Shown here one piece after another: positions 1 to 64,000 of a stretch of DNA of 64,000 nt. Made by a program: the position numbers and the translations under genes. The notes under the pieces were generated by a model. That model saw only the letters and a list, made by a program, of their open reading frames with translations, was not told the origin of the DNA and did no database searches. Origin of the DNA: an uncultured Verrucomicrobiae bacterium (GTDB lineage: Bacteria; Verrucomicrobiota; Verrucomicrobiia; Chthoniobacterales; JAATET01); the NCBI GenBank assembly GCA_963803825.1, contig CAWDOJ010000003.1, positions 327,507 to 391,506 of the forward strand. The letters are read 5' to 3'. How positions within the stretch are numbered: position 1 is the stretch's first letter; every line of letters begins with the position of its first letter.

Positions 1-2
1 GA

Positions 3-191
3 AAACTCATCAATTTGAAAGGATTTTCATTTTCAGCCTCTGAGGCATTGGAGAAGGCTGACACCAAGTCCCTCATAGCCACCATAATCTGTGACTCAGA
101 AGGCGGATTCACGATGAATCCAGAGATCGAGAAGACTATCGCTGACAATCCTACAGCCACGGTAATCGGCCTCTACATTGAATACGAATGA
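3..191 (+). CDS. 3' end of cassette hypothetical protein (partial); resembles C-terminus of 45030-45584
   Basis: Open frame ..KSLIATIICDSEGG..TVIGLYIEYE* ending just before attC. Confidence 0.7.
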   Translation, partial: KLINLKGFSFSASEALEKADTKSLIATIICDSEGGFTMNPEIEKTIADNPTATVIGLYIEYE

Positions 192-197
192 GGGTCT

Positions 198-316
198 AAC
201 AAGGCGCTGCAGCCAACCCCTAGCCGCTACCCTGTCCCGTTGTTCTGACTTCCGTCCATTCCATCACACCAAGCTGAGAGTTCGGTCCCCCGTTCGGGGT
301 GGCTGAGCTTGACGTT
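198..316 (+). repeat. attC, rare centre type (also near 33467 and 49073)
   Basis: 119 bp AAC..GTT; centre TTGTTCTGACTTCCGTCC..CACACCAAGCTGAGAGTTCGGTCC. Confidence 0.9.
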
Positions 317-329
317 AGCCTCTTAAATT

Positions 330-785
330 ATGAAAAAAGTCCTCATCGTTCTCGGAAGTATTTTCCTTCTCATTGTCATCGCAGTTTCCGCACTCATCGG
401 ATTTGCAGCTTATAACGGAAACAAATTTGACTCTTCGAGTAAGGCTTACGTCGATCAAAGTATCCCACCAATCTTATCATCTTGGTCAACAGAGGAGTTG
501 ATGAAGAGAAGCTCACCTGAACTCAAGGCATCTGGGACGCCACAGCAGTTTTCCGAACTCTTTAAAAAGTTATCTCAGTTAGGTGCGCTCAAAAAGTATG
601 ACGAATCGCAGGGGAGTTCTTTTATGTCATACACGACGCAAAACGGAAAACTTGTCACTGCAGATTATACAGCGCACGCAAGCTTTACCAATGGAAGCGC
701 AGAGGTTAAAATTAAGCTCATTCAGCATGACTCTCAGTGGCAGATTCTAGGTTTCCACGTGAATTCCCCGCTTTTTCTAAAGTAG
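330..785 (+). CDS. Membrane-anchored hypothetical protein (DUF3887/DUF4019-like)
   Basis: N-terminal TM; C-terminal WQILGFHV; fills cassette. Confidence 0.75.
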   Translation: MKKVLIVLGSIFLLIVIAVSALIGFAAYNGNKFDSSSKAYVDQSIPPILSSWSTEELMKRSSPELKASGTPQQFSELFKKLSQLGALKKYDESQGSSFMSYTTQNGKLVTADYTAHASFTNGSAEVKIKLIQHDSQWQILGFHVNSPLFLK

Positions 786-796
786 CAATACAGGCT

Positions 797-915
797 AACA
801 AGGCGCTGCAGCCAACCCCTAGCCGCTTCGCTGGCTGGGGTTGCTCGGTCCGGCTATCGGCAGCTCACCTCAGGGTTGGCTCGATCACCCGCTCAGGGTG
901 GCTGAGCTTGACGTT
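797..915 (+). repeat. attC, majority centre type (type 1)
   Basis: 119 bp; centre TTCGCTGGCTGGGGTTGCTCGG..CAGCTCACCTCAGGGTTGGCTCG. Confidence 0.95.
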
Positions 916-930
916 AGCCCATTAAGGAGA

Positions 931-959
931 TTGCCTCCGGCGCCGTCAGATGGTAGAAA
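931..959 (+). promoter_or_regulatory. Putative sigma70 promoter, leaderless position
   Basis: TTGCCT-17-TAGAAA, 6 nt before GTG 966. Confidence 0.35.
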
Positions 960-965
960 CGGAAA

Positions 966-1298
966 GTGACGTTACCGAACATCCCCGCCGCTCAAATCCA
1001 GAAGGATAAGGTCACAGAGTATCTCCTCGCCACGTCTCATCCCGAAGGCCGCGGGAAAGCGATCTTCTTCGCTTCGTTCGGATTCACACTCCACGACTGG
1101 CACATTCTTGCGGAGTCGTTGATTGCGCACGCGAAGAGCAACGCGGTAACAGGAGTTTCGGAATCTCGCTACGGCTCAAAATACCAAGTTGACGGTCCAC
1201 TCAATTGCCCGGACGGTCGATCACCGACAATCAGAGCAGTTTGGATTGTTGAGGTGACCGCAGATTTCCCAAGACTCGTCACAGCATATCCGCTATAG
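966..1298 (+). CDS. DUF6883-like protein (putative toxin)
   Basis: K..YLL..HP.GR.KA.FF..GF ... W ... PRLVTAYP pattern. Confidence 0.8.
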   Translation: MTLPNIPAAQIQKDKVTEYLLATSHPEGRGKAIFFASFGFTLHDWHILAESLIAHAKSNAVTGVSESRYGSKYQVDGPLNCPDGRSPTIRAVWIVEVTADFPRLVTAYPL

Positions 1299-1304
1299 AA
1301 CATC

Positions 1305-1535
1305 ATGATCCAAGAACACGATCAGGTCATTTTAACCTGCCCCATTCCGACTGATTCTCTTGAGATCGGGGACATCGGGGCTGTTGTTCACGTTTACGGA
1401 TCTGGTGAAGCATACGAGGTCGAGTTCGTTACACTGACGGGACGAACAGCTTCAGTCGTGACAGTGTCGTCGGAAGACATTCGGTCGGCTCGGTCCGAAG
1501 AGATCCCTCATGCGCGAGAATTGCTGCATACCTAA
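1305..1535 (+). CDS. DUF4926 protein (putative antitoxin/immunity)
   Basis: L..GD.GAVV....AYEVEF motif. Confidence 0.85.
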   Translation: MIQEHDQVILTCPIPTDSLEIGDIGAVVHVYGSGEAYEVEFVTLTGRTASVVTVSSEDIRSARSEEIPHARELLHT

Positions 1536-1872
1536 AATACAGGGCTAACAAGGCGCTGCAGCCAACCCCTAGCCGCTTCGCTGGCTGGGGTTGCTCGAAC
1601 CCGTTATCGGCAGCTCACCTCAGTGTTGGCTCGGTCATCCGCTCAGGGTGGCTGAGCTTGACGTTAGCAAATAGAACTCATGCCACTCAAGACGCCAAAA
1701 GAATGGATATCTCTTGGGACCGCCGGAACACTCCTCGTTGCATTACAACCAGCTTTTAGCTTTATACACTACTTCTGGAGTCTACGAATGGGAGCGTATC
1801 CAGTGAATGCGGATTCAATCGGAATACCGATCTATAATGAATTTCTTTCCTGGCTGATAGTGGCTCCCATAG

Positions 1873-3181
1873 GGCTCCTCCGAGATTGTAGTGGGAAACT
1901 GAAGAGGGTTTGAACGGAGAGGATGGATGCGGGTAGGAAGGAGTGCGATGAAGGATACAGAGTTTTACGCGCAGATCTTGGGATTGAAGAGTCCGTGGGT
2001 GGTTGAAGAAGTCGACTTGGCCGTGAGTGAGAAGCGGGTGGTGGTCCGGCTCGGGTATGAGCGGGGGACATTGTGGGCCAGTGAGGATGGAGAGCATCGA
2101 CTTCCGTGCCATGACCATGTCGAGCGCTTCTGGAAGCACATGGATACGTGCGGGTTCGAGACGTTGCTGGCGGCGCGAGTTCCGCGGTTGCGGTTGCCTG
2201 ATGGGCGGGTGGAAAGCGTGCCGGTGCCGTGGGCGGGAAAGGGCAGTCGCTTTACGCTGCTTTACGAGCGTTTTGCCATCGAAGTGATCCGAGCGTGTGC
2301 AACGGTGAGTTCGGCGGCGCGTTTGCTGGGACTGAGCTGGGATCAAGTTCACGGGATCATGCGACGGGCCGTTGAGCGGGGGCTCGAGCGTCGCGATCTC
2401 AGTGGATTGCGCTACGCCGGACTCGATGAAAAGAGCTTTGGCGGTGGGCAGAGCTACATTTCGCTCATGACTGATCTGGAAGGCAGCCGGGTGCTGGAAG
2501 TCACTGACGGCAACGACAAGCAAAGCGCGGCAGTCCTTTGGCAATGCCTACCCGAGGATGTCACCGCGGGCTTGGAAGCCGTGGCCGCCGACATGAGCGG
2601 GCATTTTGGTGCCAGCGTCGCAGACTACGCCCCGCAGGCTGATCTGGTCCACGACCGCTACCACATCAGCGCCCATCTCAACAAGGCAGTGAGCCAGGTC
2701 GTGCGCGCCGAAAACAAACGCCTGCAAGCCATGGGAGACGAACGCCTCAAGGGCACCCAGCGCCTCTTCGGCTACAACCCCGATCATCTCAGAGAGGAGG
2801 ATGTCTGCCGCTTTTCTCAACTGCGTCACTCCGATCTCAAGAGCGCTCGCGCTTGGGCCATCAAGGAAAACTTCCGCCGCTTCTGGGACTTCCGCTACGA
2901 GGCCAATGCCCGCAAGTTCTTCGCTGCTTGGTATGGCTGGGCTCGCCGCTCTCAACTCGAGCCCATCAAGAAGGTGGCGAAAACCCTCAAAAACCACTTT
3001 GAGAATATCATCACTTTCCTGAGCCACCGCATCACCAACGCGGCTACCGAGGCTCTCAATTCACGAATCCAATCCCTCAAGTCTGCCGCCCGTGGATTCC
3101 GTTCTTTCCTCAACTATCGGACCAGAATTCTCTTCTTCCTCGGTAAGCTCGATCTTTTCCCACTGTAAACCCTGAAGAGCC
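1873..3181 (+). mobile_element. ISL3-family IS, copy 1 (1309 bp)
   Basis: Ends GGCTCCTCCGAG..CTGAAGAGCC; 8-bp TSD TCCCATAG. Confidence 0.95.
1927..3168 (+). CDS. ISL3 transposase (likely start 1948)
   Basis: GLDEK, ADM, DRYH and TNA.TE.LN..I..LK..ARGFR motifs. Confidence 0.95.
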   Translation: MRVGRSAMKDTEFYAQILGLKSPWVVEEVDLAVSEKRVVVRLGYERGTLWASEDGEHRLPCHDHVERFWKHMDTCGFETLLAARVPRLRLPDGRVESVPVPWAGKGSRFTLLYERFAIEVIRACATVSSAARLLGLSWDQVHGIMRRAVERGLERRDLSGLRYAGLDEKSFGGGQSYISLMTDLEGSRVLEVTDGNDKQSAAVLWQCLPEDVTAGLEAVAADMSGHFGASVADYAPQADLVHDRYHISAHLNKAVSQVVRAENKRLQAMGDERLKGTQRLFGYNPDHLREEDVCRFSQLRHSDLKSARAWAIKENFRRFWDFRYEANARKFFAAWYGWARRSQLEPIKKVAKTLKNHFENIITFLSHRITNAATEALNSRIQSLKSAARGFRSFLNYRTRILFFLGKLDLFPL

Positions 3182-3449
3182 TCCCATAGCTCTATGCGGA
3201 ATCTGGTGGGCTGTATGGGATTACCATGACGCGAAATTGATTTTTGGATGGAACCGCAAGCGTCCGACTTGGAGTCTATTATGGACGGTTCTATTTACCA
3301 TCCTTATTGTTGGAACCGTTCTTGAACTTCCCTATGCTTTAAGTTGGATGAATTTACCATCAATTATAAATTTAAGTCTATGGATATGCTTATTTTTATG
3401 TTTGAGGGCAGTTGTTGTATTCAAACGGTTTCTGGTAACATGAATGGCT

Positions 3450-3568
3450 AACAAGGCGCTGCAGCCAACCCCTAGCCGCTATCGCGGCTGGGGTTGAGGA
3501 ACCCGCCACAGGCAGTTGCTCCGTTTGCCAAATCCTTATACAAGCTCGGGGTGGCTGAGCTTGACGTT
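3450..3568 (+). repeat. attC, centre type 2 (about 14 copies)
   Basis: 119 bp; centre TATCGCGGCTGGGGTTGAGGAACCC..GTTTGCCAAATCCTTATACAAG. Confidence 0.93.
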
Positions 3569-3958
3569 AGACTCTTATACAAAATTCATGAAGACCTCCG
3601 GTGGATGAAATAATGAGATGCATGAAGCACCACTGCCAAGCCGAACATTTGCAACTGAGCCTGGGGATTTTGTATCGATATCTAGAACTCCGGTGGATAA
3701 ATTCACTGGCCGGCTTGAATTCGGAGTCGAGCGGAGCGAGAACCCTCGCTAAAAATGATCCGAAGACGAACTCATATTTTGTGCGCAGCACGCGAACTTT
3801 TCAAGCAATTTTGCGTAATTCATCCAATCAGGACTAATGCCATTGGCGCACTGAACTTACCTCCTCCACCATCGCCACATCTGAGACAGCTCCACCTCAC
3901 ACAATTATACTTAGAAGACAGAACATCCAGAAATGGAGAAAAGCAATACGAGTCTAAC
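3566..3958 (+). other. Gene-less cassette, family A copy 1
   Basis: 393 bp between attC sites; no ORF conserved across all copies. Confidence 0.8.
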
Positions 3959-4091
3959 AAGGCGCTGCAGCCAACCCCTAGCCGCTTCGCTGGCTGGGGT
4001 TGCTCGGTCCCGCTTTTGGCAGCTCACCTCCAGGTTGGCTTGATCGCCCGATCAGGGTGGCTGAGCTTGACGTTCGGTCCTGAAAAATGAA

Positions 4092-4119
4092 TTCCATCCG
4101 ACTACTTGTCTGATAGACT
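4092..4119 (+). promoter_or_regulatory. Putative extended -10 promoter of TA cassette
   Basis: TG-A-TAGACT 6 nt before ATG 4126. Confidence 0.45.
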
Positions 4120-4125
4120 GAACCA

Positions 4126-4350
4126 ATGACACTTGCAGAATTTCCTCAACTTCAGGCTCTATCGCCAAGGGACAAGCTCCAGCTTGTTGACGAATTGTGG
4201 ATCGATGTCATCCACAATGTCGATTCCGTCGAGCCATCCGAACAGGAACGATCTATTTTGGATGCCAGATGGATGAGTTTCATCACTGATCCGGCTTCAG
4301 CGATGACCCTCGAAGAGTGCAAGACCCGCGTAAGAGATCTTCGCGGATGA
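4126..4350 (+). CDS. Addiction module antitoxin (unstable antitoxin family)
   Basis: LSPRDKLQLVDELW..LDARW pattern; ATGA overlap with toxin. Confidence 0.85.
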   Translation: MTLAEFPQLQALSPRDKLQLVDELWIDVIHNVDSVEPSEQERSILDARWMSFITDPASAMTLEECKTRVRDLRG

Positions 4351-4652
4351 AGGATTTTCGAATCTTACCTGAAGTTCCACAAGATCTTGCCGAAATCGCT
4401 GATTGGTATGACGTGCACGGGTATCCAGGACTTGGGGATCGATTCATTGATACTTTCTATTCATACATTCCGCACATCTGCGAAGATGGAGAAGCATATC
4501 GCCAAATCTATTCTGGGTTTCGAAAGATTCTTCTGAAGCCATTCCCATATTTTCTATTCTACCGATACCATCAGGATATCGTGGTCGTCTCCCTCGTGAT
4601 AGGTGCCATCCGAAAGCCAGAAGCTGATTCGACGGCAACTAAAGATTCGTAA
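4347..4652 (+). CDS. RelE/ParE family toxin
   Basis: DL.EI..WY....GLG.RF...FPY.LFYR. Confidence 0.85.
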   Translation: MKDFRILPEVPQDLAEIADWYDVHGYPGLGDRFIDTFYSYIPHICEDGEAYRQIYSGFRKILLKPFPYFLFYRYHQDIVVVSLVIGAIRKPEADSTATKDS

Positions 4653-4777
4653 ATGAGACCGAACAAGGCGCTGCAGCCAACCCCTAGCCGCTTCGCTGGC
4701 TGGGGTTGCTCGGACCCGCTATTTGCAGTTCACCTCAGAGTTGCCTCGGTCACCCGCTCGGGGTGGCTGAGCTTGAC

Positions 4778-5170
4778 GTTAGACTCTTATACAGAATTCA
4801 TGAAGACCTCCGGTGGATGAAATAATGAGGTGCATGAAGCGCTCCTGCCAAACCGAACATTTGCAACTGAGCTTTGGGGTTCTGTATCAGTATCTAGACC
4901 TCCGGTGGATGAATTCACTGAGTGGCTTGAAGTCAAAGTTCAGCGAAGCGAGAACAGTTATTAAAAGTGATCCGAAGGCGAACTCATATTCTGTGCGCAG
5001 CACACTAATTTTTTGAGCAATTTTGCGTAATTCATCCAATCAGGACTGATGCCACTGGCTCACTGAACTTAACTCCTCCACCATCGCCACATCTGAGACA
5101 GCTCCACCTCACTCAATTATACTTAGAAAACAGAACATGCAGAAATGGAGAAAAGCAATACGAGTCTAAC
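4778..5170 (+). other. Gene-less cassette, family A copy 2
   Basis: 393 bp, homologous to 3566-3958. Confidence 0.8.
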
Positions 5171-5295
5171 AAGGCGCTGCAGCCAACCCCTAGCCGCTTC
5201 GCTGGCTGGGGTTGCTCGGACCCCCTATTGGCAGTTCACCTCAGGGTTGGCTCGATTGCCCGCTCAGGGTGGCTGAGCTTGACGTTCGGTAAAAT

Positions 5296-5964
5296 ATGAA
5301 AATACGGCGCAAGCGGCTCCTCGAATTTTACGACACTTGACGGAGCGATCTCGGATTCGGCACTCATGTGAGCGCCATCACCGGCCTTTTAGGCGAAGAC
5401 CTAATCCTCGGAATACTTGAACACTATTTGCGAGCCGTGGGAGGGTTTTCAACACAGCTTGTAGATTACAAGTGCGTTCCGGGAACAAGGAGTGGTGCTC
5501 GACTTGACGCATGGTTGGTCGCCGAGAATGGAAAGGATAAGGTTCTTTATCAGATCGAAGTGAAGAACTGGGCTTCTAATTCGATTGGAGGAAAGTCAGT
5601 AATTCTAGATACAAGCACCGCAGATCTGCATGACCACGCTTCAAAAACATTCGAATCATATTTTCACACTCCAAGAAACGCGAAAATGACGTTAAAAGTC
5701 CTGTTTCCTATGAAACCGCCTCTCGGATACGAAAACTACCGTATAGTCCCATTGGTCGCACTCTGGTCTGCCGTGTCGAACAGCAATTTGTTAAAACCGT
5801 ATTTTTCTGTTCACAACCGTTACTTTAATGAAGGTCTATTCCCACACTTCGATGTATTCTCGTCATCTCTTGATCTGAGAACATTAGATATGGAATTCCT
5901 TGATATCGACCTCCCTCGTTTCTCGGACCGCCTAACCAGAATCAAGGAAATCGTGCAATTCTGA
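5296..5964 (+). CDS. PD-(D/E)XK restriction-endonuclease-like protein; in-frame TGA at 5338-5340, downstream ORF 5368-5964
   Basis: GEDL..RLDAWL..YQIEVKNW catalytic pattern. Confidence 0.65.
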
Positions 5965-6097
5965 TTACCGAACAAGGCGCTGCAGCCAACCCCTAGCCGC
6001 TTCGCGGCTGGGGTTAGCGGCTGCACAACCTGCAGGAATCTGCCACTTGCGACTCGATCACCCGCTCGGGGTGGCTGAGCTTGACGTTGGGTCATAA

Positions 6098-6456
6098 ATG
6101 AAACGCTTCGGATGCATAGTTATACCCGCTGCCCTTATAATCTGCATGGCGGTCTTCGCCGCTATGTTTCTAAAAGATCTCGATAGTTGGAACGGGGCAA
6201 TCGAACAAACAAGCTCTGATCTGGAATGGATTCCGAGTCAGGCGAGCAACGTCACCTATTATGAGGACTTTTTGCGATCAATTGCAGAATTCAACATTGA
6301 CCAATCCGAATTCGAGAGATGGTGCCACGCGCAGGACAAAGCTTTGCACGCCGTCGATAATCCACTTGATACATCCATTCAACGTTCAATCCCGATGCTC
6401 GCATCATGCGGCCTCATCGCACTTCCAAAAACCGATCCTGAAGACAGCTATTATAA
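6098..6456 (+). pseudogene. Cassette gene truncated by ISL3 (similar to 14505-15029)
   Basis: ORF runs into IS end; no continuation on far side; WIPSQASNVTYY..SIAEFNIDQSEF resembles LPRTAEQISYY..SLAEFDVTESQF. Confidence 0.8.
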
Positions 6457-7766
6457 GGCTCTTCAGGGTTTACAGTGGGAAAAGATCGAGCTTACCGAGG
6501 AAGAAGAGAATTCTGGTCCGATAGTTGAGGAAAGAACGGAATCCACGGGCGGCAGACTTGAGGGATTGGATTCGTGAATTGAGAGCCTCGGTAGCCGCGT
6601 TGGTGATGCGGTGGCTCAGGAAAGTGATGATATTCTCAAAGTGGTTTTTGAGGGTTTTCGCCACCTTCTTGATGGGCTCGAGTTGAGAGCGGCGAGCCCA
6701 GCCATACCAAGCAGCGAAGAACTTGCGGGCATTGGCCTCGTAGCGGAAGTCCCAGAAGCGGCGGAAGTTTTCCTTGATGGCCCAAGCGCGAGCGCTCTTG
6801 AGATCGGAGTGACGCAGTTGAGAAAAGCGGCAGACATCCTCCTCTCTGAGATGATCGGGGTTGTAGCCGAAGAGGCGCTGGGTGCCCTTGAGGCGTTCGT
6901 CTCCCATGGCTTGCAGGCGTTTGTTTTCGGCGCGCACGACCTGGCTCACTGCCTTGTTGAGATGGGCGCTGATGTGGTAGCGGTCGTGGACCAGATCAGC
7001 CTGCGGGGCGTAGTCTGCGACGCTGGCACCAAAATGCCCGCTCATGTCGGCGGCCACGGCTTCCAAGCCCGCGGTGACATCCTCGGGTAGGCATTGCCAA
7101 AGGACTGCCGCGCTCTGCTTGTCGTTGCCGTCAGTGACTTCCAGCACCCGGCTGCCTTCCAGATCAGTCATGAGCGAAATGTAGCTCTGCCCACCGCCAA
7201 AGCTCTTTTCATCGAGTCCGGCGTAGCGCAATCCACTGAGATCGCGACGCTCGAGCCCCCGCTCAACGGCCCGTCGCATGATCCCGTGAACTTGATCCCA
7301 GCTCAGTCCCAGCAAACGCGCCGCCGAACTCACCGTTGCACACGCTCGGATCACTTCGATGGCAAAACGCTCGTAAAGCAGCGTAAAGCGACTGCCCTTT
7401 CCCGCCCGCGGCACCGGCACGCTTTCCACCCGCCCATCAAGGCAACCGCAACCGCGGAACTCGCGCCGCCAGCAACGTCTCGAACCCGCACGTATCCATG
7501 TGCTTCCAGAAGCGCTCGACATGGTCATGGCACGGAAGTCGATGCTCTCCATCCTCACTGGCCCACAATGTCCCCCGCTCATACCCGAGCCGGACCACCA
7601 CCCGCTTCTCACTCACGGCCAAGTCGACTTCTTCAACCACCCACGGACTCTTCAATCCCAAGATCTGCGCGTAAAACTCTGTATCCTTCATCGCACTCCT
7701 TCCTACCCGCATCCATCCTCTCCGTTCAAACCCTCTTCAGTTTCCCACTACAATCTCGGAGGAGCC
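6457..7766 (-). mobile_element. ISL3-family IS, copy 2 (1310 bp), no TSD, at array orientation switch
   Basis: Same ends as copy 1; flanks TATTATAA and ACCCTGAG differ. Confidence 0.95.
6470..7712 (-). pseudogene. ISL3 transposase, frameshifted
   Basis: Extra A near 7440 (CATCAAGGC vs CATCAGGC) splits the ORF. Confidence 0.9.
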
Positions 7767-7843
7767 ACCCTGAGCGGGCAATCAAGCCAACCCTGAGGTG
7801 AGCTGCCGGAAGCGGGTTCGAGCAACCCCGGCCAGCGAAGCGG

Positions 7844-8242
7844 CTAGGGGTTGGCTGCAGCGCCTTGTTCGGCTGTATTTGCCCGGATAAAGTAGGATCG
7901 TGTTGTTTGAACATCGCCGAACGATCTTCCGTCGAACTGAACCTTGACTTGAATTCCCGGCCTAGGCGAGAAGATTGGCAGAATACCGAAATATAAATGC
8001 TTACCCAGCATGCCGATCTCCTCTTCATCAGCAATAGTTAGCGTCGGTCCTCCAACTAGTTTCTTGGACTCCCCAGATTTGTGAACGACAATATAGCTAG
8101 GTCCTTCTGAGACTTTTATTACGAGCTTGCCGTTGTCCAAAGCTACGGACTCGAATGGGCTAGTTCCCCGGACATCTGCAGCAGCAGAAATGTGTGAATA
8201 GACCAAGATGGCAGACGCTACAGTAAGTATTGGAATATTCAT
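7844..8242 (-). CDS. Secreted hypothetical protein
   Basis: Signal-peptide-like N-terminus; stops inside attC. Confidence 0.75.
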   Translation of the reverse strand: MNIPILTVASAILVYSHISAAADVRGTSPFESVALDNGKLVIKVSEGPSYIVVHKSGESKKLVGGPTLTIADEEEIGMLGKHLYFGILPIFSPRPGIQVKVQFDGRSFGDVQTTRSYFIRANTAEQGAAANP

Positions 8243-8544
8243 GATTATTTAGGTAAGCAGTCGATTGGCACGTTTCAAGGTCGGTTTATCACTAATTATA
8301 TCATCCACCGGAGGTTGAGCCGAACGTCAAGCTCAGCCACCCCGAACGGGCAACCGAGCCAACCCCTAGGTGAGCTGCCAGTAGCGGGTCCGAGCAACCC
8401 CAGCCAGCGAAGCGGCTAGGGGTTGGCTGCAGCGCCTTGTTCGGCTGTATTGGAAACGTGGTATCGCGATAATGCACGTAGAAAGCCACAAATACTGCCT
8501 TTGCACGATGAACGCGGGTTCAATGTAATTTTCTGCAGCTTCAT

Positions 8545-8766
8545 CTAATTGTTGGTAGACAAGATCCGGATAAGTTGGGCGGCGCTCTCGATTGCTGAGA
8601 GTGATATGGCCAGAACCCCAATGAACCTGAGTAGTTTATATATCGGTTTGTCTGAGTGAATGAGTTGCTCGAAAAAGCTAACCCCGACTTTAGGGTGAAA
8701 AAGAATATACAAAAGAGGAACCGAAACCAAGATTGCAAAGGTGACTATAAAATATGTTGTGGACAA
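8545..8766 (-). CDS. Small 2-TM hypothetical protein
   Basis: Hydrophobic ORF covering about half of the cassette. Confidence 0.5.
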   Translation of the reverse strand: MSTTYFIVTFAILVSVPLLYILFHPKVGVSFFEQLIHSDKPIYKLLRFIGVLAISLSAIESAAQLIRILSTNN

Positions 8767-9033
8767 TATGAGGAGGGGTTTGCGAATCGGAATTTTGTAT
8801 CGAATACGATTTTCGCCTTACTTGTAAATTTGTAGATAGATCGTGGGCCCTTCGCGTCGATCTGTGTAATTTCATCCGCCGGAGGCTATTTCATGAGCCG
8901 AACGTCAAGCTCAGCCACCCTTAGCGGGTAACCGAGCCAACCCTTAGGTGAGCTGCCAGTGGCGGGACCGAGCAACCCCAGCCAGCGAAGCGGCTAGGGG
9001 TTGGCTGCAGCGCCTTGTTAGACCAGCATTTAT

Positions 9034-9429
9034 TTATTTGCTTTCTGACGCGATCCGTTTTGCCTTGGATGAGATTGCGTTCTCCGGGAATCTATTCGTA
9101 TATTGTAGAATGAAGTGCGCTCCGTCTCTTGAGACTTCCTCGTCGGAGAGCTTCTCACCCTTTGCGTCTACGGGGTAGTTCTCATATTGAACCGAGTTGG
9201 AAGCGAGTTCTTCATATGCAAGGCCAATATTCCGCTCAAGCGAGTATCGTAGTGAACTTGGCTTACCGTTTAGGAGAATGAGCTGGATTGTAGAATCATT
9301 GAGTTGTTTATTCCATGCTTCTCGAGTGCTTCGTTGTTCAGCTTGCCGATCACCAATGAAAAAACCAATGAGAGATGCTATAAGAATAATTGCTACTATT
9401 AGAACTGATTTTGTTATGCGGGCATTCAT
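9034..9429 (-). CDS. Membrane-anchored hypothetical protein
   Basis: Fills cassette; N-terminal TM. Confidence 0.75.
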   Translation of the reverse strand: MNARITKSVLIVAIILIASLIGFFIGDRQAEQRSTREAWNKQLNDSTIQLILLNGKPSSLRYSLERNIGLAYEELASNSVQYENYPVDAKGEKLSDEEVSRDGAHFILQYTNRFPENAISSKAKRIASESK

Positions 9430-9560
9430 ATTTATTTATGGTCTAACGTCAAGCTCAGCCACCCCGAACGGGAAATCGAGCCAACCCTGAGGTGAACTGC
9501 AAATAGCGGGACCGAGCAACCCCAGCCAGCGAAGCGGCTAGGGGTTGGCTGCAGCGCCTT

Positions 9561-9954
9561 GTTAGACTCGTATTGCTTATCTCCGTTTCTGGATGTTCTG
9601 TTTTCTGAGTATAATTGTGTGAGGTGAAGCTGTCTCAAATGTCGCGATGGTGGAGGAGTTAGGTTCAGTGAGCCAGTGGCATCAGTCCTCATTGGATGAA
9701 TTACGCAAAAGTGCTCAGAAAAATTCGAGTGCTGCGCACAAAACATGAGTTCGCCTTCGGATCACTTATAATAACGGTTCTCGCTTCGCTAGACTTTGAG
9801 TTCAAGCCACTCAGTGAATTCATCCACCGGAGGTCTAGATATCGATACAAAATCCCCATGCTCAGTTGCAAATGTTCGGCTTGGCAGGAGCGCTTCATGC
9901 ATCTTATTGTATCATCCACCGGAGGTCTTCATGAATATTGTATAAGAGTCTAAC
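9561..9954 (-). other. Gene-less cassette, family A copy 3
   Basis: 394 bp homolog. Confidence 0.8.
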
Positions 9955-10081
9955 GTCAAGCTCAGCCACCCCGAACGGGCGTGCGAGCAACGGGTTGTGA
10001 TCTACTGGAGGAAGACCGTGGAAGAAAGCTGGCAGTGGAGCGGCTAGGGGTTGGCTGCAGCGCCTTGTTCGCTGGTGTTAT

Positions 10082-10630
10082 TCACACCTTGCTGCTCATA
10101 AAAAAGATCATGCGATCCTTCGGTCTGACAAAAATCAACTCTACGGCCGTTGGTCGTGTTCCGTGACAGTATATGCTCCAAGGATAGATATACATTTCAT
10201 CCGAGCGTAGCTCTTGGCTTGGAGGAAACCAGGATATGTTCTCATCGTGTAGCCATCCCTCTACAAATTTTATGGCATCATCCAAGACGCCGTCTACCTG
10301 ATCGCCTCGTGTCCAACCCGATCCGAAGTCGTCCTTCGTCAATTCAGATTTGTTCACATGACTGATCCGTATCGCGTGGGCATCGAGATGGTCGCCGGTA
10401 AAAGATCGAGATGAAACGTAGCTGTGGATGACTTCCTCAATTCTATCGTCGCCAAGGCGACACCAATTTAGAACATATCGAACGTCATGCTTGTTAGCTA
10501 AATTTGAAGAGTCGCTATTTCCTGGTCCAAGCTGGAAGCCAACGAAACCGATCACTGCAATCCCTCCGATTAGGCAAACGATGCCCCAAGCGATGAGAAG
10601 CCACTTTATAACTGGCAAGAGTTTTTTCAT
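10082..10630 (-). CDS. Membrane-anchored hypothetical protein
   Basis: Fills cassette. Confidence 0.8.
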   Translation of the reverse strand: MKKLLPVIKWLLIAWGIVCLIGGIAVIGFVGFQLGPGNSDSSNLANKHDVRYVLNWCRLGDDRIEEVIHSYVSSRSFTGDHLDAHAIRISHVNKSELTKDDFGSGWTRGDQVDGVLDDAIKFVEGWLHDENISWFPPSQELRSDEMYIYPWSIYCHGTRPTAVELIFVRPKDRMIFFMSSKV

Positions 10631-10732
10631 GAATCAGCGAACGTCAAGCTCAGCCACCCTGAGCGGGTAACCGAGCCAACCCTGAGGTGAGCTGCCAGAA
10701 GCGGGACCGAGCAACCCCGGCCAGCGAAGCGG

Positions 10733-11296
10733 CTAGGGGTTGGCTGCAGCGCCTTGTTCGGCTTGTATTTCATGATTAGGAACGAATTTGTATGTAGCGT
10801 TCAGAGATCGTTCAAAAATACGTGAATACAGTGCTGAAAAATCAACATCGTTCGTGCGTCCCGGAATCTCGTCGATCTGATGAACTCCCTGAGCTGTGAT
10901 CCGATATGATGTGATGCTCATATCTCCTCCGCCGAAGCTCCATCCACAATGCAGTAGGTTGCCGTTCTTGAGGTCTTCGACTAGCGCAATAGATCCGTGC
11001 CCGATTGTCCCTGCTCGCAAAAACCGATTGTCAGCTCGGGATAAATATATAGTTGCAGACATTCCTCCTGTTCCAGAAGTGGCTGCGTTGGCAAAAAACT
11101 GATCTTTAATGTCATCATTGTTCACATCGACTAGCCAAATTGAGTAGCCGCCACCGACAACTGCAAACTCCCATCCGCAAAGCTCCAAATAATCAGCTGT
11201 CGGGTCTTGGACGACTTGTGTTTGCTGCCGAACGTCGTCCGCTAATGAGATCGATAAGCAGAATATGGGTAAAAAAGCTAGGAGGAGTTGTTTCAT
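10733..11296 (-). CDS. Secreted hypothetical protein
   Basis: Start MKQLLLAF just inside cassette; DVNNDDIKD Ca-binding-like loop. Confidence 0.8.
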   Translation of the reverse strand: MKQLLLAFLPIFCLSISLADDVRQQTQVVQDPTADYLELCGWEFAVVGGGYSIWLVDVNNDDIKDQFFANAATSGTGGMSATIYLSRADNRFLRAGTIGHGSIALVEDLKNGNLLHCGWSFGGGDMSITSYRITAQGVHQIDEIPGRTNDVDFSALYSRIFERSLNATYKFVPNHEIQAEQGAAANP

Positions 11297-11422
11297 GATA
11301 GAGCCGAACGTCAAGCTCAGCCACCCTGAGCTTGGATAAGGATTTGGCGAACGGAACAACTGCCTGTGGCGGGTTCCTCAACCCCAGCCGCGATAGCGGC
11401 TAGGGGTTGGCTGCAGCGCCTT

Positions 11423-11695
11423 GTTCGGATCCGCCCTTCCGTGGTTCCGCTTAGTGCCTTATTCGAGGGCATTGCTTGTTTCAGGAGTTGAATTGATTCA
11501 GGGCAAACTTGATGGCTTGCGTGATCTCGATCGAACGAACTCCCGAGGGTCAAACCTCATTCTCCGCTTCTTTTGCGCATTCACGAACCAATCTACTTGT
11601 GCGGATCGAGCGCATACACATCTCAATAAAAAGCAAATCCGGAGGCTGTCTACAATCAAGTGGGAATGTCGTAGTCGATGGGGATAGGTCCGAAC
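11423..11695 (-). other. Gene-less cassette, family B copy 1
   Basis: 273 bp; starts GTTCGGACCTATCCCCATCGACT, ends CCACGGAAGGGCGGATCCGAAC. Confidence 0.8.
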
Positions 11696-11817
11696 GTCAA
11701 GCTCAGCCACCCCGAGCTTGTATAAGGATTTGGCAAACGGAGCAACTGCCTGTGGCGGGTTCCTCAACCCCAGCCGCGATAGCGGCTAGGGGTTGGCTGC
11801 AGCGCCTTGTTAGCCAT

Positions 11818-12264
11818 TCATGTTACCAGAAAACGTTTGAATACAACAACTGCCCTCAAACATAAAAATAAGCATATCCATAGACTTAAATTTATAATTG
11901 ATGGTAAATTCATCCAACTTAAAGCATAGGGAAGTTCAAGAACGGTTCCAACAATAAGGATGGTAAATAGAACCGTCCATAATAGACTCCAAGTCGGACG
12001 CTTGCGGTTCCATCCAAAAATCAATTTCGCGTCATGGTAATCCCATACAGCCCACCAGATTCCGCATAGAGCTATGGGAGCCACTATCAGCCAGGAAAGA
12101 AATTCATTATAGATCGGTATTCCGATTGAATCCGCATTCACTGGATACGCTCCCATTCGTAGACTCCAGAAGTAGTGTATAAAGCTAAAAGCTGGTTGTA
12201 ATGCAACGAGGAGTGTTCCGGCGGTCCCAAGAGATATCCATTCTTTTGGCGTCTTGAGTGGCAT
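11818..12264 (-). CDS. Multi-TM membrane hypothetical protein
   Basis: Fills cassette; duplicate at 1680. Confidence 0.85.
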   Translation of the reverse strand: MPLKTPKEWISLGTAGTLLVALQPAFSFIHYFWSLRMGAYPVNADSIGIPIYNEFLSWLIVAPIALCGIWWAVWDYHDAKLIFGWNRKRPTWSLLWTVLFTILIVGTVLELPYALSWMNLPSIINLSLWICLFLCLRAVVVFKRFLVT

Positions 12265-12406
12265 GAGTTCTATTGGCTAACGTCAAGCTCAGCCACCCTG
12301 AGCGGGCAATCAAGCCAACCCCCAGGTGAGCTGCAAATAGCGGGACCGAGCAACCCCAGCCAGCGAAGCGGCTAGGGGTTGGCTGCAGCGCCTTGTTAGC
12401 CCTGTA

Positions 12407-12843
12407 TTAGCTCCACGAGACTTGAAACGACACGTGTGACTTATCTGGAGAGACAATTACCTCACCGTATGAAGCTCCTTCACCAGTCCTCAATTTGTAA
12501 TTCGTAGTTCCATCTGGCTCGACAGTAGATTCTCCGTCAATAATCCCCGGAGAATTCTCGAGCCATAGAGCAACAACCTGTGGGGAGTCGTTGAATGATC
12601 CTATGAAGGTTCTTGTAAGGGTGATCCTTCCGTGCGGATTGAAAAATCGCTAGCCGTGATTGGAAAAGGAGCTAATCTATCCCAACGAATCGACAAATTG
12701 GCCATGTCTGTTCGCCTCGCTGAACTGACGTTGTCTCGCGCATTTGTCGGCCAGATGAGTAGCAAGATCAATGCCGTAGCAATACACGTTCCACTCAGAC
12801 CGACAACGATTCCAACAACAACGTAGCGAATTTTAGGTTTCAT
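12407..12843 (-). pseudogene. Frameshifted paralog of 32344-32772
   Basis: IRTEGSP, then a 1-nt deletion near 12620; the other frame continues TRTFIGSFNDSP..GEGASYGEVIVSPD..VSWS*. Confidence 0.85.
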
Positions 12844-12964
12844 GGGCTAACGTCAAGCTCAGCCACCCTGAACGGGCGAACTGAGGCTACTGGTGATCAA
12901 CTGCAATTAGTGGGTCCGCGCAACCCCGAGAGCGAAGCGGCTAGGGGTTGGCTGCAGCGCCTTG

Positions 12965-13393
12965 TTAGGTCTGTATTTGGCTTCTGAAGAAACGGCATAT
13001 AACGGACTTCCAGATGAAACGAAAGACACATACGACGGCTGCGAGCTCTAATCCGAAAAACCAGCCGAGTAGCGCACAAGGAACAACAGCAGTCATTTCC
13101 GGAAAATACTGAAATGGATTTTCGACCCCGAGATTGTGATAAAGAAGGGGTAGTAAAATGCAGTTAAAGGTTGCCCATAGAAAAATCGATAACCAAGCCC
13201 AAAGAATGAGCCGCTTATAGGAGTAGGTCTTTGTGAATCTCCATATAGGAAATGCGATTGCACAAACTAACGAGATGTATTGAAGCGAGATTGATAGTGT
13301 ATCAATATTTTGGTTCACGACGATGGTTTCCGGCAGGTAGGGAGTTGCGCCAAGGTTTTGTGCCGTCGGCAGTTGCTCCGCCGGAGGCTTCAT
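12965..13393 (-). CDS. Membrane hypothetical protein
   Basis: 3 hydrophobic segments; stop is the TAA of R''. Confidence 0.7.
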   Translation of the reverse strand: MKPPAEQLPTAQNLGATPYLPETIVVNQNIDTLSISLQYISLVCAIAFPIWRFTKTYSYKRLILWAWLSIFLWATFNCILLPLLYHNLGVENPFQYFPEMTAVVPCALLGWFFGLELAAVVCVFRFIWKSVICRFFRSQIQT

Positions 13394-13496
13394 GTAATGA
13401 CCTAACGTCAAGCTCAGCCACCCTGAGCGGGCGATCAAGCCAACCCTGAGGTGAGCTGCCGGTAGCGGGTTCGAGCAACCCCAGCCAGCGAAGCGG

Positions 13497-13937
13497 CTAG
13501 GGGTTGGCTGCAGCGCCTTGTTCGGCTGTATCACTTTTCAATCTGGCTAAAAAATCGCGATATTGGATCCGTTCATTTTGATTTAGTCTGTGAAGTGACT
13601 CTTCCGCTGGGAGTGTCAGTGTATATGTAAACCCTGATGATGCTAATGTCGAGAATGTCGAAACGTGAAGTTCATCTAACTCATATAAAACTGAAGAGAA
13701 TGATTCTGCCAACTCGTTTCGGTGTGACTGGAGTTCATGAATGGTCCAAAAGTATGAATAAGCATTCCATCGGTCATCGAATTCAAAGGCTTTCCGCATG
13801 AGAAGATACTTTAAATCGTAGCATTCATAAATCAACGGTGTCGTCATGGCTATGAAACCCGGATATCGGATCATCGAGCCATGATTTCCGACAAATGCAA
13901 TATTGGTGCCCCAGTCTTCAGATTTGATGAAGTTCAT
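13497..13937 (-). CDS. Hypothetical protein
   Basis: Fills cassette. Confidence 0.75.
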   Translation of the reverse strand: MNFIKSEDWGTNIAFVGNHGSMIRYPGFIAMTTPLIYECYDLKYLLMRKAFEFDDRWNAYSYFWTIHELQSHRNELAESFSSVLYELDELHVSTFSTLASSGFTYTLTLPAEESLHRLNQNERIQYRDFLARLKSDTAEQGAAANP

Positions 13938-14076
13938 AGTTAGAGTTTGTTATGAGCCGAACGTCAAGCTCAGCCACCCTGAGCGGGCAAACAAGCCAAC
14001 CCCGAGGTGAGCTGCCGATAGCGGGACCGAGCAACCCCAGTCAGCGAAGCGGCTAGGGGTTGGCTGCAGCGCCTTG

Positions 14077-14367
14077 TTAGGTCGTATTTCGTTTTTGCGC
14101 TGGGATGTGTCTCCCGAAGAGTAGAATCGAACTGAGCGATGCAACGAAAAATAATAGAAGCCCTAAACATGCTCCGGGGATCCCCATCCAGAGCCATCCT
14201 ATGGCTGGAAATAAATATATGAAGGGAGCCGCAACAAGAGAAAAGATCAGTGTTTGCGAGACCGACAACTTGGATGATTCGCCGCAGCTCTTGCAGATAT
14301 AATTTCGTCCTGGTCTCAGTAAGCCGAAGAACAACAATTCCTTTTTACAATGCGGGCATTTATTCAT
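14077..14367 (-). CDS. CxxC-CxxC zinc-ribbon small membrane protein
   Basis: KCPHC..ICKSC followed by 2 TM. Confidence 0.8.
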   Translation of the reverse strand: MNKCPHCKKELLFFGLLRPGRNYICKSCGESSKLSVSQTLIFSLVAAPFIYLFPAIGWLWMGIPGACLGLLLFFVASLSSILLFGRHIPAQKRNTT

Positions 14368-14504
14368 GCTATGACCTAACGTCAAGCTCAGCGACCCTGA
14401 GCGGGCAATCGAGCCAACCCCCAGGTGAGCTGCCAGTAGCGGGACCGAGCAACCCCAGCCAGCGAAGCGGCTAGGGGTTGGCTGCAGCGCCTTGTTCGGC
14501 TGTA

Positions 14505-15029
14505 TTATCGAGATGAATACCTATAGTATGCTCGTGAAGTCTGGCGGTCGAAATAAACGTGATATCCGCCACCGTTGTTTTGTTCTGATTCAAATACAAG
14601 TCCGTTTGCCACTGTAATGGTGCGGCTGTCCGCGGCGTGAGGAGGGTATTCATGCGGGTCCTCATATCCTGAAGCTCGAAAAGTCACCGGGGAGATAATC
14701 TCAACAAAATTGAATTCAGGGAAAACTGATATGAACTGACTTTCTGTAACGTCGAATTCCGCAAGCGAGTTAATTCCATCTGAATAATAGGAGATTTGTT
14801 CGGCTGTTCGAGGTAATTGGAGAAAGCGCACCTCTTCCGTAGATACGTCGGCTCCTTTTCGGATTTTGTATGCGCTAATGGTTGTTATCACTGCAAAGGA
14901 AGCGAACGTAGCGAGGAGTAGCAGTGGACCCCCGCAGCCGAAAAGCGCTACCTTGGTGCCAAATCGCCTCCAGATAGCATATGCTAGCGAGAGTGCTACG
15001 ATGGCACTGATGATTATGAAGTATGTCAT
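14505..15029 (-). CDS. Membrane-anchored hypothetical protein
   Basis: Fills cassette; paralog of 6098. Confidence 0.8.
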   Translation of the reverse strand: MTYFIIISAIVALSLAYAIWRRFGTKVALFGCGGPLLLLATFASFAVITTISAYKIRKGADVSTEEVRFLQLPRTAEQISYYSDGINSLAEFDVTESQFISVFPEFNFVEIISPVTFRASGYEDPHEYPPHAADSRTITVANGLVFESEQNNGGGYHVYFDRQTSRAYYRYSSR

Positions 15030-15134
15030 TGGATTTAGCCGAACGTCAAGCTCAGCCACCCCGAACGGGCGGACAGAGACGACTGGTGATCGACTGCAGG
15101 TAGCGGGTCCGCGCAACCCCTATGAGCGAAGCGG

Positions 15135-15650
15135 CTAGGGGTTGGCTGCAGCGCCTTGTTCGGCTGCTTGGCTGACCCGCAGCACGAGGCCTTCGGATAA
15201 GTCAGCTGTTGAAAGGTCATCAAAAGCCTGATACCCAGCAGACTTCTTTAACGACCCGCCCAATACGTAATCACCGAATCCTACGATTGGAGGAAGAACC
15301 ATAGTAAAATCGAAGCTGATTTTGTCAGTTGTCCTACGTGCGAGGACTGAAGCTTCCGCGGTCGCGCTCAGATACATCTTGGATCCGTTTCCTCTAGCGG
15401 TAATAACAACCCGTGTGAATTCTCTGTCTGTAGAATAGACGGGTAAGGCAGCAACGACGTTCTGAATGTTGCCATCTCGTACCTTGAGGATCTCGAGCAA
15501 CACATCTTTGCCGCTTAATTCGAGATTGGAGACCCACGTGCTTATGCCGAGACCGCGGGCCAAATCGTATGCTGAAAGATTTGTATCTTGCGATCTTAAA
15601 ACCGTCGGGCAGCAAAGTCCAATGATCAGTGACGTGAGTAGGTATTTCAT
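15135..15650 (-). CDS. Secreted hypothetical protein
   Basis: Signal-peptide-like; fills cassette. Confidence 0.75.
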   Translation of the reverse strand: MKYLLTSLIIGLCCPTVLRSQDTNLSAYDLARGLGISTWVSNLELSGKDVLLEILKVRDGNIQNVVAALPVYSTDREFTRVVITARGNGSKMYLSATAEASVLARRTTDKISFDFTMVLPPIVGFGDYVLGGSLKKSAGYQAFDDLSTADLSEGLVLRVSQAAEQGAAANP

Positions 15651-15757
15651 ATTTTTCAAAGCCGAACGTCAAGCTCAGCCACCCTGAGCGGGCAATCAAG
15701 CCAACCCCACGGTGAGCTGCCAATAGCGGGACCGAGCAACCCCAGCCAGCGAAGCGG

Positions 15758-16270
15758 CTAGGGGTTGGCTGCAGCGCCTTGTTCGGCTGTATTTGTATCG
15801 AGCTGCTCGAATTCGGTCTTGAATGGAGATGAATGGAAAACAAGGAAGCTCTTACCGTCGGATGATACTTGAACGGCAAAATAGCGTTCGTCAGCATATT
15901 TTGACATTTCTTCAGATGGGTCGTTTGACAGGTTGTAGCAAAACCCGAATGTCCAGCCAGTCCCGCCGTCAAAAACTGCTGGTCGAAGTAGTCGCGGAGT
16001 GTATGCACTAGCAAACTTTTGAATGAGCCCGTGTCGGTAAGATAGCCATTGATCCCGAGGGAGCCGCTCAAACGACGAGCCGTCGAGTTGAGCGGGTTGG
16101 AGATCCGTTGGGGTGAGCGTGTAGCCTTGTCTAAGAACATATTCCTCGACCGCTGTTCTTGCCTCGTCAAACGAGAGAGCGAAGTCCGGATGGCTGAGTG
16201 CTAGAAGCAGGACTGCCATGAATGTTTTCACTGTAGATTGGGATCGGATTAGGAGGTGTATTTTAATCAT
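15758..16270 (-). CDS. Secreted hypothetical protein
   Basis: Fills cassette. Confidence 0.75.
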   Translation of the reverse strand: MIKIHLLIRSQSTVKTFMAVLLLALSHPDFALSFDEARTAVEEYVLRQGYTLTPTDLQPAQLDGSSFERLPRDQWLSYRHGLIQKFASAYTPRLLRPAVFDGGTGWTFGFCYNLSNDPSEEMSKYADERYFAVQVSSDGKSFLVFHSSPFKTEFEQLDTNTAEQGAAANP

Positions 16271-16389
16271 CCGCCGGAGGCTATTGCAATGAGCCGAACG
16301 TCAAGCTCAGCCACCCTGAGCTTGTATAGGGATTTGGCAAACGGAACAACTGCCTGTAGAGGGTTCGTCAACCCCAGCCGCGATAGCGG

Positions 16390-16863
16390 CTAGGGGTTGG
16401 CTGCAGCGCCTTGTTCGGCTGTATTTCGCTCAAACTTAGATGAAAGGTCGGAAAAGAATAGCAGCGCTAGGATGGCTCCGGAAATTCCTGATGATAACAT
16501 GTCGAGCAGCATGACCGGTGCTGAGATGATATCATATGAGATCGTGAAAAATAACGGAAGCGTGCTCACTAGCATGAACACATAGAGAGTCCTCGCATAT
16601 TGGCGGAGCATCCAAAGACGGATCCAAGCCAATGTTGATCCTATTAGAATAAAAAAGGCATAAGGGATCGATATAAATTCCGGGATTTCGTGCTCATATA
16701 TCGGCGCATCGTAGGCTTGGGTTTTTAGATCGGGTGATAGCCAGGGGTCGCCTAATGCTCCAAGGAATAGGTAGACCACAATCAAAGTGCATTCTGATGA
16801 GATCAGTATCCGGAGGACTGTTTTTGTCTTCATACTGAACCTGGAAGGATTGAACAGATTCAA
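16390..16863 (-). CDS. 4-TM membrane hypothetical protein
   Basis: Duplicate at 22731-24431. Confidence 0.8.
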   Translation of the reverse strand: MNLFNPSRFSMKTKTVLRILISSECTLIVVYLFLGALGDPWLSPDLKTQAYDAPIYEHEIPEFISIPYAFFILIGSTLAWIRLWMLRQYARTLYVFMLVSTLPLFFTISYDIISAPVMLLDMLSSGISGAILALLFFSDLSSKFERNTAEQGAAANP

Positions 16864-17039
16864 ATAGTGCCTCGCAAATCAATGTCATTCGTTGCACGCT
16901 TCTGTATTGAGCCGAAGGTCAAGCTCAGCCACCCTGAGCTTGTATAAGGATTAGGCAAACGGAACAACTGCCTGTAGAGGGTTCCTCAACCCCAGCCGCG
17001 ATAGCGGCTAGGGGTTGGCTGCAGCGCCTTGTTAGCTCT

Positions 17040-17354
17040 TCACCTTGTCACAATCTGTTTGAAGCGCTCTTTCAATAGTTCTGGATTATCACGTAGATTT
17101 GCTACCGCGTGCAGGATGAGCCCTCGCTTCTCAAATGAATAGAAGATCCCATGTTTACGGTTGTTGATCAAAAGACGCCGAATTGGTTGTTCATAAAACG
17201 GTGCCATTTCTGGAAATTGTCGCAGAAGGGCGAGAGCTGCATCAATCAGTTCCATGAAAACATCGCCAGAACCCGAGTTGCGATCCTCGAGTCTTTCGTA
17301 GATGTCCTGAAGATCAACTTCCGCTCCAAGCGACCAAACGATCTCGGGCGGCAT
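17040..17354 (-). CDS. RelE/ParE family toxin
   Basis: AEVDLQDIY..L..FPEM..IRRLL..IFY. Confidence 0.85.
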   Translation of the reverse strand: MPPEIVWSLGAEVDLQDIYERLEDRNSGSGDVFMELIDAALALLRQFPEMAPFYEQPIRRLLINNRKHGIFYSFEKRGLILHAVANLRDNPELLKERFKQIVTR

Positions 17355-17579
17355 CTACCGTCTGGATGTATTCTGAATCCGTGTTCGAACATCATCCCAA
17401 GTCGAACCTGACTCGGGATGGTCGTAGTAATAGTTCAAGCGCTCTTGGAGAGCGGCAACCATCTCAGGATCAGGAAGTTCAGGGGCGGACCGAGTTGCCT
17501 GACTCCAGAGTTCTGCGGCTAGAATGATCTTATCGTCCGAAGAAAGACGGGAAAGAGCTGGAATGGAATCGGCAATCAT
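17355..17579 (-). CDS. Addiction module antitoxin
   Basis: LSSDDKIILAAELW..RL..HPE.GSTWDDV. Confidence 0.85.
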   Translation of the reverse strand: MIADSIPALSRLSSDDKIILAAELWSQATRSAPELPDPEMVAALQERLNYYYDHPESGSTWDDVRTRIQNTSRR

Positions 17580-17586
17580 CTTCGAG

Positions 17587-17614
17587 AAACTACGCGTTTG
17601 AGAGGAATTCGCAA
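17587..17614 (-). promoter_or_regulatory. Putative sigma70 promoter (leaderless)
   Basis: TTGCGA-16-TAGTTT, 7 nt before ATG. Confidence 0.45.
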
Positions 17615-17727
17615 TCATTCACTACATGAGCTAACGTCAAGCTCAGCCACCCTGAACGGGCGACCGGAAACAACTGGTGATCAACTGCCGGTAGGGGGTC
17701 CGCGCAACCCCAGGAGCGAAGCGGATA

Positions 17728-19036
17728 GGCTCCTCCGAGATTGTAGTGGGAAACTGAAGAGGGTTTGAACGGAGAGGATGGATGCGGGTAGGAAGGAGTG
17801 CGATGAAGGATACAGAGTTTTACGCGCAGATCTTGGGATTGAAGAGTCCGTGGGTGGTTGAAGAAGTCGACTTGGCCGTGAGTGAGAAGCGGGTGGTGGT
17901 CCGGCTCGGGTATGAGCGGGGGACATTGTGGGCCAGTGAGGATGGAGAGCATCGACTTCCGTGCCATGACCATGTCGAGCGCTTCTGGAAGCACATGGAT
18001 ACGTGCGGGTTCGAGACGTTGCTGGCGGCGCGAGTTCCGCGGTTGCGGTTGCCTGATGGGCGGGTGGAAAGCGTGCCGGTGCCGTGGGCGGGAAAGGGCA
18101 GTCGCTTTACGCTGCTTTACGAGCGTTTTGCCATCGAAGTGATCCGAGCGTGTGCAACGGTGAGTTCGGCGGCGCGTTTGCTGGGACTGAGCTGGGGTCA
18201 AGTTCACGGGATCATGCGACGGGCCGTTGAGCGGGGGCTCGAGCGTCGCGATCTCAGTGGATTGCGCTACGCCGGACTCGATGAAAAGAGCTTTGGCGGT
18301 GGGCAGAGCTACATTTCGCTCATGACTGATCTGGAAGGCAGCCGGGTGCTGGAAGTCACTGACGGCAACGACAAGCAGAGCGCGGCAGTCCTTTGGCAAT
18401 GCCTACCCGAGGATGTCACCGCGGGCTTGGAAGCCGTGGCCGCCGACATGAGCGGGCATTTTGGTGCCAGCGTCGCAGACTACGCCCCGCAGGCTGATCT
18501 GGTCCACGACCGCTACCACATCAGCGCCCATCTCAACAAGGCAGTGAGCCAGGTCGTGCGCGCCGAAAACAAACGCCTGCAAGCCATGGGAGACGAACGC
18601 CTCAAGGGCACCCAGCGCCTCTTCGGCTACAACCCCGATCATCTCAGAGAGGAGGATGTCTGCCGCTTTTCTCAACTGCGTCACTCCGATCTCAAGAGCG
18701 CTCGCGCTTGGGCCATCAAGGAAAACTTCCGCCGCTTCTGGGACTTCCGCTACGAGGCCAATGCCCGCAAGTTCTTCGCTGCTTGGTATGGCTGGGCTCG
18801 CCGCTCTCAACTCGAGCCCATCAAGAAGGTGGCGAAAACCCTCAAAAACCACTTTGAGAATATCATCACTTTCCTGAGCCACCGCATCACCAACGCGGCT
18901 ACCGAGGCTCTCAATTCACGAATCCAATCCCTCAAGTCTGCCGCCCGTGGATTCCGTTCTTTCCTCAACTATCGGACCAGAATTCTCTTCTTCCTCGGTA
19001 AGCTCGATCTTTTCCCACTGTAAACCCTGAAGAGCC
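17728..19036 (+). mobile_element. ISL3-family IS, copy 3, inserted in attC
   Basis: TSD AGCGGATA; splits attC 17633-19067. Confidence 0.95.
17782..19023 (+). CDS. ISL3 transposase
   Basis: 413 aa, near identical to 1927-3168. Confidence 0.95.
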   Translation: MRVGRSAMKDTEFYAQILGLKSPWVVEEVDLAVSEKRVVVRLGYERGTLWASEDGEHRLPCHDHVERFWKHMDTCGFETLLAARVPRLRLPDGRVESVPVPWAGKGSRFTLLYERFAIEVIRACATVSSAARLLGLSWGQVHGIMRRAVERGLERRDLSGLRYAGLDEKSFGGGQSYISLMTDLEGSRVLEVTDGNDKQSAAVLWQCLPEDVTAGLEAVAADMSGHFGASVADYAPQADLVHDRYHISAHLNKAVSQVVRAENKRLQAMGDERLKGTQRLFGYNPDHLREEDVCRFSQLRHSDLKSARAWAIKENFRRFWDFRYEANARKFFAAWYGWARRSQLEPIKKVAKTLKNHFENIITFLSHRITNAATEALNSRIQSLKSAARGFRSFLNYRTRILFFLGKLDLFPL

Positions 19037-19071
19037 AGCGGATAGGGGTTGGCTGCAGCGCCTTGTTCGGC

Positions 19072-19545
19072 TTATTGACTCTGGTTATTTTCAGTTTGTA
19101 AATTGATAACTTTGCCATTTTGAACCTCCAAGAATACTTCTTTTTCCCGAGTTTCGCTGAAGCCCATGCCGCCCATAATTAGTTCTCCTCGTCCAAGTCT
19201 AATGGTCCCAGAATACCAATCTGCCAAAACGGGTGTCGTCCAATCTGCCTTGATGGCGGTCATAGGAATATTCCTGTCGCGCTGGTATCCGTAAACGAGT
19301 GAAAGAAGATACAGCTTGGCATCATTGATCTTCCAACTTCCGATGTATCCCCTGTGGCAATCTGTCGGAGACGGCCTATCCCTAAACTCAAGCGGTAACG
19401 ACTCACTGTTGAAAAATGCGTCTAATGGAGTAGAATACATATGGTACTGCTCTCCTTCATAATTCATTGTCTCAGGAATCTGCGAGGTTGCCAGCAAGTT
19501 GCACGAAACCGAGAATAGACATGCGATAGCGAGGAGCTTTTTCAT
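19072..19545 (-). CDS. Secreted hypothetical protein
   Basis: Signal peptide; T.C.RGY.G.W.I...KLYL ... ADWYSG pattern. Confidence 0.8.
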   Translation of the reverse strand: MKKLLAIACLFSVSCNLLATSQIPETMNYEGEQYHMYSTPLDAFFNSESLPLEFRDRPSPTDCHRGYIGSWKINDAKLYLLSLVYGYQRDRNIPMTAIKADWTTPVLADWYSGTIRLGRGELIMGGMGFSETREKEVFLEVQNGKVINLQTENNQSQ

Positions 19546-19684
19546 TCTATTTTATAGCCGAACGTCAAGCTCAGCCACCCTGAGCGGGCAACCGAGCCAA
19601 CCCCTAGGTGAGCTGCCAATAGCGGGAACGAGCAACCCCAGCCAGCGAAGCGGCTAGGGGTTGGCTGCAGCGCCTTGTTAGGTC

Positions 19685-20191
19685 TCATTGTTTAGTTAAG
19701 AACACTGCGAGTAATCCCGTTAAAGCTCCGATAATTCCCGTGAGGGTCGATAGGAACAGAATAATGGCGTCTCGGCGGTGTTTCGACTCCGATCTGATTG
19801 CTTCTCGGATCGTCGTTACTCCATGAGCGGTGAGAACTCTTCGGCTTGAAAACGCAATTTTACGCCATGAACCAGCTTCGGATCTCTCTGGAATCGGGAG
19901 GAAGCGTCGGTTTGCTTTGCGCAATAGATGAGAGGTAACTAGAGAATCGATTGAATCTTGGATCTCGGACTCGTCTATCCAGGCGTCGTGATCAAGAGCT
20001 AACAATTCCTCGTTGCCCGCCCGTCTCTTGCGAGCGTCGGCGATGTGGCGTAGATGTCGGTCTCTGATACAATATTTCTCTGAGAATAGTTGCCACAGTC
20101 GAAACTGTGTCATGGGCGAATCTATAAAATACGAATACTTCAGATAGCGGAAATATTTTAGGATTGCCGGTAACGGTGACCTATTTTTCAT
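19685..20191 (-). CDS. Hypothetical protein with C-terminal TM
   Basis: Fills cassette. Confidence 0.7.
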   Translation of the reverse strand: MKNRSPLPAILKYFRYLKYSYFIDSPMTQFRLWQLFSEKYCIRDRHLRHIADARKRRAGNEELLALDHDAWIDESEIQDSIDSLVTSHLLRKANRRFLPIPERSEAGSWRKIAFSSRRVLTAHGVTTIREAIRSESKHRRDAIILFLSTLTGIIGALTGLLAVFLTKQ

Positions 20192-20298
20192 TTGTATAAT
20201 GACCTAACGTCAAGCTCAGCCACCCTGAGCTTGGATAAGGATTTGGCGAACGGACCAACTGCTTGTGGCGGGTTCCTCAACCCCAGCCGCGATAGCGG

Positions 20299-20502
20299 CT
20301 AGGGGTTGGCTGCAGCGCCTTGTTGGGCTGTATTGCGTCGTTTCAGATTTACGGTCTTGTGAATGTCGGCTGCCTGCGCTGCATACAATCCTCTGAACAG
20401 TAAACCGACATCATGATTATATTGGGCTGATAGGGAATCTTTGATTTCCCAGATCTCTTTCATCGTTTCGTCCGCGATTGTCGGAAAGTCTTCGATTATC
20501 AT
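20299..20502 (-). CDS. Small putative antitoxin downstream of PIN toxin
   Basis: ATGA overlap; DE.MKEIWEIK..LSAQYNHD. Confidence 0.7.
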   Translation of the reverse strand: MIIEDFPTIADETMKEIWEIKDSLSAQYNHDVGLLFRGLYAAQAADIHKTVNLKRRNTAQQGAAANP

Positions 20503-20963
20503 GAGATTAGTTCTTCAGGGGTGCAGATTATCGGGAGTTCGTAGCCTAGCGAAGCTATTAAGTTTTGGAGAGGCTTTCGGATAGTCGCATTGGCGATATG
20601 CCGGCAATTCCAAGTGAGAAGTATATCCAGTTCATGGAAGGTAGCAACTGCGACATGCGCAGCGTCGCGTTCAGCTGCTGGGGGCAAGATCCTCGAATTC
20701 ATTGTTGCGGAAGTCGTCTTTTCAACTTCCGGCGTGATCTCCAAAAGAGGAATCCCCGCGAGGCTGTCGAGTCGGCGTTGAGCTGCGCTTGGGTCTCCCC
20801 CGGCAGCTTCTTGAATGGTAACCAAAGAAGTGTAGAGGTCGTGTTTGGATCGTTCGGTCGCCCACCAGTCTTTCGTTACCTGTTGATGAGCAATCTGGAC
20901 AATTTCCCAAGTCTTCTTGGCGGTGAGGTAACTTGGAATTGTTGTCTCGATGTAGATCCGCAT
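20499..20963 (-). CDS. PIN domain (VapC-like) toxin
   Basis: IYIETTIPSYL..E..DA.HVA.A....D.LLTWNC.H. Confidence 0.9.
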   Translation of the reverse strand: MRIYIETTIPSYLTAKKTWEIVQIAHQQVTKDWWATERSKHDLYTSLVTIQEAAGGDPSAAQRRLDSLAGIPLLEITPEVEKTTSATMNSRILPPAAERDAAHVAVATFHELDILLTWNCRHIANATIRKPLQNLIASLGYELPIICTPEELIS

Positions 20964-21125
20964 ATTATCGACTCGATGGGTCGAGTGCTTTCGTAATGTA
21001 TCTGAGCCCAACGTCAAGCTCAGCCACCCCGAACGGGCTTGCGAGCTACGGGTTGTGATCTACTGGAGGAAAACGGTGGAAGAAACGTAGCAGTGGAGCG
21101 GCTAGGGGTTGGCTGCAGCGCCTTG

Positions 21126-21593
21126 TTAGGTCTCATTTGTATTTCGCGATACCGCGACTCTATGACGAATGCCATCTTTAAATTCTCGGGCTTCTGTATG
21201 AACAGTATCACCGGGCTTTCCATCCCACTTCTCGTCATAAGGTATTATTTGAGGAAGAATTCTATAAACGTCGTCTTCGAGATGAATTGCTTCCACTGGC
21301 TTCCAGACATCGGTTCCTTCGTCGAGGAGTTGGATGAAGATCATAGTTGCTGTCTCAAAGTTGCCACTTATGGCGTTTGTATACTGGGGTTCTATCCAAA
21401 TTGAATCATCATATTGATGTGCGCTATCTTTACCGGTGGTGTCTACCCATAGTTCATACATCCCAGCTGCGTTCACTGACCGGACTACAAAGGTGCTCCC
21501 GATGATGCGATTGAAAAGTTGGAATGTGTTAAGCGAATCGTCCGGATCTCGTCGAATGCTTGGTGGAAGTGTTGTAACCGTGACTCGAAGCAT
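21126..21593 (-). CDS. Hypothetical protein, possibly two fused small domains
   Basis: Fills cassette; C-half IFIQLLDEGTDVWKPVEA. Confidence 0.7.
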   Translation of the reverse strand: MLRVTVTTLPPSIRRDPDDSLNTFQLFNRIIGSTFVVRSVNAAGMYELWVDTTGKDSAHQYDDSIWIEPQYTNAISGNFETATMIFIQLLDEGTDVWKPVEAIHLEDDVYRILPQIIPYDEKWDGKPGDTVHTEAREFKDGIRHRVAVSRNTNET

Positions 21594-21727
21594 CTTGTTT
21601 GTAATGACCTAACGTCAAGCTCAGCCACCCCGAACGGGCGATCGAGCAAAGCAGAGTGATCAACTGCCTGTGGCGGGTTCCTCAACCTCTAGGAGCGCAG
21701 CGGATAGGGGTTGGCTGCAGCGCCTTG

Positions 21728-22132
21728 TTAGGCATCAGAGTGTGGGTAAAGCCATTTGGCGGCAATGTAAAACAACCCGATGACGTTCACGGTGGTCGAT
21801 CCTATGAGCGCACAGATAACCACATCTGATATTGCCAAAACCGGGAGGCTAGTGTCGGGATGTCTAAGCCCTGAAAGATAGATGAAATAGAGGATAAATG
21901 ATAGCCATGCTACGACTAGCGCGAATAGTAGTGCTAAGCCGATAAGCCTGACGAAATGAATGATTTTTGTGCGTCCGTGAACTGACTTAAGCTCATTGAC
22001 CTCCTCTGTCAGGCGATCAATCTCCAGTGATTGCTTCTCATCTATCTCAGTATCTCGCGGCGCCGTGCCCTGAACTTGCTCGTTCTTGGAGGCTTTGAGG
22101 ATGTCGGCGGCTAGATCAACCGAAACGCTCAT
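21728..22132 (-). CDS. 2-TM protein, putative toxin partner of Panacea antitoxin
   Basis: ATGA overlap with upstream Panacea gene; coiled coil followed by 2 TM. Confidence 0.7.
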   Translation of the reverse strand: MSVSVDLAADILKASKNEQVQGTAPRDTEIDEKQSLEIDRLTEEVNELKSVHGRTKIIHFVRLIGLALLFALVVAWLSFILYFIYLSGLRHPDTSLPVLAISDVVICALIGSTTVNVIGLFYIAAKWLYPHSDA

Positions 22133-22591
22133 GCCTGAAGAAGCTTCCGGAAATGATCCTGAATATCGCTAATTTGGATGGTTGAATATCGCTCTTCGTC
22201 CCACGATTTCTTCCACGGGGTGCCATCAGCGTGCGTTCGGGCTGAAAGCTGCCCTCCGGTCATGTTACCGTAGGCATTCCAAACTCCCTGTATAAGCCCG
22301 AAAAAATTGGTTTCAGGTGGGATACTGTCTTCCGCATGAACTGTGGAAGTGACTGCTGCCGCCCCATATTTCTGTAATTTTTTATATAATTTTGGGTAGA
22401 CTGGCCCGAATTGCCACGCCTTCGCGTCGTTATAAATGAGCTTCACGATCTAGTAGGGCCAACGAATAGCCTTGAGCAAAATATACAAGCTTCTGTAGCT
22501 GCATGTTGCTCAAAGAACGCCCGCACTCGCTGGCAAGCTTGATGAAAACATTCGCAACAGCTTCCGCAGAATATTTTTTTGATATGATCAT
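22129..22591 (-). pseudogene. Panacea (DUF4065/SocA-like) antitoxin, frameshifted near 22443
   Basis: [13 protein letters not shown] in one frame; AWQFGPVYP.LY..LS..TH..GTPW in another. Confidence 0.85.
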
Positions 22592-22811
22592 TCGGTTGGG
22601 TTGTAACAGATGTGTCAAATGTATTGTTGTATTGCCTAACGTCAAGCTCAGCCACCCTGAGCTTGTATAGGGATTTGGCAAACGGAACAACTGCCTGTAG
22701 AGGGTTCGTCAACCCCAGCCGCGATAGCGGCTAGGGGTTGGCTGCAGCGCCTTGTTCGGCTGTATTTCTCTCAAACTTAGATGAAAGGTCGGAAAAGAAT
22801 AGCAGCGCTAG

Positions 22812-24034
22812 GGAAGCGCTGAACAAAACCTCCGACTTGCTGGTTCTGCGATTTGGCAAAAAATCGCCTCTGGGCAGCGGTCAAAGTCCGGCAAGTGATG
22901 GGCTTGGAAGGCGCGAGGACGAATGAATGGAGCAGAGATGCGGGTCGCAGGCAGTCCAAACTCCGTTTTGAAACGAAGTTTAGAGGGCCGGGAAGGTGTG
23001 GCGGGTGCGACCGGCGATGACCAAGTTTGCTAAAGCGAAGAGGGAGTAGAGTTGGGCGGTATTCTTCTCCAAGCCTCGGTATCGAACCTTCCGGTATTTG
23101 AAGAGGTTTTTGATCACGTGAAAGGGGTGTTCGACCAAGGACCGGACTTGGGCTTTGCGGCGCTCCCATTCCTTGAGAGCGTCTTTGTGGAGTCCCTCGG
23201 GCATGGCTTTGAGTTTTGAACGCTTGGCCGCCAGCAGCCACTCGGTATCAGCGAGGTCTTGGTTCTCCGGACGCTTGTCAGCTCCCAGGTAAGCGGCATC
23301 TCCGTGGACGCGCTTTTCCTGGCCATGGAGCAGGGAGCGGGTCTGGCTGATATCAGACACGTTGGCTGCGCTGCCCACGACGTGATGGACGAGTCCGCGC
23401 TGAGCGTCGACTCCCACGTGGGCTTTCATGCCGAAATACCACTGATTGCCCTTGCGGGTTTGATGCATGGCGGGATCACGCGCACCGGATCGGTTCTTCG
23501 TCGAGGACGGTGCCGCGATGATGGTCGCATCGATGATCGTGCCTTCCCGCAGACTGGATTGCCGGATTTGGAGGTGTTCACCGATCTGTTCGAAAATCGC
23601 TCGGGTCAGCTCGAAACGCTCGAGCAGATGCCGGAAATGCAGCAGCGTCGTCGCGTCGGGAACACTCTCACGACTCAGATCAATGCCCGCAAAGTTGCGC
23701 ATCGCCTGACTGTCGTAGATGGCATCCTCCAGAGCCTCGTCGGCTAACCCATACCACTGCGAGAGAAAGTAGATCCGCAGCATTTTCTCAATCCCCATCG
23801 GGGGCCGACCGCGCTTGCCCTTGGGATAATGCGGCTCGATCAAGCCCACCAGCGCCGCCCACGGAACCACTTCCTCCATCTGGGCCAGAAACTTCTCCCG
23901 CCGCGTGACCTTCTTCTTGGCCGAATACTCCACCGCTCCAAAGCTCATCTGACTTTCCATTTCCTCTCTTTATCAAATCTACCCGATAATCGGGAGTGTA
24001 ATGTGCTCACGTCTCGGGTTAAATCAGCGTTTCT
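22812..24034 (-). mobile_element. IS5-family IS, copy 1 (1223 bp)
   Basis: TIR GGAAGCGCTGA/TCAGCGTTTCT; TSD CTAG. Confidence 0.95.
22980..23960 (-). CDS. IS5 family transposase
   Basis: TRRE.FL.QME.VVPW, DATII, GMKAH.G.D, R..VEHPF. Confidence 0.95.
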   Translation of the reverse strand: MESQMSFGAVEYSAKKKVTRREKFLAQMEEVVPWAALVGLIEPHYPKGKRGRPPMGIEKMLRIYFLSQWYGLADEALEDAIYDSQAMRNFAGIDLSRESVPDATTLLHFRHLLERFELTRAIFEQIGEHLQIRQSSLREGTIIDATIIAAPSSTKNRSGARDPAMHQTRKGNQWYFGMKAHVGVDAQRGLVHHVVGSAANVSDISQTRSLLHGQEKRVHGDAAYLGADKRPENQDLADTEWLLAAKRSKLKAMPEGLHKDALKEWERRKAQVRSLVEHPFHVIKNLFKYRKVRYRGLEKNTAQLYSLFALANLVIAGRTRHTFPAL

Positions 24035-24604
24035 CTAGGATGGCTCCGGAAATTCCTGATGATAACATGTCGAGCAGCATGACCGGTGCTGAGATGATAT
24101 CATAGGAGATCGTGAAAAATAACGGAAGCGTGCTCACTAGCATGAACACATAGAGAGTCCTCGCATATTGGCGGAGCATCCAAAGACGGATCCAAGCCAA
24201 TGTTGATCCTATTAGAATAAAAAAGGCATAAGGGATCGATATAAATTCCGGGATTTCGTGCTCATATATCGGCGCATCGTAGGCTTGGGTTTTTAGATCG
24301 GGTGATAGCCAGGGGTCGCCTAATGCTCCAAGGAATAGGTAGACCACAATCAAAGTGCATTCTGATGAGATCAGTATCCGGAGGACTGTTTTTGTCTTCA
24401 TACTGAACCTGGAAGGATTGAACAGATTCAAATAGTGCCGCGCAAATCAATGTCATTCGTTGCACGCTTCTGTATTAAGCCGAACGTCAAGCTCAGCCAC
24501 CCTGAACGGGCGATCTGAGACTACTGGTGATCAACTGCCGGTGGCGGGTCCGCGCAACCCCAGGAGCGAAGCGGATAGGGGTTGGCTGCAGCGCCTTGTT
24601 CGGT

Positions 24605-25051
24605 CTATCCGCAGAGGAGAGCGGCTTTCGAACCCAGTAAGGCGAAAAGAGATAGGATTGAGATGAGACAAAGCCCATAAAAAGCCCCGCGGTGAATAGC
24701 GGGTGGTCTTATGGAGCCTTGTATACGATCATCCTTCTCAGAAAGGATATGATTGTTGCCATTCTCTCTCAGGATCTTCTCCATCAGATCAGCGCGAGAA
24801 TCATAAGCATTTTTCTCTCCATAAAGCGCGACCACTCCCAATACAATACATAGAGCTAAACCTGATAGGGCAATAAGCGCCAGCCAAGATGAAACAGAAT
24901 TTGAAGAAATTAACTCTTGTTGAGGGGCTGATAAACCGAGCATTCCGGCACACAGAGCTGTCAGGAATTGAACAAATTTATAGTGAGGTTCAACAGCTCG
25001 AGCTCGCAAATCGATAATCTTCTGACCGTAATATGGCAGACTGGAACTCAT
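24605..25051 (-). CDS. Membrane hypothetical protein
   Basis: Fills cassette; 3 TM. Confidence 0.75.
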   Translation of the reverse strand: MSSSLPYYGQKIIDLRARAVEPHYKFVQFLTALCAGMLGLSAPQQELISSNSVSSWLALIALSGLALCIVLGVVALYGEKNAYDSRADLMEKILRENGNNHILSEKDDRIQGSIRPPAIHRGAFYGLCLISILSLFALLGSKAALLCG

Positions 25052-25201
25052 ATCTAATTCGAATTGTTATTTGACCGAACGTCAAGCTCAGCCACCCTGA
25101 GCGGGCAATCAAGCCAACCCTGAGGTGAGCTGCCGGTAGCGGGACCGAGCAACCCCAGCCAGCGAAGCGGCTAGGGGTTGGCTGCAGCGCCTTGTTGGGC
25201 C

Positions 25202-25435
25202 TCAGGCGACTGCGAGTTGGACTTTCAAAGTATGACCACGGGTATGAAGCGGAATAATTTGGTCGGTGGAAAGAGTATGGAGACCATAAACATCACCATC
25301 ATCATCACAGAATTCGACCTCATATGCGTCGTCAAGTAGTTCAACGACAGCACCTACTTCCCCGGCTTGAAGCCCGAGGATCGGAAGATCGTCGGTGACT
25401 GCAACTGTATCCAAGAGAGCTATAGTCCGATTCAT
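25202..25435 (-). CDS. DUF4926 protein
   Basis: LLDTVA..GL..G.VGAVVE..AYEVEF.D.DG. Confidence 0.85.
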   Translation of the reverse strand: MNRTIALLDTVAVTDDLPILGLQAGEVGAVVELLDDAYEVEFCDDDGDVYGLHTLSTDQIIPLHTRGHTLKVQLAVA

Positions 25436-25437
25436 AT

Positions 25438-25776
25438 CTATCTGCGTAGCACGTAAGCCGTCGTCAGTCGAGGGAAGTTCTCACCAGTCCTGATCATCCA
25501 TGCTGTGCGTATGTTGGCCGACTGGCTGGAATGGAAAATTTGCATGTCGATCTCGAACCGCTGACCGTGCATGTCAGATTTGCCGGCGATTGCCGACGAT
25601 GTTGGGAGAGAAGAGAATATTGTGTCTCGTAGCCATTCAGTGTGCTCTGGTAAGAGACCGAGCGCTGATGCAAAGACGCGTGCTTTGTGACGTCCTACCG
25701 GATGAAGTGGCGATAGGCTGTAATCGCGGAGCTTCTGGATATCGATGAATGCATTGTTCAGATTCGGTAAGCGCAT
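25438..25776 (-). CDS. DUF6883-like protein
   Basis: KL.DYSL.P.HP.GRHKARVF.SALG..PRLTTAYV. Confidence 0.85.
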   Translation of the reverse strand: MRLPNLNNAFIDIQKLRDYSLSPLHPVGRHKARVFASALGLLPEHTEWLRDTIFSSLPTSSAIAGKSDMHGQRFEIDMQIFHSSQSANIRTAWMIRTGENFPRLTTAYVLRR

Positions 25777-25927
25777 GACAAGGAGGCGCCATATATGTCT
25801 ATCAATGGCCCAACGTCAAGCTCAGCCACCATGAGCTTGGATAAGGATTTGGCGAACGGAGCAACTGCTTGTGGCGGGTTCCTCAACCCCAGCCGCGATA
25901 GCGGCTAGGGGTTGGCTGCAGCGCCTT

Positions 25928-26200
25928 GTTCGGATCCGCCTGTCCGTGGTCCGGCTCAGCGTCTTATTTGAAGGTATTAGTTGTTTATGAATTGAGTTAA
26001 TTAGAACTGCCTTGATGCTCTACAGTAGCCAAAACTCAACTAGTGTTTGATAGCCAGACCGTATATTTCCGCTTGGCTTCCGCATTCGCGGACCATTCTC
26101 TTTGTGCGGCGAGCGAGGATACGCGACTCGAACAAAAGCAACTTCGGCGGCTCTTTGCAGTTTGGTGGGAATCTCGCAGTCGATGGGGATAGGTCCGAAC
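25928..26200 (-). other. Gene-less cassette, family B copy 2
   Basis: 273 bp homolog. Confidence 0.8.
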
Positions 26201-26313
26201 GTCAAGCTCAGCCACCCTGAGCGGGTGACCGAGCCAACCCTGAGGTGAGCTGCCAGTAGAGGGTCCGAGCAATCCCAGCCAGCGAAGCGGCTAGGGGTTG
26301 GCTGCAGCGCCTT

Positions 26314-26707
26314 GTTAGACTCGTATTGCCTTTTTCCGTTTCTCGATGCTTCTGTTTTCTAAGTATAATTGTGTGAGGTGAAGCTGTATCAGATGTCGCG
26401 ATGGTGGAAGAGTTAAGTTCAGTGAGCCAGTGGCATTAGTCCTGATTGGATGAAGTACGCAAAATTACCTAAAAAATTCGAGTGCTGCGCACAAAATATG
26501 AGTTCGCCTTCGGATCACTTTTAATAACCGTTCTCGCTTCGCTCGACTTTGAATTCAAGCCACTCAGTGATTTCATCCACCGGAGGTCTGGCTATCGATA
26601 CAAAATCCCCAGGCTCAGTAGCAAATGTTCGGCTCGGCATGAGCGCTTCATGCATCTCATTATTTCATCCACCGGAGGTCGTTATGAATTTTGTATAGGA
26701 GTCTAAC
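26314..26707 (-). other. Gene-less cassette, family A copy 4
   Basis: 394 bp homolog. Confidence 0.8.
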
Positions 26708-26796
26708 GTCTAGCTCAGCCACCCTGAACGGGTGATCGAACTACGGGTTGTGATCTACTGGAGACAGACCGTGGATAAAAGCTGGCAGTGGATCGG

Positions 26797-27342
26797 CTAG
26801 GGGTTGGCTGCAGCGCCTTGTTCGGCCTCATTTGTAGTTTTCGCATACAAAAGCTGATCGAGAATCTCACCATTCTTCAAAACACTCTTGCGCATACGTC
26901 CTTCGAATAGGAATTTGTTCTTTTCGAGCGCTCTCGCGGATGCAGGATTGTTCGCGTAAGGGACAGCAAATACGCGCGACAGGTTGAATGCGGAAAAGAG
27001 ATAGTCGGTAAAGGCACCGACTGCTTCGCTCATGATTCCGTTTCCCCGATGTGGCTTACCAAGCCAATATCCAATCTCGGCAGTCAGACGATGAACATCT
27101 CTCTGAATATCAGCGGAAATGTTTCCGCAGGCTTTGCCGTTGACCGTTATCGCGAGAGTGGTGAGGCGATCCGCCCTTATAATGCGCTCGAGATAAAATT
27201 GCGCGTCTGAAAAAGTATATGGATGCGGGAAGAAGTCTCGTAGATGCAACCAGATATCTCGATCATTTGCGTTTTCTGCAAGTGACTCAGCGTCTTCTAG
27301 ATTCCATGGCCGAAGAACGCAATGGGTGAGCGTAAATTTCAT
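26797..27342 (-). CDS. GNAT acetyltransferase, RimJ/RimL type
   Basis: AEIGYWLG..HRG.GIMSEA..NPAS.R.LEK..F.FEG. Confidence 0.92.
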   Translation of the reverse strand: MKFTLTHCVLRPWNLEDAESLAENANDRDIWLHLRDFFPHPYTFSDAQFYLERIIRADRLTTLAITVNGKACGNISADIQRDVHRLTAEIGYWLGKPHRGNGIMSEAVGAFTDYLFSAFNLSRVFAVPYANNPASARALEKNKFLFEGRMRKSVLKNGEILDQLLYAKTTNEAEQGAAANP

Positions 27343-27585
27343 AATTTCAGGGCCGAACGTCAAGCTCAGCCACCCTGAACGCGGTTACGAGTTTGGCGTC
27401 GCCTACTGCTGCAGGACGGGCGTCCGAGCAACCCTAGCCGCGAAGCGGGTAAGGGTTGGCTGCAGCGCCTTGTTAGGTCCGTATTTATCCTTTGGTGAGT
27501 GCGAAAGCTTTGCATCTGCACGGATCGTCAAATTTTAGAAACTAATATGATAATCGAATCTGCCCACATTAGATCCGCGTAAGTG

Positions 27586-27876
27586 TCATACTCTGAATGC
27601 ATCAGGAATATATCCGAATCCTGCAAGCGATGAGAGGAATATCAGCAATAGGTGCATCCCGGTGATCTGTCGGTGTAATCTTGGAAGGAGGAACGCAGCA
27701 ATCGAACAACCAAGTCCCAATACTATCCCGGGAATGAGTATAATCCAAAGCCAAAGCAAAAAGACAAATTCGAAATTCTCGATCCCGAATTCACCGGGTA
27801 TAATGATGCATGCAATTGTTCCAGTGACCAGTCCTGCAAGGGGAACGGTTGCTGCTGCAAATTGATTGAATTTCAC
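27586..27876 (-). CDS. Small 3-TM protein
   Basis: Hydrophobic ORF at cassette start. Confidence 0.65.
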   Translation of the reverse strand: MKFNQFAAATVPLAGLVTGTIACIIIPGEFGIENFEFVFLLWLWIILIPGIVLGLGCSIAAFLLPRLHRQITGMHLLLIFLSSLAGFGYIPDAFRV

Positions 27877-28017
27877 GGATATTGATATGACCTAACGTCA
27901 AGCTCAGCCACCCTGAACGGATGACCGAGCCAACCTTGAGGTGAGCTGCCAATAGCGGGACCGAGCAACCCCAGCCAGCGAAGCGGCTAGGGGTTGGCTG
28001 CAGCGCCTTGTTGGGCC

Positions 28018-28251
28018 TCAGGCGGTTGCAAGCTGAACCTTCAAAGTATGGCCTCGGGTATGAAGCGGGATGATCTGGTCCGAGGAAAGAGTATGAAGAC
28101 CATAAACGTTGCCCACGTCATCGCAAAATTCGACTTCGTAGGCATCATTGAGTAGTTCAACAACGGCACCGATCTCCCCAGCTTGGAGTCCAAGAATCGG
28201 GAGGTCGTCGCTGACCGCGACTGTATCCAAGAGGGCTATGGTCCGGGTCAT
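28018..28251 (-). CDS. DUF4926 protein
   Basis: As 25202. Confidence 0.85.
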   Translation of the reverse strand: MTRTIALLDTVAVSDDLPILGLQAGEIGAVVELLNDAYEVEFCDDVGNVYGLHTLSSDQIIPLHTRGHTLKVQLATA

Positions 28252-28252
28252 G

Positions 28253-28591
28253 CTATTTTCGTAACACGTAAGCGGTTGTCAGTCGAGGAAAGTTCTCGTG
28301 AGTTCTGATCATCCACGCAGTCCGTATGGTGGCTGATTGGCGGGAACGAGTGACGAGCACATCGATGTAGAATCGCTGACCATGCATATCTGATTTTCCG
28401 GAAACTGTCGAAGATGATGGCAGAGAAGCGTATATCTGATCCCGTAACCACTCAGCGTCTACCGCGTGGAGACCAAGTGCCGATGCAAAAACGCGTGCTT
28501 TGTGGCGTCCTACCGGATGAAGCGGCGACAAACTGTATTCCCGAAGCTTCTGGATATCGATGAGGGCATTCTGCAGATTCGGTAGACGCAC
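28253..28591 (-). CDS. DUF6883-like protein
   Basis: As 25438. Confidence 0.85.
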   Translation of the reverse strand: MRLPNLQNALIDIQKLREYSLSPLHPVGRHKARVFASALGLHAVDAEWLRDQIYASLPSSSTVSGKSDMHGQRFYIDVLVTRSRQSATIRTAWMIRTHENFPRLTTAYVLRK

Positions 28592-28637
28592 GAGAAAGTG
28601 GCACCCTGTATTACTTATTTAGGGCCGAACGTCAAGC

Positions 28638-29369
28638 TCAGCCACCCTGAACGGTGGTTCGGATTTGACTGGTGATCAACTGCCCGTGGCGGGTGGCGCA
28701 ACCCAGCCGCGCAGCGGCTAAGGGTTGGCTGCAGCGCCTTGTTAGCCTGTATTTTGCAACGGCTAGGATAGCCATGAATGATAACGCAGATATAAGGAGA
28801 ATCGTGATACTTGGCTCGGGAATCGATGCCGTCTCGAAGGAAGTGATCGCAAAACTAGCTGAATTGCCTCCGCGGTCTGACATCGTAATAAATGCAGTGT
28901 CTGCCATTGGGAAATCTAAAGTCTGGATTGATGAGAGATCGCGACCGGATATAACTGAGTCACCTTGAAAACGAATTGTAAAAAATGCGGACGATCCGTC
29001 AAATGGTGCGATGTTGATAACGGAACTGGTGGTTGCATCGAAATCGAAATTCACGAGATCCCGGCCAGGATTACGGTCAATTAGCGATATTCTTGGTTGA
29101 GACCCTTGAGATGCGGTTGCCGTCCAATCGACTGAATTTGTTGAAAATGTAAAATTCGCTGGAACAAAATAATCTTGAAATCCAGATGCGCCAGATGCTG
29201 TAGGGCTATCATCAAAAGTAATACTCCAGTCCGCAGTCGTCGATGTCGGAAATCCAAAGTTGCTTCCAGAGGAGGTTAGCGTTGCGGTGCCAAAGACGAG
29301 GAGTGATCCTGCGTGCAAGCCAAATGTTGACCAGATCAGAACAAGCGCGAAAGTTGATTGTGTTTTCAT
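28638..29369 (-). CDS. PEP-CTERM sorting domain surface protein
   Basis: Signal peptide, Ser/Thr-rich body, IPEPS + TM + basic residues; reads on through attC. Confidence 0.85.
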   Translation of the reverse strand: MKTQSTFALVLIWSTFGLHAGSLLVFGTATLTSSGSNFGFPTSTTADWSITFDDSPTASGASGFQDYFVPANFTFSTNSVDWTATASQGSQPRISLIDRNPGRDLVNFDFDATTSSVINIAPFDGSSAFFTIRFQGDSVISGRDLSSIQTLDFPMADTAFITMSDRGGNSASFAITSFETASIPEPSITILLISALSFMAILAVAKYRLTRRCSQPLAAARLGCATRHGQLITSQIRTTVQGG

Positions 29370-29511
29370 TGTATAAAAGGCTAACGTCAAGCTCAGCCAC
29401 CCCGAACGGGCAACCGGAAACTACTGGTGATCGACTGCTGGTAAGAGGTCCGCGCAACCCCGAGAGCGAAGCGGCTAGGGGTTGGCTGCAGCGCCTTGTT
29501 CGGCATCACTG

Positions 29512-29997
29512 CTATTCAATATAGTCCTTCGACCAACGGCTGACGACAAACCTCGTTCTTGTTCGTCGAGCAGGCGACCCTGAGTCGATTGCTGTCACGT
29601 AGACGCGCACCTTTCGACCGGGCTTTGCGTTCTTCAAGGTTGCGCGGTAAACGAACTTCTGGATCACGGTCGATCCTCTTTTGATTGTTCTAGCGCGTTG
29701 CTTCTCGTTCTTCGCGGAAAGGACGGGATTTCCGCTAGTGAGTGCATTTGTCGTCGTGTAGATCCCGCCGCCAGCGTATGGCACGCCCTGAATGTTAAAG
29801 AGTTTCGTGGTGCCCTTGATAAGGAGCTTGCCGTTCCGAAGCGACAGAGATGTTATTGTTATCTCAGGTTGTCGCGAGGGAACGACGGGCGGTAAAGGAA
29901 ATTCCTTATATTGTGCTATGCCCGCGTTGGTTATAAATGCGGTCATCGCTACGAATGTTAAACGGACCGAAAGGCGAAAGTTTGTGTAGTTATTCAT
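29512..29997 (-). CDS. Secreted basic hypothetical protein
   Basis: Fills cassette. Confidence 0.7.
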   Translation of the reverse strand: MNNYTNFRLSVRLTFVAMTAFITNAGIAQYKEFPLPPVVPSRQPEITITSLSLRNGKLLIKGTTKLFNIQGVPYAGGGIYTTTNALTSGNPVLSAKNEKQRARTIKRGSTVIQKFVYRATLKNAKPGRKVRVYVTAIDSGSPARRTRTRFVVSRWSKDYIE

Positions 29998-30144
29998 GCT
30001 TTTGGGAGCTATCAGCTATAAATTGCCGAACGTCAAGCTCAGTCACCCCGAACGGGCGGCCGAAATGCTGGTTGTGATCATCTGCGATCTTGTCGTCCGC
30101 CAACCCCGAGAGCGAAGCGGCTAGGGGTTGACTGCAGCGCCTTG

Positions 30145-30702
30145 TTAGAACTTATTTGTTTTCCTATCAAAGCTTGAGTTCAAATTGGAAAGCCACAAAA
30201 ACACTGATGTGGCTTCGTCGAGAATGCTCTGCAAAAGATCATTGGAGAGTTCCTGTGTTTTACGATCTCCTTCAAAATAATGCAGAATGCAAGATCCACT
30301 TGCGCCATCCACGACAAGCTCTCCATGAGCGAAGGCGTTTCGATAACTAATGAGACTTTTTAATTCCTTGATTCTGGATGTCTCTTTTGAAGCTTCGGAG
30401 AGATTCTTCCATTCTGATTCAGAGTCAATCGCTGCTCGAATCAATTTCCATTTTTGAAAGAAACCGAAAGCCTCGGTCGTGAGTACGTGTGATTTGAATC
30501 GATCCCGCCGTGTATGGTCGTCCCCTATAATGAAGTCACAAAGGACCTCATTAAGTTCGAGCTCAACAATTGTTGCGGCCTCAATCACTTCGGCGCGATA
30601 TGATTTGGCGTTTGTGTATGCCTCAGAAATCTGCTCGCTGGAGGCTTCGCCAAGATGCAACGGATTCTTAATGCGGAACATGTTGAATCTGATGGCATTC
30701 AT
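30145..30702 (-). CDS. Putative HEPN-domain protein
   Basis: Helical; upstream E motif and RNAFAH (Rx4H). Confidence 0.65.
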   Translation of the reverse strand: MNAIRFNMFRIKNPLHLGEASSEQISEAYTNAKSYRAEVIEAATIVELELNEVLCDFIIGDDHTRRDRFKSHVLTTEAFGFFQKWKLIRAAIDSESEWKNLSEASKETSRIKELKSLISYRNAFAHGELVVDGASGSCILHYFEGDRKTQELSNDLLQSILDEATSVFLWLSNLNSSFDRKTNKF

Positions 30703-30804
30703 TATTGTTCTAACGTCAAGCTCAGCCACCCTGAGCGGGCAACCGAGCCAACCCTGAGGTGAGCTGCCGGTAGCGGGACCGAGCAACCCCAGCCGGCGAA
30801 GCGG

Positions 30805-31251
30805 CTAGGGGTTGGCTGCAGCGCCTTGTTCGGCTGTATTATTCCGCATACGCTGGATCAGGGAAATCATGACGAGACTGCATGTCGCTCCAGCGGTGCC
30901 GTAAAGTAAATCATAAAGCGTTTCTGACACGCTGTGTTGAATGTGTGTATCAGTGAATATATCAGATGCAAGCTCTCCAAATTCCCAAAACAGTGCTACC
31001 GTGCAGGCCGCGCAAAATGCAAATAGGTATCGTGTGATCGGCGTTACCGGACCAATAATGGAATGAGCCATTTTGATTGCCCGGAATAGAAATTACGCTA
31101 TTGCAAAGCCACCCGAGAAGTGAATGACGTGGTCAAGCTGTGCTCGTATCCCAAATACCATAGCCAGACCCCGAAGTAGGATTACCGAAATTGGCGCCCA
31201 TGCTGCATCTCGTAACAAGTGATATGCGAGATTTGCGAATCGACCGAGCAT
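30805..31251 (-). pseudogene. Copy of 61296-61742 with nonsense mutation
   Basis: TAT>TAA at 31093-31095. Confidence 0.9.
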
Positions 31252-31437
31252 CAGAGAAGCATTGTAGATTGGTTGGAGGCATTCACATTATATCATCCGC
31301 CGGAGGCTACTCATGAAGCCGAACGTCAAGCTCAGCCACCCTGAGCGGGTGACCGAGCCAACCCCTAGGTGAGCTGCCAATAGCGGGACCGAGCAACCCC
31401 AGCCAGCGAAGCGGCTAGGGGTTGGCTGCAGCGCCTT

Positions 31438-31830
31438 GTTAGACTCGTATTGCTTTTCTCCATTTCTGGATGTTCTGTCTTCTAAGAATAATTGTGTGAG
31501 GTGGAGCTGTCTCAGATGTGGCGATGGTGGAGGAGGTATGTCCAGGGAGCCAATGGCATTAGTCCTGATTAGCTGAATTACGCAAAATCGCTCGATAAGT
31601 TCGCGTGCTGCGCACAAAATATGAGTTCGTCTTCGGATCATTTTTAACGAGCCTTCTCGCTCCGCTCGACTTCGAAATCAAGCCGGCCAGTGAATTCATC
31701 CACCGGAGGTCTAGATATCGATACAAAACCCCCAGGCTCAGTTGCAAATGTTCGGCTTGGCAGAAGTGCTTCATGCATCTGATTATTTCATCCACCGGAG
31801 GTCTTCATGAATTCTGTATAAAAGTCTAAC
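31438..31830 (-). other. Gene-less cassette, family A copy 5
   Basis: 393 bp homolog. Confidence 0.8.
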
Positions 31831-31943
31831 GTCAAGCTCAGCCACCCTGAGCTTGTATAAGGATTTGGCAAACGGAACAACTGCCTGTAGAGGGTTCCTC
31901 AACCCCAGCCGCGATAGCGGCTAGGGGTTGGCTGCAGCGCCTT

Positions 31944-32218
31944 GTTCGGATCCGCCCGTCCGTGGTCCCAATCAGCATCTTATTCAAAGGCATTAAAAGT
32001 TTCATTGATTGGATTGATAGAAGCTGGCTTTGATAAATTGTGGGAGCGGGAACTCAGCTGGTTTCCGATGGCCACACCCTATCGTTCAGCTTGACTCCCG
32101 CATTCGCGGACCAATCTGGTTATGCGGCGAATGCGCATGCGCGACTCTAACAAAAGCAAATTGAAGGGCTGTTTGCTGTTTGGTGCGGATATTGCAGTCG
32201 ATGGGGAAAGGTCCGAAC
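31944..32218 (-). other. Gene-less cassette, family B copy 3
   Basis: 275 bp homolog. Confidence 0.8.
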
Positions 32219-32343
32219 GTCAAGCTCAGCCACCCTGAGCGGGTAACCGAGCCAACCCTGAGGTGAGCTGCCGATAGCGGGTTCGAGCAACCCCAGCCAG
32301 CGAAGCGGCTAGGGGTTGGCTGCAGCGCCTTGTTAGGCCCGCA

Positions 32344-32772
32344 CTAGCTCCAAGACACCTCAAATCTCACGTGGTCCATGTCTGGTGATACAATGACCTC
32401 GCCATATGAGGCTCCTTCACCTGTTCTTAAAATATATTGGGTTGATCGATCTGACCGAATTTCTGATTTACCCTTTGTAATACCGGTAGATTCCCCGAGC
32501 CACTTGGAAATAGCTTCAGGAGAATCATCAAACGAGCCTCGAAAAGTCCTTGTAAAAGCGGAACCCTCAGTTCGAATTACAAAATTTCGCGCAGTCTCTG
32601 GGAAAGGGGCTAGTTGTCCCCAGCGCAGAGACAAACCGATCATTTCGGCTCTTTTTGCTGGATTCGTGTTATCTCGTGAATTGGTAGGTGCGATATATAG
32701 AATCAGAAAAATACAGACCAATACCACGCCGACAAAGCTTCCGATTATGGCTTGGCGAATGTTAATTTTCAT
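32344..32772 (-). CDS. Membrane-anchored hypothetical protein
   Basis: Fills cassette; paralog at 12407. Confidence 0.85.
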   Translation of the reverse strand: MKINIRQAIIGSFVGVVLVCIFLILYIAPTNSRDNTNPAKRAEMIGLSLRWGQLAPFPETARNFVIRTEGSAFTRTFRGSFDDSPEAISKWLGESTGITKGKSEIRSDRSTQYILRTGEGASYGEVIVSPDMDHVRFEVSWS

Positions 32773-32868
32773 GGCCTAACGTCAAGCTCAGCCACCCTGA
32801 ACGGGCGTTGAGCCGCGCAACGCAGTTGCGTCACTCAGCGGATACAAGTTTGATGTGACTACAGGCGG

Positions 32869-33462
32869 CTAGGGGTTGGCTGCAGCGCCTTGTTGGGCTG
32901 CATTTTGCTCTCGATCAATTTCCTTTAGAGTTTGTGGATCAAAATTTCGAGATGGATAATTGTATAATCCGGACGACAACCCGACAATCTGATCTTCCCT
33001 GATTACAATCGAAGCCGTCGGGCCCGATTCTCGTGAAATGTCGGAATCGTATGGCCAAGAGCCGTGTCTAAACGTGACTAAGAAGTATGTTGGTAGATTT
33101 GGATCACCGTCTATCGAATTGATAGGATACATTGGATCATCTGGCGGGCCGACGAAGAACTGTAGTGAAGACAGATTGGGGCCGGGAAACAGTCCGAGAA
33201 CCTTCGGCGGAATGTCGATCATTGAGTCACCAAATTCTATCTTTAACGAAAGGAACTTAACGATATCGGCTATTCCGCCCTCAATTTCGCTGACTTTAAC
33301 TTTCTCTATCTCGGCCGAAGCAATGATTCGACCGGAATCGTATGGACTGGGAAGATTGAAACGTGTTTCGGAGTATAATGGTGCAGCAAAGGAATCTGAG
33401 CTTGCCGAAACTCGCGTGAGAAGAATCACGGCGAGAGCTAATTGTATGAATGTATTTTTCAT
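32869..33462 (-). CDS. Secreted hypothetical protein
   Basis: Signal peptide; fills cassette. Confidence 0.75.
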   Translation of the reverse strand: MKNTFIQLALAVILLTRVSASSDSFAAPLYSETRFNLPSPYDSGRIIASAEIEKVKVSEIEGGIADIVKFLSLKIEFGDSMIDIPPKVLGLFPGPNLSSLQFFVGPPDDPMYPINSIDGDPNLPTYFLVTFRHGSWPYDSDISRESGPTASIVIREDQIVGLSSGLYNYPSRNFDPQTLKEIDREQNAAQQGAAANP

Positions 33463-33559
33463 GCCCAACGTCAAGCTCAGCCACCCCGAACGGGGGACCG
33501 AACTCTCAGCTTGGTGTGATGGAAGGGACGGAAGTCAGAACAACAGCGCGGGGTCGCGG

Positions 33560-34138
33560 CTAGGGGTTTGCTGCAGCGCCTTGTTCGGTCTGTATTTCCC
33601 ACACCTCTCCAGTGATCCGAAGCATGTCTTCATGTATCTCTACATCATTCTTTATGAATGCGTTGGGAATGTGGTGCGAAAACGACATACCGATCTTGTG
33701 GAGGACTTTCCTGCTGGAATGATTCCATGTTGCGTGTGTTGCAGATATTTCGGTGGCGTGGAGATCACGGAATCCGACTGATAGGATGCACCTGCATGCT
33801 TCAGTCATATATCCGCGGTTTTGAAATAATGGATGAGTCCAGAATCCAATGTCCCAGACATCAGAATTCTGATTTCGGAGAGCAACTCGTCCGATGCGCT
33901 CTCCGCTGTCGAGGCCACAAATCGTAGATACGAAAGCAGTTCCTGAGTCCCATGCAATCTCGTTATTTTGGAAGGGTTTTAATAGCTCGTCCATCGAATC
34001 AGGCGGATCCCAGCGCATCCCATCGCAAAAGTTTGGATGACGACTAGCAGAAAATACAAATGGAATATCTTCTCTTGTAAACTTCCGCAGAACTAGGCGG
34101 TCGGTTAGCAAGATTGTGTCCGATGGAATTGTTTTCAT
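33560..34138 (-). CDS. GNAT acetyltransferase, RimJ/RimL type
   Basis: TDRLVLR..DIGFW.HP.FQNRGYMTEA..N.SSRKVL.KIG. Confidence 0.92.
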   Translation of the reverse strand: MKTIPSDTILLTDRLVLRKFTREDIPFVFSASRHPNFCDGMRWDPPDSMDELLKPFQNNEIAWDSGTAFVSTICGLDSGERIGRVALRNQNSDVWDIGFWTHPLFQNRGYMTEACRCILSVGFRDLHATEISATHATWNHSSRKVLHKIGMSFSHHIPNAFIKNDVEIHEDMLRITGEVWEIQTEQGAAANP

Positions 34139-34470
34139 GAGACCGAACGTCAAGCTCAGCCACCCTGAGCGGATAACCAAGCCAACCCCACGGTGAGCTG
34201 CCAGTGGCGGGACCGAGCAACCCCAGCCAGCGAAGTGGCTAGGGGTTGGCTGCAGCGCCTTGTTGGGCACTTTGGAAATCAGAAATTATCTTCCGCAGAA
34301 TATCTCTTCTCAAATTCATCGGCTGTAGCTCCGATCCCGGCAAACACATCCTTGAACGTCTCCGAATCGCAACTGTCCGGAACGAGAGCGGTAATGATAA
34401 GGCTGTATCCGTTCTTGTTGGATCTGATTATCGACCAGCGAGAGGTCTTCATTGACTCTGTAGAAACTAG

Positions 34471-35693
34471 GGAAGCGCTGAACAAAACCTCCGACTTGCT
34501 GGTTCTGCGATTTGGCAAAAAATCGCCTCTGGGCAGCGGTCAAAGTCCGGCAAGTGATGGGCTTGGAAGGCGCGAGGACGAATGAATGGAGCAGAGATGC
34601 GGGTCGCAGGCAGTCCAAACTCCGTTTTGAAACGAAGTTTAGAGGGCCGGGAAGGTGTGGCGGGTGCGACCGGCGATGACCAAGTTTGCTAAAGCGAAGA
34701 GGGAGTAGAGTTGGGCGGTATTCTTCTCCAAGCCTCGGTATCGAACCTTCCGGTATTTGAAGAGGTTTTTGATCACGTGAAAGGGGTGTTCGACCAAGGA
34801 CCGGACTTGGGCTTTGCGGCGCTCCCATTCCTTGAGAGCGTCTTTGTGGAGTCCCTCGGGCATGGCTTTGAGTTTTGAACGCTTGGCCGCCAGCAGCCAC
34901 TCGGTATCAGCGAGGTCTTGGTTCTCCGGACGCTTGTCAGCTCCCAGGTAAGCGGCATCTCCGTGGACGCGCTTTTCCTGGCCATGGAGCAGGGAGCGGG
35001 TCTGGCTGATATCAGACACGTTGGCTGCGCTGCCCACGACGTGATGGACGAGTCCGCGCTGAGCGTCGACTCCCACGTGGGCTTTCATGCCGAAATACCA
35101 CTGATTGCCCTTGCGGGTTTGATGCATGGCGGGATCACGCGCACCGGATCGGTTCTTCGTCGAGGACGGTGCCGCGATGATGGTCGCATCGATGATCGTG
35201 CCTTCCCGCAGACTGGATTGCCGGATTTGGAGGTGTTCACCGATCTGTTCGAAAATCGCTCGGGTCAGCTCGAAACGCTCGAGCAGATGCCGGAAATGCA
35301 GCAGCGTCGTCGCGTCGGGAACACTCTCACGACTCAGATCAATGCCCGCAAAGTTGCGCATCGCCTGACTGTCGTAGATGGCATCCTCCAGAGCCTCGTC
35401 GGCTAACCCATACCACTGCGAGAGAAAGTAGATCCGCAGCATTTTCTCAATCCCCATCGGGGGCCGACCGCGCTTGCCCTTGGGATAATGCGGCTCGATC
35501 AAGCCCACCAGCGCCGCCCACGGAACCACTTCCTCCATCTGGGCCAGAAACTTCTCCCGCCGCGTGACCTTCTTCTTGGCCGAATACTCCACCGCTCCAA
35601 AGCTCATCTGACTTTCCATTTCCTCTCTTTATCAAATCTACCCGATAATCGGGAGTGTAATGTGCTCACGTCTCGGGTTAAATCAGCGTTTCT
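34471..35693 (-). mobile_element. IS5-family IS, copy 2 (1223 bp)
   Basis: Same as copy 1; TSD CTAG. Confidence 0.95.
34639..35619 (-). CDS. IS5 family transposase
   Basis: Identical protein to 22980-23960. Confidence 0.95.
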   Translation of the reverse strand: MESQMSFGAVEYSAKKKVTRREKFLAQMEEVVPWAALVGLIEPHYPKGKRGRPPMGIEKMLRIYFLSQWYGLADEALEDAIYDSQAMRNFAGIDLSRESVPDATTLLHFRHLLERFELTRAIFEQIGEHLQIRQSSLREGTIIDATIIAAPSSTKNRSGARDPAMHQTRKGNQWYFGMKAHVGVDAQRGLVHHVVGSAANVSDISQTRSLLHGQEKRVHGDAAYLGADKRPENQDLADTEWLLAAKRSKLKAMPEGLHKDALKEWERRKAQVRSLVEHPFHVIKNLFKYRKVRYRGLEKNTAQLYSLFALANLVIAGRTRHTFPAL

Positions 35694-36386
35694 CTAGAGC
35701 ATCGACCAGAACCTTATCAGGGGGAGTTGATTCGGAGTTATACGCCATAGAATAGATTTGGCGGAGCCTGTAGTTTCCAACAGTAGAAGTTTTAGACTCA
35801 GACCATACCTCTTGGGTGCGGCCATCGTTGTCCATTCCAAATGTCACAGCAACTTTAAAGTCGGTTTCCTCGGAGTCCATAGGAATATTCTTAATTTGGT
35901 ATTTGAGACCTGTCGAATCCAAGAATTCAATGAACTCACTGTCCTGAGAGACGGCTCGACCTCTAATCATCTTGTCTATCAAAAATGTTTTGTGTTCGGC
36001 CTGGTTGTCGAGCCACGCAACGAAGCTTTTGTTGTCAAATTCGCGGATAAGAGCTTCCACGTATTTATCGTTAATTGGCATCTTGGCAAGTTGGTTGTAT
36101 TTGCGCTTAACATTTAGGCTGGGTGGATTCTCTTCGATTAGTAGCGGCTCGGCCATAACGATGGAGACGCAGGCGAACGCGCTGATCAGTGTCGCCACAC
36201 TCACGCATGGCTTGAGAAAATAGACGGGTGTCCTCATGGATGTTTTCATTGTATTTGCTTTTTTTTGCCCAACGTCAAGCTCAGCCACCCCGAGCGGGTA
36301 ATGAGCCAACCCTGAGGTGAGCTGCCGGTAGCGGGTCCGAGCAACCCCAGCCAGCGAAGCGGCTAGGGGTTGGCTGCAGCGCCTTG

Positions 36387-36824
36387 TTAGCCCTCATTGA
36401 GATTCACTGGAAGTCCTTTGGATTTGTATTGAAGTTCAGTATTCACAAAGTCTTCGATGTCCTCTTTCGTGGTCGAATCGAATGGCGGTTGAAGAAGATC
36501 GGAAAATTGATTTGTTAAGAGTTGCTTTTCTTGTGTTGTCCGTTCGAGCTTTTCTCCGTTTCTGGTATTTCTCCAAACGGAAATAGGATTGAAGTTGATG
36601 TTTGTGAACGAGTAGGAAATTCGGCCCATTGCACGGATCAATAATTCTGCGCGTTCGGAATTACCTCGGTCAAGATTTGCCGAAAGTCCATTTAGAAAAA
36701 AGAGATTTAGTTTTGCTGAGTCTCTACCTTCGTCAAGACGTCCCTTTGTATAAGACAGCCAGGAAGTCAGTGTTAAGAGAATAAGAAAAAGGCAAATAAT
36801 AAAAATATAGCGGTGTTTTTTCAT
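36387..36824 (-). CDS. Membrane-anchored hypothetical protein
   Basis: N-terminal TM. Confidence 0.75.
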   Translation of the reverse strand: MKKHRYIFIICLFLILLTLTSWLSYTKGRLDEGRDSAKLNLFFLNGLSANLDRGNSERAELLIRAMGRISYSFTNINFNPISVWRNTRNGEKLERTTQEKQLLTNQFSDLLQPPFDSTTKEDIEDFVNTELQYKSKGLPVNLNEG

Positions 36825-37049
36825 GAGATTTGCGGGGAATCGTATCTCTCTATAGTATTCGAATTGATTAAGCGGCCGTTCTCTTTACGTAGGGATGTGA
36901 AGTATCACAGTGATACAAATGGGCTAACGTCAAGCTCAGCCACCCCGAGCGGGCAATCGAGCCAACCCTGAGGTGAACTGCCAATAGCGGGACCTAGCAA
37001 CCCCAGCCAGCGAAGCGGCTAGGGGTTGGCTGCAGCGCCTTGTTCGATC

Positions 37050-37313
37050 TCAGGATCTAATTATTTTCTCGTATACTGAGTGAGGTCCTATCCAGAACCA
37101 TACATGTGTGTCATCTTGTAGGACGGCAACGGCTCGGTAGTTGAGGGTAACTCTCGCTGACCAGTATTTTGACCCGCCTAGCTTCTTGAATTGAAGAGAC
37201 GGGTGACGGGGATTGGCTTTCAGCTGATGATATGAATCATCAGCTGCTTTTTGAATGTCCCTCGGTAGTCCCGAGTAAAGCTTCCAGAACTTTGGAGACG
37301 CTTTGTGCTTCAC
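37050..37313 (-). CDS. RelE/ParE-superfamily toxin
   Basis: FWKLY..LP.DIQ..A..LK.NPRHPSLQFKK..WSARV..YRA..WFWIG.H. Confidence 0.88.
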   Translation of the reverse strand: MKHKASPKFWKLYSGLPRDIQKAADDSYHQLKANPRHPSLQFKKLGGSKYWSARVTLNYRAVAVLQDDTHVWFWIGPHSVYEKIIRS

Positions 37314-37510
37314 AAATCAGTACAACGGCCAGCCTTGAAATCAGCGATCGCCTCCGCTGCCAGGTCATCGAATCGTCCGGCTTCTGCGTCTCTAACCATC
37401 TGTTTATCCCAGAGATCGTTGTCATACTCGAAAATCCAGTTACGGAACTTGGAGTATTCCGCTTCAGGTAAACGGGTTACAGCAGACTCAATATCTTCAA
37501 CTGTTGCCAT
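37310..37510 (-). CDS. Cognate antitoxin
   Basis: TVEDIESAV..LP...WD.QM..DA.AGR.D.LA.EA; overlaps toxin start. Confidence 0.85.
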   Translation of the reverse strand: MATVEDIESAVTRLPEAEYSKFRNWIFEYDNDLWDKQMVRDAEAGRFDDLAAEAIADFKAGRCTDL

Positions 37511-37516
37511 AACGAG

Positions 37517-37545
37517 ACTGTAGATCAGGCGGAGAACGTGCTCAA
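37517..37545 (-). promoter_or_regulatory. Putative sigma70 promoter (leaderless)
   Basis: TTGAGC-17-TACAGT, 6 nt before ATG. Confidence 0.5.
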
Positions 37546-37652
37546 GCGCTTTTGGATCGAACGTCAAGCTCAGCCACCCCGAACGGGCGATCAAGCCAAC
37601 CCTGAGGTGAGCTGCCAGAAGAGGGACCGAGCAACCCCAGCCAGCGAAGCGG

Positions 37653-38093
37653 CTAGGGGTTGGCTGCAGCGCCTTGTTCGGTCTGTATGCCTTCACTATC
37701 ACAAGGGAAGACATCGAGGATGACGCCCCGCTTAGCTCGAAAGCTTGAATCAAGGTCCATCACGGAGTCTAACTCGACCTGAAATGAACCTTGTTCATGA
37801 AACTCTTCATTTGTTGAAAATCCCAATTCAAAGAGAAGATTCCCTGTTTCTGAACTTTTTAACGCTATCTCAGACAGCATATCGAAACGGAAATGAACCA
37901 AATGATGATTCTTCAGAATATAATATCCTCTTTCGTCAATTGCGGAAGTTATCTCCCAGACTTGGAGGATGAGGTCTATCCGTGAATCCATGGTTGTAAA
38001 AAAGTGAACAGGTGAATCGTGAAACTGCGGCCAATATCCAAACACGTCAGTCAACTTTGTGTGACCTTCGATGTAGGTTGGGACCAGACTCAT
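37653..38093 (-). CDS. Imm50-like immunity protein
   Basis: L..VFGYWP.FHD..V ... H.LV.FRF ... N.LFEL. Confidence 0.75.
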   Translation of the reverse strand: MSLVPTYIEGHTKLTDVFGYWPQFHDSPVHFFTTMDSRIDLILQVWEITSAIDERGYYILKNHHLVHFRFDMLSEIALKSSETGNLLFELGFSTNEEFHEQGSFQVELDSVMDLDSSFRAKRGVILDVFPCDSEGIQTEQGAAANP

Positions 38094-38198
38094 TTTGTAT
38101 AACCGAACGTCAAGCTCAGCCACCCTGAGCGGGCAATCAAGCCAACCCTGAGGTGAGCTGCCGGTATCGGGTCCGAGCAACCCCAGCCAGCGAAGCGG

Positions 38199-38603
38199 CT
38201 AGGGGTTGGCTGCAGCGCCTTGTTCGGCTGTATTCGCTTTTGGGAGGTCGAACGTGTCGAGCTGTGAAACTACGTGGTTCATGTCGGTGCGTATAACAAC
38301 ACCTATCCATCCCTTTTCGGCAACTGACCCAGTATCTTTGAGTATTTGAATGAAATACCAATAAGTAAAGCCAATTTGATTCGGATTCTTGATCTTAGGC
38401 TCATACAGAAGAGTGACTGAATCCGAGCTTCCCAAAATCTGCTTGACCTTGTCCGAGGTCATCCCGGAGGTAATAAGCTGATATCCCGAAATGATTTGTC
38501 TTTCTCTATCTTTTGTGGCTCGGTAGGGAAGGGGTGGCTGGCACGGCGCACTTGCGAGGCACGTAAACAAAATAGATAGCGTCGTAGAACGAAAATACTT
38601 CAT
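38199..38603 (-). CDS. Secreted protein, BamE/SmpA-like motif
   Basis: GMT.D.VKQILG.SD ... YWYF. Confidence 0.65.
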   Translation of the reverse strand: MKYFRSTTLSILFTCLASAPCQPPLPYRATKDRERQIISGYQLITSGMTSDKVKQILGSSDSVTLLYEPKIKNPNQIGFTYWYFIQILKDTGSVAEKGWIGVVIRTDMNHVVSQLDTFDLPKANTAEQGAAANP

Positions 38604-38865
38604 TAATATAAAATGTGGTTTGCAAGTCTTCCGCTGTGGATAACAGGTCGTCGCTTGTTTTAGTAAATTGAGTCAGGCGATCCATTAGAATGCATCAGCC
38701 AGCCGGATGATATTTCAATTAGCCGAACGTCAAGCTCAGCCACCCCGAACGGGTAATCGAGCCAACCCTGAGGTGAACTGCCAATAGCGTGACCGAGCAA
38801 CCCCAGCCAGCGAAGCGGCTAGGGGTTGGCTGCAGCGCCTTGTTAGCCCTGTATTGAATTTGTTC

Positions 38866-39228
38866 TTATATCGGGAGAATTCGAACACGAGTACGATCCG
38901 GAAGGATTGTAACGATGGCACCTTTTTCGAGTTGACCGGAAAATGAATTTATGACTGTTAGAAAGGCTGATCCGAGCGCTTCGGGAGTGATATCGTCAAC
39001 GCGTGCTTGAATGACGCTGGGCTTGTGGGCGTGGGAATGAGCAAGCAAGGTTCCGAAGTCGAGATCGTGCGTGAAAATCACGAGGTTCTCAGCTCGAGCA
39101 TCTTCGAAAATCAAATGGTCCTTCGCATTCCGTGGTCCCAGAGATGACCAGTGGACTGAATGAATCTTGTTTCGGTTGAAGAAAGGAATCCAGTCTTCGG
39201 ATAAGCACACGTCGACGAGAATCGTCAT
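38866..39228 (-). CDS. DUF5615 PIN-like toxin
   Basis: ILVD.CLS ... D..I...A..E..VI.T.D.DFG. Confidence 0.88.
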   Translation of the reverse strand: MTILVDVCLSEDWIPFFNRNKIHSVHWSSLGPRNAKDHLIFEDARAENLVIFTHDLDFGTLLAHSHAHKPSVIQARVDDITPEALGSAFLTVINSFSGQLEKGAIVTILPDRTRVRILPI

Positions 39229-39449
39229 GCAGCCTGTAGTTCTGCATCATAGGCCTCCGCGAGCCAGGTAGCGTATGAGAGCGCTGCGGAAATATCATCA
39301 GCTTCGAGAAAAGGATACATGCCAAGAACCTTGGCTCGGTCGTGACCAGCGGCAATTAACCCTGTTATCGTCCCGACAGTTATCCGCATGTCCCGAATAC
39401 AGGGCTTTCCTCCCATCAACGCTGGATCTCTTGTGATTCGCTCGTGCAT
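39225..39449 (-). CDS. DUF433 antitoxin
   Basis: RIT.DP..MGGKPCIR.MRITV..YP.L..DI.AAL.YA. Confidence 0.93.
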   Translation of the reverse strand: MHERITRDPALMGGKPCIRDMRITVGTITGLIAAGHDRAKVLGMYPFLEADDISAALSYATWLAEAYDAELQAA

Positions 39450-39454
39450 GCCGG

Positions 39455-39483
39455 AACGTAAAACATTGCCGACGGTGCGACAA
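39455..39483 (-). promoter_or_regulatory. Putative sigma70 promoter (leaderless)
   Basis: TTGTCG-17-TACGTT, 5 nt before ATG. Confidence 0.5.
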
Positions 39484-39615
39484 CAGCAATTTATGGGCTA
39501 ACGTCAAGCTCAGCCACCCTGAGCTTGGATAAGGATTTGGCGAACGGAACAACTGCTTGTAGAGGGTTCCTCAACCCCAGCCGCGATAGCGGCTAGGGGT
39601 TGGCTGCAGCGCCTT

Positions 39616-39890
39616 GTTCGGATCCGCCCGTCCGTGGTCCCGCTCAGCATCTTATTCGAAGGCATTAAATGTTTCATTGATTGAATTAATACAAGCTGGC
39701 TTTGATAACTTGCGGGTGCGGGAACTCATCTGGTTTTCGATGGCCACACCCTATCTTTCAGGCTGACTTCCGCATTCGCGGACGAATCTGTTTATGCGGC
39801 GAATGCGCATACGCGACTCTAACAAAAGCAAATTGAAGGGCTGTTTGCTATTCGGTGCGGATATTGCAGTCGATGGGGATAGGTCCGAAC
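39616..39890 (-). other. Gene-less cassette, family B copy 4
   Basis: 275 bp homolog. Confidence 0.8.
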
Positions 39891-40003
39891 GTCAAGCTCA
39901 GCCACCCTGAACGGGCGAACTGAGGCTACTGGTGATCAACTGCCGGTAAATGGTCCGCGCAACCCCAAGAGCGAAGCGGCTAGGGGTTGGCTGCAGCGCC
40001 TTG

Positions 40004-40471
40004 TTAGCCTGCATTCTTCAGTTTCGTATATTCGTCTGTATCCGACACATTATCTGAATGGTGTGTGGTCGAGCGAAAAGTGAATTTGCCGAAGATTGTG
40101 AACCATAGACATGGGAGTCCAATGATAAACATGGCCAATAATGAATTCTTTGGCAAAGCCTCTCCTCTCGGCTGATTCCAAACAAATGAATGGCCTGAAA
40201 AGAACCATTCATGGATGAAATAATATAGATAGAATGCCAAAACCAACGCAGTAACAAATCGTAATGAATAGTTTTGAATTGTTCCGCTAGACCAGAGTCC
40301 AATAAGAAAAGCTATTCCCAAAAGCTCAATGCTGGCCATCAAGATAACCGATTCGGGTGTCCACTTTGTGGAGCAAATCGGGAGGATGATCATCGTGAGA
40401 ACTACGAATGGAGAAATCACCCAACGAATATACGGCTTGTCGCTAAATAGAACGCTGCCGAAGGTGCTCAT
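40004..40471 (-). CDS. 4-TM membrane hypothetical protein
   Basis: Fills cassette. Confidence 0.75.
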   Translation of the reverse strand: MSTFGSVLFSDKPYIRWVISPFVVLTMIILPICSTKWTPESVILMASIELLGIAFLIGLWSSGTIQNYSLRFVTALVLAFYLYYFIHEWFFSGHSFVWNQPRGEALPKNSLLAMFIIGLPCLWFTIFGKFTFRSTTHHSDNVSDTDEYTKLKNAG

Positions 40472-40574
40472 AAAGTATAGGCTAACGTCAAGCTCAGCCA
40501 CCCCGAACGGGTGTTGAACTACGGGTTGTAATCTACTGGAGAAAGACCGTGGATGAAAGCTCGCAGTGCCGCGG

Positions 40575-40988
40575 CTAGGGGTTGGCTGCAGCGCCTTGTT
40601 CGGTCGTATTGGCTTCTGCAGTAGCTTCACCCACGAAGACCAAGCAGTCGTTTGGATCTGCAATATGGAATTCAGTCATTCCATATTCGCGATCAAATAG
40701 ATCTCTTATTTTGTAGTGATTTTTGAAATTCCGGACATGTTGCCAAAGAGAACGAATATCAGATACCTCGATATAGATTTCGGTGTGCCCTCTCACTGCA
40801 TTGAGAACTTCTTGGCCTGCGGCAGTCATGAAGTGAATCGTATGCCCATCTCGTTCCATAATGGAATAATCCGGCGATTCCATGTGAACCGAGAATCCTA
40901 GGATCTCTGAATAAAAATCGCATGTCTTACGCATGTCCGCGACCGCAAGCATTGGGCTGATCTGCTTGATTGTATGTAATAAGTGCAT
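40575..40988 (-). CDS. VOC/glyoxalase/bleomycin-resistance family protein
   Basis: P.L.V.D....DFY..ILGF ... YG.TEF.I.DP. Confidence 0.9.
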   Translation of the reverse strand: MHLLHTIKQISPMLAVADMRKTCDFYSEILGFSVHMESPDYSIMERDGHTIHFMTAAGQEVLNAVRGHTEIYIEVSDIRSLWQHVRNFKNHYKIRDLFDREYGMTEFHIADPNDCLVFVGEATAEANTTEQGAAANP

Positions 40989-41205
40989 TTTTATCAGGAC
41001 CGAACGTCAAGCTCAGCCACCCCGAACGGGCTAGCGAATCTGTCTGGTGGTCTTCTGGAAGTTGACCGTCCGCGCAACCCCGAGAGCGAAGCGGCTAGGG
41101 GTTGGCTGCAGCGCCTTGTTAGGGCTGTATTTCTTGTCGTATGCTGGAACACAGCTTCAGTGTATAGAAGAATAGGACAAATCTTTCATAAATCATGTTA
41201 TTGGC

Positions 41206-41472
41206 TCAGTCGGTAGAGAACGGATCGAGTCGTTCCGCTCTGTTGGTCCAGGACAAAAGGAAGTATCCGGCCACGAGAAACAGGAATGCTCTGATCCACT
41301 GATACGACATCACACCCTTGAATGTGTTGGGATCGTCGGTCTTATCCACCGTGATTGTTTGTATCGATCTGGTAGGAGACGCAGCCTCAGCTTTTCCTGA
41401 ATAGTGGTCATAGACGGCATCAACAAATAACCAGATCCCAAATCCGAGGATGAGATATGCAAAGAATTTCAT
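41206..41472 (-). CDS. Small 2-TM protein
   Basis: At cassette start. Confidence 0.7.
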   Translation of the reverse strand: MKFFAYLILGFGIWLFVDAVYDHYSGKAEAASPTRSIQTITVDKTDDPNTFKGVMSYQWIRAFLFLVAGYFLLSWTNRAERLDPFSTD

Positions 41473-41602
41473 TTGTATAGAGCCCTAACGTCAAGCTCAG
41501 CCACCCTGAACGGGCGAGCGAGTTTGTCTGGTGATCTTCTGGAAGTTGACGGTCCGCGCAACCCCAAGAGCGAAGCGGCTAGGGGTTGGCTGCAGCGCCT
41601 TG

Positions 41603-42061
41603 TTAGGCCCGTATCTCATCTCTTATAGCATTAAGTGCCTCGATGGATCGATGAAAAATAAACCAATCGTCTTCGTGACAAAAAGTGATCATCCAATTTC
41701 CACTTTTGTCGATCAAGTTATAGTTGTCTGAACGTCCCTTGGCATCTCGAAAATAAATATTGCTTGGTATCAAGGTCTTGATGTCTTCTGCGCATTCAAT
41801 CTCATATCCCCTGATTCTTATTGGAGTGGAACGCCATCCTGCCATGCCATCATGATAGAGGAATATTTTCTGATTCGAACATCCGAAAGCGGACAATGCA
41901 GCAATAGTCTTCTCTACAAAGCGTTCGACAATCACATCTTCTTCAAGACGAAAATACGGGGATGCGAAAAAACTATTGTAGGTCCATCCGCCACAATCTT
42001 GCCAAGCGGGAATGGCTAAATCCAGAGTTTTGAACATCAGATTTTCGGAAATCGCCTTCAT
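41603..42061 (-). CDS. Hypothetical protein
   Basis: Fills cassette; W.ITFCHE. Confidence 0.75.
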   Translation of the reverse strand: MKAISENLMFKTLDLAIPAWQDCGGWTYNSFFASPYFRLEEDVIVERFVEKTIAALSAFGCSNQKIFLYHDGMAGWRSTPIRIRGYEIECAEDIKTLIPSNIYFRDAKGRSDNYNLIDKSGNWMITFCHEDDWFIFHRSIEALNAIRDEIRA

Positions 42062-42187
42062 TTTATGGCCTAACGTCAAGCTCAGCCACCCTGAGCTTGT
42101 ATAAGGATTAGGCAAACGGAACAACTGCCTGTAGAGGGTTCCTCAACCCCAGCCGCGATAGCGGCTAGGGGTTGGCTGCAGCGCCTT

Positions 42188-42462
42188 GTTCGGATCCGCC
42201 CGTCCGTGGTCCCACTCAGCATCTTATTCGAAGGCATTAAAAGTTTCATTGATTGAATTGATAGAAGCTGGCTTTGATAAATTGTGGGAGCGGGAACTCA
42301 GCTGGTTTCCGATGGCCACACCCTATCTTTCAGCTTGACTTCCGCATTCGAGGACCAATCTGTTTATGCGGCGAATGCGCATACGCAACTCTAACAAAAG
42401 CAGATTGAAAGGCTGTTTGCTGTTCGGTGCGGATATCGCAGTCGATGGGGATAGGTCCGAAC
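42188..42462 (-). other. Gene-less cassette, family B copy 5
   Basis: 275 bp homolog. Confidence 0.8.
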
Positions 42463-42551
42463 GACAAGCTCAGCCACCCCGAACGGGTGACCGAATTCGT
42501 CTGGTGAACAACTGCCTGTGGCGGGTCCGCGCAACCCCAGCCGCGAAGCGG

Positions 42552-42878
42552 CTAGGGGTTGGCTGCAGCGCCTTGTTCGGCCATTTGGGTTCTGATGGCA
42601 ACGTAGCGACCGTAATGAACAAATGCGATTGGCCCGAGGAATAATATGATAGGAAGCAGAGATTGAACTGCAAATAGCGCAATATCGGTGGGGACTTGAA
42701 TATAGGTTACGGTGATGCATGTGATCACCAGAATTATACAAAGGCCTCCAATTGTAAGCGATGAAAATAGGAATCCAGAAGCTGAAGGCTTATTAAACAG
42801 GTCGTAGTGATTGTGTAGTTTATTCATATCAAACGGGCTCGGTGCATGTGAATGTAGGTGGTGTTTCGGAGATCGCAA
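42552..42878 (-). CDS. Small membrane protein or degraded gene
   Basis: 2 TM; start uncertain. Confidence 0.45.
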   Translation of the reverse strand: MRSPKHHLHSHAPSPFDMNKLHNHYDLFNKPSASGFLFSSLTIGGLCIILVITCITVTYIQVPTDIALFAVQSLLPIILFLGPIAFVHYGRYVAIRTQMAEQGAAANP

Positions 42879-43090
42879 TCCTAACTATTCTGGTTTAACG
42901 TGCTTCTGCACAGCACATGATGATCTTATTTTTGGTGCCCTGCCGTATGACTCAACCGTAACAACGACAATGATGAATAAAGCAGTAGTAGAATGCATCT
43001 GCTTTTTTCAGGGCCGAACGTCAAGCTCAGCCACCCCGAACGGGCGACCGGAGACAACTGGTGATCAACTGCCGGTAAATGGTCGCGCAA

Positions 43091-44399
43091 GGCGCTTCAG
43101 GGTTTACAGTGGGAAAAGATCGAGCTTACCGAGGAAGAAGAGAATTCTGGTCCGATAGTTGAGGAAAGAACGGAATCCACGGGCGGCAGACTTGAGGGAT
43201 TGGATTCGTGAATTGAGAGCCTCGGTAGCCGCGTTGGTGATGCGGTGGCTCAGGAAAGTGATGATATTCTCAAAGTGGTTTTTGAGGGTTTTCGCCACCT
43301 TCTTGATGGGCTCGAGTTGAGAGCGGCGAGCCCAGCCATACCAAGCAGCGAAGAACTTGCGGGCATTGGCCTCGTAGCGGAAGTCCCAGAAGCGGCGGAA
43401 GTTTTCCTTGATGGCCCAAGCGCGAGCGCTCTTGAGATCGGAGTGACGCAGTTGAGAAAAGCGGCAGACATCCTCCTCTCTGAGATGATCGGGGTTGTAG
43501 CCGAAGAGGCGCTGGGTGCCCTTGAGGCGTTCGTCTCCCATGGCTTGCAGGCGTTTGTTTTCGGCGCGCACGACCTGGCTCACTGCCTTGTTGAGATGGG
43601 CGCTGATGTGGTAGCGGTCGTGGACCAGATCAGCCTGCGGGGCGTAGTCTGCGACGCTGGCACCAAAATGCCCGCTCATGTCGGCGGCCACGGCTTCCAA
43701 GCCCGCGGTGACATCCTCGGGTAGGCATTGCCAAAGGACTGCCGCGCTCTGCTTGTCGTTGCCGTCAGTGACTTCCAGCACCCGGCTGCCTTCCAGATCA
43801 GTCATGAGCGAAATGTAGCTCTGCCCACCGCCAAAGCTCTTTTCATCGAGTCCGGCGTAGCGCAATCCACTGAGATCGCGACGCTCGAGCCCCCGCTCAA
43901 CGGCCCGTCGCATGATCCCGTGAACTTGATCCCAGCTCAGTCCCAGCAAACGCGCCGCCGAACTCACCGTTGCACACGCTCGGATCACTTCGATGGCAAA
44001 ACGCTCGTAAAGCAGCGTAAAGCGACTGCCCTTTCCCGCCCACGGCACCGGCACGCTTTCCACCCGCCCATCAGGCAACCGCAACCGCGGAACTCGCGCC
44101 GCCAGCAACGTCTCGAACCCGCACGTATCCATGTGCTTCCAGAAGCGCTCGACATGGTCATGGCACGGAAGTCGATGCTCTCCATCCTCACTGGCCCACA
44201 ATGTCCCCCGCTCATACCCGAGCCGGACCACCACCCGCTTCTCACTCACGGCCAAGTCGACTCCTTCAACCACCCACGGACTCTTCAATCCCAAGATCTG
44301 CGCGTAAAACTCTGTATCCTTCATCGCACTCCTTCCTACCCGCATCCATCCTCTCCGTTCAAACCCTCTTCAGTTTCCCACTACAATCTCGGAGGAGCC
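43091..44399 (-). mobile_element. ISL3-family IS, copy 4, inserted in attC
   Basis: TSD TCGCGCAA; splits attC 43017-44450. Confidence 0.95.
43104..44345 (-). CDS. ISL3 transposase
   Basis: 413 aa, near identical to other copies. Confidence 0.95.
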   Translation of the reverse strand: MRVGRSAMKDTEFYAQILGLKSPWVVEGVDLAVSEKRVVVRLGYERGTLWASEDGEHRLPCHDHVERFWKHMDTCGFETLLAARVPRLRLPDGRVESVPVPWAGKGSRFTLLYERFAIEVIRACATVSSAARLLGLSWDQVHGIMRRAVERGLERRDLSGLRYAGLDEKSFGGGQSYISLMTDLEGSRVLEVTDGNDKQSAAVLWQCLPEDVTAGLEAVAADMSGHFGASVADYAPQADLVHDRYHISAHLNKAVSQVVRAENKRLQAMGDERLKGTQRLFGYNPDHLREEDVCRFSQLRHSDLKSARAWAIKENFRRFWDFRYEANARKFFAAWYGWARRSQLEPIKKVAKTLKNHFENIITFLSHRITNAATEALNSRIQSLKSAARGFRSFLNYRTRILFFLGKLDLFPL

Positions 44400-44455
44400 T
44401 CGCGCAACCCCAGGAGCGAAGCGGATAGGGGTTGGCTGCAGCGCCTTGTTCGGCA

Positions 44456-44896
44456 TCATTCTGTCGGAGTTGGAAGATCACGAATCAATACTCGCTGAGG
44501 AATCACCGCTATCTTCCTTGGGGTTACAGGAAAATAGAACCATTCCGGAGGTGGAGCTTCGATAAACACTGTCACAATGTTGATGTTGTCGGCCAACTGC
44601 ATCGTCCAAAGTGAATCGGCAACTGGCTCAAATTCTGATTTGAACTCATCGGGAACGTAAATTAATAAACCTTCTCCTGTAGTATCTCCTTCTTTTGATG
44701 CTTTTTCGATATAAGCGAGGATCTCGTGCCAAGGCGTTTCCTCAAATCTGAATTTTTTTATGGTGATATTCTTTGCGACGTCCATCCAATCGTCCGCGTA
44801 GGCCTCGGATGCCGTAAAACTGTATGTAGTGTTTTCCTCGGCGCTGCACATCGTAGAGGACAGAGTGACTAAGAAGACTATCAATCGAGTTTTCAT
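44456..44896 (-). CDS. Secreted acidic hypothetical protein
   Basis: Signal peptide. Confidence 0.75.
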   Translation of the reverse strand: MKTRLIVFLVTLSSTMCSAEENTTYSFTASEAYADDWMDVAKNITIKKFRFEETPWHEILAYIEKASKEGDTTGEGLLIYVPDEFKSEFEPVADSLWTMQLADNINIVTVFIEAPPPEWFYFPVTPRKIAVIPQRVLIRDLPTPTE

Positions 44897-45029
44897 TTTT
44901 TTGCCGAACGTCAAGCTCAGCCACCCCGAACGGGCGGTCTGAGGCTACTGGTGATCAACTGCCGGTTGGAGGTCCGCGCAACCCCAGGAGCGGAGCGGAT
45001 AGGGGTTGGCTGCAGCGCCTTGTTAGACA

Positions 45030-45584
45030 TCATTTGCGTTGGAGATAGAATGCAACAACAGTCACATCTTCCGATAGTTGAAGCGTCTCTTCTACTGATT
45101 TTCCTATCCTGTATTCTCCAGAAAGGTTGCAGAGCATGATGAATAACAACGACTTCTCTGATTCGGAAATTGTGGGTTTGAACGACTTGAATACGGTTCT
45201 GTGCAAATCCAATAAGCCGTCCTCAATCTCAAGATGCGTAGTTGAAACTCCTGTATTCCATTCAAGGGTCCACGTCAGATCGTAATGAGTAGAATTCGTA
45301 TCCTTTGGTTTAAAAAATAGCGCTGAGCGAAATTGAATATCCTGCATCTCTGCAGACGCGTTGTAGCTACAACGCAAAGATCTCACGATTTTTCCTCCGT
45401 GATATATTTCAGCAATTAAGTCAATTTGCTCGGCTTGAGTGGCACTCGTAACGGAAATATAAAAAGGAGCGATTCCGAACGCTTGGGTCAGATCGTCCCA
45501 GCGAGCGCCTTGGACGTCGATTGTGTCGCAGGTCGCTGTGTGAATCAGGGAACTGAGTAGTAATGCGATTCTGAGGTATTTCAT
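45030..45584 (-). CDS. Secreted hypothetical protein
   Basis: Signal peptide; C-terminus similar to 3-191. Confidence 0.75.
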   Translation of the reverse strand: MKYLRIALLLSSLIHTATCDTIDVQGARWDDLTQAFGIAPFYISVTSATQAEQIDLIAEIYHGGKIVRSLRCSYNASAEMQDIQFRSALFFKPKDTNSTHYDLTWTLEWNTGVSTTHLEIEDGLLDLHRTVFKSFKPTISESEKSLLFIMLCNLSGEYRIGKSVEETLQLSEDVTVVAFYLQRK

Positions 45585-45709
45585 AAATTGTCTAACGTCA
45601 AGCTCAGCCACCCTGAGCGGGCAACCGAGCCAACCCCACGGTGAGCTGCCAATAGCGGGAACGAGCAACCCCAGCCAGCGGAGCGGCTAGGGGTTGGCTG
45701 CAGCGCCTT

Positions 45710-46374
45710 GTTAGGCCCGAGGGCGATCTGCTACCCCGGACAATCTTGAACTCCAATGAGCCAACCCCGGATCTGATCTGCGAAGCACATATTCTCATCG
45801 GCTTACGAAGATAGAAAACCTCAATTCTTATCAAAAAAATTCGACCTGCGGTGCTTTCTCGTTTTGGAATCGATGACGTTATCGCCTGTCAGTGAATTGA
45901 GCTGCGAGCGGGTCGAAAGCGCAAGTCATCCGCCGGAGGCTATCTTGTGGGAGATCGGGTGGAAGCGGAGGGATCAAATTACGCTCAATGGAGCCGATCT
46001 GGTCATGAATGGCTCTGCAGGCATGAGCTGATGGGCGGTCGATCGAGAAAAGTGCAGCGTTGTCCGATTGCGAGGTCGTCATGGTCGCTGCTCTGAGCGG
46101 GCCATGATGACCGGTCGATCTACAAGGCATGAATATCCAACTTCCCAGCGTCAGGTGATAGCGCATTACCCGGACTTGCTCGAACAACAGGTGGATCGAT
46201 TTGTGGGCGTCTTGGGCAGATGATGCGAGCCGATCTGGAGTGATCCGGGGGATGAGAGGGTGAAAGGGCTGTCCCTCCGGGTCAGCTCCAGATCGGCGGT
46301 CGAAAATCCCGAGAACTTCCGCCTCCCGATGTATAAATATCTGATCCGCCGGAGGCTCACTGGTATGGCCTAAC
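45710..46374 (-). other. Probably gene-less cassette (665 bp)
   Basis: The only long ORF starts inside attC and looks spurious; carries two hairpin motifs. Confidence 0.5.
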
Positions 46375-46625
46375 GTCAAGCTCAGTCACCCCGAACGGGC
46401 GTGCGAGCTACGGGTTGTGATCTACGGGAGGAAGACCTTGGATGAACGCTGGCAGCGGAGCGGCTAGGGGTTGGCTGCAGCGCCTTGTTAGGCTGTATTT
46501 TTGACTCGTAGGCGTTGGAAAAACTCGAGAAACTTCGGCTGATCGGTGTAAACTAAACCAGAAAATGCATAGTATGCGTGACTGAGAGGAAGGAGCATAT
46601 ACCAAGGCCGGGATCAGTAACGACC

Positions 46626-46952
46626 TCATTGTCTAGGCTGTTTTGTTCGTTTGATATTCCTCTGAATTTTAGAAATTAGCCAAAGAGTTGGAACTACAAC
46701 TACGATCCATGTCACCAAAGTGATCATTCCAAACATGAAAATCTGAGTGAAATCATTCTCAGGCATTGATGTGATGTTGATTTGCTGAATGATGAGGACG
46801 CCGGGGAGGTTTATGAGAAATGCGAATATCGCTGATAAATACGCGAATGCTCCCCAGTAGCTACCAGATGAAGGGAGGTGCCCGAAACCATACAATACAA
46901 ATGCTAAAAACGGATGGATCAGCGAAATAGCAAGCCAACGTGGGATATCCAT
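46626..46952 (-). CDS. 3-TM hypothetical protein
   Basis: At cassette start. Confidence 0.7.
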   Translation of the reverse strand: MDIPRWLAISLIHPFLAFVLYGFGHLPSSGSYWGAFAYLSAIFAFLINLPGVLIIQQINITSMPENDFTQIFMFGMITLVTWIVVVVPTLWLISKIQRNIKRTKQPRQ

Positions 46953-47094
46953 AATTTAAGCCTAACGTCAAGCTCAGCCACCCTGAGCGGGCGACCAAGC
47001 CAACCCCCAGGTGAGCTGCCGGTAACGGGTTCGAGCAACCCCAGCCAGCGAAGCGGCTAGGGGTTGGCTGCAGCGCCTTGTTGGGCACGCATTT

Positions 47095-47352
47095 TTAGAG
47101 CGGTGCGATGGGGAGAAGCGGCTTTTCCTGTCTCGCGCGGTTCCAGTCCTCACGCAATTCATCAAGATGTTGGATCCTCCATTCGTCGACAAGTTGAAGC
47201 GCCTTTTTTGGGAGGCTACCTTCGTAGATCAGTCCGGTCTCAATCTCGATGAGTGCTTCGTGCTCACCGTAGATTGCATGAAAATGAGTTGGTGGGTGAT
47301 CTCGGTAGTAGAACCGAATTCGGATCCCGTAGAATCTGCTTACTTCAGGCAT
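47095..47352 (-). CDS. DUF4160 protein (putative toxin)
   Basis: MP.VSRFYGI.I.FYY.DH.P.HFHA.YG..A. Confidence 0.9.
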   Translation of the reverse strand: MPEVSRFYGIRIRFYYRDHPPTHFHAIYGEHEALIEIETGLIYEGSLPKKALQLVDEWRIQHLDELREDWNRARQEKPLLPIAPL

Positions 47353-47605
47353 GTTGCACTTCTGATGAGATTGCTCCTGTAATCTCACGGTATGCAGCAT
47401 CTGAGCATATCTCAAGGTCTTCAGACCATGCGATCTGTCCGAACTCTCCGATATGAACTGTGTTGAAGAATGCGTGGTCTGATAATGAACAGAATACACC
47501 AGATCGAACAGAATCAGACATATCAATCTGCCCCGTTGTGCCATCGGGATACGATACTTCGACCTTGTAATCGGGAAGGGGAGTCACTTTGTATGGTCTT
47601 TTCAT
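47345..47605 (-). CDS. DUF2442 protein (putative antitoxin)
   Basis: V.PL.DYK.EV.Y.DG..G.ID...GVF..L.D..FF..V...I.W...EIC.D..Y. Confidence 0.85.
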   Translation of the reverse strand: MKRPYKVTPLPDYKVEVSYPDGTTGQIDMSDSVRSGVFCSLSDHAFFNTVHIGEFGQIAWSEDLEICSDAAYREITGAISSEVQHA

Positions 47606-47830
47606 GCGTCTATATGGTTATACTGATCGCCCGCATTTGAGAAGCTACAGTTTCTCAAGAGGCCGTGGGTGAAGACGGATTGCATTTCTCATCCGTCGGA
47701 GACTGCCCAACGTCAAGCTCAGCCACCCCGAACGGGCGATCAAGCCAACCTTGAGGTGAGCTGCCAGTAGCGGGACCGAGCAACCCCAGCCAGCGAAGCG
47801 GCTAGGGGTTGGCTGCAGCGCCTTGTTAGG

Positions 47831-48325
47831 CTAATTCCCTTCGCGATCAAGATACCGAAGCAAAATCCCAAGGAAAGTAATCATGAATGTTATTCCATAA
47901 ACGCTGGTGAGAATGGTGAAGAAATATCCTTCGTTAGACGTGGGATGAATGTCGCCATACCCGAGGGTCGTGAATGTCGCTACGACGAAATATAGATACG
48001 TAAGATTAGAAAATGAGCCGTCTGGAATGGTTATGATGGAAGGGTATGCAACTAATATAGCGCTCAAAAGCATGCAGTATAGAAGTGATGTTGCGGCCGT
48101 GATCAAAGCTAAAACTGGAATATGGGGATTCCTGTCGAGTAGACCAAAGTCAATCCACGTTAGAGAGAGTAAGAAAATAAGAAATGGAACCGGAGTAAAG
48201 ATATAAACCGGCCAAATTGCGGTAGGCGATTTGACACAATATAGCCCGACGAAAAATAGAATCGTTCCAATTACAGTGAACGTGCTAGAGCGCGGTTTTA
48301 ACCACATGTAGAATTTTGCGATCAT
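47831..48325 (-). CDS. Potassium channel pore-domain protein
   Basis: YF.V.TFTTLGYGDIHP. Confidence 0.88.
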   Translation of the reverse strand: MIAKFYMWLKPRSSTFTVIGTILFFVGLYCVKSPTAIWPVYIFTPVPFLIFLLSLTWIDFGLLDRNPHIPVLALITAATSLLYCMLLSAILVAYPSIITIPDGSFSNLTYLYFVVATFTTLGYGDIHPTSNEGYFFTILTSVYGITFMITFLGILLRYLDREGN

Positions 48326-48462
48326 ATAATCAAAGCCTAACGTCAAGCTCAGCCACCCTGAACGGATGACCGAGCCAACCTTGAGGTGAGCTGCCAATAG
48401 CGGGACCGAGCAACCCCAGCCAGCGAAGCGGCTAGGGGTTGGCTGCAGCGCCTTGTTGGGCC

Positions 48463-48696
48463 TCAGGCGGTTGCAAGCTGAACCTTCAAAGTATGGCCTC
48501 GGGTATGAAGCGGGATGATCTGGTCCGAGGAAAGAGTATGAAGACCATAAACGTTGCCCACGTCATCGCAAAATTCGACTTCGTAGGCATCATTGAGTAG
48601 TTCAACAACGGCACCGATCTCCCCAGCTTGGAGTCCAAGAATCGGGAGGTCGTCGCTGACCGCGACTGTATCCAAGAGGGCTATGGTCCGGGTCAT
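48463..48696 (-). CDS. DUF4926 protein (identical to 28018)
   Basis: Identical translation. Confidence 0.85.
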   Translation of the reverse strand: MTRTIALLDTVAVSDDLPILGLQAGEIGAVVELLNDAYEVEFCDDVGNVYGLHTLSSDQIIPLHTRGHTLKVQLATA

Positions 48697-48697
48697 G

Positions 48698-49036
48698 CTA
48701 TTTTCGTAACACGTAAGCGGTTGTCAGTCGAGGAAAGTTCTCGTGAGTTCTGATCATCCACGCAGTCCGTATGGTGGCTGATTGGCGGGAACGAGTGACG
48801 AGCACATCGATGTAGAATCGCTGACCATGCATATCTGATTTTCCGGAAACTGTCGAAGATGATGGCAGAGAAGCGTATATCTGATCCCGTAACCACTCAG
48901 CGTCTACCGCGTGGAGACCAAGTGCCGATGCAAAAACGCGTGCTTTGTGGCGTCCTACCGGATGAAGCGGCGACAAACTGTATTCCCGAAGCTTCTGGAT
49001 ATCGATGAGGGCATTCTGCAGATTCGGTAGACGCAC
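48698..49036 (-). CDS. DUF6883-like protein (identical to 28253)
   Basis: Identical translation. Confidence 0.85.
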   Translation of the reverse strand: MRLPNLQNALIDIQKLREYSLSPLHPVGRHKARVFASALGLHAVDAEWLRDQIYASLPSSSTVSGKSDMHGQRFYIDVLVTRSRQSATIRTAWMIRTHENFPRLTTAYVLRK

Positions 49037-49211
49037 GAGAAAGTGGCACCCTGTATTACTTATTTAGGGCCGAACGTCGAGCTCAGCCACCCCGAACGGG
49101 GGACCGAACTCTCAGCTTGGTGTGATGGAAGGGACGGAAGTCAGAACAACGGTGCAGGGTAGCGGCTAGGGGTTGGCTGCAGCGCCTTGTTCGGTCTGTA
49201 TTGAAATCGTG

Positions 49212-49580
49212 TTATTGCATTGATCTTGGATAATAGGATTGCAATTGATTCGTGCGATACCGGTCGACGCGGTTTGATTGGCGTCTAACCTTATCAGTAT
49301 TATCGTCAATTAACTTCAGATAAATTGGAGTTTGAAGTTGTTTTTCCGAGGCCTTTGTAATTTGTATTCTGTTTTTTTGAGCGAGCAGAAGCGGATTTGT
49401 TGAATCCAGAACAAGTGCTTCGTCTATTGCTTTTTCAGATTTATCAAAATCACTTTTTTCGAAAAGCGTCATCGAGGTCCGTAAGAGATCAAACGTCTGG
49501 GCTTGCGTTGCCATATCGTCGGCAACTGCTGTAGTCAATCCGATGAGCAAGGATGAAACGAAAAGTGCGAGCGTCTTCAT
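49212..49580 (-). CDS. Secreted protein with TPR-like helix pair
   Basis: F.KSE.AIDEAL.LDSTN. Confidence 0.7.
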   Translation of the reverse strand: MKTLALFVSSLLIGLTTAVADDMATQAQTFDLLRTSMTLFEKSDFDKSEKAIDEALVLDSTNPLLLAQKNRIQITKASEKQLQTPIYLKLIDDNTDKVRRQSNRVDRYRTNQLQSYYPRSMQ

Positions 49581-49722
49581 GATTATTGTGACCGAACGTC
49601 AAGCTCAGCCACCCCGAACGGGCAACCGGATGGAACTGGTGACCAACTGCCGATTACGTGACCGCGCAACCCCAGGAGCGAAGCGGATAGGGGTTGGCTG
49701 CAGCGCCTTGTTCGGCACGCAT

Positions 49723-50067
49723 TCAGATTTTTGGAGCAGCTGCCAACACATTTTGGGTCTTCGGGAATTTGTCGTAGTCCGACGGATTCGAAAATCCCAT
49801 GCAGTTTACGACTGAAATCTGAACTTCGTAGTCTTCCTTAGATAAAGCGTCAGCGAAAGCGGAGTCCCCGACAATTTTAAGTTGCTGATGCAGAATTTCA
49901 CCCAAAGTTTTATAGGCTCCAGAATAAAAGGATGTTCTTTCAAATGCGTCCGCACTTACGAAATATAAATGCAGTTCGTCTTCGTAAGAAGGTGAAGCAA
50001 CATTTGGAGTTGCGCATGAAACTAATAATGCAGTCCATGCGAGAACGCAGAAGATGTTTGAGGTCAT
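49723..50067 (-). CDS. Lipoprotein
   Basis: LLVSC lipobox. Confidence 0.75.
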   Translation of the reverse strand: MTSNIFCVLAWTALLVSCATPNVASPSYEDELHLYFVSADAFERTSFYSGAYKTLGEILHQQLKIVGDSAFADALSKEDYEVQISVVNCMGFSNPSDYDKFPKTQNVLAAAPKI

Positions 50068-50207
50068 ATTTATAGTGCCGAACGTCAAGCTCAGCCACCC
50101 CGAACGGGCTTGCGAGCTATGGGTTGTGATCTGCTGGAGGAAAACCGTGGGGGAAGGCTGTCTGCGGCGCGGCTAGGGGTTGGCTGCAGCGCCTTGTTAG
50201 CCTGCAT

Positions 50208-50591
50208 TTATAGCTCTTTCCTGATTACCTTTATAATTTCACCACTGGGTGGTTGCCGGGTTTCTTCAATAAGCGTTGGCTGGCCGTCTAGTGAAACGCG
50301 AATATACTTGTACGTCCTAGGTCCCGGAAGTTCGCCGATCTTCACCCGAATCTTTCTCGGATTTGGCTCAAAATACGCTCTGTAATGATCACTTGGATCT
50401 TCCGGTCTTGCAGGCAGATAGGCGATATATCGGAAGAAATGATCTTTTGGCAAATTAAGGCTCTTTATGCCCGCTTCGGCAATTATTGCGGCCTTAACGA
50501 GAGATAAAGATGGGGGTTCCTTTGGTTGGGCGAGTATCTGCTCGCCCAGTCCCAAAAATAGAAAAAAGAGAAGCGCTGGAATAGTTTTCAT
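50208..50591 (-). CDS. Secreted hypothetical protein
   Basis: Signal peptide. Confidence 0.75.
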   Translation of the reverse strand: MKTIPALLFFLFLGLGEQILAQPKEPPSLSLVKAAIIAEAGIKSLNLPKDHFFRYIAYLPARPEDPSDHYRAYFEPNPRKIRVKIGELPGPRTYKYIRVSLDGQPTLIEETRQPPSGEIIKVIRKEL

Positions 50592-50713
50592 AGGCTAACG
50601 TCAAGCTCAGCCACCCTGAACGTGGTTAAGAGTTTGGCGTGGTAGTCTGCTGCAGGACAGGCGTCCGAGCAACCCTAGCCGCGAAGCGGGTAAGGGTTGG
50701 CTGCAGCGCCTTG

Positions 50714-51232
50714 TTAGCCCGCATTCTTTCTCTTGAGCGCTGAATCGATGCTATCGGAAATGATGGAGATATCGGTTTGTTCTGTCTCGGATTCTTTGGT
50801 CGGCCAATACACAGAGTTATTCTCAATTGTCTGAATACTGAGTCGATCAAAAGGGACGAACTTCAAGTGGCCTCGAATTTGAAGAATCGTAAAAAATCGT
50901 CCTTCCTTAAGATGCCAATGGGCGTTGAGTGGAGAAACACTTCCGTCGTCAAAAATGGCATTCGGATCTATCGCATAAATCACAATCTTTTCAGGAATGG
51001 TGCCAGATATGGTGAAGTTCTGGTAAAGATTGTCTTCGATCGTCGCGAAGGCGCTTTGTATATAGATACCTTCAGGGGTAGAAGCTGTATGCACCTTCTC
51101 AATATGAATGACCGCGATTAGAGAAGCTGTCTCGATATATTGCTCAGTCGACATCCATGCCCACGTTGTCGCAAAAGTCGACTGTGCCCCAAGGGCGAAG
51201 AATATGAAGAACCGCAATATCAGGATTTTCAT
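50714..51232 (-). CDS. Secreted hypothetical protein
   Basis: Signal peptide; fills cassette. Confidence 0.75.
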   Translation of the reverse strand: MKILILRFFIFFALGAQSTFATTWAWMSTEQYIETASLIAVIHIEKVHTASTPEGIYIQSAFATIEDNLYQNFTISGTIPEKIVIYAIDPNAIFDDGSVSPLNAHWHLKEGRFFTILQIRGHLKFVPFDRLSIQTIENNSVYWPTKESETEQTDISIISDSIDSALKRKNAG

Positions 51233-51362
51233 GGGCTAACGTCAAGCTCAGCCACCCTGAGCGGACGGCCAAGCCAACCTTGAGGTGAACTGCCGGTAGC
51301 GGGACCGAGCAAACCCAGCCAGCGAAGCGGCTAGGGGTTGGCTGCAGCGCCTTGTTAGGTCC

Positions 51363-52055
51363 TCACCCTTCCTCTCTGGCCTTCGTCAACGCTGATGCTA
51401 CGATTCCCACCGGAACGGCAATAACACCAAGTCCTATTGTAAGAATCAGGAATGTGAAGACCTTCCCGAGCGGAGTGATGGGATAAATATCTCCGTAGCC
51501 AACTGTTGTTAAAGTTTCGAGCGCCCACCATAGACTATCGAATACGGAACTGAATACCTCAGGTTGAACTGAATTCTCGCAATAGTAGATCCCGACCGCA
51601 GAAAGAAACAATAGAATTAGGGCTGTGGATCCGAATAGGATTAGTTCCTCTTTAGCAATGATGAATGCGCGATGATAGCGCTGTGCCGCTGCGCTATATC
51701 GCGCGAGCTTAAGAATGCGGAAAAGTCGGAGAAGTCTGAATGCACGCAACGAACGAAGATCGACGCCGAGACTGAGATAAAATGGAATGATTGCTAGTAG
51801 ATCGACGATCCCGAAAAAGCTGAAAATATACGCCTTTCGTGGTCTCGATAGTGCTATCCTCGCAATATACTCAACTGTAAAAACTATAATCGAGAAGACT
51901 TCGAATGCAAAAAGCGTCTTTCGGAAAGGTGCGGATAAGTTGGGGAGCGTCTCCAGTGCGAAGTCCGCGAGCGACAACACAATTACTAGCTGAAAGAAAT
52001 ATTCGAGTTTTCCAAAACGGACTCGACCGTTCGAGTCGTGCGTATACATATTCAT
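51363..52055 (-). CDS. Voltage-gated potassium channel / ion transporter
   Basis: S4 LRSLRAFRLLRLFRILKLARY; TLTTVGYGDIYP. Confidence 0.93.
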   Translation of the reverse strand: MNMYTHDSNGRVRFGKLEYFFQLVIVLSLADFALETLPNLSAPFRKTLFAFEVFSIIVFTVEYIARIALSRPRKAYIFSFFGIVDLLAIIPFYLSLGVDLRSLRAFRLLRLFRILKLARYSAAAQRYHRAFIIAKEELILFGSTALILLFLSAVGIYYCENSVQPEVFSSVFDSLWWALETLTTVGYGDIYPITPLGKVFTFLILTIGLGVIAVPVGIVASALTKAREEG

Positions 52056-52192
52056 TGGACCTAACGTCAAGCTCAGCCACCCTGAGCGGGTGACCGAAGC
52101 CAACCTTGACGTGAGCTGCCGGTAGCGGGTGCGAGCAACCCCAGCCAGCGAAGCGGCTAGGGGTTGGCTGCAGCGCCTTGTTAGCCCCGCAT

Positions 52193-52648
52193 TTATTCAC
52201 CGGAGGTTCGCCGGTAGAGGTAAAATTGGAACTCGCGGATATGCCATCTGCAGTGCGCCCGATAGCTCTCGACGAAGTTCCACAAAGCGTCATCAACACT
52301 GGTGTTTTGAAAGCGCCAAATAACATCTTCAAAATCCAGCGAGAGGTCGACCAGATCGTCAATGGCATCGCGAATCATTGGATCGAACGTGGAAGTGGCG
52401 ACATCAAAAGTGGGGAAACAGTATGATCCGTATTCAGGAAATAGAAATTCTATTGTTGCTTTGCGATCTGAATAGGCCCTTTTGGGTCCGTCCGGATAGT
52501 CAGTGTCATCGAATCTATAGGAAATTAGACAGTGGGCAGCAATAATCTGATCGCAAATCTCAAGAAGCTCGGAATCATCTTTCATGCCCTCTTGAGTTAC
52601 ATAGGAAACAAACCTCTCAAGTAACGATTTGATCTCTATCGATTGCAT
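52193..52648 (-). CDS. Hypothetical protein (DUF5063-like)
   Basis: DA.DDL.D...D ... ALW.F..SY..H..WH. Confidence 0.65.
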   Translation of the reverse strand: MQSIEIKSLLERFVSYVTQEGMKDDSELLEICDQIIAAHCLISYRFDDTDYPDGPKRAYSDRKATIEFLFPEYGSYCFPTFDVATSTFDPMIRDAIDDLVDLSLDFEDVIWRFQNTSVDDALWNFVESYRAHCRWHIREFQFYLYRRTSGE

Positions 52649-52788
52649 TGAGTAATGGGCTAACGTCAAGCTCAGCCACCCTGAACGGGTGAACTGAGGC
52701 TACTGGTGATCAACTGCGAGTTGCGGGACCGCGCAACCCCTAAGAGCGAAGCGGCTAGGGGTTGGCTGCAGCGCCTTGTTAGGCTGCA

Positions 52789-53181
52789 CTATGAGCCACA
52801 TGTAGCCGTGACGATCTTGTGGTTTTTAACAACTCCATCGCGATCAATGAATATTTGCAGGGCAGGGTCCCCAAATCCCGTCCAAAAATGAACTTCCGCA
52901 ATAATAGGTGTTCCATCTGTCTGAATCCAGACGGAGCAATCTGTTTCTGGGAAATCAGATGATAGATGCTGTTCGGTTATGTATTTGAGTGCAATTTGTT
53001 TGAATTCAAGTGCTGAAAACGCAGCTTTCCTCCCGGAGGAAGCGACAAACATGTAATCGTCCGGATCACGATTTAGAATGCCGACACGGTTATCATTAGT
53101 AGAATCTCTTTTGGAAGGCGTGGAACATCCCGCAAAACATGCGATGATGGCCAAAGTCATTAACGATTTCATAGATTTCAT
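52789..53181 (-). CDS. Lipoprotein
   Basis: FAGC lipobox. Confidence 0.8.
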   Translation of the reverse strand: MKSMKSLMTLAIIACFAGCSTPSKRDSTNDNRVGILNRDPDDYMFVASSGRKAAFSALEFKQIALKYITEQHLSSDFPETDCSVWIQTDGTPIIAEVHFWTGFGDPALQIFIDRDGVVKNHKIVTATCGS

Positions 53182-53279
53182 AGCCTAACGTCAAGCTCAG
53201 CCACCCTGAGCGGGTAATCGAGCCAACCCCTAGGTGAGCTGCCGATAGCGGGTTCGAGCAACCCCAGCCAGCGAAGCGG

Positions 53280-53849
53280 CTAGGGGTTGGCTGCAGCGCC
53301 TTGTTCGGTCTCATTTCGCAGAACAATTGCGGTGGTCGGGATAGTGACAAGCACATTCAGATGAGCTTCATCGTAGGAATGATTCCAAGCGGAACCCTTC
53401 AGCTTCAGCTGCAGAGAATATTCTGATATTGTTTCCCGTGGGATAAGCCATCCGCGTCCTCCTGCGATTATAGCGTAGTTTTGATCTAAGTCGCCAACCA
53501 TGGAAACTCCTCCGTGAGATATCAGCCAACCAAGACGAGATCCGAATGGAAGTATGAATGATTGGCGATTGGATTGGATGCTGGAAGCCGTTGGGGGCGG
53601 CTGAACAGGAACTCCATTTTTGTCTAATAGAACTACCTCAATGTCAGCGACGGCGTTGGTCGTCCAAGATACTTCAGAGTTGTGGATGTTCTCTAGATTA
53701 ACAAAAACGTTAATCAGATTCGGATAAAAAGTGTTGTGACTTTGTTCGAATGTCAAAGAAGACTTTACGACATCAGAAAATGAGACCTCTTTTCCTGAGC
53801 TCACTGAGGTTAATAACGGGAGAAGGATGATGAAGACGATTGGGCGCAT
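53280..53849 (-). CDS. Secreted hypothetical protein
   Basis: Signal peptide. Confidence 0.75.
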   Translation of the reverse strand: MRPIVFIILLPLLTSVSSGKEVSFSDVVKSSLTFEQSHNTFYPNLINVFVNLENIHNSEVSWTTNAVADIEVVLLDKNGVPVQPPPTASSIQSNRQSFILPFGSRLGWLISHGGVSMVGDLDQNYAIIAGGRGWLIPRETISEYSLQLKLKGSAWNHSYDEAHLNVLVTIPTTAIVLRNETEQGAAANP

Positions 53850-53955
53850 ATGTATAGGACCGAACGTCAAGCTCAGCCACCCTGAACGGGCGATCAAGTC
53901 AACCCGGAGGTGAGCTGCCAATAGCGGGTCCGAGCAACCCCAGCCAGCGAAGCGG

Positions 53956-54498
53956 CTAGGGGTTGGCTGCAGCGCCTTGTTCGGTCCGCATTTTCCGTTG
54001 TTGCATCTCTTGTCGAGCTTCTTCGGAATCTTCAGTCAAAAATGAAGTCATAACTAAGCTGCTTCGTTTCAGGTAATCGGATTTTTCAAGCGGTTCAAAT
54101 CTGGAGGCGACTAGTTCGAAGAGCTCCTGCGTTCCGCCTTTCGTTTGAATCGATAGGAGCTTTGGATAAATGTCCCCAGCATAGCTTTTCAAGATGACGT
54201 CTACATCTGCATTTCCTCTTATCGTTTGACTTTCACTCCCGCCTGAAGTCCACATCCGAGTGTAGACTACCTTGTCATGAAGGTAAAATTGTTCATAAAT
54301 GTCAGTAGATCGGCCGTCTCGAGCGGACTCCAAGCGATCCAAAAGTAGATCGTCGCCTCGGAAATACATCGTAATGAAGACGGTCCCTCGGTCTGAACTT
54401 AGCTGTTTAGCTGCCTTCGTTATTCTTTCTGATGCTGGCGTTGAATGACCGAGAGGAGCTGCCGCAAGTACGATCGAACAAACAATGCAAAATTTCAT
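53956..54498 (-). CDS. Secreted hypothetical protein
   Basis: Signal peptide. Confidence 0.75.
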   Translation of the reverse strand: MKFCIVCSIVLAAAPLGHSTPASERITKAAKQLSSDRGTVFITMYFRGDDLLLDRLESARDGRSTDIYEQFYLHDKVVYTRMWTSGGSESQTIRGNADVDVILKSYAGDIYPKLLSIQTKGGTQELFELVASRFEPLEKSDYLKRSSLVMTSFLTEDSEEARQEMQQRKMRTEQGAAANP

Positions 54499-54644
54499 GA
54501 GTTCTCTTATGACCGAACGTCAAGCTCAGCCACCCTGAGCGGGCAATCGAGCCAGCCCTAAGGTGAGCTGCCGATAGCGGGTTCGAACAACCCCAGCCAG
54601 CGAAGCGGCTAGGGGTTGGCTGCAGCGCCTTGTTCGGCTGTATT

Positions 54645-55046
54645 CTATTCGAGGTGTGTGATGGTCCGTGAGAATGAGGGAAGTCCTAACTGGGCAGAGG
54701 CAACAGAGTATTCTCGCTCTGTAAGTGCTCCCACCACTGAATCTTTTGAGTTGGCATACCCGCTGTCCTTGGTCATGTCCAGATAGAAGAAGTTTATAAT
54801 GGTTCGATTGTCATCAGGATGTTGCTTCGCCACGATGTATCGTTGATCGTATCCAATAGAGAATACCGTTTCAGGTATCCTTCCGACCGTAGAGCCGTTT
54901 CCCACGTCGTAGGAAACACTCATCTGTGAATCTGTATCGACAGCGATTAACCGATATGGTCCGACGATCTCTTCATCGTGGACGAATCCACAGCTGGCGA
55001 AGCAAGACGCGACGGCGGAATAGAGCGCAAATCGGATCAGGAACAT
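54645..55046 (-). CDS. Lipoprotein (DUF3997-like)
   Basis: FASC lipobox; GYD..YIVAKQ.P. Confidence 0.75.
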   Translation of the reverse strand: MFLIRFALYSAVASCFASCGFVHDEEIVGPYRLIAVDTDSQMSVSYDVGNGSTVGRIPETVFSIGYDQRYIVAKQHPDDNRTIINFFYLDMTKDSGYANSKDSVVGALTEREYSVASAQLGLPSFSRTITHLE

Positions 55047-55320
55047 TGCAGAGATTCTGTGAGCAAACGCTAGGACGAAAAGTGATATTTACAGGTTGCT
55101 CAGAAATATTTCATCCACCGGAGGTCGAGCCGAACGTCAAGCTCAGCCACCCCGAACGGGTGAGCGAACTGCGTGAGGTGTAGGGTAGGAGTAGCGCTTT
55201 TCGAACGTCCGGGCAGTGGCGCGGCTAGGGGTTGGCTGCAGCGCCTTGTTCGGCCCGCGATGCTCAATCGCTGTAGACGGTAACGATTCAGAGGGTTTGT
55301 GGTTGGATACATTACGCCTT

Positions 55321-55590
55321 TTAAGACCGGCCAAAAATCTCAGGAACTGTAAACATGCAAATGACGGTAAGAATGGCAATGGCTGCGATACCGGTGAAAC
55401 CAATCCCAACAAGCCATATTCCGATTTGCGCGGCTATCCCAAAAAGAAACACAAGAATGGGAATGCCACGATTGCCGTAGTGCCAACTGATACTGCATGT
55501 GACGAGCCATGCTGCAGTGACAAAGAAATACATAAGATAATTCGGCAATTGCACAATATTGCAGTGGTCTCGCGTGAAAGCTGATTTCAC
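55321..55590 (-). CDS. Small membrane protein
   Basis: Hydrophobic ORF after long leader. Confidence 0.5.
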   Translation of the reverse strand: MKSAFTRDHCNIVQLPNYLMYFFVTAAWLVTCSISWHYGNRGIPILVFLFGIAAQIGIWLVGIGFTGIAAIAILTVICMFTVPEIFGRS

Positions 55591-55902
55591 ATCTTTCCTC
55601 GCTCCGCGGGAAAGTTTCTAGGAGAAGGAGGGACGGTGGTTGAAGGCGTTAAACCGATTCCCCAATCGAGTCTCGACTGTCGTAAAATCCTGATTTGCTG
55701 AAGATTCTTCAGGTGGCAAAGTGGCTCTGCTGACGAGTAACGACAGGCTCAGAAATATATCATCCGCCGGAGGCTATATGAAGCCGAACGTCAAGCTCAG
55801 CCACCCTGAGCTTGTATAAAGATTCGGAAAACGGAGCAACTGCTTGTGGCGGGTTCCTCAACCCCAGCCGCGATAGCGGCTAGGGGTTGGCTGCAGCGCC
55901 TT

Positions 55903-56175
55903 GTTCGGATCCGCCCGTCCGTGGTCCCGCTCAGCGTCTTATTCGAGGGCATTGCTTGTTTCATTAATTGAATTGTTTCAGATCGAACTTAATTGCTTGC
56001 GCGATCTCCATTGAACGAACCCGCGAGGGTCAAACCTCATTCTCAGCTTCTCTTGCGCATTCACGAACCAATCTACTTGTGCGGATCGAGCGAATACACA
56101 TCTCAACAAAAAGCAAATCCAGATGCCGTCTGCAATCAAGTGGGAATGTCGTAGTCGAAGGGGATAGGTCCGAAC
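55903..56175 (-). other. Gene-less cassette, family B copy 6
   Basis: 273 bp, closest to copy 1. Confidence 0.8.
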
Positions 56176-56309
56176 GTCAAGCTCAGCCACCCTGAGCGGG
56201 TGATCGAGCCAACCCTAAGGTGAACTGCCGGTAGCGCTTCCGAGCAACCCCAGCCAGCGAAGCGGCTAGGGGTTGGCTGCAGCGCCTTGTTAGGGCTGTA
56301 TCTATCGGT

Positions 56310-56519
56310 TTAAACTTCGCAGAATTCCGGCTCCGAGTGTGGAGTGGGGATGTCGAATCCTTCTTCGCGTAGACCGTCGAGGTGGAACTCAATTGCATCC
56401 TTCATATTTCTTGAGGTTGCTTCACGCGTGTTGCCAGTTGATATACATCCCGGAAGGTCGGGCGAATACGCAGAATAGCCTGATTCCGTGGGTTCTAGAA
56501 TGATCAGATATTTGTTCAT
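56310..56519 (-). CDS. hicB: HicB family antitoxin
   Basis: YSAYSPDLPGC.STG.T.E. Confidence 0.92.
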   Translation of the reverse strand: MNKYLIILEPTESGYSAYSPDLPGCISTGNTREATSRNMKDAIEFHLDGLREEGFDIPTPHSEPEFCEV

Positions 56520-56701
56520 TTGAGTCCTGCTTGTTTGAGTATACTGTGCAGAGTTCCGATTGCAACGTCGTCGCCCGGATTTCTAGGAATAGTGACCAAT
56601 CCAGCTTTTGTCGGATGCTTGTATTGGTGGTGGCTGCCCTTTGTGCGGGAGTGAACCCAGCCGTCGGCTTTGATCTGCTTCAATATGTCCCTGACTTTCA
56701 C
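56516..56701 (-). CDS. hicA: HicA family toxin
   Basis: DGW...R.KGSH.QYKHP...G.VTIP ... GTL.SILKQAGL. Confidence 0.92.
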   Translation of the reverse strand: MKVRDILKQIKADGWVHSRTKGSHHQYKHPTKAGLVTIPRNPGDDVAIGTLHSILKQAGLK

Positions 56702-56707
56702 GAAGCG

Positions 56708-56736
56708 ATTCTGGAGTGTCGGAGCAATTGCGTCAA
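56708..56736 (-). promoter_or_regulatory. Putative sigma70 promoter (leaderless)
   Basis: TTGACG-17-CAGAAT, 6 nt before GTG. Confidence 0.5.
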
Positions 56737-56943
56737 ACAGGCATTCCACATGTCCTCGACGTCGAAACCACCGAATGCGTCGCTTGAATTGGGCCGGATG
56801 TATTGCAGCCCTAACGTCAAGCTCAGCCACCCTGAGCTTGTATAAGGATTTGGCAAACGGAAAAACTGCCTGTAGAGGGTTCCTCAACCCCAGTCGCGAT
56901 AGCGGCTAGGGGTTGGCTGCAGCGCCTTGTTAGGCCGCAGTTG

Positions 56944-57360
56944 CTATTTCCTCGTAAAATGCTGGGGATACGCCGTGCGTGAGTATGCTGTAACTTCGGG
57001 GTTAAAGGATGCATTTGGGTGTTCGCTAAAGTATATCGCTGCGTCTGTTTTGTAGTCGTCGAGAAATTGATCCCGGTAAAATAAAATCCGGGGGAGCTTG
57101 CTTGCTATGTGCAAAAGACCTACGGAGTTATCGAGATCGTTCAGGACAGATACATTGGCAGCGGTGAATGTCTCGGAAGCCTCAAGCGCACTGGGTATGT
57201 TTCCATCTCTTATCAGATTTGACACTTGTAGATTCATCATGAGTTGGCCGTTTGTCCCTTGAACGGCTGCCCACTGTATTCCTAAACAGAAGGCTGCAGT
57301 GAAGACAATAATCGCCGCTGTCGCGACGAGCGCTGATTTGATGATTTTGTTTTTTTTCAT
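56944..57360 (-). CDS. Membrane-anchored hypothetical protein
   Basis: Fills cassette. Confidence 0.75.
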   Translation of the reverse strand: MKKNKIIKSALVATAAIIVFTAAFCLGIQWAAVQGTNGQLMMNLQVSNLIRDGNIPSALEASETFTAANVSVLNDLDNSVGLLHIASKLPRILFYRDQFLDDYKTDAAIYFSEHPNASFNPEVTAYSRTAYPQHFTRK

Positions 57361-57509
57361 AAATTTATTGGCCTAACGTCAAGCTCAGCCACCCTGAACG
57401 GGTGATCGAGCCAACCCTGAGGTGAACTGCCAATAGCGTGACCGAGCAACCCCAGCCAGCGAAGCGGCTAGGGGTTGGCTGCAGCGCCTTGTTAGGTCTG
57501 CATCGTGTT

Positions 57510-57785
57510 TTATACCAACGTGAATAGTTCTACCGTTCCTCCGGATATATGAATAGGACTTTGAACCATGATACTCTTGGCAGTATCAATATCTGGAACT
57601 TCAATGGCGATGTATCCAGTAACTGTCTCTGAAATGCATGAATCAAATCTATTGTTTTCTAGCGAGATGCCATTGTCCAGAGCAGAGCCGCCAATGATGT
57701 ATCCCTTTTCATGGAGCATCGAAAAATAGTCATCCCAGTCATTCGACTGTCCGACGCCATGGTTGATCATGATGTATTTATTCAT
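57510..57785 (-). CDS. YciI-like protein
   Basis: GG.AL..G ... VTGY..IE..D.D.A......P....GG.VE. Confidence 0.7.
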   Translation of the reverse strand: MNKYIMINHGVGQSNDWDDYFSMLHEKGYIIGGSALDNGISLENNRFDSCISETVTGYIAIEVPDIDTAKSIMVQSPIHISGGTVELFTLV

Positions 57786-57987
57786 TTTTGGATTCGAGTC
57801 CGGTAAAACTCTATGTGTTATTTGCAAACTTGCTGTGTGTTTAAATGCATTATTTTGAATGACCTAACGTCAAGCTCAGCCACCCTGAACGGGCAACCGA
57901 GCCAACCCCGAGGTGAACTGCCCGTAGCGGGTCCGCGCAACCCCAGCCAGCGAAGCGGCTAGGGGTTGGCTGCAGCGCCTTGTTAGC

Positions 57988-58803
57988 CTAATTTTTATTG
58001 TAACCGTATTGACCCCGTGAGAGCATCACATCCTTCCAATAGGTTTCTCGTTCTATAATTTGTTTGTCGTCTGTGCGCATCGGGCGATACTCTAAAAGTG
58101 CAAACGCGTAGTGTTTCCGTGCATAGTCCAAACCTCGTTTTTTGATGAGTTTTGTTAATTCGTCGTTCCATCCATGACCAGTTCCGATGTATGAACACCA
58201 TCGAGACCAAATGCCGTGGTTACCATATGCTGAACCTACATATCGCTTTCCATTTGATCGGTCCGTAATCAAATAGACGCCTTTGACATTACGGAGTGCG
58301 GCGTGCCAATCTGGGCGTTGTTGCCGAACAATTGTTTCAAGAATGACAAATGAATGATTTATGTTTTCGTATCCGCAAAAGTGCTCACCGGAATAGACAT
58401 CACGGAGGAGTTCGCAAACCTTAATCTGATCCAAATGCTTCTCCAGATAGAACGATCTGCCTCGCAGACCGCGCTTCCGAAAATATGATAATTTCAGCCT
58501 ACCGATGAAAGCTTCCGAGTCTGGGACCAGCTGTAGTTCATATCGCGTGGCGTTACGTGCTCGCATCTCGAATACTCCGCCAAAGAGCCATTTATTTTGT
58601 TCATGATAATAGTCGATTAGGGAAAAGATATACCGACGGGAGAAATCATCTTTCTTCTCTTTCCATCGATTCCAGTCAAACCATCTTTCGCGGTCCTGGA
58701 CAAAAATATCAAGTGGGTGATCCTGCCGATTCCAACTTGCGAGATGAATTTTGTATTCTGAAGGGTTTCCGATTTCGATCAGCGACTGGAGGGGAACGTT
58801 CAT
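57988..58803 (-). CDS. GIY-YIG nuclease family protein
   Basis: GVYLITD..NGKRYVGSAYG..GI.SRW..Y ... RE.YWK ... GYN.N. Confidence 0.9.
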   Translation of the reverse strand: MNVPLQSLIEIGNPSEYKIHLASWNRQDHPLDIFVQDRERWFDWNRWKEKKDDFSRRYIFSLIDYYHEQNKWLFGGVFEMRARNATRYELQLVPDSEAFIGRLKLSYFRKRGLRGRSFYLEKHLDQIKVCELLRDVYSGEHFCGYENINHSFVILETIVRQQRPDWHAALRNVKGVYLITDRSNGKRYVGSAYGNHGIWSRWCSYIGTGHGWNDELTKLIKKRGLDYARKHYAFALLEYRPMRTDDKQIIERETYWKDVMLSRGQYGYNKN

Positions 58804-58934
58804 TTATTTTAAAAGGCTAACGTCAAGCTCAGCCACCCTGAGCGGGTAACCGAGCCAACCCCTAGGTGAGCTGCCAATAGCGGGTCCGAGCAACCCCAGC
58901 CAGCGAAGCGGCTAGGGGTTGGCTGCAGCGCCTT

Positions 58935-59328
58935 GTTAGACTCGTATTGCTTTTCTCCGTTTCTGGATGCTCTGTTTTCTAGGTATATCTGTGTGAGGTC
59001 AAGCTGCCTCAGATGTGGCGATGGTGGAGGAGTGAAGTTCAGTGATCCAGTGGCATCAGTCCTGATTGGATGAAGTACGCAAAAGTACCTAAAAAATTCG
59101 AGTGCTGCGCATAAAATATGAGTCCGCCTTCGGATCACTTTTTAATAACCGTTCTAGCTTCGCTCGACTTTGAATTTAAGTCGGCCAGTGAATTCATCCA
59201 CCGGAGGTCTAGATATCGATACAAAATCCCCAGGCTCAGTTGCAAGTGTTCGGCTTCGCAGGAGTGCTTCATGCATCTCATTATTTCATCCACCGGAGGT
59301 CTACATGAATTGTGTATAAGAGTCTAAC
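58935..59328 (-). other. Gene-less cassette, family A copy 6
   Basis: 394 bp homolog. Confidence 0.8.
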
Positions 59329-59441
59329 GTCAAGCTCAGCCACCCTGAGCTTGTATAAGGATTTGGCAAACGGAACAACTGCCTGTAGAGGGTTCCTCAA
59401 CCCCAGCCGCGATAGCGGCTAGGGGTTGGCTGCAGCGCCTT

Positions 59442-59836
59442 GTTAGACCCGCATTGTATTTCTTTGCTGCTGAAAATAACGATTTACAATGGAATTGAAT
59501 GGATTGGCCTATTTATTGCAAGTCGGCGTGGAAAAAAGCCGAATTGTTGGAATTGATTTGGACAAAGTGTTATTGAATAAATTTCCAAAAGTCGCTCTGA
59601 AAAATTCGAGTGCTTCGCACTAAATATGAGTTCGCCTTCGGCTCACTTTTACGAAGCGTTCTCGCTTCGCTCGACTTTCGATGCAAGACATTCAGAAAAT
59701 GCATCCACCGGAGGTCTAGATTAGCATGTTTAATGCAGTGGCGTAAACGGGGAAACCGTCTGAGACCGCAGAGATTATCCGGAATATTATATTTTTATCC
59801 ACCGGAGGTCTTCATCCATTCCTTATAGGGTCTAAC
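59442..59836 (-). other. Gene-less cassette, divergent family A member (A')
   Basis: 395 bp; keeps both motif boxes and the central segment, the rest has diverged. Confidence 0.75.
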
Positions 59837-60183
59837 GTCAAGCTCAGCCACCCTGAGCGGATGACCGTGCCAACCTTGACGTGAGCTGCCAATAGCGGGA
59901 CCGAGCAACCCCAGCCAGCGAAGCGGCTAGGGGTTGGCTGCAGCGCCTTGTTAGACTCGTATTGCATCGGAATATAACGCGTATGGTGATGCTTGATTCT
60001 GATTTCTACGCGATATGTGAGACGCTGCAGAGAGAGACCTGAGTGAGACTACGCATTTAGGTAAGATTCGTGCTGGACCGTTTTTGGGCAGGAGGCGGCT
60101 ACAACGTGAGATATAGGCCAGTCGGAACGAGTTCCATCGCTCAATATCTAACATTTTGAGTGGTTGCTCTATAATCTTGGTGG

Positions 60184-60543
60184 TCATGATCGTAAATTCT
60201 TCAATGCTGCCCAGCCAAGAAACGAAACCACAGCGGTCAACAGGATTGGTGCGATTCCTAGAATCAATGATGCATAGAGTAATGTTCTACTGTCTTCGGT
60301 GTTACGCACGAGGCTTGTGGCTACAGAGATCACAAAAAATAATGACGCTGGTATGATAACCGGAGAGAAACTTGGAACTATTGTTGGGGCAACGAGGATA
60401 CCCAGCAGTAATGAGCGTCGCGCAGCCGATCTGCTTGAGCAAGTAAGACAGTCCCGAGCGGAGCAGAGCCTGATAAGGATTCCACCCGCAACCGTCAAGT
60501 AGACAGCAATAATAATCCAATATGATGCTGGATAGGTATTCAT
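60184..60543 (-). CDS. Membrane hypothetical protein
   Basis: Hydrophobic; at cassette start. Confidence 0.65.
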   Translation of the reverse strand: MNTYPASYWIIIAVYLTVAGGILIRLCSARDCLTCSSRSAARRSLLLGILVAPTIVPSFSPVIIPASLFFVISVATSLVRNTEDSRTLLYASLILGIAPILLTAVVSFLGWAALKNLRS

Positions 60544-60649
60544 GTTATTGGAGTCTAACGTCAAGCTCAGCCACCCTGAGCGGATGTTCGAGCCAACCCT
60601 GAGGTGAGCTGCCAGTAGCGGGTCCGAGCAACCCCAGCCAGCGAAGCGG

Positions 60650-61189
60650 CTAGGGGTTGGCTGCAGCGCCTTGTTCGGTCGTATTCGTATGTTCCTCGAT
60701 GTATTGCTTTGCAGATCTCAATAGGCTTTCATCCACTTGCCGTTTCGGAATTGGAAAGCCTATCGGACCGGATAAAAAGATATTCAAGTGACTTTCAGTC
60801 AGCGTGACCCGATCTACCGCATTCCAATAGAACTGCGATTTGCCGATAGGGGATTCTGAATGGATTCCTGCATCGTCAAGTCTGAGTGAATAGCTTCCGA
60901 GGGACTTCGTGTGAGATGATTCGTTCATTATCCTTTCCGAAGTCCGTTCCATATGTCGTCGAACCCTCGTCGGATAAAACACTGCCCATAGAATGCCGAA
61001 AACAATAAATATCATTGGCGAATAACCACCGTTGCGATAGTAGGTCAGAGAAGCCATCGCGACCATCAGGATCGGGAAGACGAATTGTGACTTGAGAATG
61101 GCTTTCCGAGTTGTGGGAGAATTGCTGTAGAATTCGCGCGTGAAGGCGAGCATATCGGAGCGGTCAATTGTGAAGTTCATCTGAATCAT
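60650..61189 (-). CDS. YcxB family protein
   Basis: 2 TM, then L...GI...S....S...W..V......HL.IF.....GFPIPKR. Confidence 0.8.
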   Translation of the reverse strand: MIQMNFTIDRSDMLAFTREFYSNSPTTRKAILKSQFVFPILMVAMASLTYYRNGGYSPMIFIVFGILWAVFYPTRVRRHMERTSERIMNESSHTKSLGSYSLRLDDAGIHSESPIGKSQFYWNAVDRVTLTESHLNIFLSGPIGFPIPKRQVDESLLRSAKQYIEEHTNTTEQGAAANP

Positions 61190-61295
61190 ATTTATAAGAC
61201 CGAACGTCAAGCTCAGCCACCCTGAGCGGGCAACCGAGCCAACCCCCAGGTAAGCTGCCGGTAGCGGGACCGAGCAACCCCAGCCGGCGAAGCGT

Positions 61296-61742
61296 CTAGG
61301 GGTTGGCTGCAGCGCCTTGTTCGGCTGTATTATTTCGCATACGCTGGATCAGGGAAATCATGACGAGACTGCATGTCGCTCCAGCGGTGCCGTAAAGTAA
61401 ATCATAAAGCGTTTCTGACACGCTGTGTTGAATGTGTGTATCAGTGAATATATCAGATGCAAGCTCCCCAAATTCCCAAAACAGTGCTACCGTGCAGGCC
61501 GCGCAAAATGCAAATAGGTATCGTGTGATCGGCGTTACCGGACCAATTATGGAATGAGCCATTTTGATTGCCCGGAATAGAAAATACGCTATTGCAAAGC
61601 CACCCGAGAAGTGAATGACGTGGTCAAGCTGTGCTCGTATCCCAAATACCATAGCCAGACCCCGAAGTAGGATTACCGAAATTGGCGCCCATGCTGCATC
61701 TCGTAACAAGTGATATGCGAGATTTGCGAATCGACCGAGCAT
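61296..61742 (-). CDS. Membrane protein (DUF2238/VanZ-like)
   Basis: DH..HF.GG ... WE..E ... T..DL..G..G. Confidence 0.75.
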   Translation of the reverse strand: MLGRFANLAYHLLRDAAWAPISVILLRGLAMVFGIRAQLDHVIHFSGGFAIAYFLFRAIKMAHSIIGPVTPITRYLFAFCAACTVALFWEFGELASDIFTDTHIQHSVSETLYDLLYGTAGATCSLVMISLIQRMRNNTAEQGAAANP

Positions 61743-61941
61743 CAGAGAAGCATTGTAGATTGGTTGGAGGCATTCACATTATATCATCCGCCGGAGGCTA
61801 CTCATGAAGCCGAACGTCAAGCTCAGCCACCCTGAGCGGGCAATCGAGCCAGCCCTAAGGTGAGCTGCCGATAGCGGGTTCGAACAACCCCAGCCAGCGA
61901 AGCGGCTAGGGGTTGGCTGCAGCGCCTTGTTCGGCTGTATT

Positions 61942-62343
61942 CTATTCGAGGTGTGTGATGGTCCGTGAGAATGAGGGAAGTCCTAACTGGGCAGAGGCAA
62001 CAGAGTATTCTCGCTCTGTAAGTGCTCCCACCACTGAATCTTTTGAGTTGGCATACCCGCTGTCCTTGGTCATGTCCAGATAGAAGAAGTTTATAATGGT
62101 TCGATTGTCATCAGGATGTTGCTTCGCCACGATGTATCGTTGATCGTATCCAATAGAGAATACCGTTTCAGGTATCCTTCCGACCGTAGAGCCGTTTCCC
62201 ACGTCGTAGGAAACACTCATCTGTGAATCTGTATCGACAGCGATTAACCGATATGGTCCGACGATCTCTTCATCGTGGACGAATCCACAGCTGGCGAAGC
62301 AAGACGCGACGGCGGAATAGAGCGCAAATCGGATCAGGAACAT
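61942..62343 (-). CDS. Lipoprotein, identical to 54645-55046
   Basis: Identical translation. Confidence 0.75.
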   Translation of the reverse strand: MFLIRFALYSAVASCFASCGFVHDEEIVGPYRLIAVDTDSQMSVSYDVGNGSTVGRIPETVFSIGYDQRYIVAKQHPDDNRTIINFFYLDMTKDSGYANSKDSVVGALTEREYSVASAQLGLPSFSRTITHLE

Positions 62344-62545
62344 TGCAGAGATTCTGTGAGCAAACGCTAGGACGAAAAGTGATATTTACAGGTTGCTCAG
62401 AAATATTTCATCCACCGGAGGTCGAGCCGAACGTCAAGCTCAGCCACCCTGAGCGGGTGATCGAGCCAACCCTGAGGTGACCTGCCGGTAGCGGGTTCGA
62501 GCAACCCCAGCCAGCGAAGCGGCTAGGGGTTGGCTGCAGCGCCTT

Positions 62546-63051
62546 GTTCGACGCGCATCTGTTCAAACTACGCATATCGTGACTTCCTCTAGCCAACCCC
62601 TCCGTATTTCTACCGAAGGCACTTCCACAATGAAGATAGAATCTCTGAAAAGGCTCCGCAATCGTGGTCAGTGAATTGCGCCTGGAAGATTGTATGGGGG
62701 TTGAAGCGCAATTGGAAACGAGGGGCGGGAATCAAGCTCACAAATATTCGCCTGGAAGATTGTTGGTAATGGGAAGTTGAATTGGAACGGAGGGATGGGA
62801 ATCAGGCTCATCAATATGCGCTTGGAAGGATTGTGGGGGCTTCTGGTGACTTCCAATTGATTGTTCGAAGTCACCAAAATATTATACACGGCGGGCAACT
62901 CTGAGCGCCGCCTAGCCTTTGCGTATACCTCCAACGCTGGTCGAAAATAGACGAACCGACGGTTTCAAACTGGATCTGGCCTAGTCTGATTTGGTCCAGA
63001 CAACTGTAATCAAAAAATAGTCATCCGCCGGAGGCTCACAATGAGTCGAAC
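62546..63051 (-). other. Probably gene-less cassette with internal tandem repeat
   Basis: No convincing ORF. Confidence 0.55.
62679..62840. repeat. Degenerate 70-bp tandem repeat (2 full units plus start of a third)
   Basis: Units start 62679, 62749, 62819 with CGCYTGGAAG(G)ATTGT; full units share AATTGGAA, GGGAATCA.GCTCA and AATAT. Confidence 0.8.
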
Positions 63052-63140
63052 GTCAAGCTCAGCCACCCTGAGCGGGTAACCGAGCCAACCCTGAGGTGAG
63101 CTGCCGGTAGCGGGATCGAGCAATCCCAGCAGCGGAGCGG

Positions 63141-63668
63141 CTAGGGGTTGGCTGCAGCGCCTTGTTCGGCTGAATTCGTGATCTCTTTTAGATAGATGAA
63201 TCTCAAAGCTCCTTTGGAATCGAGACCAACTGCATCAATGGATTCGCTTGTTTGGTTTGAGGACTTTTCTGACCGCGTCACGACAGTCGCTCCTATCGGT
63301 TGTAAGTTTGGACCAAATTGTTGACCATCAATAGAAGTCGGTTCTTCAATCATTGATTTCAGTATCTTGAGATAATGCGAGTTAATGCTCGGAATCTCAT
63401 CCAAGGTATAAAACGATGAGGTGGTGACTGTCCACCCACTATCGAGAGAATCGAAGAACATCTTCCAAGAAGCTATTGTATCTCGGAATCCTAGGGTTCC
63501 CGATGCATCGGGTCCGTAAAGTTTCGTGATCGCTTCTAAATCTCGTGAATCGATTGCACTATCAAGTGCATCCATAAAGTCGCCTTTCTGATCGTGCGAG
63601 ACTTTTGAAATGGGTGATAGCAATACTATAATTGCGAGAATGAGGTTGAGCATGCGGAGTTCGGGCAA
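63141..63668 (-). CDS. Secreted hypothetical protein
   Basis: Fills cassette; start 63668 or 63653. Confidence 0.75.
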   Translation of the reverse strand: MPELRMLNLILAIIVLLSPISKVSHDQKGDFMDALDSAIDSRDLEAITKLYGPDASGTLGFRDTIASWKMFFDSLDSGWTVTTSSFYTLDEIPSINSHYLKILKSMIEEPTSIDGQQFGPNLQPIGATVVTRSEKSSNQTSESIDAVGLDSKGALRFIYLKEITNSAEQGAAANP

Positions 63669-63839
63669 GGTGCTGATAGATTTCTATTTCATCCGCCGGA
63701 GGCTGAGCCGAACGTCAAGCTCAGCCACCCCGAGCGGGCAGTCGAGCCAACCCTGAGGTGAACTGCCAATAGCGGGACCGAGCAACCCCAGCCAGCGAAG
63801 CGGCTAGGGGTTGGCTGCAGCGCCTTGTTCGGTCTGTAT

Positions 63840-63998
63840 TCATTGCCTCTCCTTATCAGATACAGCGATGCCGGAAATAGTCATATTCTCAATGTTTGAG
63901 TTTGCGATAGCCATCCCACTCAAATTGACGTTTTCAAAGACAGTATTTGTAGAGTCAACATCTTCAAACTTTGCATCTGACAACGCAATGTTCCGGAA
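63840..63998 (-). CDS. Pentapeptide-repeat protein, C-terminal part (partial)
   Basis: FRNIALSDAKFEDVDSTNTVFENVNLSGMAIANSNIENMTISG. Confidence 0.75.
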   Translation of the reverse strand, partial: FRNIALSDAKFEDVDSTNTVFENVNLSGMAIANSNIENMTISGIAVSDKERQ

Positions 63999-64000
63999 GT

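What the first reader, a model, noticed from the sequence alone, without database searches (positions are those of the whole stretch)
933..63703. Strand-specific GGA-triloop mini-hairpin with compensatory stem changes marks cassette 5' ends: candidate ssDNA signal system
Seen: on the attC bottom strand the motif (usually CATCC)-stem-GGA-stem occurs about 29 times. It reads ACC-GGA-GGT at 8307, 55112, 62409 and twice per family A cassette. It reads GCC-GGA-GGC at 933, 8878, 13380, 16273, 31293, 45927, 46343, 55761, 61785, 63022 and 63690, and GTC-GGA-GAC at 47690. I found no ACC..GGC or GCC..GGT hybrid, and only one mismatched copy (3686). In 14 non-A cassettes with mostly unrelated cargo it lies within about 35 nt of the crossover, and it flips strand with the array. 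Established: C-GNA-G triloops are unusually stable in ssDNA and form phage N4 virion RNA polymerase promoters; IntI recombines the folded bottom strand, so excision involves ssDNA. Inference: this is a folded-DNA tag read by a host factor (second-strand priming, hairpin promoter, nuclease protection) or a scar of cassette genesis.
Basis: partly seen in the sequence, partly recalled or inferred. Interest (0 to 1): 0.85.

Follow-up and report, generated by a model that had tools for sequence, protein, structure and literature searches.

The report
Mini-hairpin tag at integron cassette starts
A 15-base conserved word that can fold into a tiny, unusually stable DNA hairpin marks the start of about one in seven gene cassettes in the giant integrons of one genus of uncultured Verrucomicrobia; it is real and under selection, but what reads it is still unknown.

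Summary
In the window, CATCC-RYC-GGA-GRY occurs 28 times with a paired stem plus one mispaired copy, always on the attC bottom strand (24 strict hits against 0.16 expected). All 35 strict copies in the 3.3-Mb genome lie in the 104-kb cassette array.

Five sister genomes carry it too. In 946 cassettes there are 215 strict copies on one strand and 0 on the other. It sits 7-27 nt after the crossover in 73 of 503 cassette families.

Four stem versions all pair: GCC/GGC, ACC/GGT, GTC/GAC and ATC/GAT. The loop and flank are invariant. On the bottom strand the core CC-GGA-GG belongs to the published class of extraordinarily stable DNA mini-hairpins. Of 800 attC sites here, 625 carry GCG(N)NAGC on that same strand.

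My best reading is a folded bottom-strand DNA signal (0.4).
- On the coding strand the motif ends in ATG-A plus an A/T-rich stretch.
- Motif cassettes have long leaders (ORF start at median 79 nt against 19 nt).
- Nearest-neighbour folding, copy number and attC type give no support.

An expression module (translation start or promoter) remains a serious rival. The function is untested.

The parts
933..946 (-). 5' copy, GCC-GGA-GGC, flank not CATCC; cassette starting at 914 (+ is the coding strand here)
   Evidence: cargo DUF6883 + DUF4926
3594..3607 (-). family A, 5' copy, CATCC-ACC-GGA-GGT
3686..3699 (-). family A, internal copy, the one mispaired stem (ACC..GTT), flank TATCC
4806..4819 (-). 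family A, 5' copy, ACC/GGT
4898..4911 (-). family A, internal copy, ACC/GGT
8302..8315 (+). 5' copy, ACC/GGT, 9 nt after the crossover of the cassette starting at 8324
8873..8886 (+). 5' copy, GCC/GGC, cassette 8902
9821..9834 (+). family A, internal copy
9913..9926 (+). family A, 5' copy, cassette 9953
13375..13388 (+). 5' copy, GCC/GGC, flank GCTCC; lies in frame inside the ORF (MKPPAEQ...), cassette 13405
16268..16281 (+). 5' copy, GCC/GGC, cassette 16298; the 170-aa ORF is open from the motif ATG
26574..26587 (+). family A, internal copy
26666..26679 (+). family A, 5' copy, cassette 26706
31294..31307 (+). 5' copy, GCC/GGC, cassette 31323
31697..31710 (+). family A, internal copy
31789..31802 (+). 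family A, 5' copy, cassette 31829
45927..45940 (+). internal second copy (433 nt into the cassette starting at 46373), GCC/GGC
46343..46356 (+). 5' copy, GCC/GGC, flank GATCC (no ATG), cassette 46373
47690..47703 (+). 5' copy, GTC/GAC compensatory version, cassette 47710 (DUF2442 + DUF4160)
55112..55125 (+). 5' copy, ACC/GGT, cassette 55134
55761..55774 (+). 5' copy, GCC/GGC, cassette 55788
59195..59208 (+). family A, internal copy
59287..59300 (+). family A, 5' copy, cassette 59327
59702..59715 (+). A-like cassette, internal copy, ACC/GGT
59796..59809 (+). A-like cassette, 5' copy, flank TATCC (no ATG), cassette 59835
61785..61798 (+). 5' copy, GCC/GGC, cassette 61814 (duplicate of 31323)
62409..62422 (+). 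5' copy, ACC/GGT, cassette 62431 (duplicate of 55134)
63022..63035 (+). 5' copy, GCC/GGC, cassette 63050
63690..63703 (+). 5' copy, GCC/GGC, cassette 63712
16293..16419 (+). context: the attC next to the copy at 16268, given as its bottom strand. It carries a GCGNNAGC mini-hairpin word about 87 nt from the R' end. 79 of the 90 complete attC sites in the window carry such a word on the bottom strand and 0 on the top strand.

Best explanation
The motif is a selected, strand-specific stem-loop element carried in the 5' end of a subset of integron cassettes.

On the attC bottom strand it reads 5'-(A/T-rich)-TCATCC-[RYC-GGA-GRY]-3'. I think it acts as folded single-stranded DNA on that strand. That is the strand IntI recombines, the template for cassette-sense RNA and, by GC skew, the lagging-strand template here.

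The core CC-GGA-GG is a C-GNA-G mini-hairpin. It is of the same class as the GCG(N)NAGC word on most attC bottom strands of this genus.

Shown here:
- The motif is real and confined to cassettes.
- Its strand is fixed.
- The stem shows compensatory changes, while the loop and flank are invariant.
- The sequence matches the published mini-hairpin class.

Inferred: when the bottom strand is single-stranded (between Okazaki fragments, or after excision or transfer), the mini-hairpin forms next to the R' box. A protein then reads it through the invariant GGA loop and the TCATCC flank.

Most likely consequence, by analogy only: it works like a single-strand initiation or recognition signal that fixes an RNA or primer start, or a single/double-strand boundary, just beside attC. 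I give this sub-step about 0.15 of the 0.4.
For: - Enrichment: 24 hits against 0.16 expected in the window. All 35 of 35 strict 14-mers of the genome lie in the 104-kb array.
- Genus limits: 7-67 copies per genome in 5 of 5 genomes scored in this genus (G000-G003, G005), and at most 1 in 146 other genomes of the order.
- Strand: strict motif 215 on one strand and 0 on the other, in 946 cassettes totalling 621 kb.
- Position: 73 of 503 cassette families carry it 7-27 nt after the crossover, most often at 9 nt.
- Stem: GC 69 / AU 18 / other 5 at the outer pair, CG 83 / UA 7 / other 2 at the middle pair, CG 92 at the inner pair. 97.5% of cells pair, 25 cells are changed on both sides, and 0 of 500 shuffles reach this. 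Slid controls pair in 0.7-67% of cells.
- The competing helix CCTCC/GGAKG has no covariation, and its second pair is unpaired in 84 of 92 rows.
- Published class: GCGNAGC mini-hairpins melt at 73 C for N=G. ssiA holds CCGAAGG. Phage N4 virion RNA polymerase promoters hold GCGGAGC, and the GGA loop binds best (passages of PMC13037366).
- attC caps: of 800 attC sites, 625 carry GCG(N)NAGC on the bottom strand and 9 on the top strand. In the window the figures are 79 of 90 against 0.
- Single-step variants: the three that are transitions (2 ACC/GGC, 1 GCC/GAC) keep a G.T wobble on the bottom strand. None keeps one on the top strand.
- GC skew is +0.10 to +0.39 on the bottom-strand side in 4 genomes.
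Against: - Nearest-neighbour folding of six 37-43-nt contexts as DNA gives no stable hairpin (z -0.26 to +1.01). Where it folds the motif at all, it pairs TCC with GGA rather than RYC with GRY. These parameters carry no GNA bonus.
- Only about 15% of cassette families have the motif.
- 92 of 215 strict copies are more than 70 nt from the crossover. One 35-copy family has it only at about 146 nt. This is hard to square with a role tied to attC.
- The coding-strand flank is ATG-A in 57 of 73 families, followed by A/T-rich sequence, like ordinary cassette starts.
- Motif cassettes have long leaders: ORF start at median 79 nt against 19 nt, p = 6e-9.
- There is no significant excess of copies or of sharing between genomes (p = 0.10 and 0.30).
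- There is no link with the cap type of the cassette's own or the upstream attC (p = 0.59 and 0.84).
- The compensatory versions may stem from as few as three events.
- The 3:0 wobble asymmetry has p of about 0.125. C-to-T damage on an exposed strand could also produce it.
- No cognate protein is known, and there are no RNA or ssDNA data.
Confidence: 0.4

Rival explanations
1. RNA-level translation module. On the cassette mRNA the motif is a small hairpin placed 2 nt before a genuine AUG with the usual A-rich second codon. It starts either the cassette ORF or a very short upstream ORF. Translating that short ORF loads ribosomes after the attC RNA hairpin and feeds the main ORF by coupling. This is the way ORF-11, ORF-17 and ORF-18 work at attI of class 1 integrons.
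For: - ATG follows GG in 57 of 73 families. The A after ATG is present in 67 of 73.
- Variants with one extra A (GGAATGA) keep the ATG.
- Half of ordinary cassette ORFs also start ATGAA (168 of 335), and cassette ORFs lack Shine-Dalgarno words.
- The ORF from the motif ATG is 5 codons or fewer in 24 of 57 families. It is 40 codons or more in 11 of 57, and 6 of 45 long ORFs start exactly there.
- Several short ORFs end in ATGA overlaps with the next ORF.
- Main ORFs begin 35-63 nt after the motif ATG in 20 of 45 cases.
- Precedent: passages on ORF-11/17/18 in PMC8876359.
Against: - A 3-bp RNA hairpin with a UCC loop is marginal, and by my hand estimate unfavourable for the AUC/GAU version. RNA folding gives z from -0.55 to +1.02.
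- No G.U intermediate is seen on the coding strand.
- GGA is invariant, but T and G of the ATG are not (61 and 63 of 73).
- There are 16 families without the ATG.
- There is no Shine-Dalgarno word before the ATG.
- The short ORFs do not keep their frame or length between related leaders.
- ATGA overlaps are expected by chance in roughly 3 of 10 TGA stops.
Confidence: 0.25
2. Cassette-borne promoter module. The TG of GGATGA plus the following A/T-rich hexamer form an extended -10 promoter. It has spread on a shared 5' leader to unrelated cassettes and to gene-less cassettes, which then drive their own and downstream genes.
For: - It is always in the sense direction and upstream of the ORF.
- Leader length: ORF start at median 79 nt against 19 nt.
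- T12 G13 then one base then AATAWT fits TGn + hexamer spacing.
- Two-gene cassettes of toxin-antitoxin style (my recollection), DUF2442+DUF4160 and DUF6883+DUF4926, carry it.
- High-copy gene-less cassettes carry one or two copies.
- Precedents: gene-less cassettes of Vibrio arrays have sense promoter activity (abstract of PMC11014356). The qacE 101-bp 5'UTR segment with its promoter is found fused to several unrelated cassettes (passage of PMC8876359).
Against: - A double-stranded promoter gives no reason for compensatory stem changes.
- The GC-rich part is far better conserved (2 bits per position) than the -10-like part (0.3-0.6 bits).
- There is no conserved -35.
- The sigma-70 consensus scan of 54-64 kb finds 13 sites against 10.6 +/- 2.9 in shuffles. 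Only one of them lies at a motif cassette.
- The word is absent from the other 3.2 Mb of the genome.
- Internal copies often lack the A/T-rich hexamer.
Confidence: 0.15
3. Inherited leader with no present function. One ancestral 5' leader spread by cassette fusion or recombination. Its small palindrome is kept symmetrical by hairpin-templated repair rather than by selection for a function.
For: - Many motif cassettes share more than the core: TTCGGCTCR before it and a similar 20-30 nt after it.
- Most motif cassettes start with the TTCGGC form of the R' box.
- No advantage in copy number or sharing is seen.
Against: - Eleven core positions are invariant in 73 of 73 families and 8 alignment columns in 93 of 93 rows, while the flanks decay to noise within about 7 nt.
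- The motif sits in front of unrelated cargo: 6 of 10 window ORFs tested have no Pfam family and the others fall in 4 different families.
- Single-step stem variants are rare, and two of them sit as odd copies inside a high-copy family. Double-step versions are common.
Confidence: 0.07
4. Double-stranded operator. A dimeric regulator binds the inverted repeat RYC-N3-GRY, or the overlapping TCCG-N-CGGA, and controls all motif cassettes together.
For: The core holds two overlapping palindromes. The GGAGG variant makes a perfect 13-bp palindrome, found in 57 copies of one 411-nt cassette family.
Against: - Symmetric half-site changes in four versions would need four matching regulators, yet the cargo is unrelated and carries no shared regulator gene.
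- The perfect palindrome is the minority form.
- There are no copies at host genes.
Confidence: 0.03

Closest known systems
Extraordinarily stable DNA mini-hairpins (GCGNAGC / GCGNNAGC) at single-strand initiation sites: phage G4 origin, ssiA of RSF1010, phage N4 virion RNA polymerase promoters
   Same: The bottom strand reads CC-GGA-GG. That is a 5'-C-GNA-G-3' core closed by G-C pairs, with the same polarity as the published class. GGA is the loop reported to bind N4 mini-vRNAP best. It is strand-specific and lies on a strand known to act in single-stranded form (passages of PMC13037366).
   Different: The stem is 3 bp, not 5-7. It sits inside integron cassettes of a bacterium, not in a phage or plasmid origin. 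No primase or polymerase partner is known and no RNA start is mapped. Folding is inferred from sequence and covariation only.
attC recombination sites of integrons
   Same: Same arrays and same strand. attC acts as a folded bottom strand, and in this genus most attC sites carry a mini-hairpin word of the same class.
   Different: The motif has no R or L boxes. It is 15 nt against about 120-127 nt. It lies in the 5' end of the cassette, beyond the crossover, so it travels with the downstream cassette. It is present in only about 15% of families.
Cassette-borne promoters and promoter pseudo-cassettes (qacE 101-bp segment; gene-less promoter cassettes of Vibrio arrays)
   Same: A shared 5' module on unrelated cassettes. 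It is in the sense direction, comes with a long leader, and is also present in gene-less cassettes.
   Different: It has a compensatory stem and an invariant GC-rich core, no -35, and only a weak -10-like part. No activity has been measured.
ORF-11 / ORF-17 / ORF-18 translational-coupling ORFs at attI1
   Same: A very short ORF at the cassette boundary that could hand ribosomes to a start codon lacking a Shine-Dalgarno word.
   Different: Those ORFs lie in attI and have a canonical GGAG 8 nt before the ATG. Here the ATG is inside the cassette, 2 nt after a GC-rich hairpin, with no Shine-Dalgarno word.
REP elements and IS200/IS605-type subterminal hairpins
   Same: Short strand-specific hairpins read as single-stranded DNA (recalled, not tested).
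   Different: Those are spread over the genome or sit at transposon ends, with longer stems. This word is found only in cassettes (35 of 35).

Membership tests
DNA mini-hairpin, C-GNA-G class | 5'-C-GNA-G-3' core on one strand | tested here: met
   The bottom strand reads C-GGA-G in 92 of 92 distinct rows. The top strand reads C-TCC-G.
DNA mini-hairpin, C-GNA-G class | Watson-Crick pairs closing the loop, kept through change | tested here: met
   97.5% of cells pair. 18 and 7 rows are changed on both sides at the two outer pairs. 0 of 500 shuffles reach this.
DNA mini-hairpin, C-GNA-G class | Unusual thermal and nuclease stability of the oligonucleotide | not testable with these tools
   Nearest-neighbour DNA folding shows no stable hairpin (z -0.26 to +1.01), but it carries no term for GNA loops.
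Single-strand initiation signal / N4-type hairpin promoter | Hairpin on the template strand just before a defined RNA start | tested here: inconclusive
   The bottom strand is the template for cassette-sense RNA, and an A (of ATG) follows the stem by 2 nt. No start is mapped.
Single-strand initiation signal / N4-type hairpin promoter | Cognate primase or RNA polymerase | not tested
   No search for such enzymes was made. The 10 kb beyond intI in three genomes shows no shared unusual gene.
Sigma-70 cassette-borne promoter | -35 and -10 hexamers 16-18 nt apart, or TGn plus -10 | tested here: inconclusive
   The scan of 54-64 kb finds 13 sites against 10.6 +/- 2.9 expected. The TG-n-AATAWT spacing fits, but the hexamer carries only 0.3-0.6 bits per position and there is no -35.
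Sigma-70 cassette-borne promoter | Measured transcription start or reporter activity | not testable with these tools
   No RNA holder was listed for the stretch.
attC site | Paired R''/R' and L''/L' boxes with the GTTRRRY core | tested here: not met
   The 15-nt core has no such boxes.
REP-like generic repeat | Spread over the genome, both strands | tested here: not met
   35 of 35 copies are in the array. 215 against 0 by strand.
ORF-11-type coupling ORF | Start codon with its own Shine-Dalgarno word; short ORF ending at or near the next start | tested here: inconclusive
   ATG is present in 57 of 73 families. No Shine-Dalgarno word. 24 of 57 ORFs have 5 codons or fewer. Frame and length are not kept.
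CsrA/Rsm binding site (GGA near the start codon) | A CsrA-family protein in the genome | tested here: not met
   PF02599 was not found in G000 (93% complete). The control rang in 3 reference genomes.
Any Rfam family | Match at the gathering score | tested here: not met
   0 matches in the 64-kb window.

The most novel reading that the evidence does not exclude
The motif is a new integron cis-element: a single-strand initiation signal on the recombined strand.

When the bottom strand is single-stranded, a primer or transcript would start at the A/T-rich flank, at or near the A of ATG, and run into the cassette and away from attC. This could happen on the lagging-strand template or on an excised single-stranded cassette circle.

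The adjacent attC would then be the last part to be copied. It would stay folded and exposed while the rest of the cassette becomes double-stranded. Together with the GCG(N)NAGC caps on attC, this would mean that this lineage uses GNA mini-hairpins to choose and manage the recombinogenic strand.
Probability: 0.12. Interest if true: 0.85.

Novelty: new variant of a known kind. Interest (0 to 1): 0.68.

Why it matters
Integron biology rests on one folded single-stranded DNA site, attC. Everything else in a cassette is treated as cargo.

A second conserved, compensatory and strand-fixed element at the cassette start would be either of two things. It could be a new cis-signal of the single-strand pathway, which would make questions about cassette folding, priming and strand choice directly testable. 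Or it could be a portable expression module with an unusual structured core.

The attC caps of the published mini-hairpin class found in passing suggest a simple physical reason for bottom-strand preference in this lineage. I found no paper that joins attC, integron and triloop (0 papers). No paper on a conserved cassette 5' hairpin appeared among the 12 listed of 35.

Tried and rejected
Known RNA family. Rfam at gathering score gave 0 matches in the window.

Coding of the motif itself. The reading frame relative to upstream ATGs differs between cassettes. The distance from the crossover is not a multiple of 3: offsets of 7-17, 22, 26 and 27 nt. Rejected, although two cassettes (13405 and one outside the window) do read it in frame.

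Small ORF on the bottom strand after GGAGG. An ATG follows in about half of the copies, but in varying frames and with early stops. CAT after TTRRRY is common in cassettes without the motif too. Rejected.

Pairing with the 16S tail. The tail is the canonical CACCUCCUUU. The mRNA carries CCUCC, which is the same sense as the anti-Shine-Dalgarno sequence, so it cannot bind it. Rejected.

CsrA site. No CsrA gene was found.

Mobility advantage. Motif families have 3.1 against 1.75 copies on average, but the medians are both 1. Mann-Whitney p = 0.10 for copies and 0.30 for genomes shared.

Link with attC type. None, either for the cassette's own attC or for the upstream attC.

Extension of the attC stem by pairing with the cassette's own 3' end. 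No complementary word was seen there.

IntI N-terminal extension as the reader of the motif. The roughly 245-aa extension has no Pfam family. It is also present in genera g3 and g4, which have at most 1 motif copy. This rests on G007, G008, G013, G014 and G015. G016 is marked unpublished and I do not rely on it. Those genomes are fragmented, so the point is weak.

Genes beside intI. Nothing is shared in all three genomes inspected.

Family A 40-aa ORF from the second motif ATG. Variable columns number 20, 24 and 29 of 41 at codon positions 1, 2 and 3, and 2 of 15 copies are frameshifted. Coding is doubtful.

More relatives. Two metagenome scans gave 0 hits. In the genome-contig scan of an 18-mer (43 stretches), the hits whose record titles read 'uncultured Verrucomicrobiae' cluster on a few contigs. 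All other records have single hits, as chance would give.

Expression data. No RNA holder was listed.

Supplementary files were not opened. Data Set S1 of PMC5371416, the list of arrays and orientations, may bear on the replication-orientation remark.

Rows dropped before counts:
- Cassettes under 300 nt (2 of 964).
- Pseudo-cassettes over 3000 nt that span IS elements or inverted segments.
- The last, open cassette of each array, where completeness was needed.
- Motif copies of G000 outside the window, left out of alignment A1 because no locus reference was at hand.

Method notes:
- Families are single-linkage blastn clusters of cassette bodies, requiring at least 60% cover.
- The RNA hairpin energies in the text are my own hand estimates, not a tool result.
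- The DnaA-box and rolling-circle nick-site likenesses I considered were by eye only and partial (6-8 of 9). I dropped them.

Full report
WHAT THE WINDOW IS. The 64-kb window is part of a very large chromosomal integron array. It holds 92 copies of each attC end word and 90 complete attC sites of about 126-127 nt. It lies at G000:C3:327507-391506 in a 3.3-Mb genome of 62.5% G+C, while the array itself has about 50% G+C. On that contig the array spans 310263-414056 with about 150 attC sites, and one segment (314979-333593) is inverted.

Most long ORFs in the window above 7850 are on the minus strand. There the coding (top) strand is the minus strand and the attC bottom strand is the plus strand. 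Below 6100 the array is flipped. The cassette begins at the TT of the R' core, after ...CTGAGCTTGAC|G.

Record titles of loci from this genus call them uncultured Verrucomicrobiae MAGs. The integrase is a 556-aa IntI read divergently from the cassettes, and the attI side carries no copy of the motif in the three genomes inspected. In G000 the integrase is split at a contig end by an IS.

THE OBSERVATION. CATCCNNCGGAG occurs 24 times against 0.16 expected, and RYCGGAGRY 33 times against 8.2. In context there are 28 paired copies and one mispaired copy at 3686.

The motif lies 7-27 nt after the crossover in 15 cassettes outside family A. It occurs twice (27 and 119 nt) in each family A cassette, and it flips with the array.

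IT BELONGS TO THE INTEGRON ONLY.
- In G000 all 35 of 35 copies of CCTCCGGYGGATGA lie in the array, which is 3% of the genome.
- The looser 12-mer has 37 copies in the array and 19 in the other 3.2 Mb.
- The attC end word is present in large numbers (44-362 per genome) in all five other genomes of the genus. It is present in few or none of 55 other relatives.
- The motif 14-mer is found 7-67 times in the 5 of 5 genus genomes scored (G000-G003, G005) and at most once in 146 other genomes of the order.
- Two scans of the metagenome collection found nothing.
- A scan of all species genomes with an 18-mer found clustered hits only on contigs titled uncultured Verrucomicrobiae, plus scattered single hits elsewhere.

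A LARGER SAMPLE. I fetched the arrays of the five sister genomes. Cutting all six arrays at the crossover gave 964 cassettes, of which 962 are 300 nt or longer. They fall into 503 families by body similarity.

- Position: CTCCG peaks sharply 10-19 nt after the crossover, with 198 cassettes in that bin against 4-42 in the other bins.
- Families: 73 of 503 have CTCCGNNGGA within the first 70 nt, at offsets of 7-27 nt and most often 9 nt.
- Consensus on the coding strand: R-C-C-T-C-C-G-G-Y-G-G-A-T-G-A, then a weakly conserved A-A-T-A-W-T. Eleven core positions are identical in all 73 families, and information falls to noise about 7 nt after the core.
- Strand: in 946 cassettes of normal size (621 kb) the strict form occurs 215 times on the coding strand and 0 times on the other. 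Of these, 123 lie within 30 nt of the crossover and 92 lie beyond 70 nt.
- Internal copies are mostly second copies in high-copy gene-less cassettes.

THE STEM. By family and variant there are 64 GCC/GGC, 13 ACC/GGT and 1 GTC/GAC. Five are mispaired: 2 ACC/GGC, 2 TCC/GGC and 1 ACC/GCA. An internal version, ATC-TCC-GAT-GGATGA, in a 35-copy family of 460-nt cassettes adds a fourth paired type.

I aligned 93 instances chosen without regard to the four variable positions (92 distinct rows).
- The outer pair is GC 69, AU 18, other 5.
- The middle pair is CG 83, UA 7, other 2.
- The inner pair is CG 92.
- 97.5% of cells pair, and none of 500 shuffles reaches the observed pairing or covariation.
- Sliding the partner gives 0.7-67% pairing.

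The alternative helix CCTCC/GGAKG shows no covariation, and its second pair is unpaired in 84 of 92 rows.

Kinship limits the count of independent events, which may be as few as three. Even so, every common derived version differs from the main one at exactly complementary positions. Single-step versions are rare, and two of them are odd copies inside one high-copy family. This is the signature of selection for base pairing, not for a protein's half-sites.

WHICH STRAND FOLDS.
- Nearest-neighbour folding gives nothing, either as DNA on both strands (z -0.26 to +1.01) or as RNA (z -0.55 to +1.02). A 3-bp RNA hairpin with a UCC loop is marginal by my hand estimate.
- On the bottom strand the core is CC-GGA-GG. 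A review of mini-hairpin DNA (abstract and passages read) reports that only GNA loops closed as in GCGNAGC give the extraordinarily stable form, with melting at 76, 73, 71 and 70 C for N = A, G, C and T.
- The same review reports that ssiA of RSF1010 holds CCGAAGG, and that N4 mini-vRNAP promoters hold GCGGAGC, with the GGA loop binding best.
- The listing of PMC3201870 adds that d(GNA) loop stability depends strongly on the closing pair (abstract start only).
- The three transition-type single-step variants keep a G.T wobble on the bottom strand. None keeps one on the coding strand. This is a weak hint (p about 0.125), and C-to-T damage on an exposed strand could mimic it.

AN INDEPENDENT CLUE FROM attC. 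Of 800 attC sites parsed in the six arrays, 625 carry GCGNAGC or GCGNNAGC on the bottom strand. The word sits at one fixed place about 80 nt from the R' end and is mostly GCGAAGC. Only 9 sites carry such a word on the top strand.

Cassette bodies (417 kb) hold 193 and 138 seven-letter words on the two strands, which is background. In the window the figures are 79 of 90 against 0.

Several attC sites that lack the word show another C-GCA-G loop on the bottom strand (by eye). So this lineage places GNA mini-hairpins on its recombinogenic strand as a rule, which raises the odds that the cassette-start motif is read on that strand too.

GC skew on the bottom-strand side is +0.10 to +0.27 along 300 kb of C3, and +0.22 to +0.39 in 10 kb beyond intI in three sister genomes. 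By the usual rule this puts the bottom strands on the lagging-strand template, where they are often single-stranded.

WHAT SPEAKS FOR AN EXPRESSION ROLE. On the coding strand the stem is followed by GG-ATG-A. ATG is present in 57 of 73 families, and variants with one extra A keep it.

Ordinary cassette ORFs here have no Shine-Dalgarno word: 6 of 143 and 3 of 43 show one. Half of them start ATGAA, very close to the crossover. The first ATG of the longest ORF lies at a median of 19 nt in 391 families without the motif. In 61 motif families the median is 79 nt (p = 6e-9). For ORFs of 80 aa or more the medians are 16 and 76 nt.

From the motif ATG the frame closes within 5 codons in 24 of 57 families. 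It is the start of the long ORF in 6 of 45 cases, and 20 of 45 long ORFs start 35-63 nt further on.

Cargo is unrelated. Of 10 window ORFs tested, 6 have no Pfam family and the others are DUF4160, DUF2442, DUF6883 and DUF4926.

Known precedents exist for shared expression modules:
- Sense promoters in gene-less cassettes of Vibrio arrays (abstract of PMC11014356).
- The qacE 101-bp leader fused to several cassettes.
- The ORF-11/17/18 coupling ORFs.
- The finding that the translation rate of cassettes shapes array expression (abstract of PMC11511950).

Against a plain promoter: the compensatory stem, the weak -10-like part (0.3-0.6 bits), the lack of a -35, and a consensus scan no better than shuffles.

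TESTS THAT GAVE NO SUPPORT TO ANY ROLE IN MOBILITY. Copy number and sharing between genomes do not differ significantly. Motif presence is unrelated to the cap type of the cassette's own attC or the upstream attC.

VERDICT. The element is real, cassette-specific, strand-fixed and under selection for a 3-bp stem with an invariant loop and flank.

I rank the readings as follows:
- Folded bottom-strand DNA signal: 0.4. This includes an ssi-like initiation or boundary role at about 0.15.
- RNA-level start or uORF module: 0.25.
- Promoter module: 0.15.
- Inherited relic: 0.07.
- Duplex operator: 0.03.

No experiment or RNA data bear on function.

I file it as a new variant of known kinds (mini-hairpin single-strand signals and integron cis-elements), not as a member of any one of them.

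Noticed in passing
window, all attC sites (e.g. 793-919 minus strand, 8319-8445, 16293-16419); also L003-L038: The attC sites of this genus carry a canonical DNA mini-hairpin word on the bottom strand, at one fixed place about 80-88 nt from the R' end. The word is GCGAAGC, GCGGAGC, GCGCAGC or GCGATAGC. In the window 79 of 90 sites have it and 0 have it on the top strand. In six arrays the figures are 625 of 800 against 9. This could be a physical basis for bottom-strand folding. A search for attC + integron + triloop found 0 papers.
   Followed up: partly
G000 C3 1-300000; L095, L096, L097: GC skew is strongly positive on the strand that carries the attC bottom strands (+0.10 to +0.39). This suggests that arrays of about 150-360 cassettes sit with bottom strands on the lagging-strand template. 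Passages of PMC5371416 report 25 of 30 chromosomal arrays the other way round, and at most 22 cassettes in arrays with this orientation. The orientation here is inferred from skew only.
   Followed up: partly
L086 1273-2943 (+); G000 C3:414585-415004 and C13:91293-92294: IntI is 549-565 aa long, with an N-terminal extension of about 245 aa that has no Pfam family. The extension is also present in genera g3 and g4 of the family. In G000 the gene is split across two contig ends by an IS.
   Followed up: partly
window 1927-3168 (+), 17782-19023 (+), 43104-44345 (-), 6470-7612 (-); 22980-23960 (-), 34639-35619 (-): Several copies of an IS with a 413-aa transposase are inserted in or next to attC sites. 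A second repeated element has a 326-aa ORF. IS copies flank the inverted array segment at the left of the window.
   Followed up: no
window cassettes starting at 11694, 26199, 32217, 39889, 42461, 56174 (386-388 nt): A high-copy cassette family (16 copies in G000) has no ORF over about 50 aa and no motif. Sister genomes have their own high-copy gene-less families of 396-465 nt. Several of these share a long inverted repeat in the middle. They may encode RNAs or act as regulatory cassettes.
   Followed up: no
window, family A cassettes (e.g. 9446-9953), about 45 nt after the internal motif copy: Family A cassettes carry GCGAAGC or GCGGAGC on the coding strand. This is the opposite strand from the attC caps.
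   Followed up: no
window, most cassette starts and ends: Cassette ORFs start ATGAA(A) 10-25 nt after the crossover, behind an A/T-rich leader without a Shine-Dalgarno word. Several unrelated ORFs run into attC and end with the same few residues encoded by the attC R'' side.
   Followed up: no
window 45927-46373 and relatives in L006, L026-L028: One cassette family has two motif copies about 416 nt apart. Its GC-rich leader, with complementary segments, is shared with two other families. It could be a structured RNA. There was no Rfam match at gathering score.
   Followed up: no
window 52199-52207 (+): A near-copy of the motif (ACC-GGA-GGT with a different flank) sits at the 3' end of a cassette, 17 nt beyond the attC R'' end word. 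I judged it out of context.
   Followed up: no
G000 C15:201042-201370: Three CATCCNNCGGAG hits lie exactly 164 nt apart outside the integron, probably in a tandem repeat.
   Followed up: no

Follow-up and report, generated by a model that had tools for sequence, protein, structure and literature searches.

What do gene-less cassettes that recur at nearly constant length in an integron array carry that is worth conserving? We examined this question in a 64,000-nucleotide stretch of DNA from an uncultured Verrucomicrobiae bacterium (the window), which is a single, very large sedentary integron array with 91 attC ends.

Family A cassettes in the array

The original prediction of seven fixed-length copies of one gene-less family (Family A) proved real, with starts that were at most 2 nt off on the minus-strand copies. 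By blastn and alignment, all seven copies are present in cassette orientation as attC-bounded cassettes of 505-508 bp (∼506) when cut at G|TT, with bodies of 395-396 nt (Table 1); the genome holds 12 copies and a sister species three. Pairwise identity among the six close copies is 86-94%. Copy A7 is a mosaic when compared with their consensus: identity is 79% at the 5' end, which includes box 1, drops to 42% from there to box 2, rises to 83% from box 2 through the core, and is 49% over the 3' half, with only 1-3 gap columns per segment. The boxes and the core are exactly the parts it retains. Its attC is the variant type used by another gene-less family of 386/388 nt. Family A accounts for 12 of the 145 cassettes in the genome, is clustered near the attI end, and is genus-restricted; these properties are compatible with the earlier suggestion of a selfish cassette. 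The 386/388-nt family (16 of 145) is also concentrated near the attI end and supplies the next cassette after Family A in 5 of 12 cases.

Table 1. Positions of Family A cassettes and their elements in the window
Feature	Positions	Strand	Length (nt)	Body	Remarks
Copy A1	3567..4072	+	506	3566-3960	cut cassette: body 3567-3960, own attC 3961-4072
Copy A2	4779..5284	+	506	4778-5172	blastn, alignment
Copy A3	9447..9953	-	507	9559-9954	blastn, alignment
Copy A4	26200..26706	-	507	26312-26707	blastn, alignment
Copy A5	31324..31829	-	506	31436-31830	blastn, alignment
Copy A6	58821..59327	-	507	58933-59328	adjoins A7, directly downstream in cassette order
Divergent copy A7	59328..59835	-	508	ends 59836	mosaic; boxes and box 2-to-core segment kept, rest 42-49% identical
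Box 1 of A1	3593..3606	+			GACCTCCGGTGGAT; bottom strand ACC-GGA-GGT; then TGAAATAAT
Box 2 of A1	3685..3698	+			one mismatch; 92 nt 3' of box 1; unit aligning with single-box relatives starts here
GAGCGGAGCGAG element (GC-GGA-GC)	3729..3740	+			Family A-specific; relatives share only GCGAGAA
Conserved unpaired core tract (..GATCCGAAGRCGAACTCATATTTT)	3755..3780	+			
Core hairpin GTGC-GCA-GCAC of A1	3781..3791	+			then GCGA and short T-run; T5-8 in most other copies
Core hairpin and T-run of A2	4992..5013	+			terminator-like in consensus scan
Box in unrelated ORF-bearing cassette, nt 11	55113..55126	-			also at 62410-62423 and 8303-8316

Coding potential and conservation

Family A is non-coding. 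Among 13 close copies, 173 of the 395 body columns are variable and split 57/59/57 by position modulo 3; this absence of codon periodicity bears out the claim of genuine gene-less cassettes, attC-bounded and without coding signal. As predicted, no ORF is intact in every copy. The antisense 74-aa ORF exhibited a pN/pS of 0.79, equivalent to the 0.75 and 0.71 of two out-of-frame controls, and the sense ORF gave 0.67; in-frame stops interrupt the two ORFs in 4 and 11 of the 13 copies, respectively. Neither ORF matched a Pfam family, and homologue searches with both found none. A small protein, whether from the antisense or sense 74-aa ORF or as a 33-aa antisense peptide in single-box relatives of the family, might be argued from the antisense frame being intact in four of the seven window copies and from a 33-35-aa antisense ORF that, in 4 of the 11 distinct single-box members, begins at the core ATG and ends at the boundary TAA. 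T-run indels, however, shift the frame between relatives, and G003 paralogues differ by seven non-synonymous versus two synonymous substitutions (counted by eye). Together with the absent codon signal, these results leave the small-protein reading highly improbable and already close to refuted.

What is conserved lies elsewhere. Against an overall diversity of ∼0.11, each of the two boxes stands at 0.04 and the core at 0.07, and the greater part of the body has drifted about as fast as the variable centre of the attC. Genomes G000, G003, G004, and G005 contain single-box relatives, 487-721 nt long, whose alignment with Family A begins at box 2. Their layout, one box ∼94 nt before a conserved core, is that of the superfamily; all boxed members place the hairpin 91-96 nt from the box despite unalignable sequence in between, and two relatives (L043, L047/48) possess the core without a box. 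As judged by these alignments, Family A is a tandem-duplicated form of a wider gene-less superfamily that extends across the genus. The prediction that a few short motifs with hairpin potential and their spacing, rather than a reading frame, are under selection was borne out by the diversity, the pN/pS values, and the A7 mosaic.

We considered that Family A may be a neutral or selfish passenger, i.e., a decayed ORF cassette without host function that persists and multiplies only as a cheap cassette with a well-recombining attC. Stops are unusually few in the antisense frame (0-1 versus 2-6 in other antisense frames), which starts beside a typical A-rich leader and ATG and ends at the boundary TAA; the drift of most of the body is consistent with such an origin, and selfishness was proposed for Vibrio non-coding families by Boucher et al. 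2006 (PMC1382264, in excerpt). The boxes and core, in contrast, are kept among members that are otherwise unalignable, across three to four species, which calls for purifying selection of some kind, even if the sole beneficiary is the cassette itself. We regard the passenger explanation as unlikely, but worth retaining.

The 5' box module and the core hairpin

The box GACCTCCGGTGGAT yielded 18 matches at up to two mismatches versus 0.41 expected, 14 of them being the two boxes of the seven copies. The predicted pair of bottom-strand hairpin boxes ∼92-94 bp apart was found in all seven (94 nt in A7, 92 nt in the other six), with the bottom strand of each box reading ACC-GGA-GGT. The boxes are not a device specific to Family A, because the same module stands at the start of 160 of the 639 cassettes of three genomes. 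This module consists of RCCTCCGGYGGA, then TGA, then an AT-rich hexamer ending in T, and it lies within the first 60 nt of those cassettes, 8-28 nt from the cassette boundary (recombination point), with a single antisense occurrence; in ORF cassettes it is upstream of the ORF. The box is thus a shared cassette 5' module, present in a quarter of genus cassettes, including ORF cassettes. Outside the array, the bare 10-nt core CCTCCGGYGG occurs 56 times, just 4 of the 31 occurrences of the extended form RMCCTCCGGYGGR are found there, and none of the outside sites listed is followed by TGA and the AT-rich tail. The logo downstream of the box displays A (99%), T/G, G (86%), A (88%), an AT-rich stretch, and T at +20 (73%), a geometry that resembles TGn and a -10 hexamer. 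As a -10-like element this hexamer is weak, with A at the second position in only 50%, and four Family A copies read TGAGGTAAT there. Flank pairs of the box are G..C in 131 cases, A..T in 27, and other in none (n = 158), supporting a 3-bp stem, but they come as two linked haplotypes, AG..C and GA..T, so the apparent covariation may be a single event. As RNA, the box does not fold (-1.2 kcal/mol, z = +1.33); a 3-bp stem is too weak as RNA and is known as a stable DNA mini-hairpin (PMC13037366, excerpted).

The three predicted top-strand elements are present as sequences: GC-GRA-GC, GTGC-GCA-GCAC (with a GAA loop in the divergent copy), and CC-GAA-GG, the last missing from A1, where GG is replaced by GA. 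As structures, two of the three are not kept in the superfamily. The ColE1-like 13-mer CGAGCG-N-AGCGAG and CC-GAA-GG are not retained as hairpins, and the outer pair forms in just 13 of 27 members, which excludes them from the conserved functional core. The only hairpin kept throughout is that of the core, whose 4-5 bp stem encloses a G-N-A loop and is followed by YCGA and a T-run. All 27 core loops are G-N-A closed by C-G (GCA 23, GTA 3, GAA 1), and every box triloop is GGA. With regard to structure covariation, proposed earlier as a check, core pair 34-42 varies to U.G in 2 of 27 and C-G in 2 of 27, and a fifth outer pair of four types forms in 15 of 27; the stem sequence is nearly invariant. 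The top strand of Family A carries C-GNA-G mini-hairpins at ∼7 times the density of the other cassettes (33 in 4,733 nt versus 75 in 79,023 nt), counts that are not independent because the 12 Family A copies are kin.

Integron recombination acts on folded single strands. The bottom-strand box hairpin RCC-GGA-GGY and the top-strand core hairpin may be signals that come into play while the array, or a cassette excised from it, is in single-stranded form, as SSB-resistant mini-hairpins, priming or second-strand synthesis sites, or modulators of attC folding; in each variant the cassette's own mobility would increase. The uniform G-N-A loops, the always Watson-Crick box flank, the lack of an RNA fold for the box, its position bound to the cassette boundary, and the attI-end concentration and succession of Family A and the 386/388-nt family are consistent with such signals. 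In the excerpts cited here, d(GNA) loops with a C-G closing pair are described as exceptionally stable in DNA and much less so in RNA, and mini-hairpins are known at the G4 origin, RSF1010 ssiA (CCGAAGG), and N4 virion RNA polymerase promoters (PMC13037366; PMC3201870). Family A shares with the sites in PMC13037366 the C-G-closed G-N-A triloops, the exact heptamers CCGAAGG and GCGGAGC/GCGAAGC, and a setting that uses single-stranded DNA. The homology ends at these heptamers and a 13-nt ColE1 match (CGAGCG-N-AGCGAG), in which the ColE1 record has T where the original prediction gave C; the stems are shorter than those of N4 promoters, and only one top-strand hairpin is conserved in relatives. 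No plasmid or phage record similar in sequence to Family A was found, including known ssi-bearing replicons. Furthermore, single-strand signals would leave the box tail and core T-run without a role, the flank pairs may reflect one event, and the conserved core hairpin is on the top strand, whereas the bottom strand recombines. We consider single-strand signals improbable overall. Their specific form as priming sites, the original prediction, is unsupported rather than refuted, having no support beyond resemblance; an RNA-level terminator would account equally well or better for the core T-run, the sense-only orientation, and the G.U-type variants.

The box (near-palindrome TCAGCC-TCC-GGCGGA) and core (GTGC-N3-GCAC) might instead be double-stranded operators for a dimeric DNA-binding protein, about nine helical turns apart, that would regulate or compact the array. 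Both are inverted repeats of invariant sequence, a 92-96 bp spacing separates box 1 from box 2 and again box 2 from the core, and the stem keeps its sequence instead of covarying freely. No candidate protein emerged, however, and the strict box orientation (160 sense versus 1 antisense) together with the invariant asymmetric centre (TCC) and tail is unexpected for a symmetric operator. The G-N-A loop pattern would also go unexplained, and we judge operators to be a quite unlikely explanation.

A candidate sense transcription unit and its known counterparts

The analysis establishes the non-coding nature, modular anatomy, conservation pattern, strand bias, and spacing. Tentatively, and with real doubt, we favor the view that the conserved parts amount to a short transcription unit in the sense direction, in which the box is promoter-like and the core terminator-like. 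The box module would be a portable promoter or leader just inside the boundary of many genus cassettes. The core ∼94 nt downstream, comprising a purine-rich tract ending in TCATAT, the 4-5 bp G-N-A-loop hairpin, YCGA, and T5-8, would be an intrinsic terminator. The product would be a small RNA of ∼90 nt from box 2 or ∼180 nt from box 1; alternatively, one start and one stop would punctuate array transcription. Copies would multiply by ordinary cassette excision and re-insertion.

The sense bias of the box, its TGn/-10-like geometry, and its position upstream of ORFs speak for such a unit, as do the T-run 3' of the core hairpin on the sense strand only, the stem variants, and the 91-96 nt spacing. 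Terminator-like sites were flagged in A2 by the consensus scan and in 6 of 14 Family A copies plus the long relative by our own scan. Genome-wide, 1528 such sites versus 677 in the shuffled genome suggest that this organism uses terminator-like signals. Against the unit stand the weak -10-like hexamer, ORFs that may begin within or right after the box and so beyond reach of a promoter there, the 3-bp box flank stem that is too weak for RNA, the two box-less relatives, and gene-less clusters that as a class are not enriched in sense terminator-like sites (6/41 versus 61/350). Like Rho-independent terminators and small-RNA genes, Family A has a short GC-rich hairpin with a one-strand T-run, an unpaired conserved tract upstream, a promoter-like element at constant distance, and stem variants of the wobble and compensatory kinds; unlike terminators, its stem is just 4-5 bp and nearly invariant, and a conserved YCGA spacer of 3-4 nt lies between hairpin and T-run. 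This short, spaced, near-invariant stem hints that a specific sequence is recognized. Folding of the putative transcripts did not surpass that of shuffled sequences (z = -1.56, 0.37, 0.17, -0.55, 0.20), no Rfam match was obtained for Family A, and Hfq and CsrA were not found in the 93% complete genome.

Gene-less cassettes of 491-666 bp that bear promoters in Vibrio (Blanco et al. 2024, PMC11014356, in excerpt) are of similar size, and they and the Treponema cassettes cited there likewise have no real gene and a proposed sense-strand regulatory role. The excerpt describes the Vibrio promoters as not predictable in silico, with start sites away from the cassette 5' end, whereas the candidate promoter module of Family A is 8-28 nt from the boundary and is followed by the terminator-like core, so read-through into a neighbour is not the obvious outcome. 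Families of paralogous non-coding cassettes have been known from Vibrio since 2006, with selfish elements or promoters/regulatory RNAs proposed (Boucher et al., PMC1382264, partial text). Like those families, Family A is gene-less and attC-bounded, has many paralogues in one array, has close homologues that are confined to related species, and is conserved without codon-type variation. It differs in belonging to another phylum, the Verrucomicrobia, with no sequence relation, and in having its parts resolved: a box shared with ORF cassettes, a hairpin and T-run, ∼94 nt spacing, and tandem duplication. Family A is thus a new member of the known non-coding cassette families, with an unusually well-defined anatomy.

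Family A cassettes and the array that carries them

The window consists of a single sedentary chromosomal integron array, in which the 19-nt 3' end of attC (≤3 mismatches) occurs 91 times against an expected 0.02. Every copy of Family A, the gene-less cassette of 505-508 bp, is flanked by GTCTAAC...GTTAGAC (inverse core RYYYAAC, core GTTRRRY) and shares the orientation of its attC; Family A is thus an integron gene cassette of a sedentary chromosomal integron, and all of the elements described for it in the original prediction (two bottom-strand hairpin boxes followed by three top-strand mini-hairpins) were present in the window copies. The attC sites lie on the plus strand up to position 6088 and on the minus strand from 8323 on, and the position of a transposase gene at this switch suggests that the 5' portion of the array was inverted by an IS-mediated event. 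Two of the three sense frames are open through the conserved attC site window-wide (one example is tabulated), so that mechanical ORF lists are full of attC-derived tails, which can inflate cassette ORF lengths. In the cassette between copies A1 and A2, two small overlapping ORFs look like an antitoxin/toxin pair of the addiction-module type, as judged by eye from their translation.

The genome holding the window (3.3 Mb, 62% GC, 16 contigs, 93% completeness) has 150 attC ends on contig C3, where the window lies, and these were parsed into 145 cassettes of less than 4 kb. A full-length integron integrase (TIGR02249, 417.5 bits with a cut-off of 265), interrupted by one in-frame TGA, was found at the end of contig C13 and is not contiguous with the array in the present assembly. 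On C3 itself, beyond a putative attI that contains neither box nor core in its region, an ORF fragment similar to the N-terminal portion of tyrosine recombinases is divergent to the array and is cut by an ISL3-like copy. Each of the genus's five other genomes carries 65 to ∼410 copies of the same attC inverse-core region, and three further genera of the family carry it at low copy number. To our knowledge, the arrays of this genus rank among the largest outside the Vibrio-type superintegrons.

Coordinates of features in the window and on contig C3 (CAWDOJ010000003.1)
Feature	Location	Strand	Remark
ISL3-like transposase gene, frame-broken	window ∼6470-7712	-	at the attC orientation switch
ISL3-like transposase gene, two further copies	C3:313678-314940 and C3:415077-416339		array bracketed and interrupted by the three copies
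386/388-nt gene-less family, copies in window	11307-11693, 25812-26198, 31828-32216, 39500-39888, 42072-42460, 55787-56173, and others		second gene-less family
Cassette between A1 and A2	window 4073-4778	+	ORF pair
Stretch with open frames through attC (example)	window 8301-8489	-	two of three sense frames open
Relative of Family A	C3:316856-317478		same genome as window
Putative attI	∼C3:414330		
Recombinase-like ORF fragment	C3:414432-415070		outside window

Twelve copies of Family A were found in this genome, 11 of them close and one (A7) divergent, and three more in a sister genome (G005). By blastn, two of the other five genomes in the genus gave a match and none of 55 outside the genus did; a model search, in which 150 of 570-912 candidates were scored per genome, raised the former figure to at least three of five. 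Family A is therefore paralogous within its array and has homologues only in close relatives, the distribution used as a criterion by Boucher et al. (2006) and Blanco et al. (2024).

The coding potential of Family A was assessed from substitutions rather than frameshifts because single-base assembly errors were suspected, homopolymer indels being a type of error that these assemblies may carry. Among 13 close copies, the 173 variable columns of the 395-column body were split 57/59/57 by position modulo 3, showing no codon periodicity. The antisense ORF of 74 aa named in the original prediction, for which a low dN/dS would have indicated a protein, gave a pooled pN/pS of 0.79, no lower than two out-of-frame controls (0.75 and 0.71); the value for a sense ORF of 74 aa was 0.67. 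Four of the 13 copies have an in-frame stop in the antisense ORF and 11 have one in the sense ORF, and neither ORF had a Pfam match or a homologue in a large protein collection. The antisense frame of this ORF has 0-1 stops, noticeably fewer than the 2-6 of the other antisense frames, and the ORF is possibly ancestral, with no selection acting on it now. Since these 222-nt ORFs are open in some copies on both strands, Family A exceeds the sizes allowed by the ORF rule for gene-less cassettes (none >150 bp in Boucher, none >210 bp in Blanco); it has the absence of protein matches and of variation of the synonymous-site type by which such cassettes are also recognized. Family A is a non-coding cassette, and we consider it extremely unlikely that it encodes a small protein.

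Two other gene-less families share these arrays. One, of 386/388 nt, has 16 copies on C3 and reaches 395-396 nt in genomes G003 and G005, for 30 copies over three genomes; it starts with TTCGGACCTATCCCC, ends with GGGACCACGGACGGGCGGATCCGAAC, contains an 11-bp inverted repeat around GCGCATTCGC, and in the genome of the window uses its own attC variant. A member of this family is the first cassette beside the putative attI, and of the 12 Family A copies, 5 are followed by a member, though the family makes up 16 of the 145 cassettes. The other family, of 409-413 nt, is represented by 56 distinct copies in the G003 and G005 arrays (e.g., loci L049-L061). Its box (GCCTCCGGCGGAGGAATATATTGG) lies at nt 11, and inside the cassette there is a hairpin, TCGC-GGA-GCGA, with an A/T-rich run behind it; the family has GCGGAGCGA in common with the first top-strand element of Family A.

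The box module and the core hairpin

Pairwise diversity is ∼0.11 across the body of Family A, similar to the 0.12-0.19 of the variable attC centre, with dips to 0.04 at each box and to 0.07 at the core and at 261-290. The divergent copy A7 repeats the same island-type pattern more starkly (79%, 42%, 83%, and 49% identity by segment, with almost no indels). That Family A is just a passenger, selfish or neutral, seems unlikely to us.

The box is a module of cassettes in general and is not confined to Family A. In the genome of the window, the 104-kb array region contains 41 instances of the box core CCTCCGGYGG, and the other 3.2 Mb contain 56. Among 639 parsed cassettes (145 from this genome, 300 from 260 kb of G003, and 194 from 140 kb of G005), 160 carried a box within the first 60 nt; 30 boxes lay elsewhere and one was antisense. 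Of 101 distinct contexts, 86 have the box starting at nt 8-18, and the box logo reads tCA-RCCTCCGGYGGA, then T/G, G, A, then an AT-rich stretch with T at +20. Cassettes bearing a box were far more often gene-less: 51 of 145 distinct box-bearing cassettes had no ORF of at least 70 aa, compared with 27 of 467 lacking the box. In typical box-less cassettes the ORF starts 10-20 nt from the boundary, and where an ORF cassette has a box, the box lies upstream of the ORF. We discarded the idea of the box as a stop-codon trap or SD-ATG module, as its offset from the boundary is not frame-locked and the mini-ORFs are unconserved. The bases flanking CCTCCGG were G..C in 131 cases, A..T in 27, and any other combination in 0 of 158, which fits a 3-bp stem RCC/GGY with a TCC loop on the top strand and a GGA loop on the bottom strand; position -1 is linked to the flank (AG..C versus GA..T), so these pairs may represent two haplotypes rather than repeated compensation. 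A role of the Family A motifs as protein operators seems distinctly improbable to us.

Weak matches led to relatives of Family A, cassettes of 487-721 nt in the genome of the window, G003, G004, and G005, which together with Family A make up a larger superfamily. In single-box relatives the box is found near nt 14-18 and the core near nt 107-110, compared with boxes at 28 and 120 and a core at 214 in Family A; their 3' parts are quite different, and some have additional conserved blocks. As they align with Family A starting at its second box, Family A is a form in which a unit of box plus ∼80 nt was tandemly duplicated. The distance from box to hairpin is 91-96 nt in all boxed members, even where the intervening sequence is unalignable, and two relatives have the core without a box.

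In 27 distinct members the core consists of CGAAGRCGARYTCATAT.T., the hairpin GTGC-GNA-GCAC, YCGA, and T5-8. Its four inner pairs are formed in 23, 27, 27, and 26 of these members, and a fifth outer pair, of type G-C, A-U, U-A, or U.G, in 15; pair 34-42 is U-A in 23, C-G in two, and U.G in two. The loop is GCA in 23 members, GTA in three, and GAA in one, with G and A fixed and the middle base free. None of 500 shuffles equalled the observed percentage paired or the covariation score, a result that is only supportive, since the members share ancestry and the structure was derived from these very sequences. Of the three top-strand mini-hairpins proposed originally, the core hairpin thus holds as a conserved structure, but the other two are not kept: the outer pair of CC-GAA-GG is formed in only 13 of 27 members, and GC-GRA-GC is absent from single-box relatives, being reduced there to GCGAGAA. 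Alifold consensus structures, computed for the unit and for five long relatives, contained mini-hairpins only. Rfam gave no match at gathering score in the window and none at E ≤1 in the loci of three relatives; three permissive hits were at chance level (E 1.1-3) and lay in attC sites rather than cassette bodies. An antisense peptide starting at an ATG in the core was discarded, as its frame is intact in only 4 of the 11 distinct single-box members and is cut down to a stub of 8 codons in Family A.

The core pattern matched only two G003 loci in a collection of genome contigs and nothing in a first metagenome scan. A relaxed pattern matched two AT-rich metagenome contigs (L032 and L033) unrelated to integrons. 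Each has the same GGTGC-GCA-GCACC, CGA, and T-run, placed immediately behind a second terminator-like hairpin 3' of a gene. Since the two loci are orthologous they count as one event, about the chance expectation for 20 specified bases, and the likeness is probably due to convergence or chance.

Proposed readings: transcription unit or single-strand DNA signal

The best reading of Family A, which we hold tentatively, is a transcription unit running from box to core, with a predicted promoter and a predicted terminator. The box tail would provide an extended -10 promoter element and the core an intrinsic terminator, delimiting a short transcript unit of constant length. The sense-only T-run, the U.G variants on the sense strand, and the sense-only box point to such an RNA-level terminator reading of the core. 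The box tail (TGA plus an AT-rich hexamer) has extended -10 geometry by consensus resemblance only, sigma-70-like hits being weak, and a consensus scan flagged the core of A2 as terminator-like. Intrinsic terminators are expected to show a GC-rich stem, a loop of 3-8 nt, and a T-run a few nt further on, on the strand that is transcribed. A laxer scan flagged 6 of 14 Family A copies and a long relative, the other copies failing on stem length or on the gap before the T-run. Terminator-like sites number 1528 in the genome of the window versus 677 in a block-shuffled genome (2.3-fold), with long stems strongly enriched. Against the transcription unit stand the weakness of the -10-like hexamer and the core stem itself, which is short, nearly invariant, and set off from the T-run by the conserved YCGA; moreover, the putative transcripts fold no better than shuffles (z-scores near 0). 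A search for public sequencing runs, RNA included, found none. Neither Hfq nor CsrA was found in the 93% complete genome, which also led us to drop the idea of a CsrA sponge based on the GGA in the box. Gene-less clusters were not enriched for terminator-like sites (6 of 41 versus 61 of 350), so that gene-less cassettes in general do not appear to be terminators at the cluster level. Sigma-54, ECF, and -35/-10 readings of the core were rejected in either direction, as no consistent hexamers were seen by eye. The core tract was likewise rejected as an anti-start-site seed: a complement of at least 11 nt was found in only five cassettes, all of them the generic A-rich leader plus ATG.

The original prediction instead took the mini-hairpins for single-strand initiation (ssi) signals. 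The resemblance to published cases is real: a d(GNA) loop with a closing C-G pair has exceptional stability in DNA and far less in RNA, and mini-hairpins of this type occur at the G4 origin, in ssiA of RSF1010 (CCGAAGG), and in N4 promoters (PMC13037366, PMC3201870). The box, which adjoins the recombination point, has a stem too short for RNA; both features also favour a signal in single-stranded DNA. The elements that inspired the analogy, however, are mostly not the conserved ones, and blastn searches of 72,556 plasmid and 50,697 phage records gave no match. With ColE1 only the 13 nt CGAGCG-N-AGCGAG are shared, and the central base is T instead of the C originally given. The ssi proposal thus drew no support from these comparisons, and single-strand DNA signals of this kind, argued from resemblance, are in our view an unlikely explanation.

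A broader and rather improbable proposal is that cassettes of this genus carry cis-acting DNA-structure signals beyond attC and that Family A is a self-amplifying non-coding cassette exploiting the single-strand chemistry of the integron. One signal would be the box as a bottom-strand mini-hairpin with a G-N-A loop, lying 8-28 nt from the crossover; a quarter of all cassettes have it, gene-less ones disproportionately often. The other would be the top-strand G-N-A hairpin that Family A shares with related cassettes, at a fixed distance of nine helical turns from the box. Both would act on single-stranded intermediates through SSB exclusion, second-strand priming, or control of attC folding.

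Gene-less cassettes in large integrons

The role of the abundant gene-less cassettes in large chromosomal integrons has been a question since they were described in Vibrio, and promoter activity explains some of them. Boucher et al. (2006, PMC1382264) reported non-coding cassette families in Vibrio that are paralogous, conserved, and restricted to the genus, with selfish or regulatory roles proposed, and Blanco et al. (2024, PMC11014356) reported sense promoter activity in most of 29 gene-less Vibrio cassettes. Given these precedents, Family A joins an already known class, and its novelty is its anatomy. It stems from another phylum, one in which the arrays are very large, and its anatomy is unusually legible: a short box common to the leaders of ORF cassettes, a conserved core of hairpin plus T-run, and strict spacing, with a divergent copy and distant relatives that reveal exactly which nucleotides matter. 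A vague category is thereby narrowed to a few mutations, whose effects on promoter, terminator, priming, or recombination function can be examined. If the DNA-structure proposal were true, the integron model would be extended by a further layer, and it would gain a new cis element should the box be a single-strand signal. If the box is a portable promoter, many cassettes of these arrays would be self-expressed rather than reliant on the platform promoter Pc.
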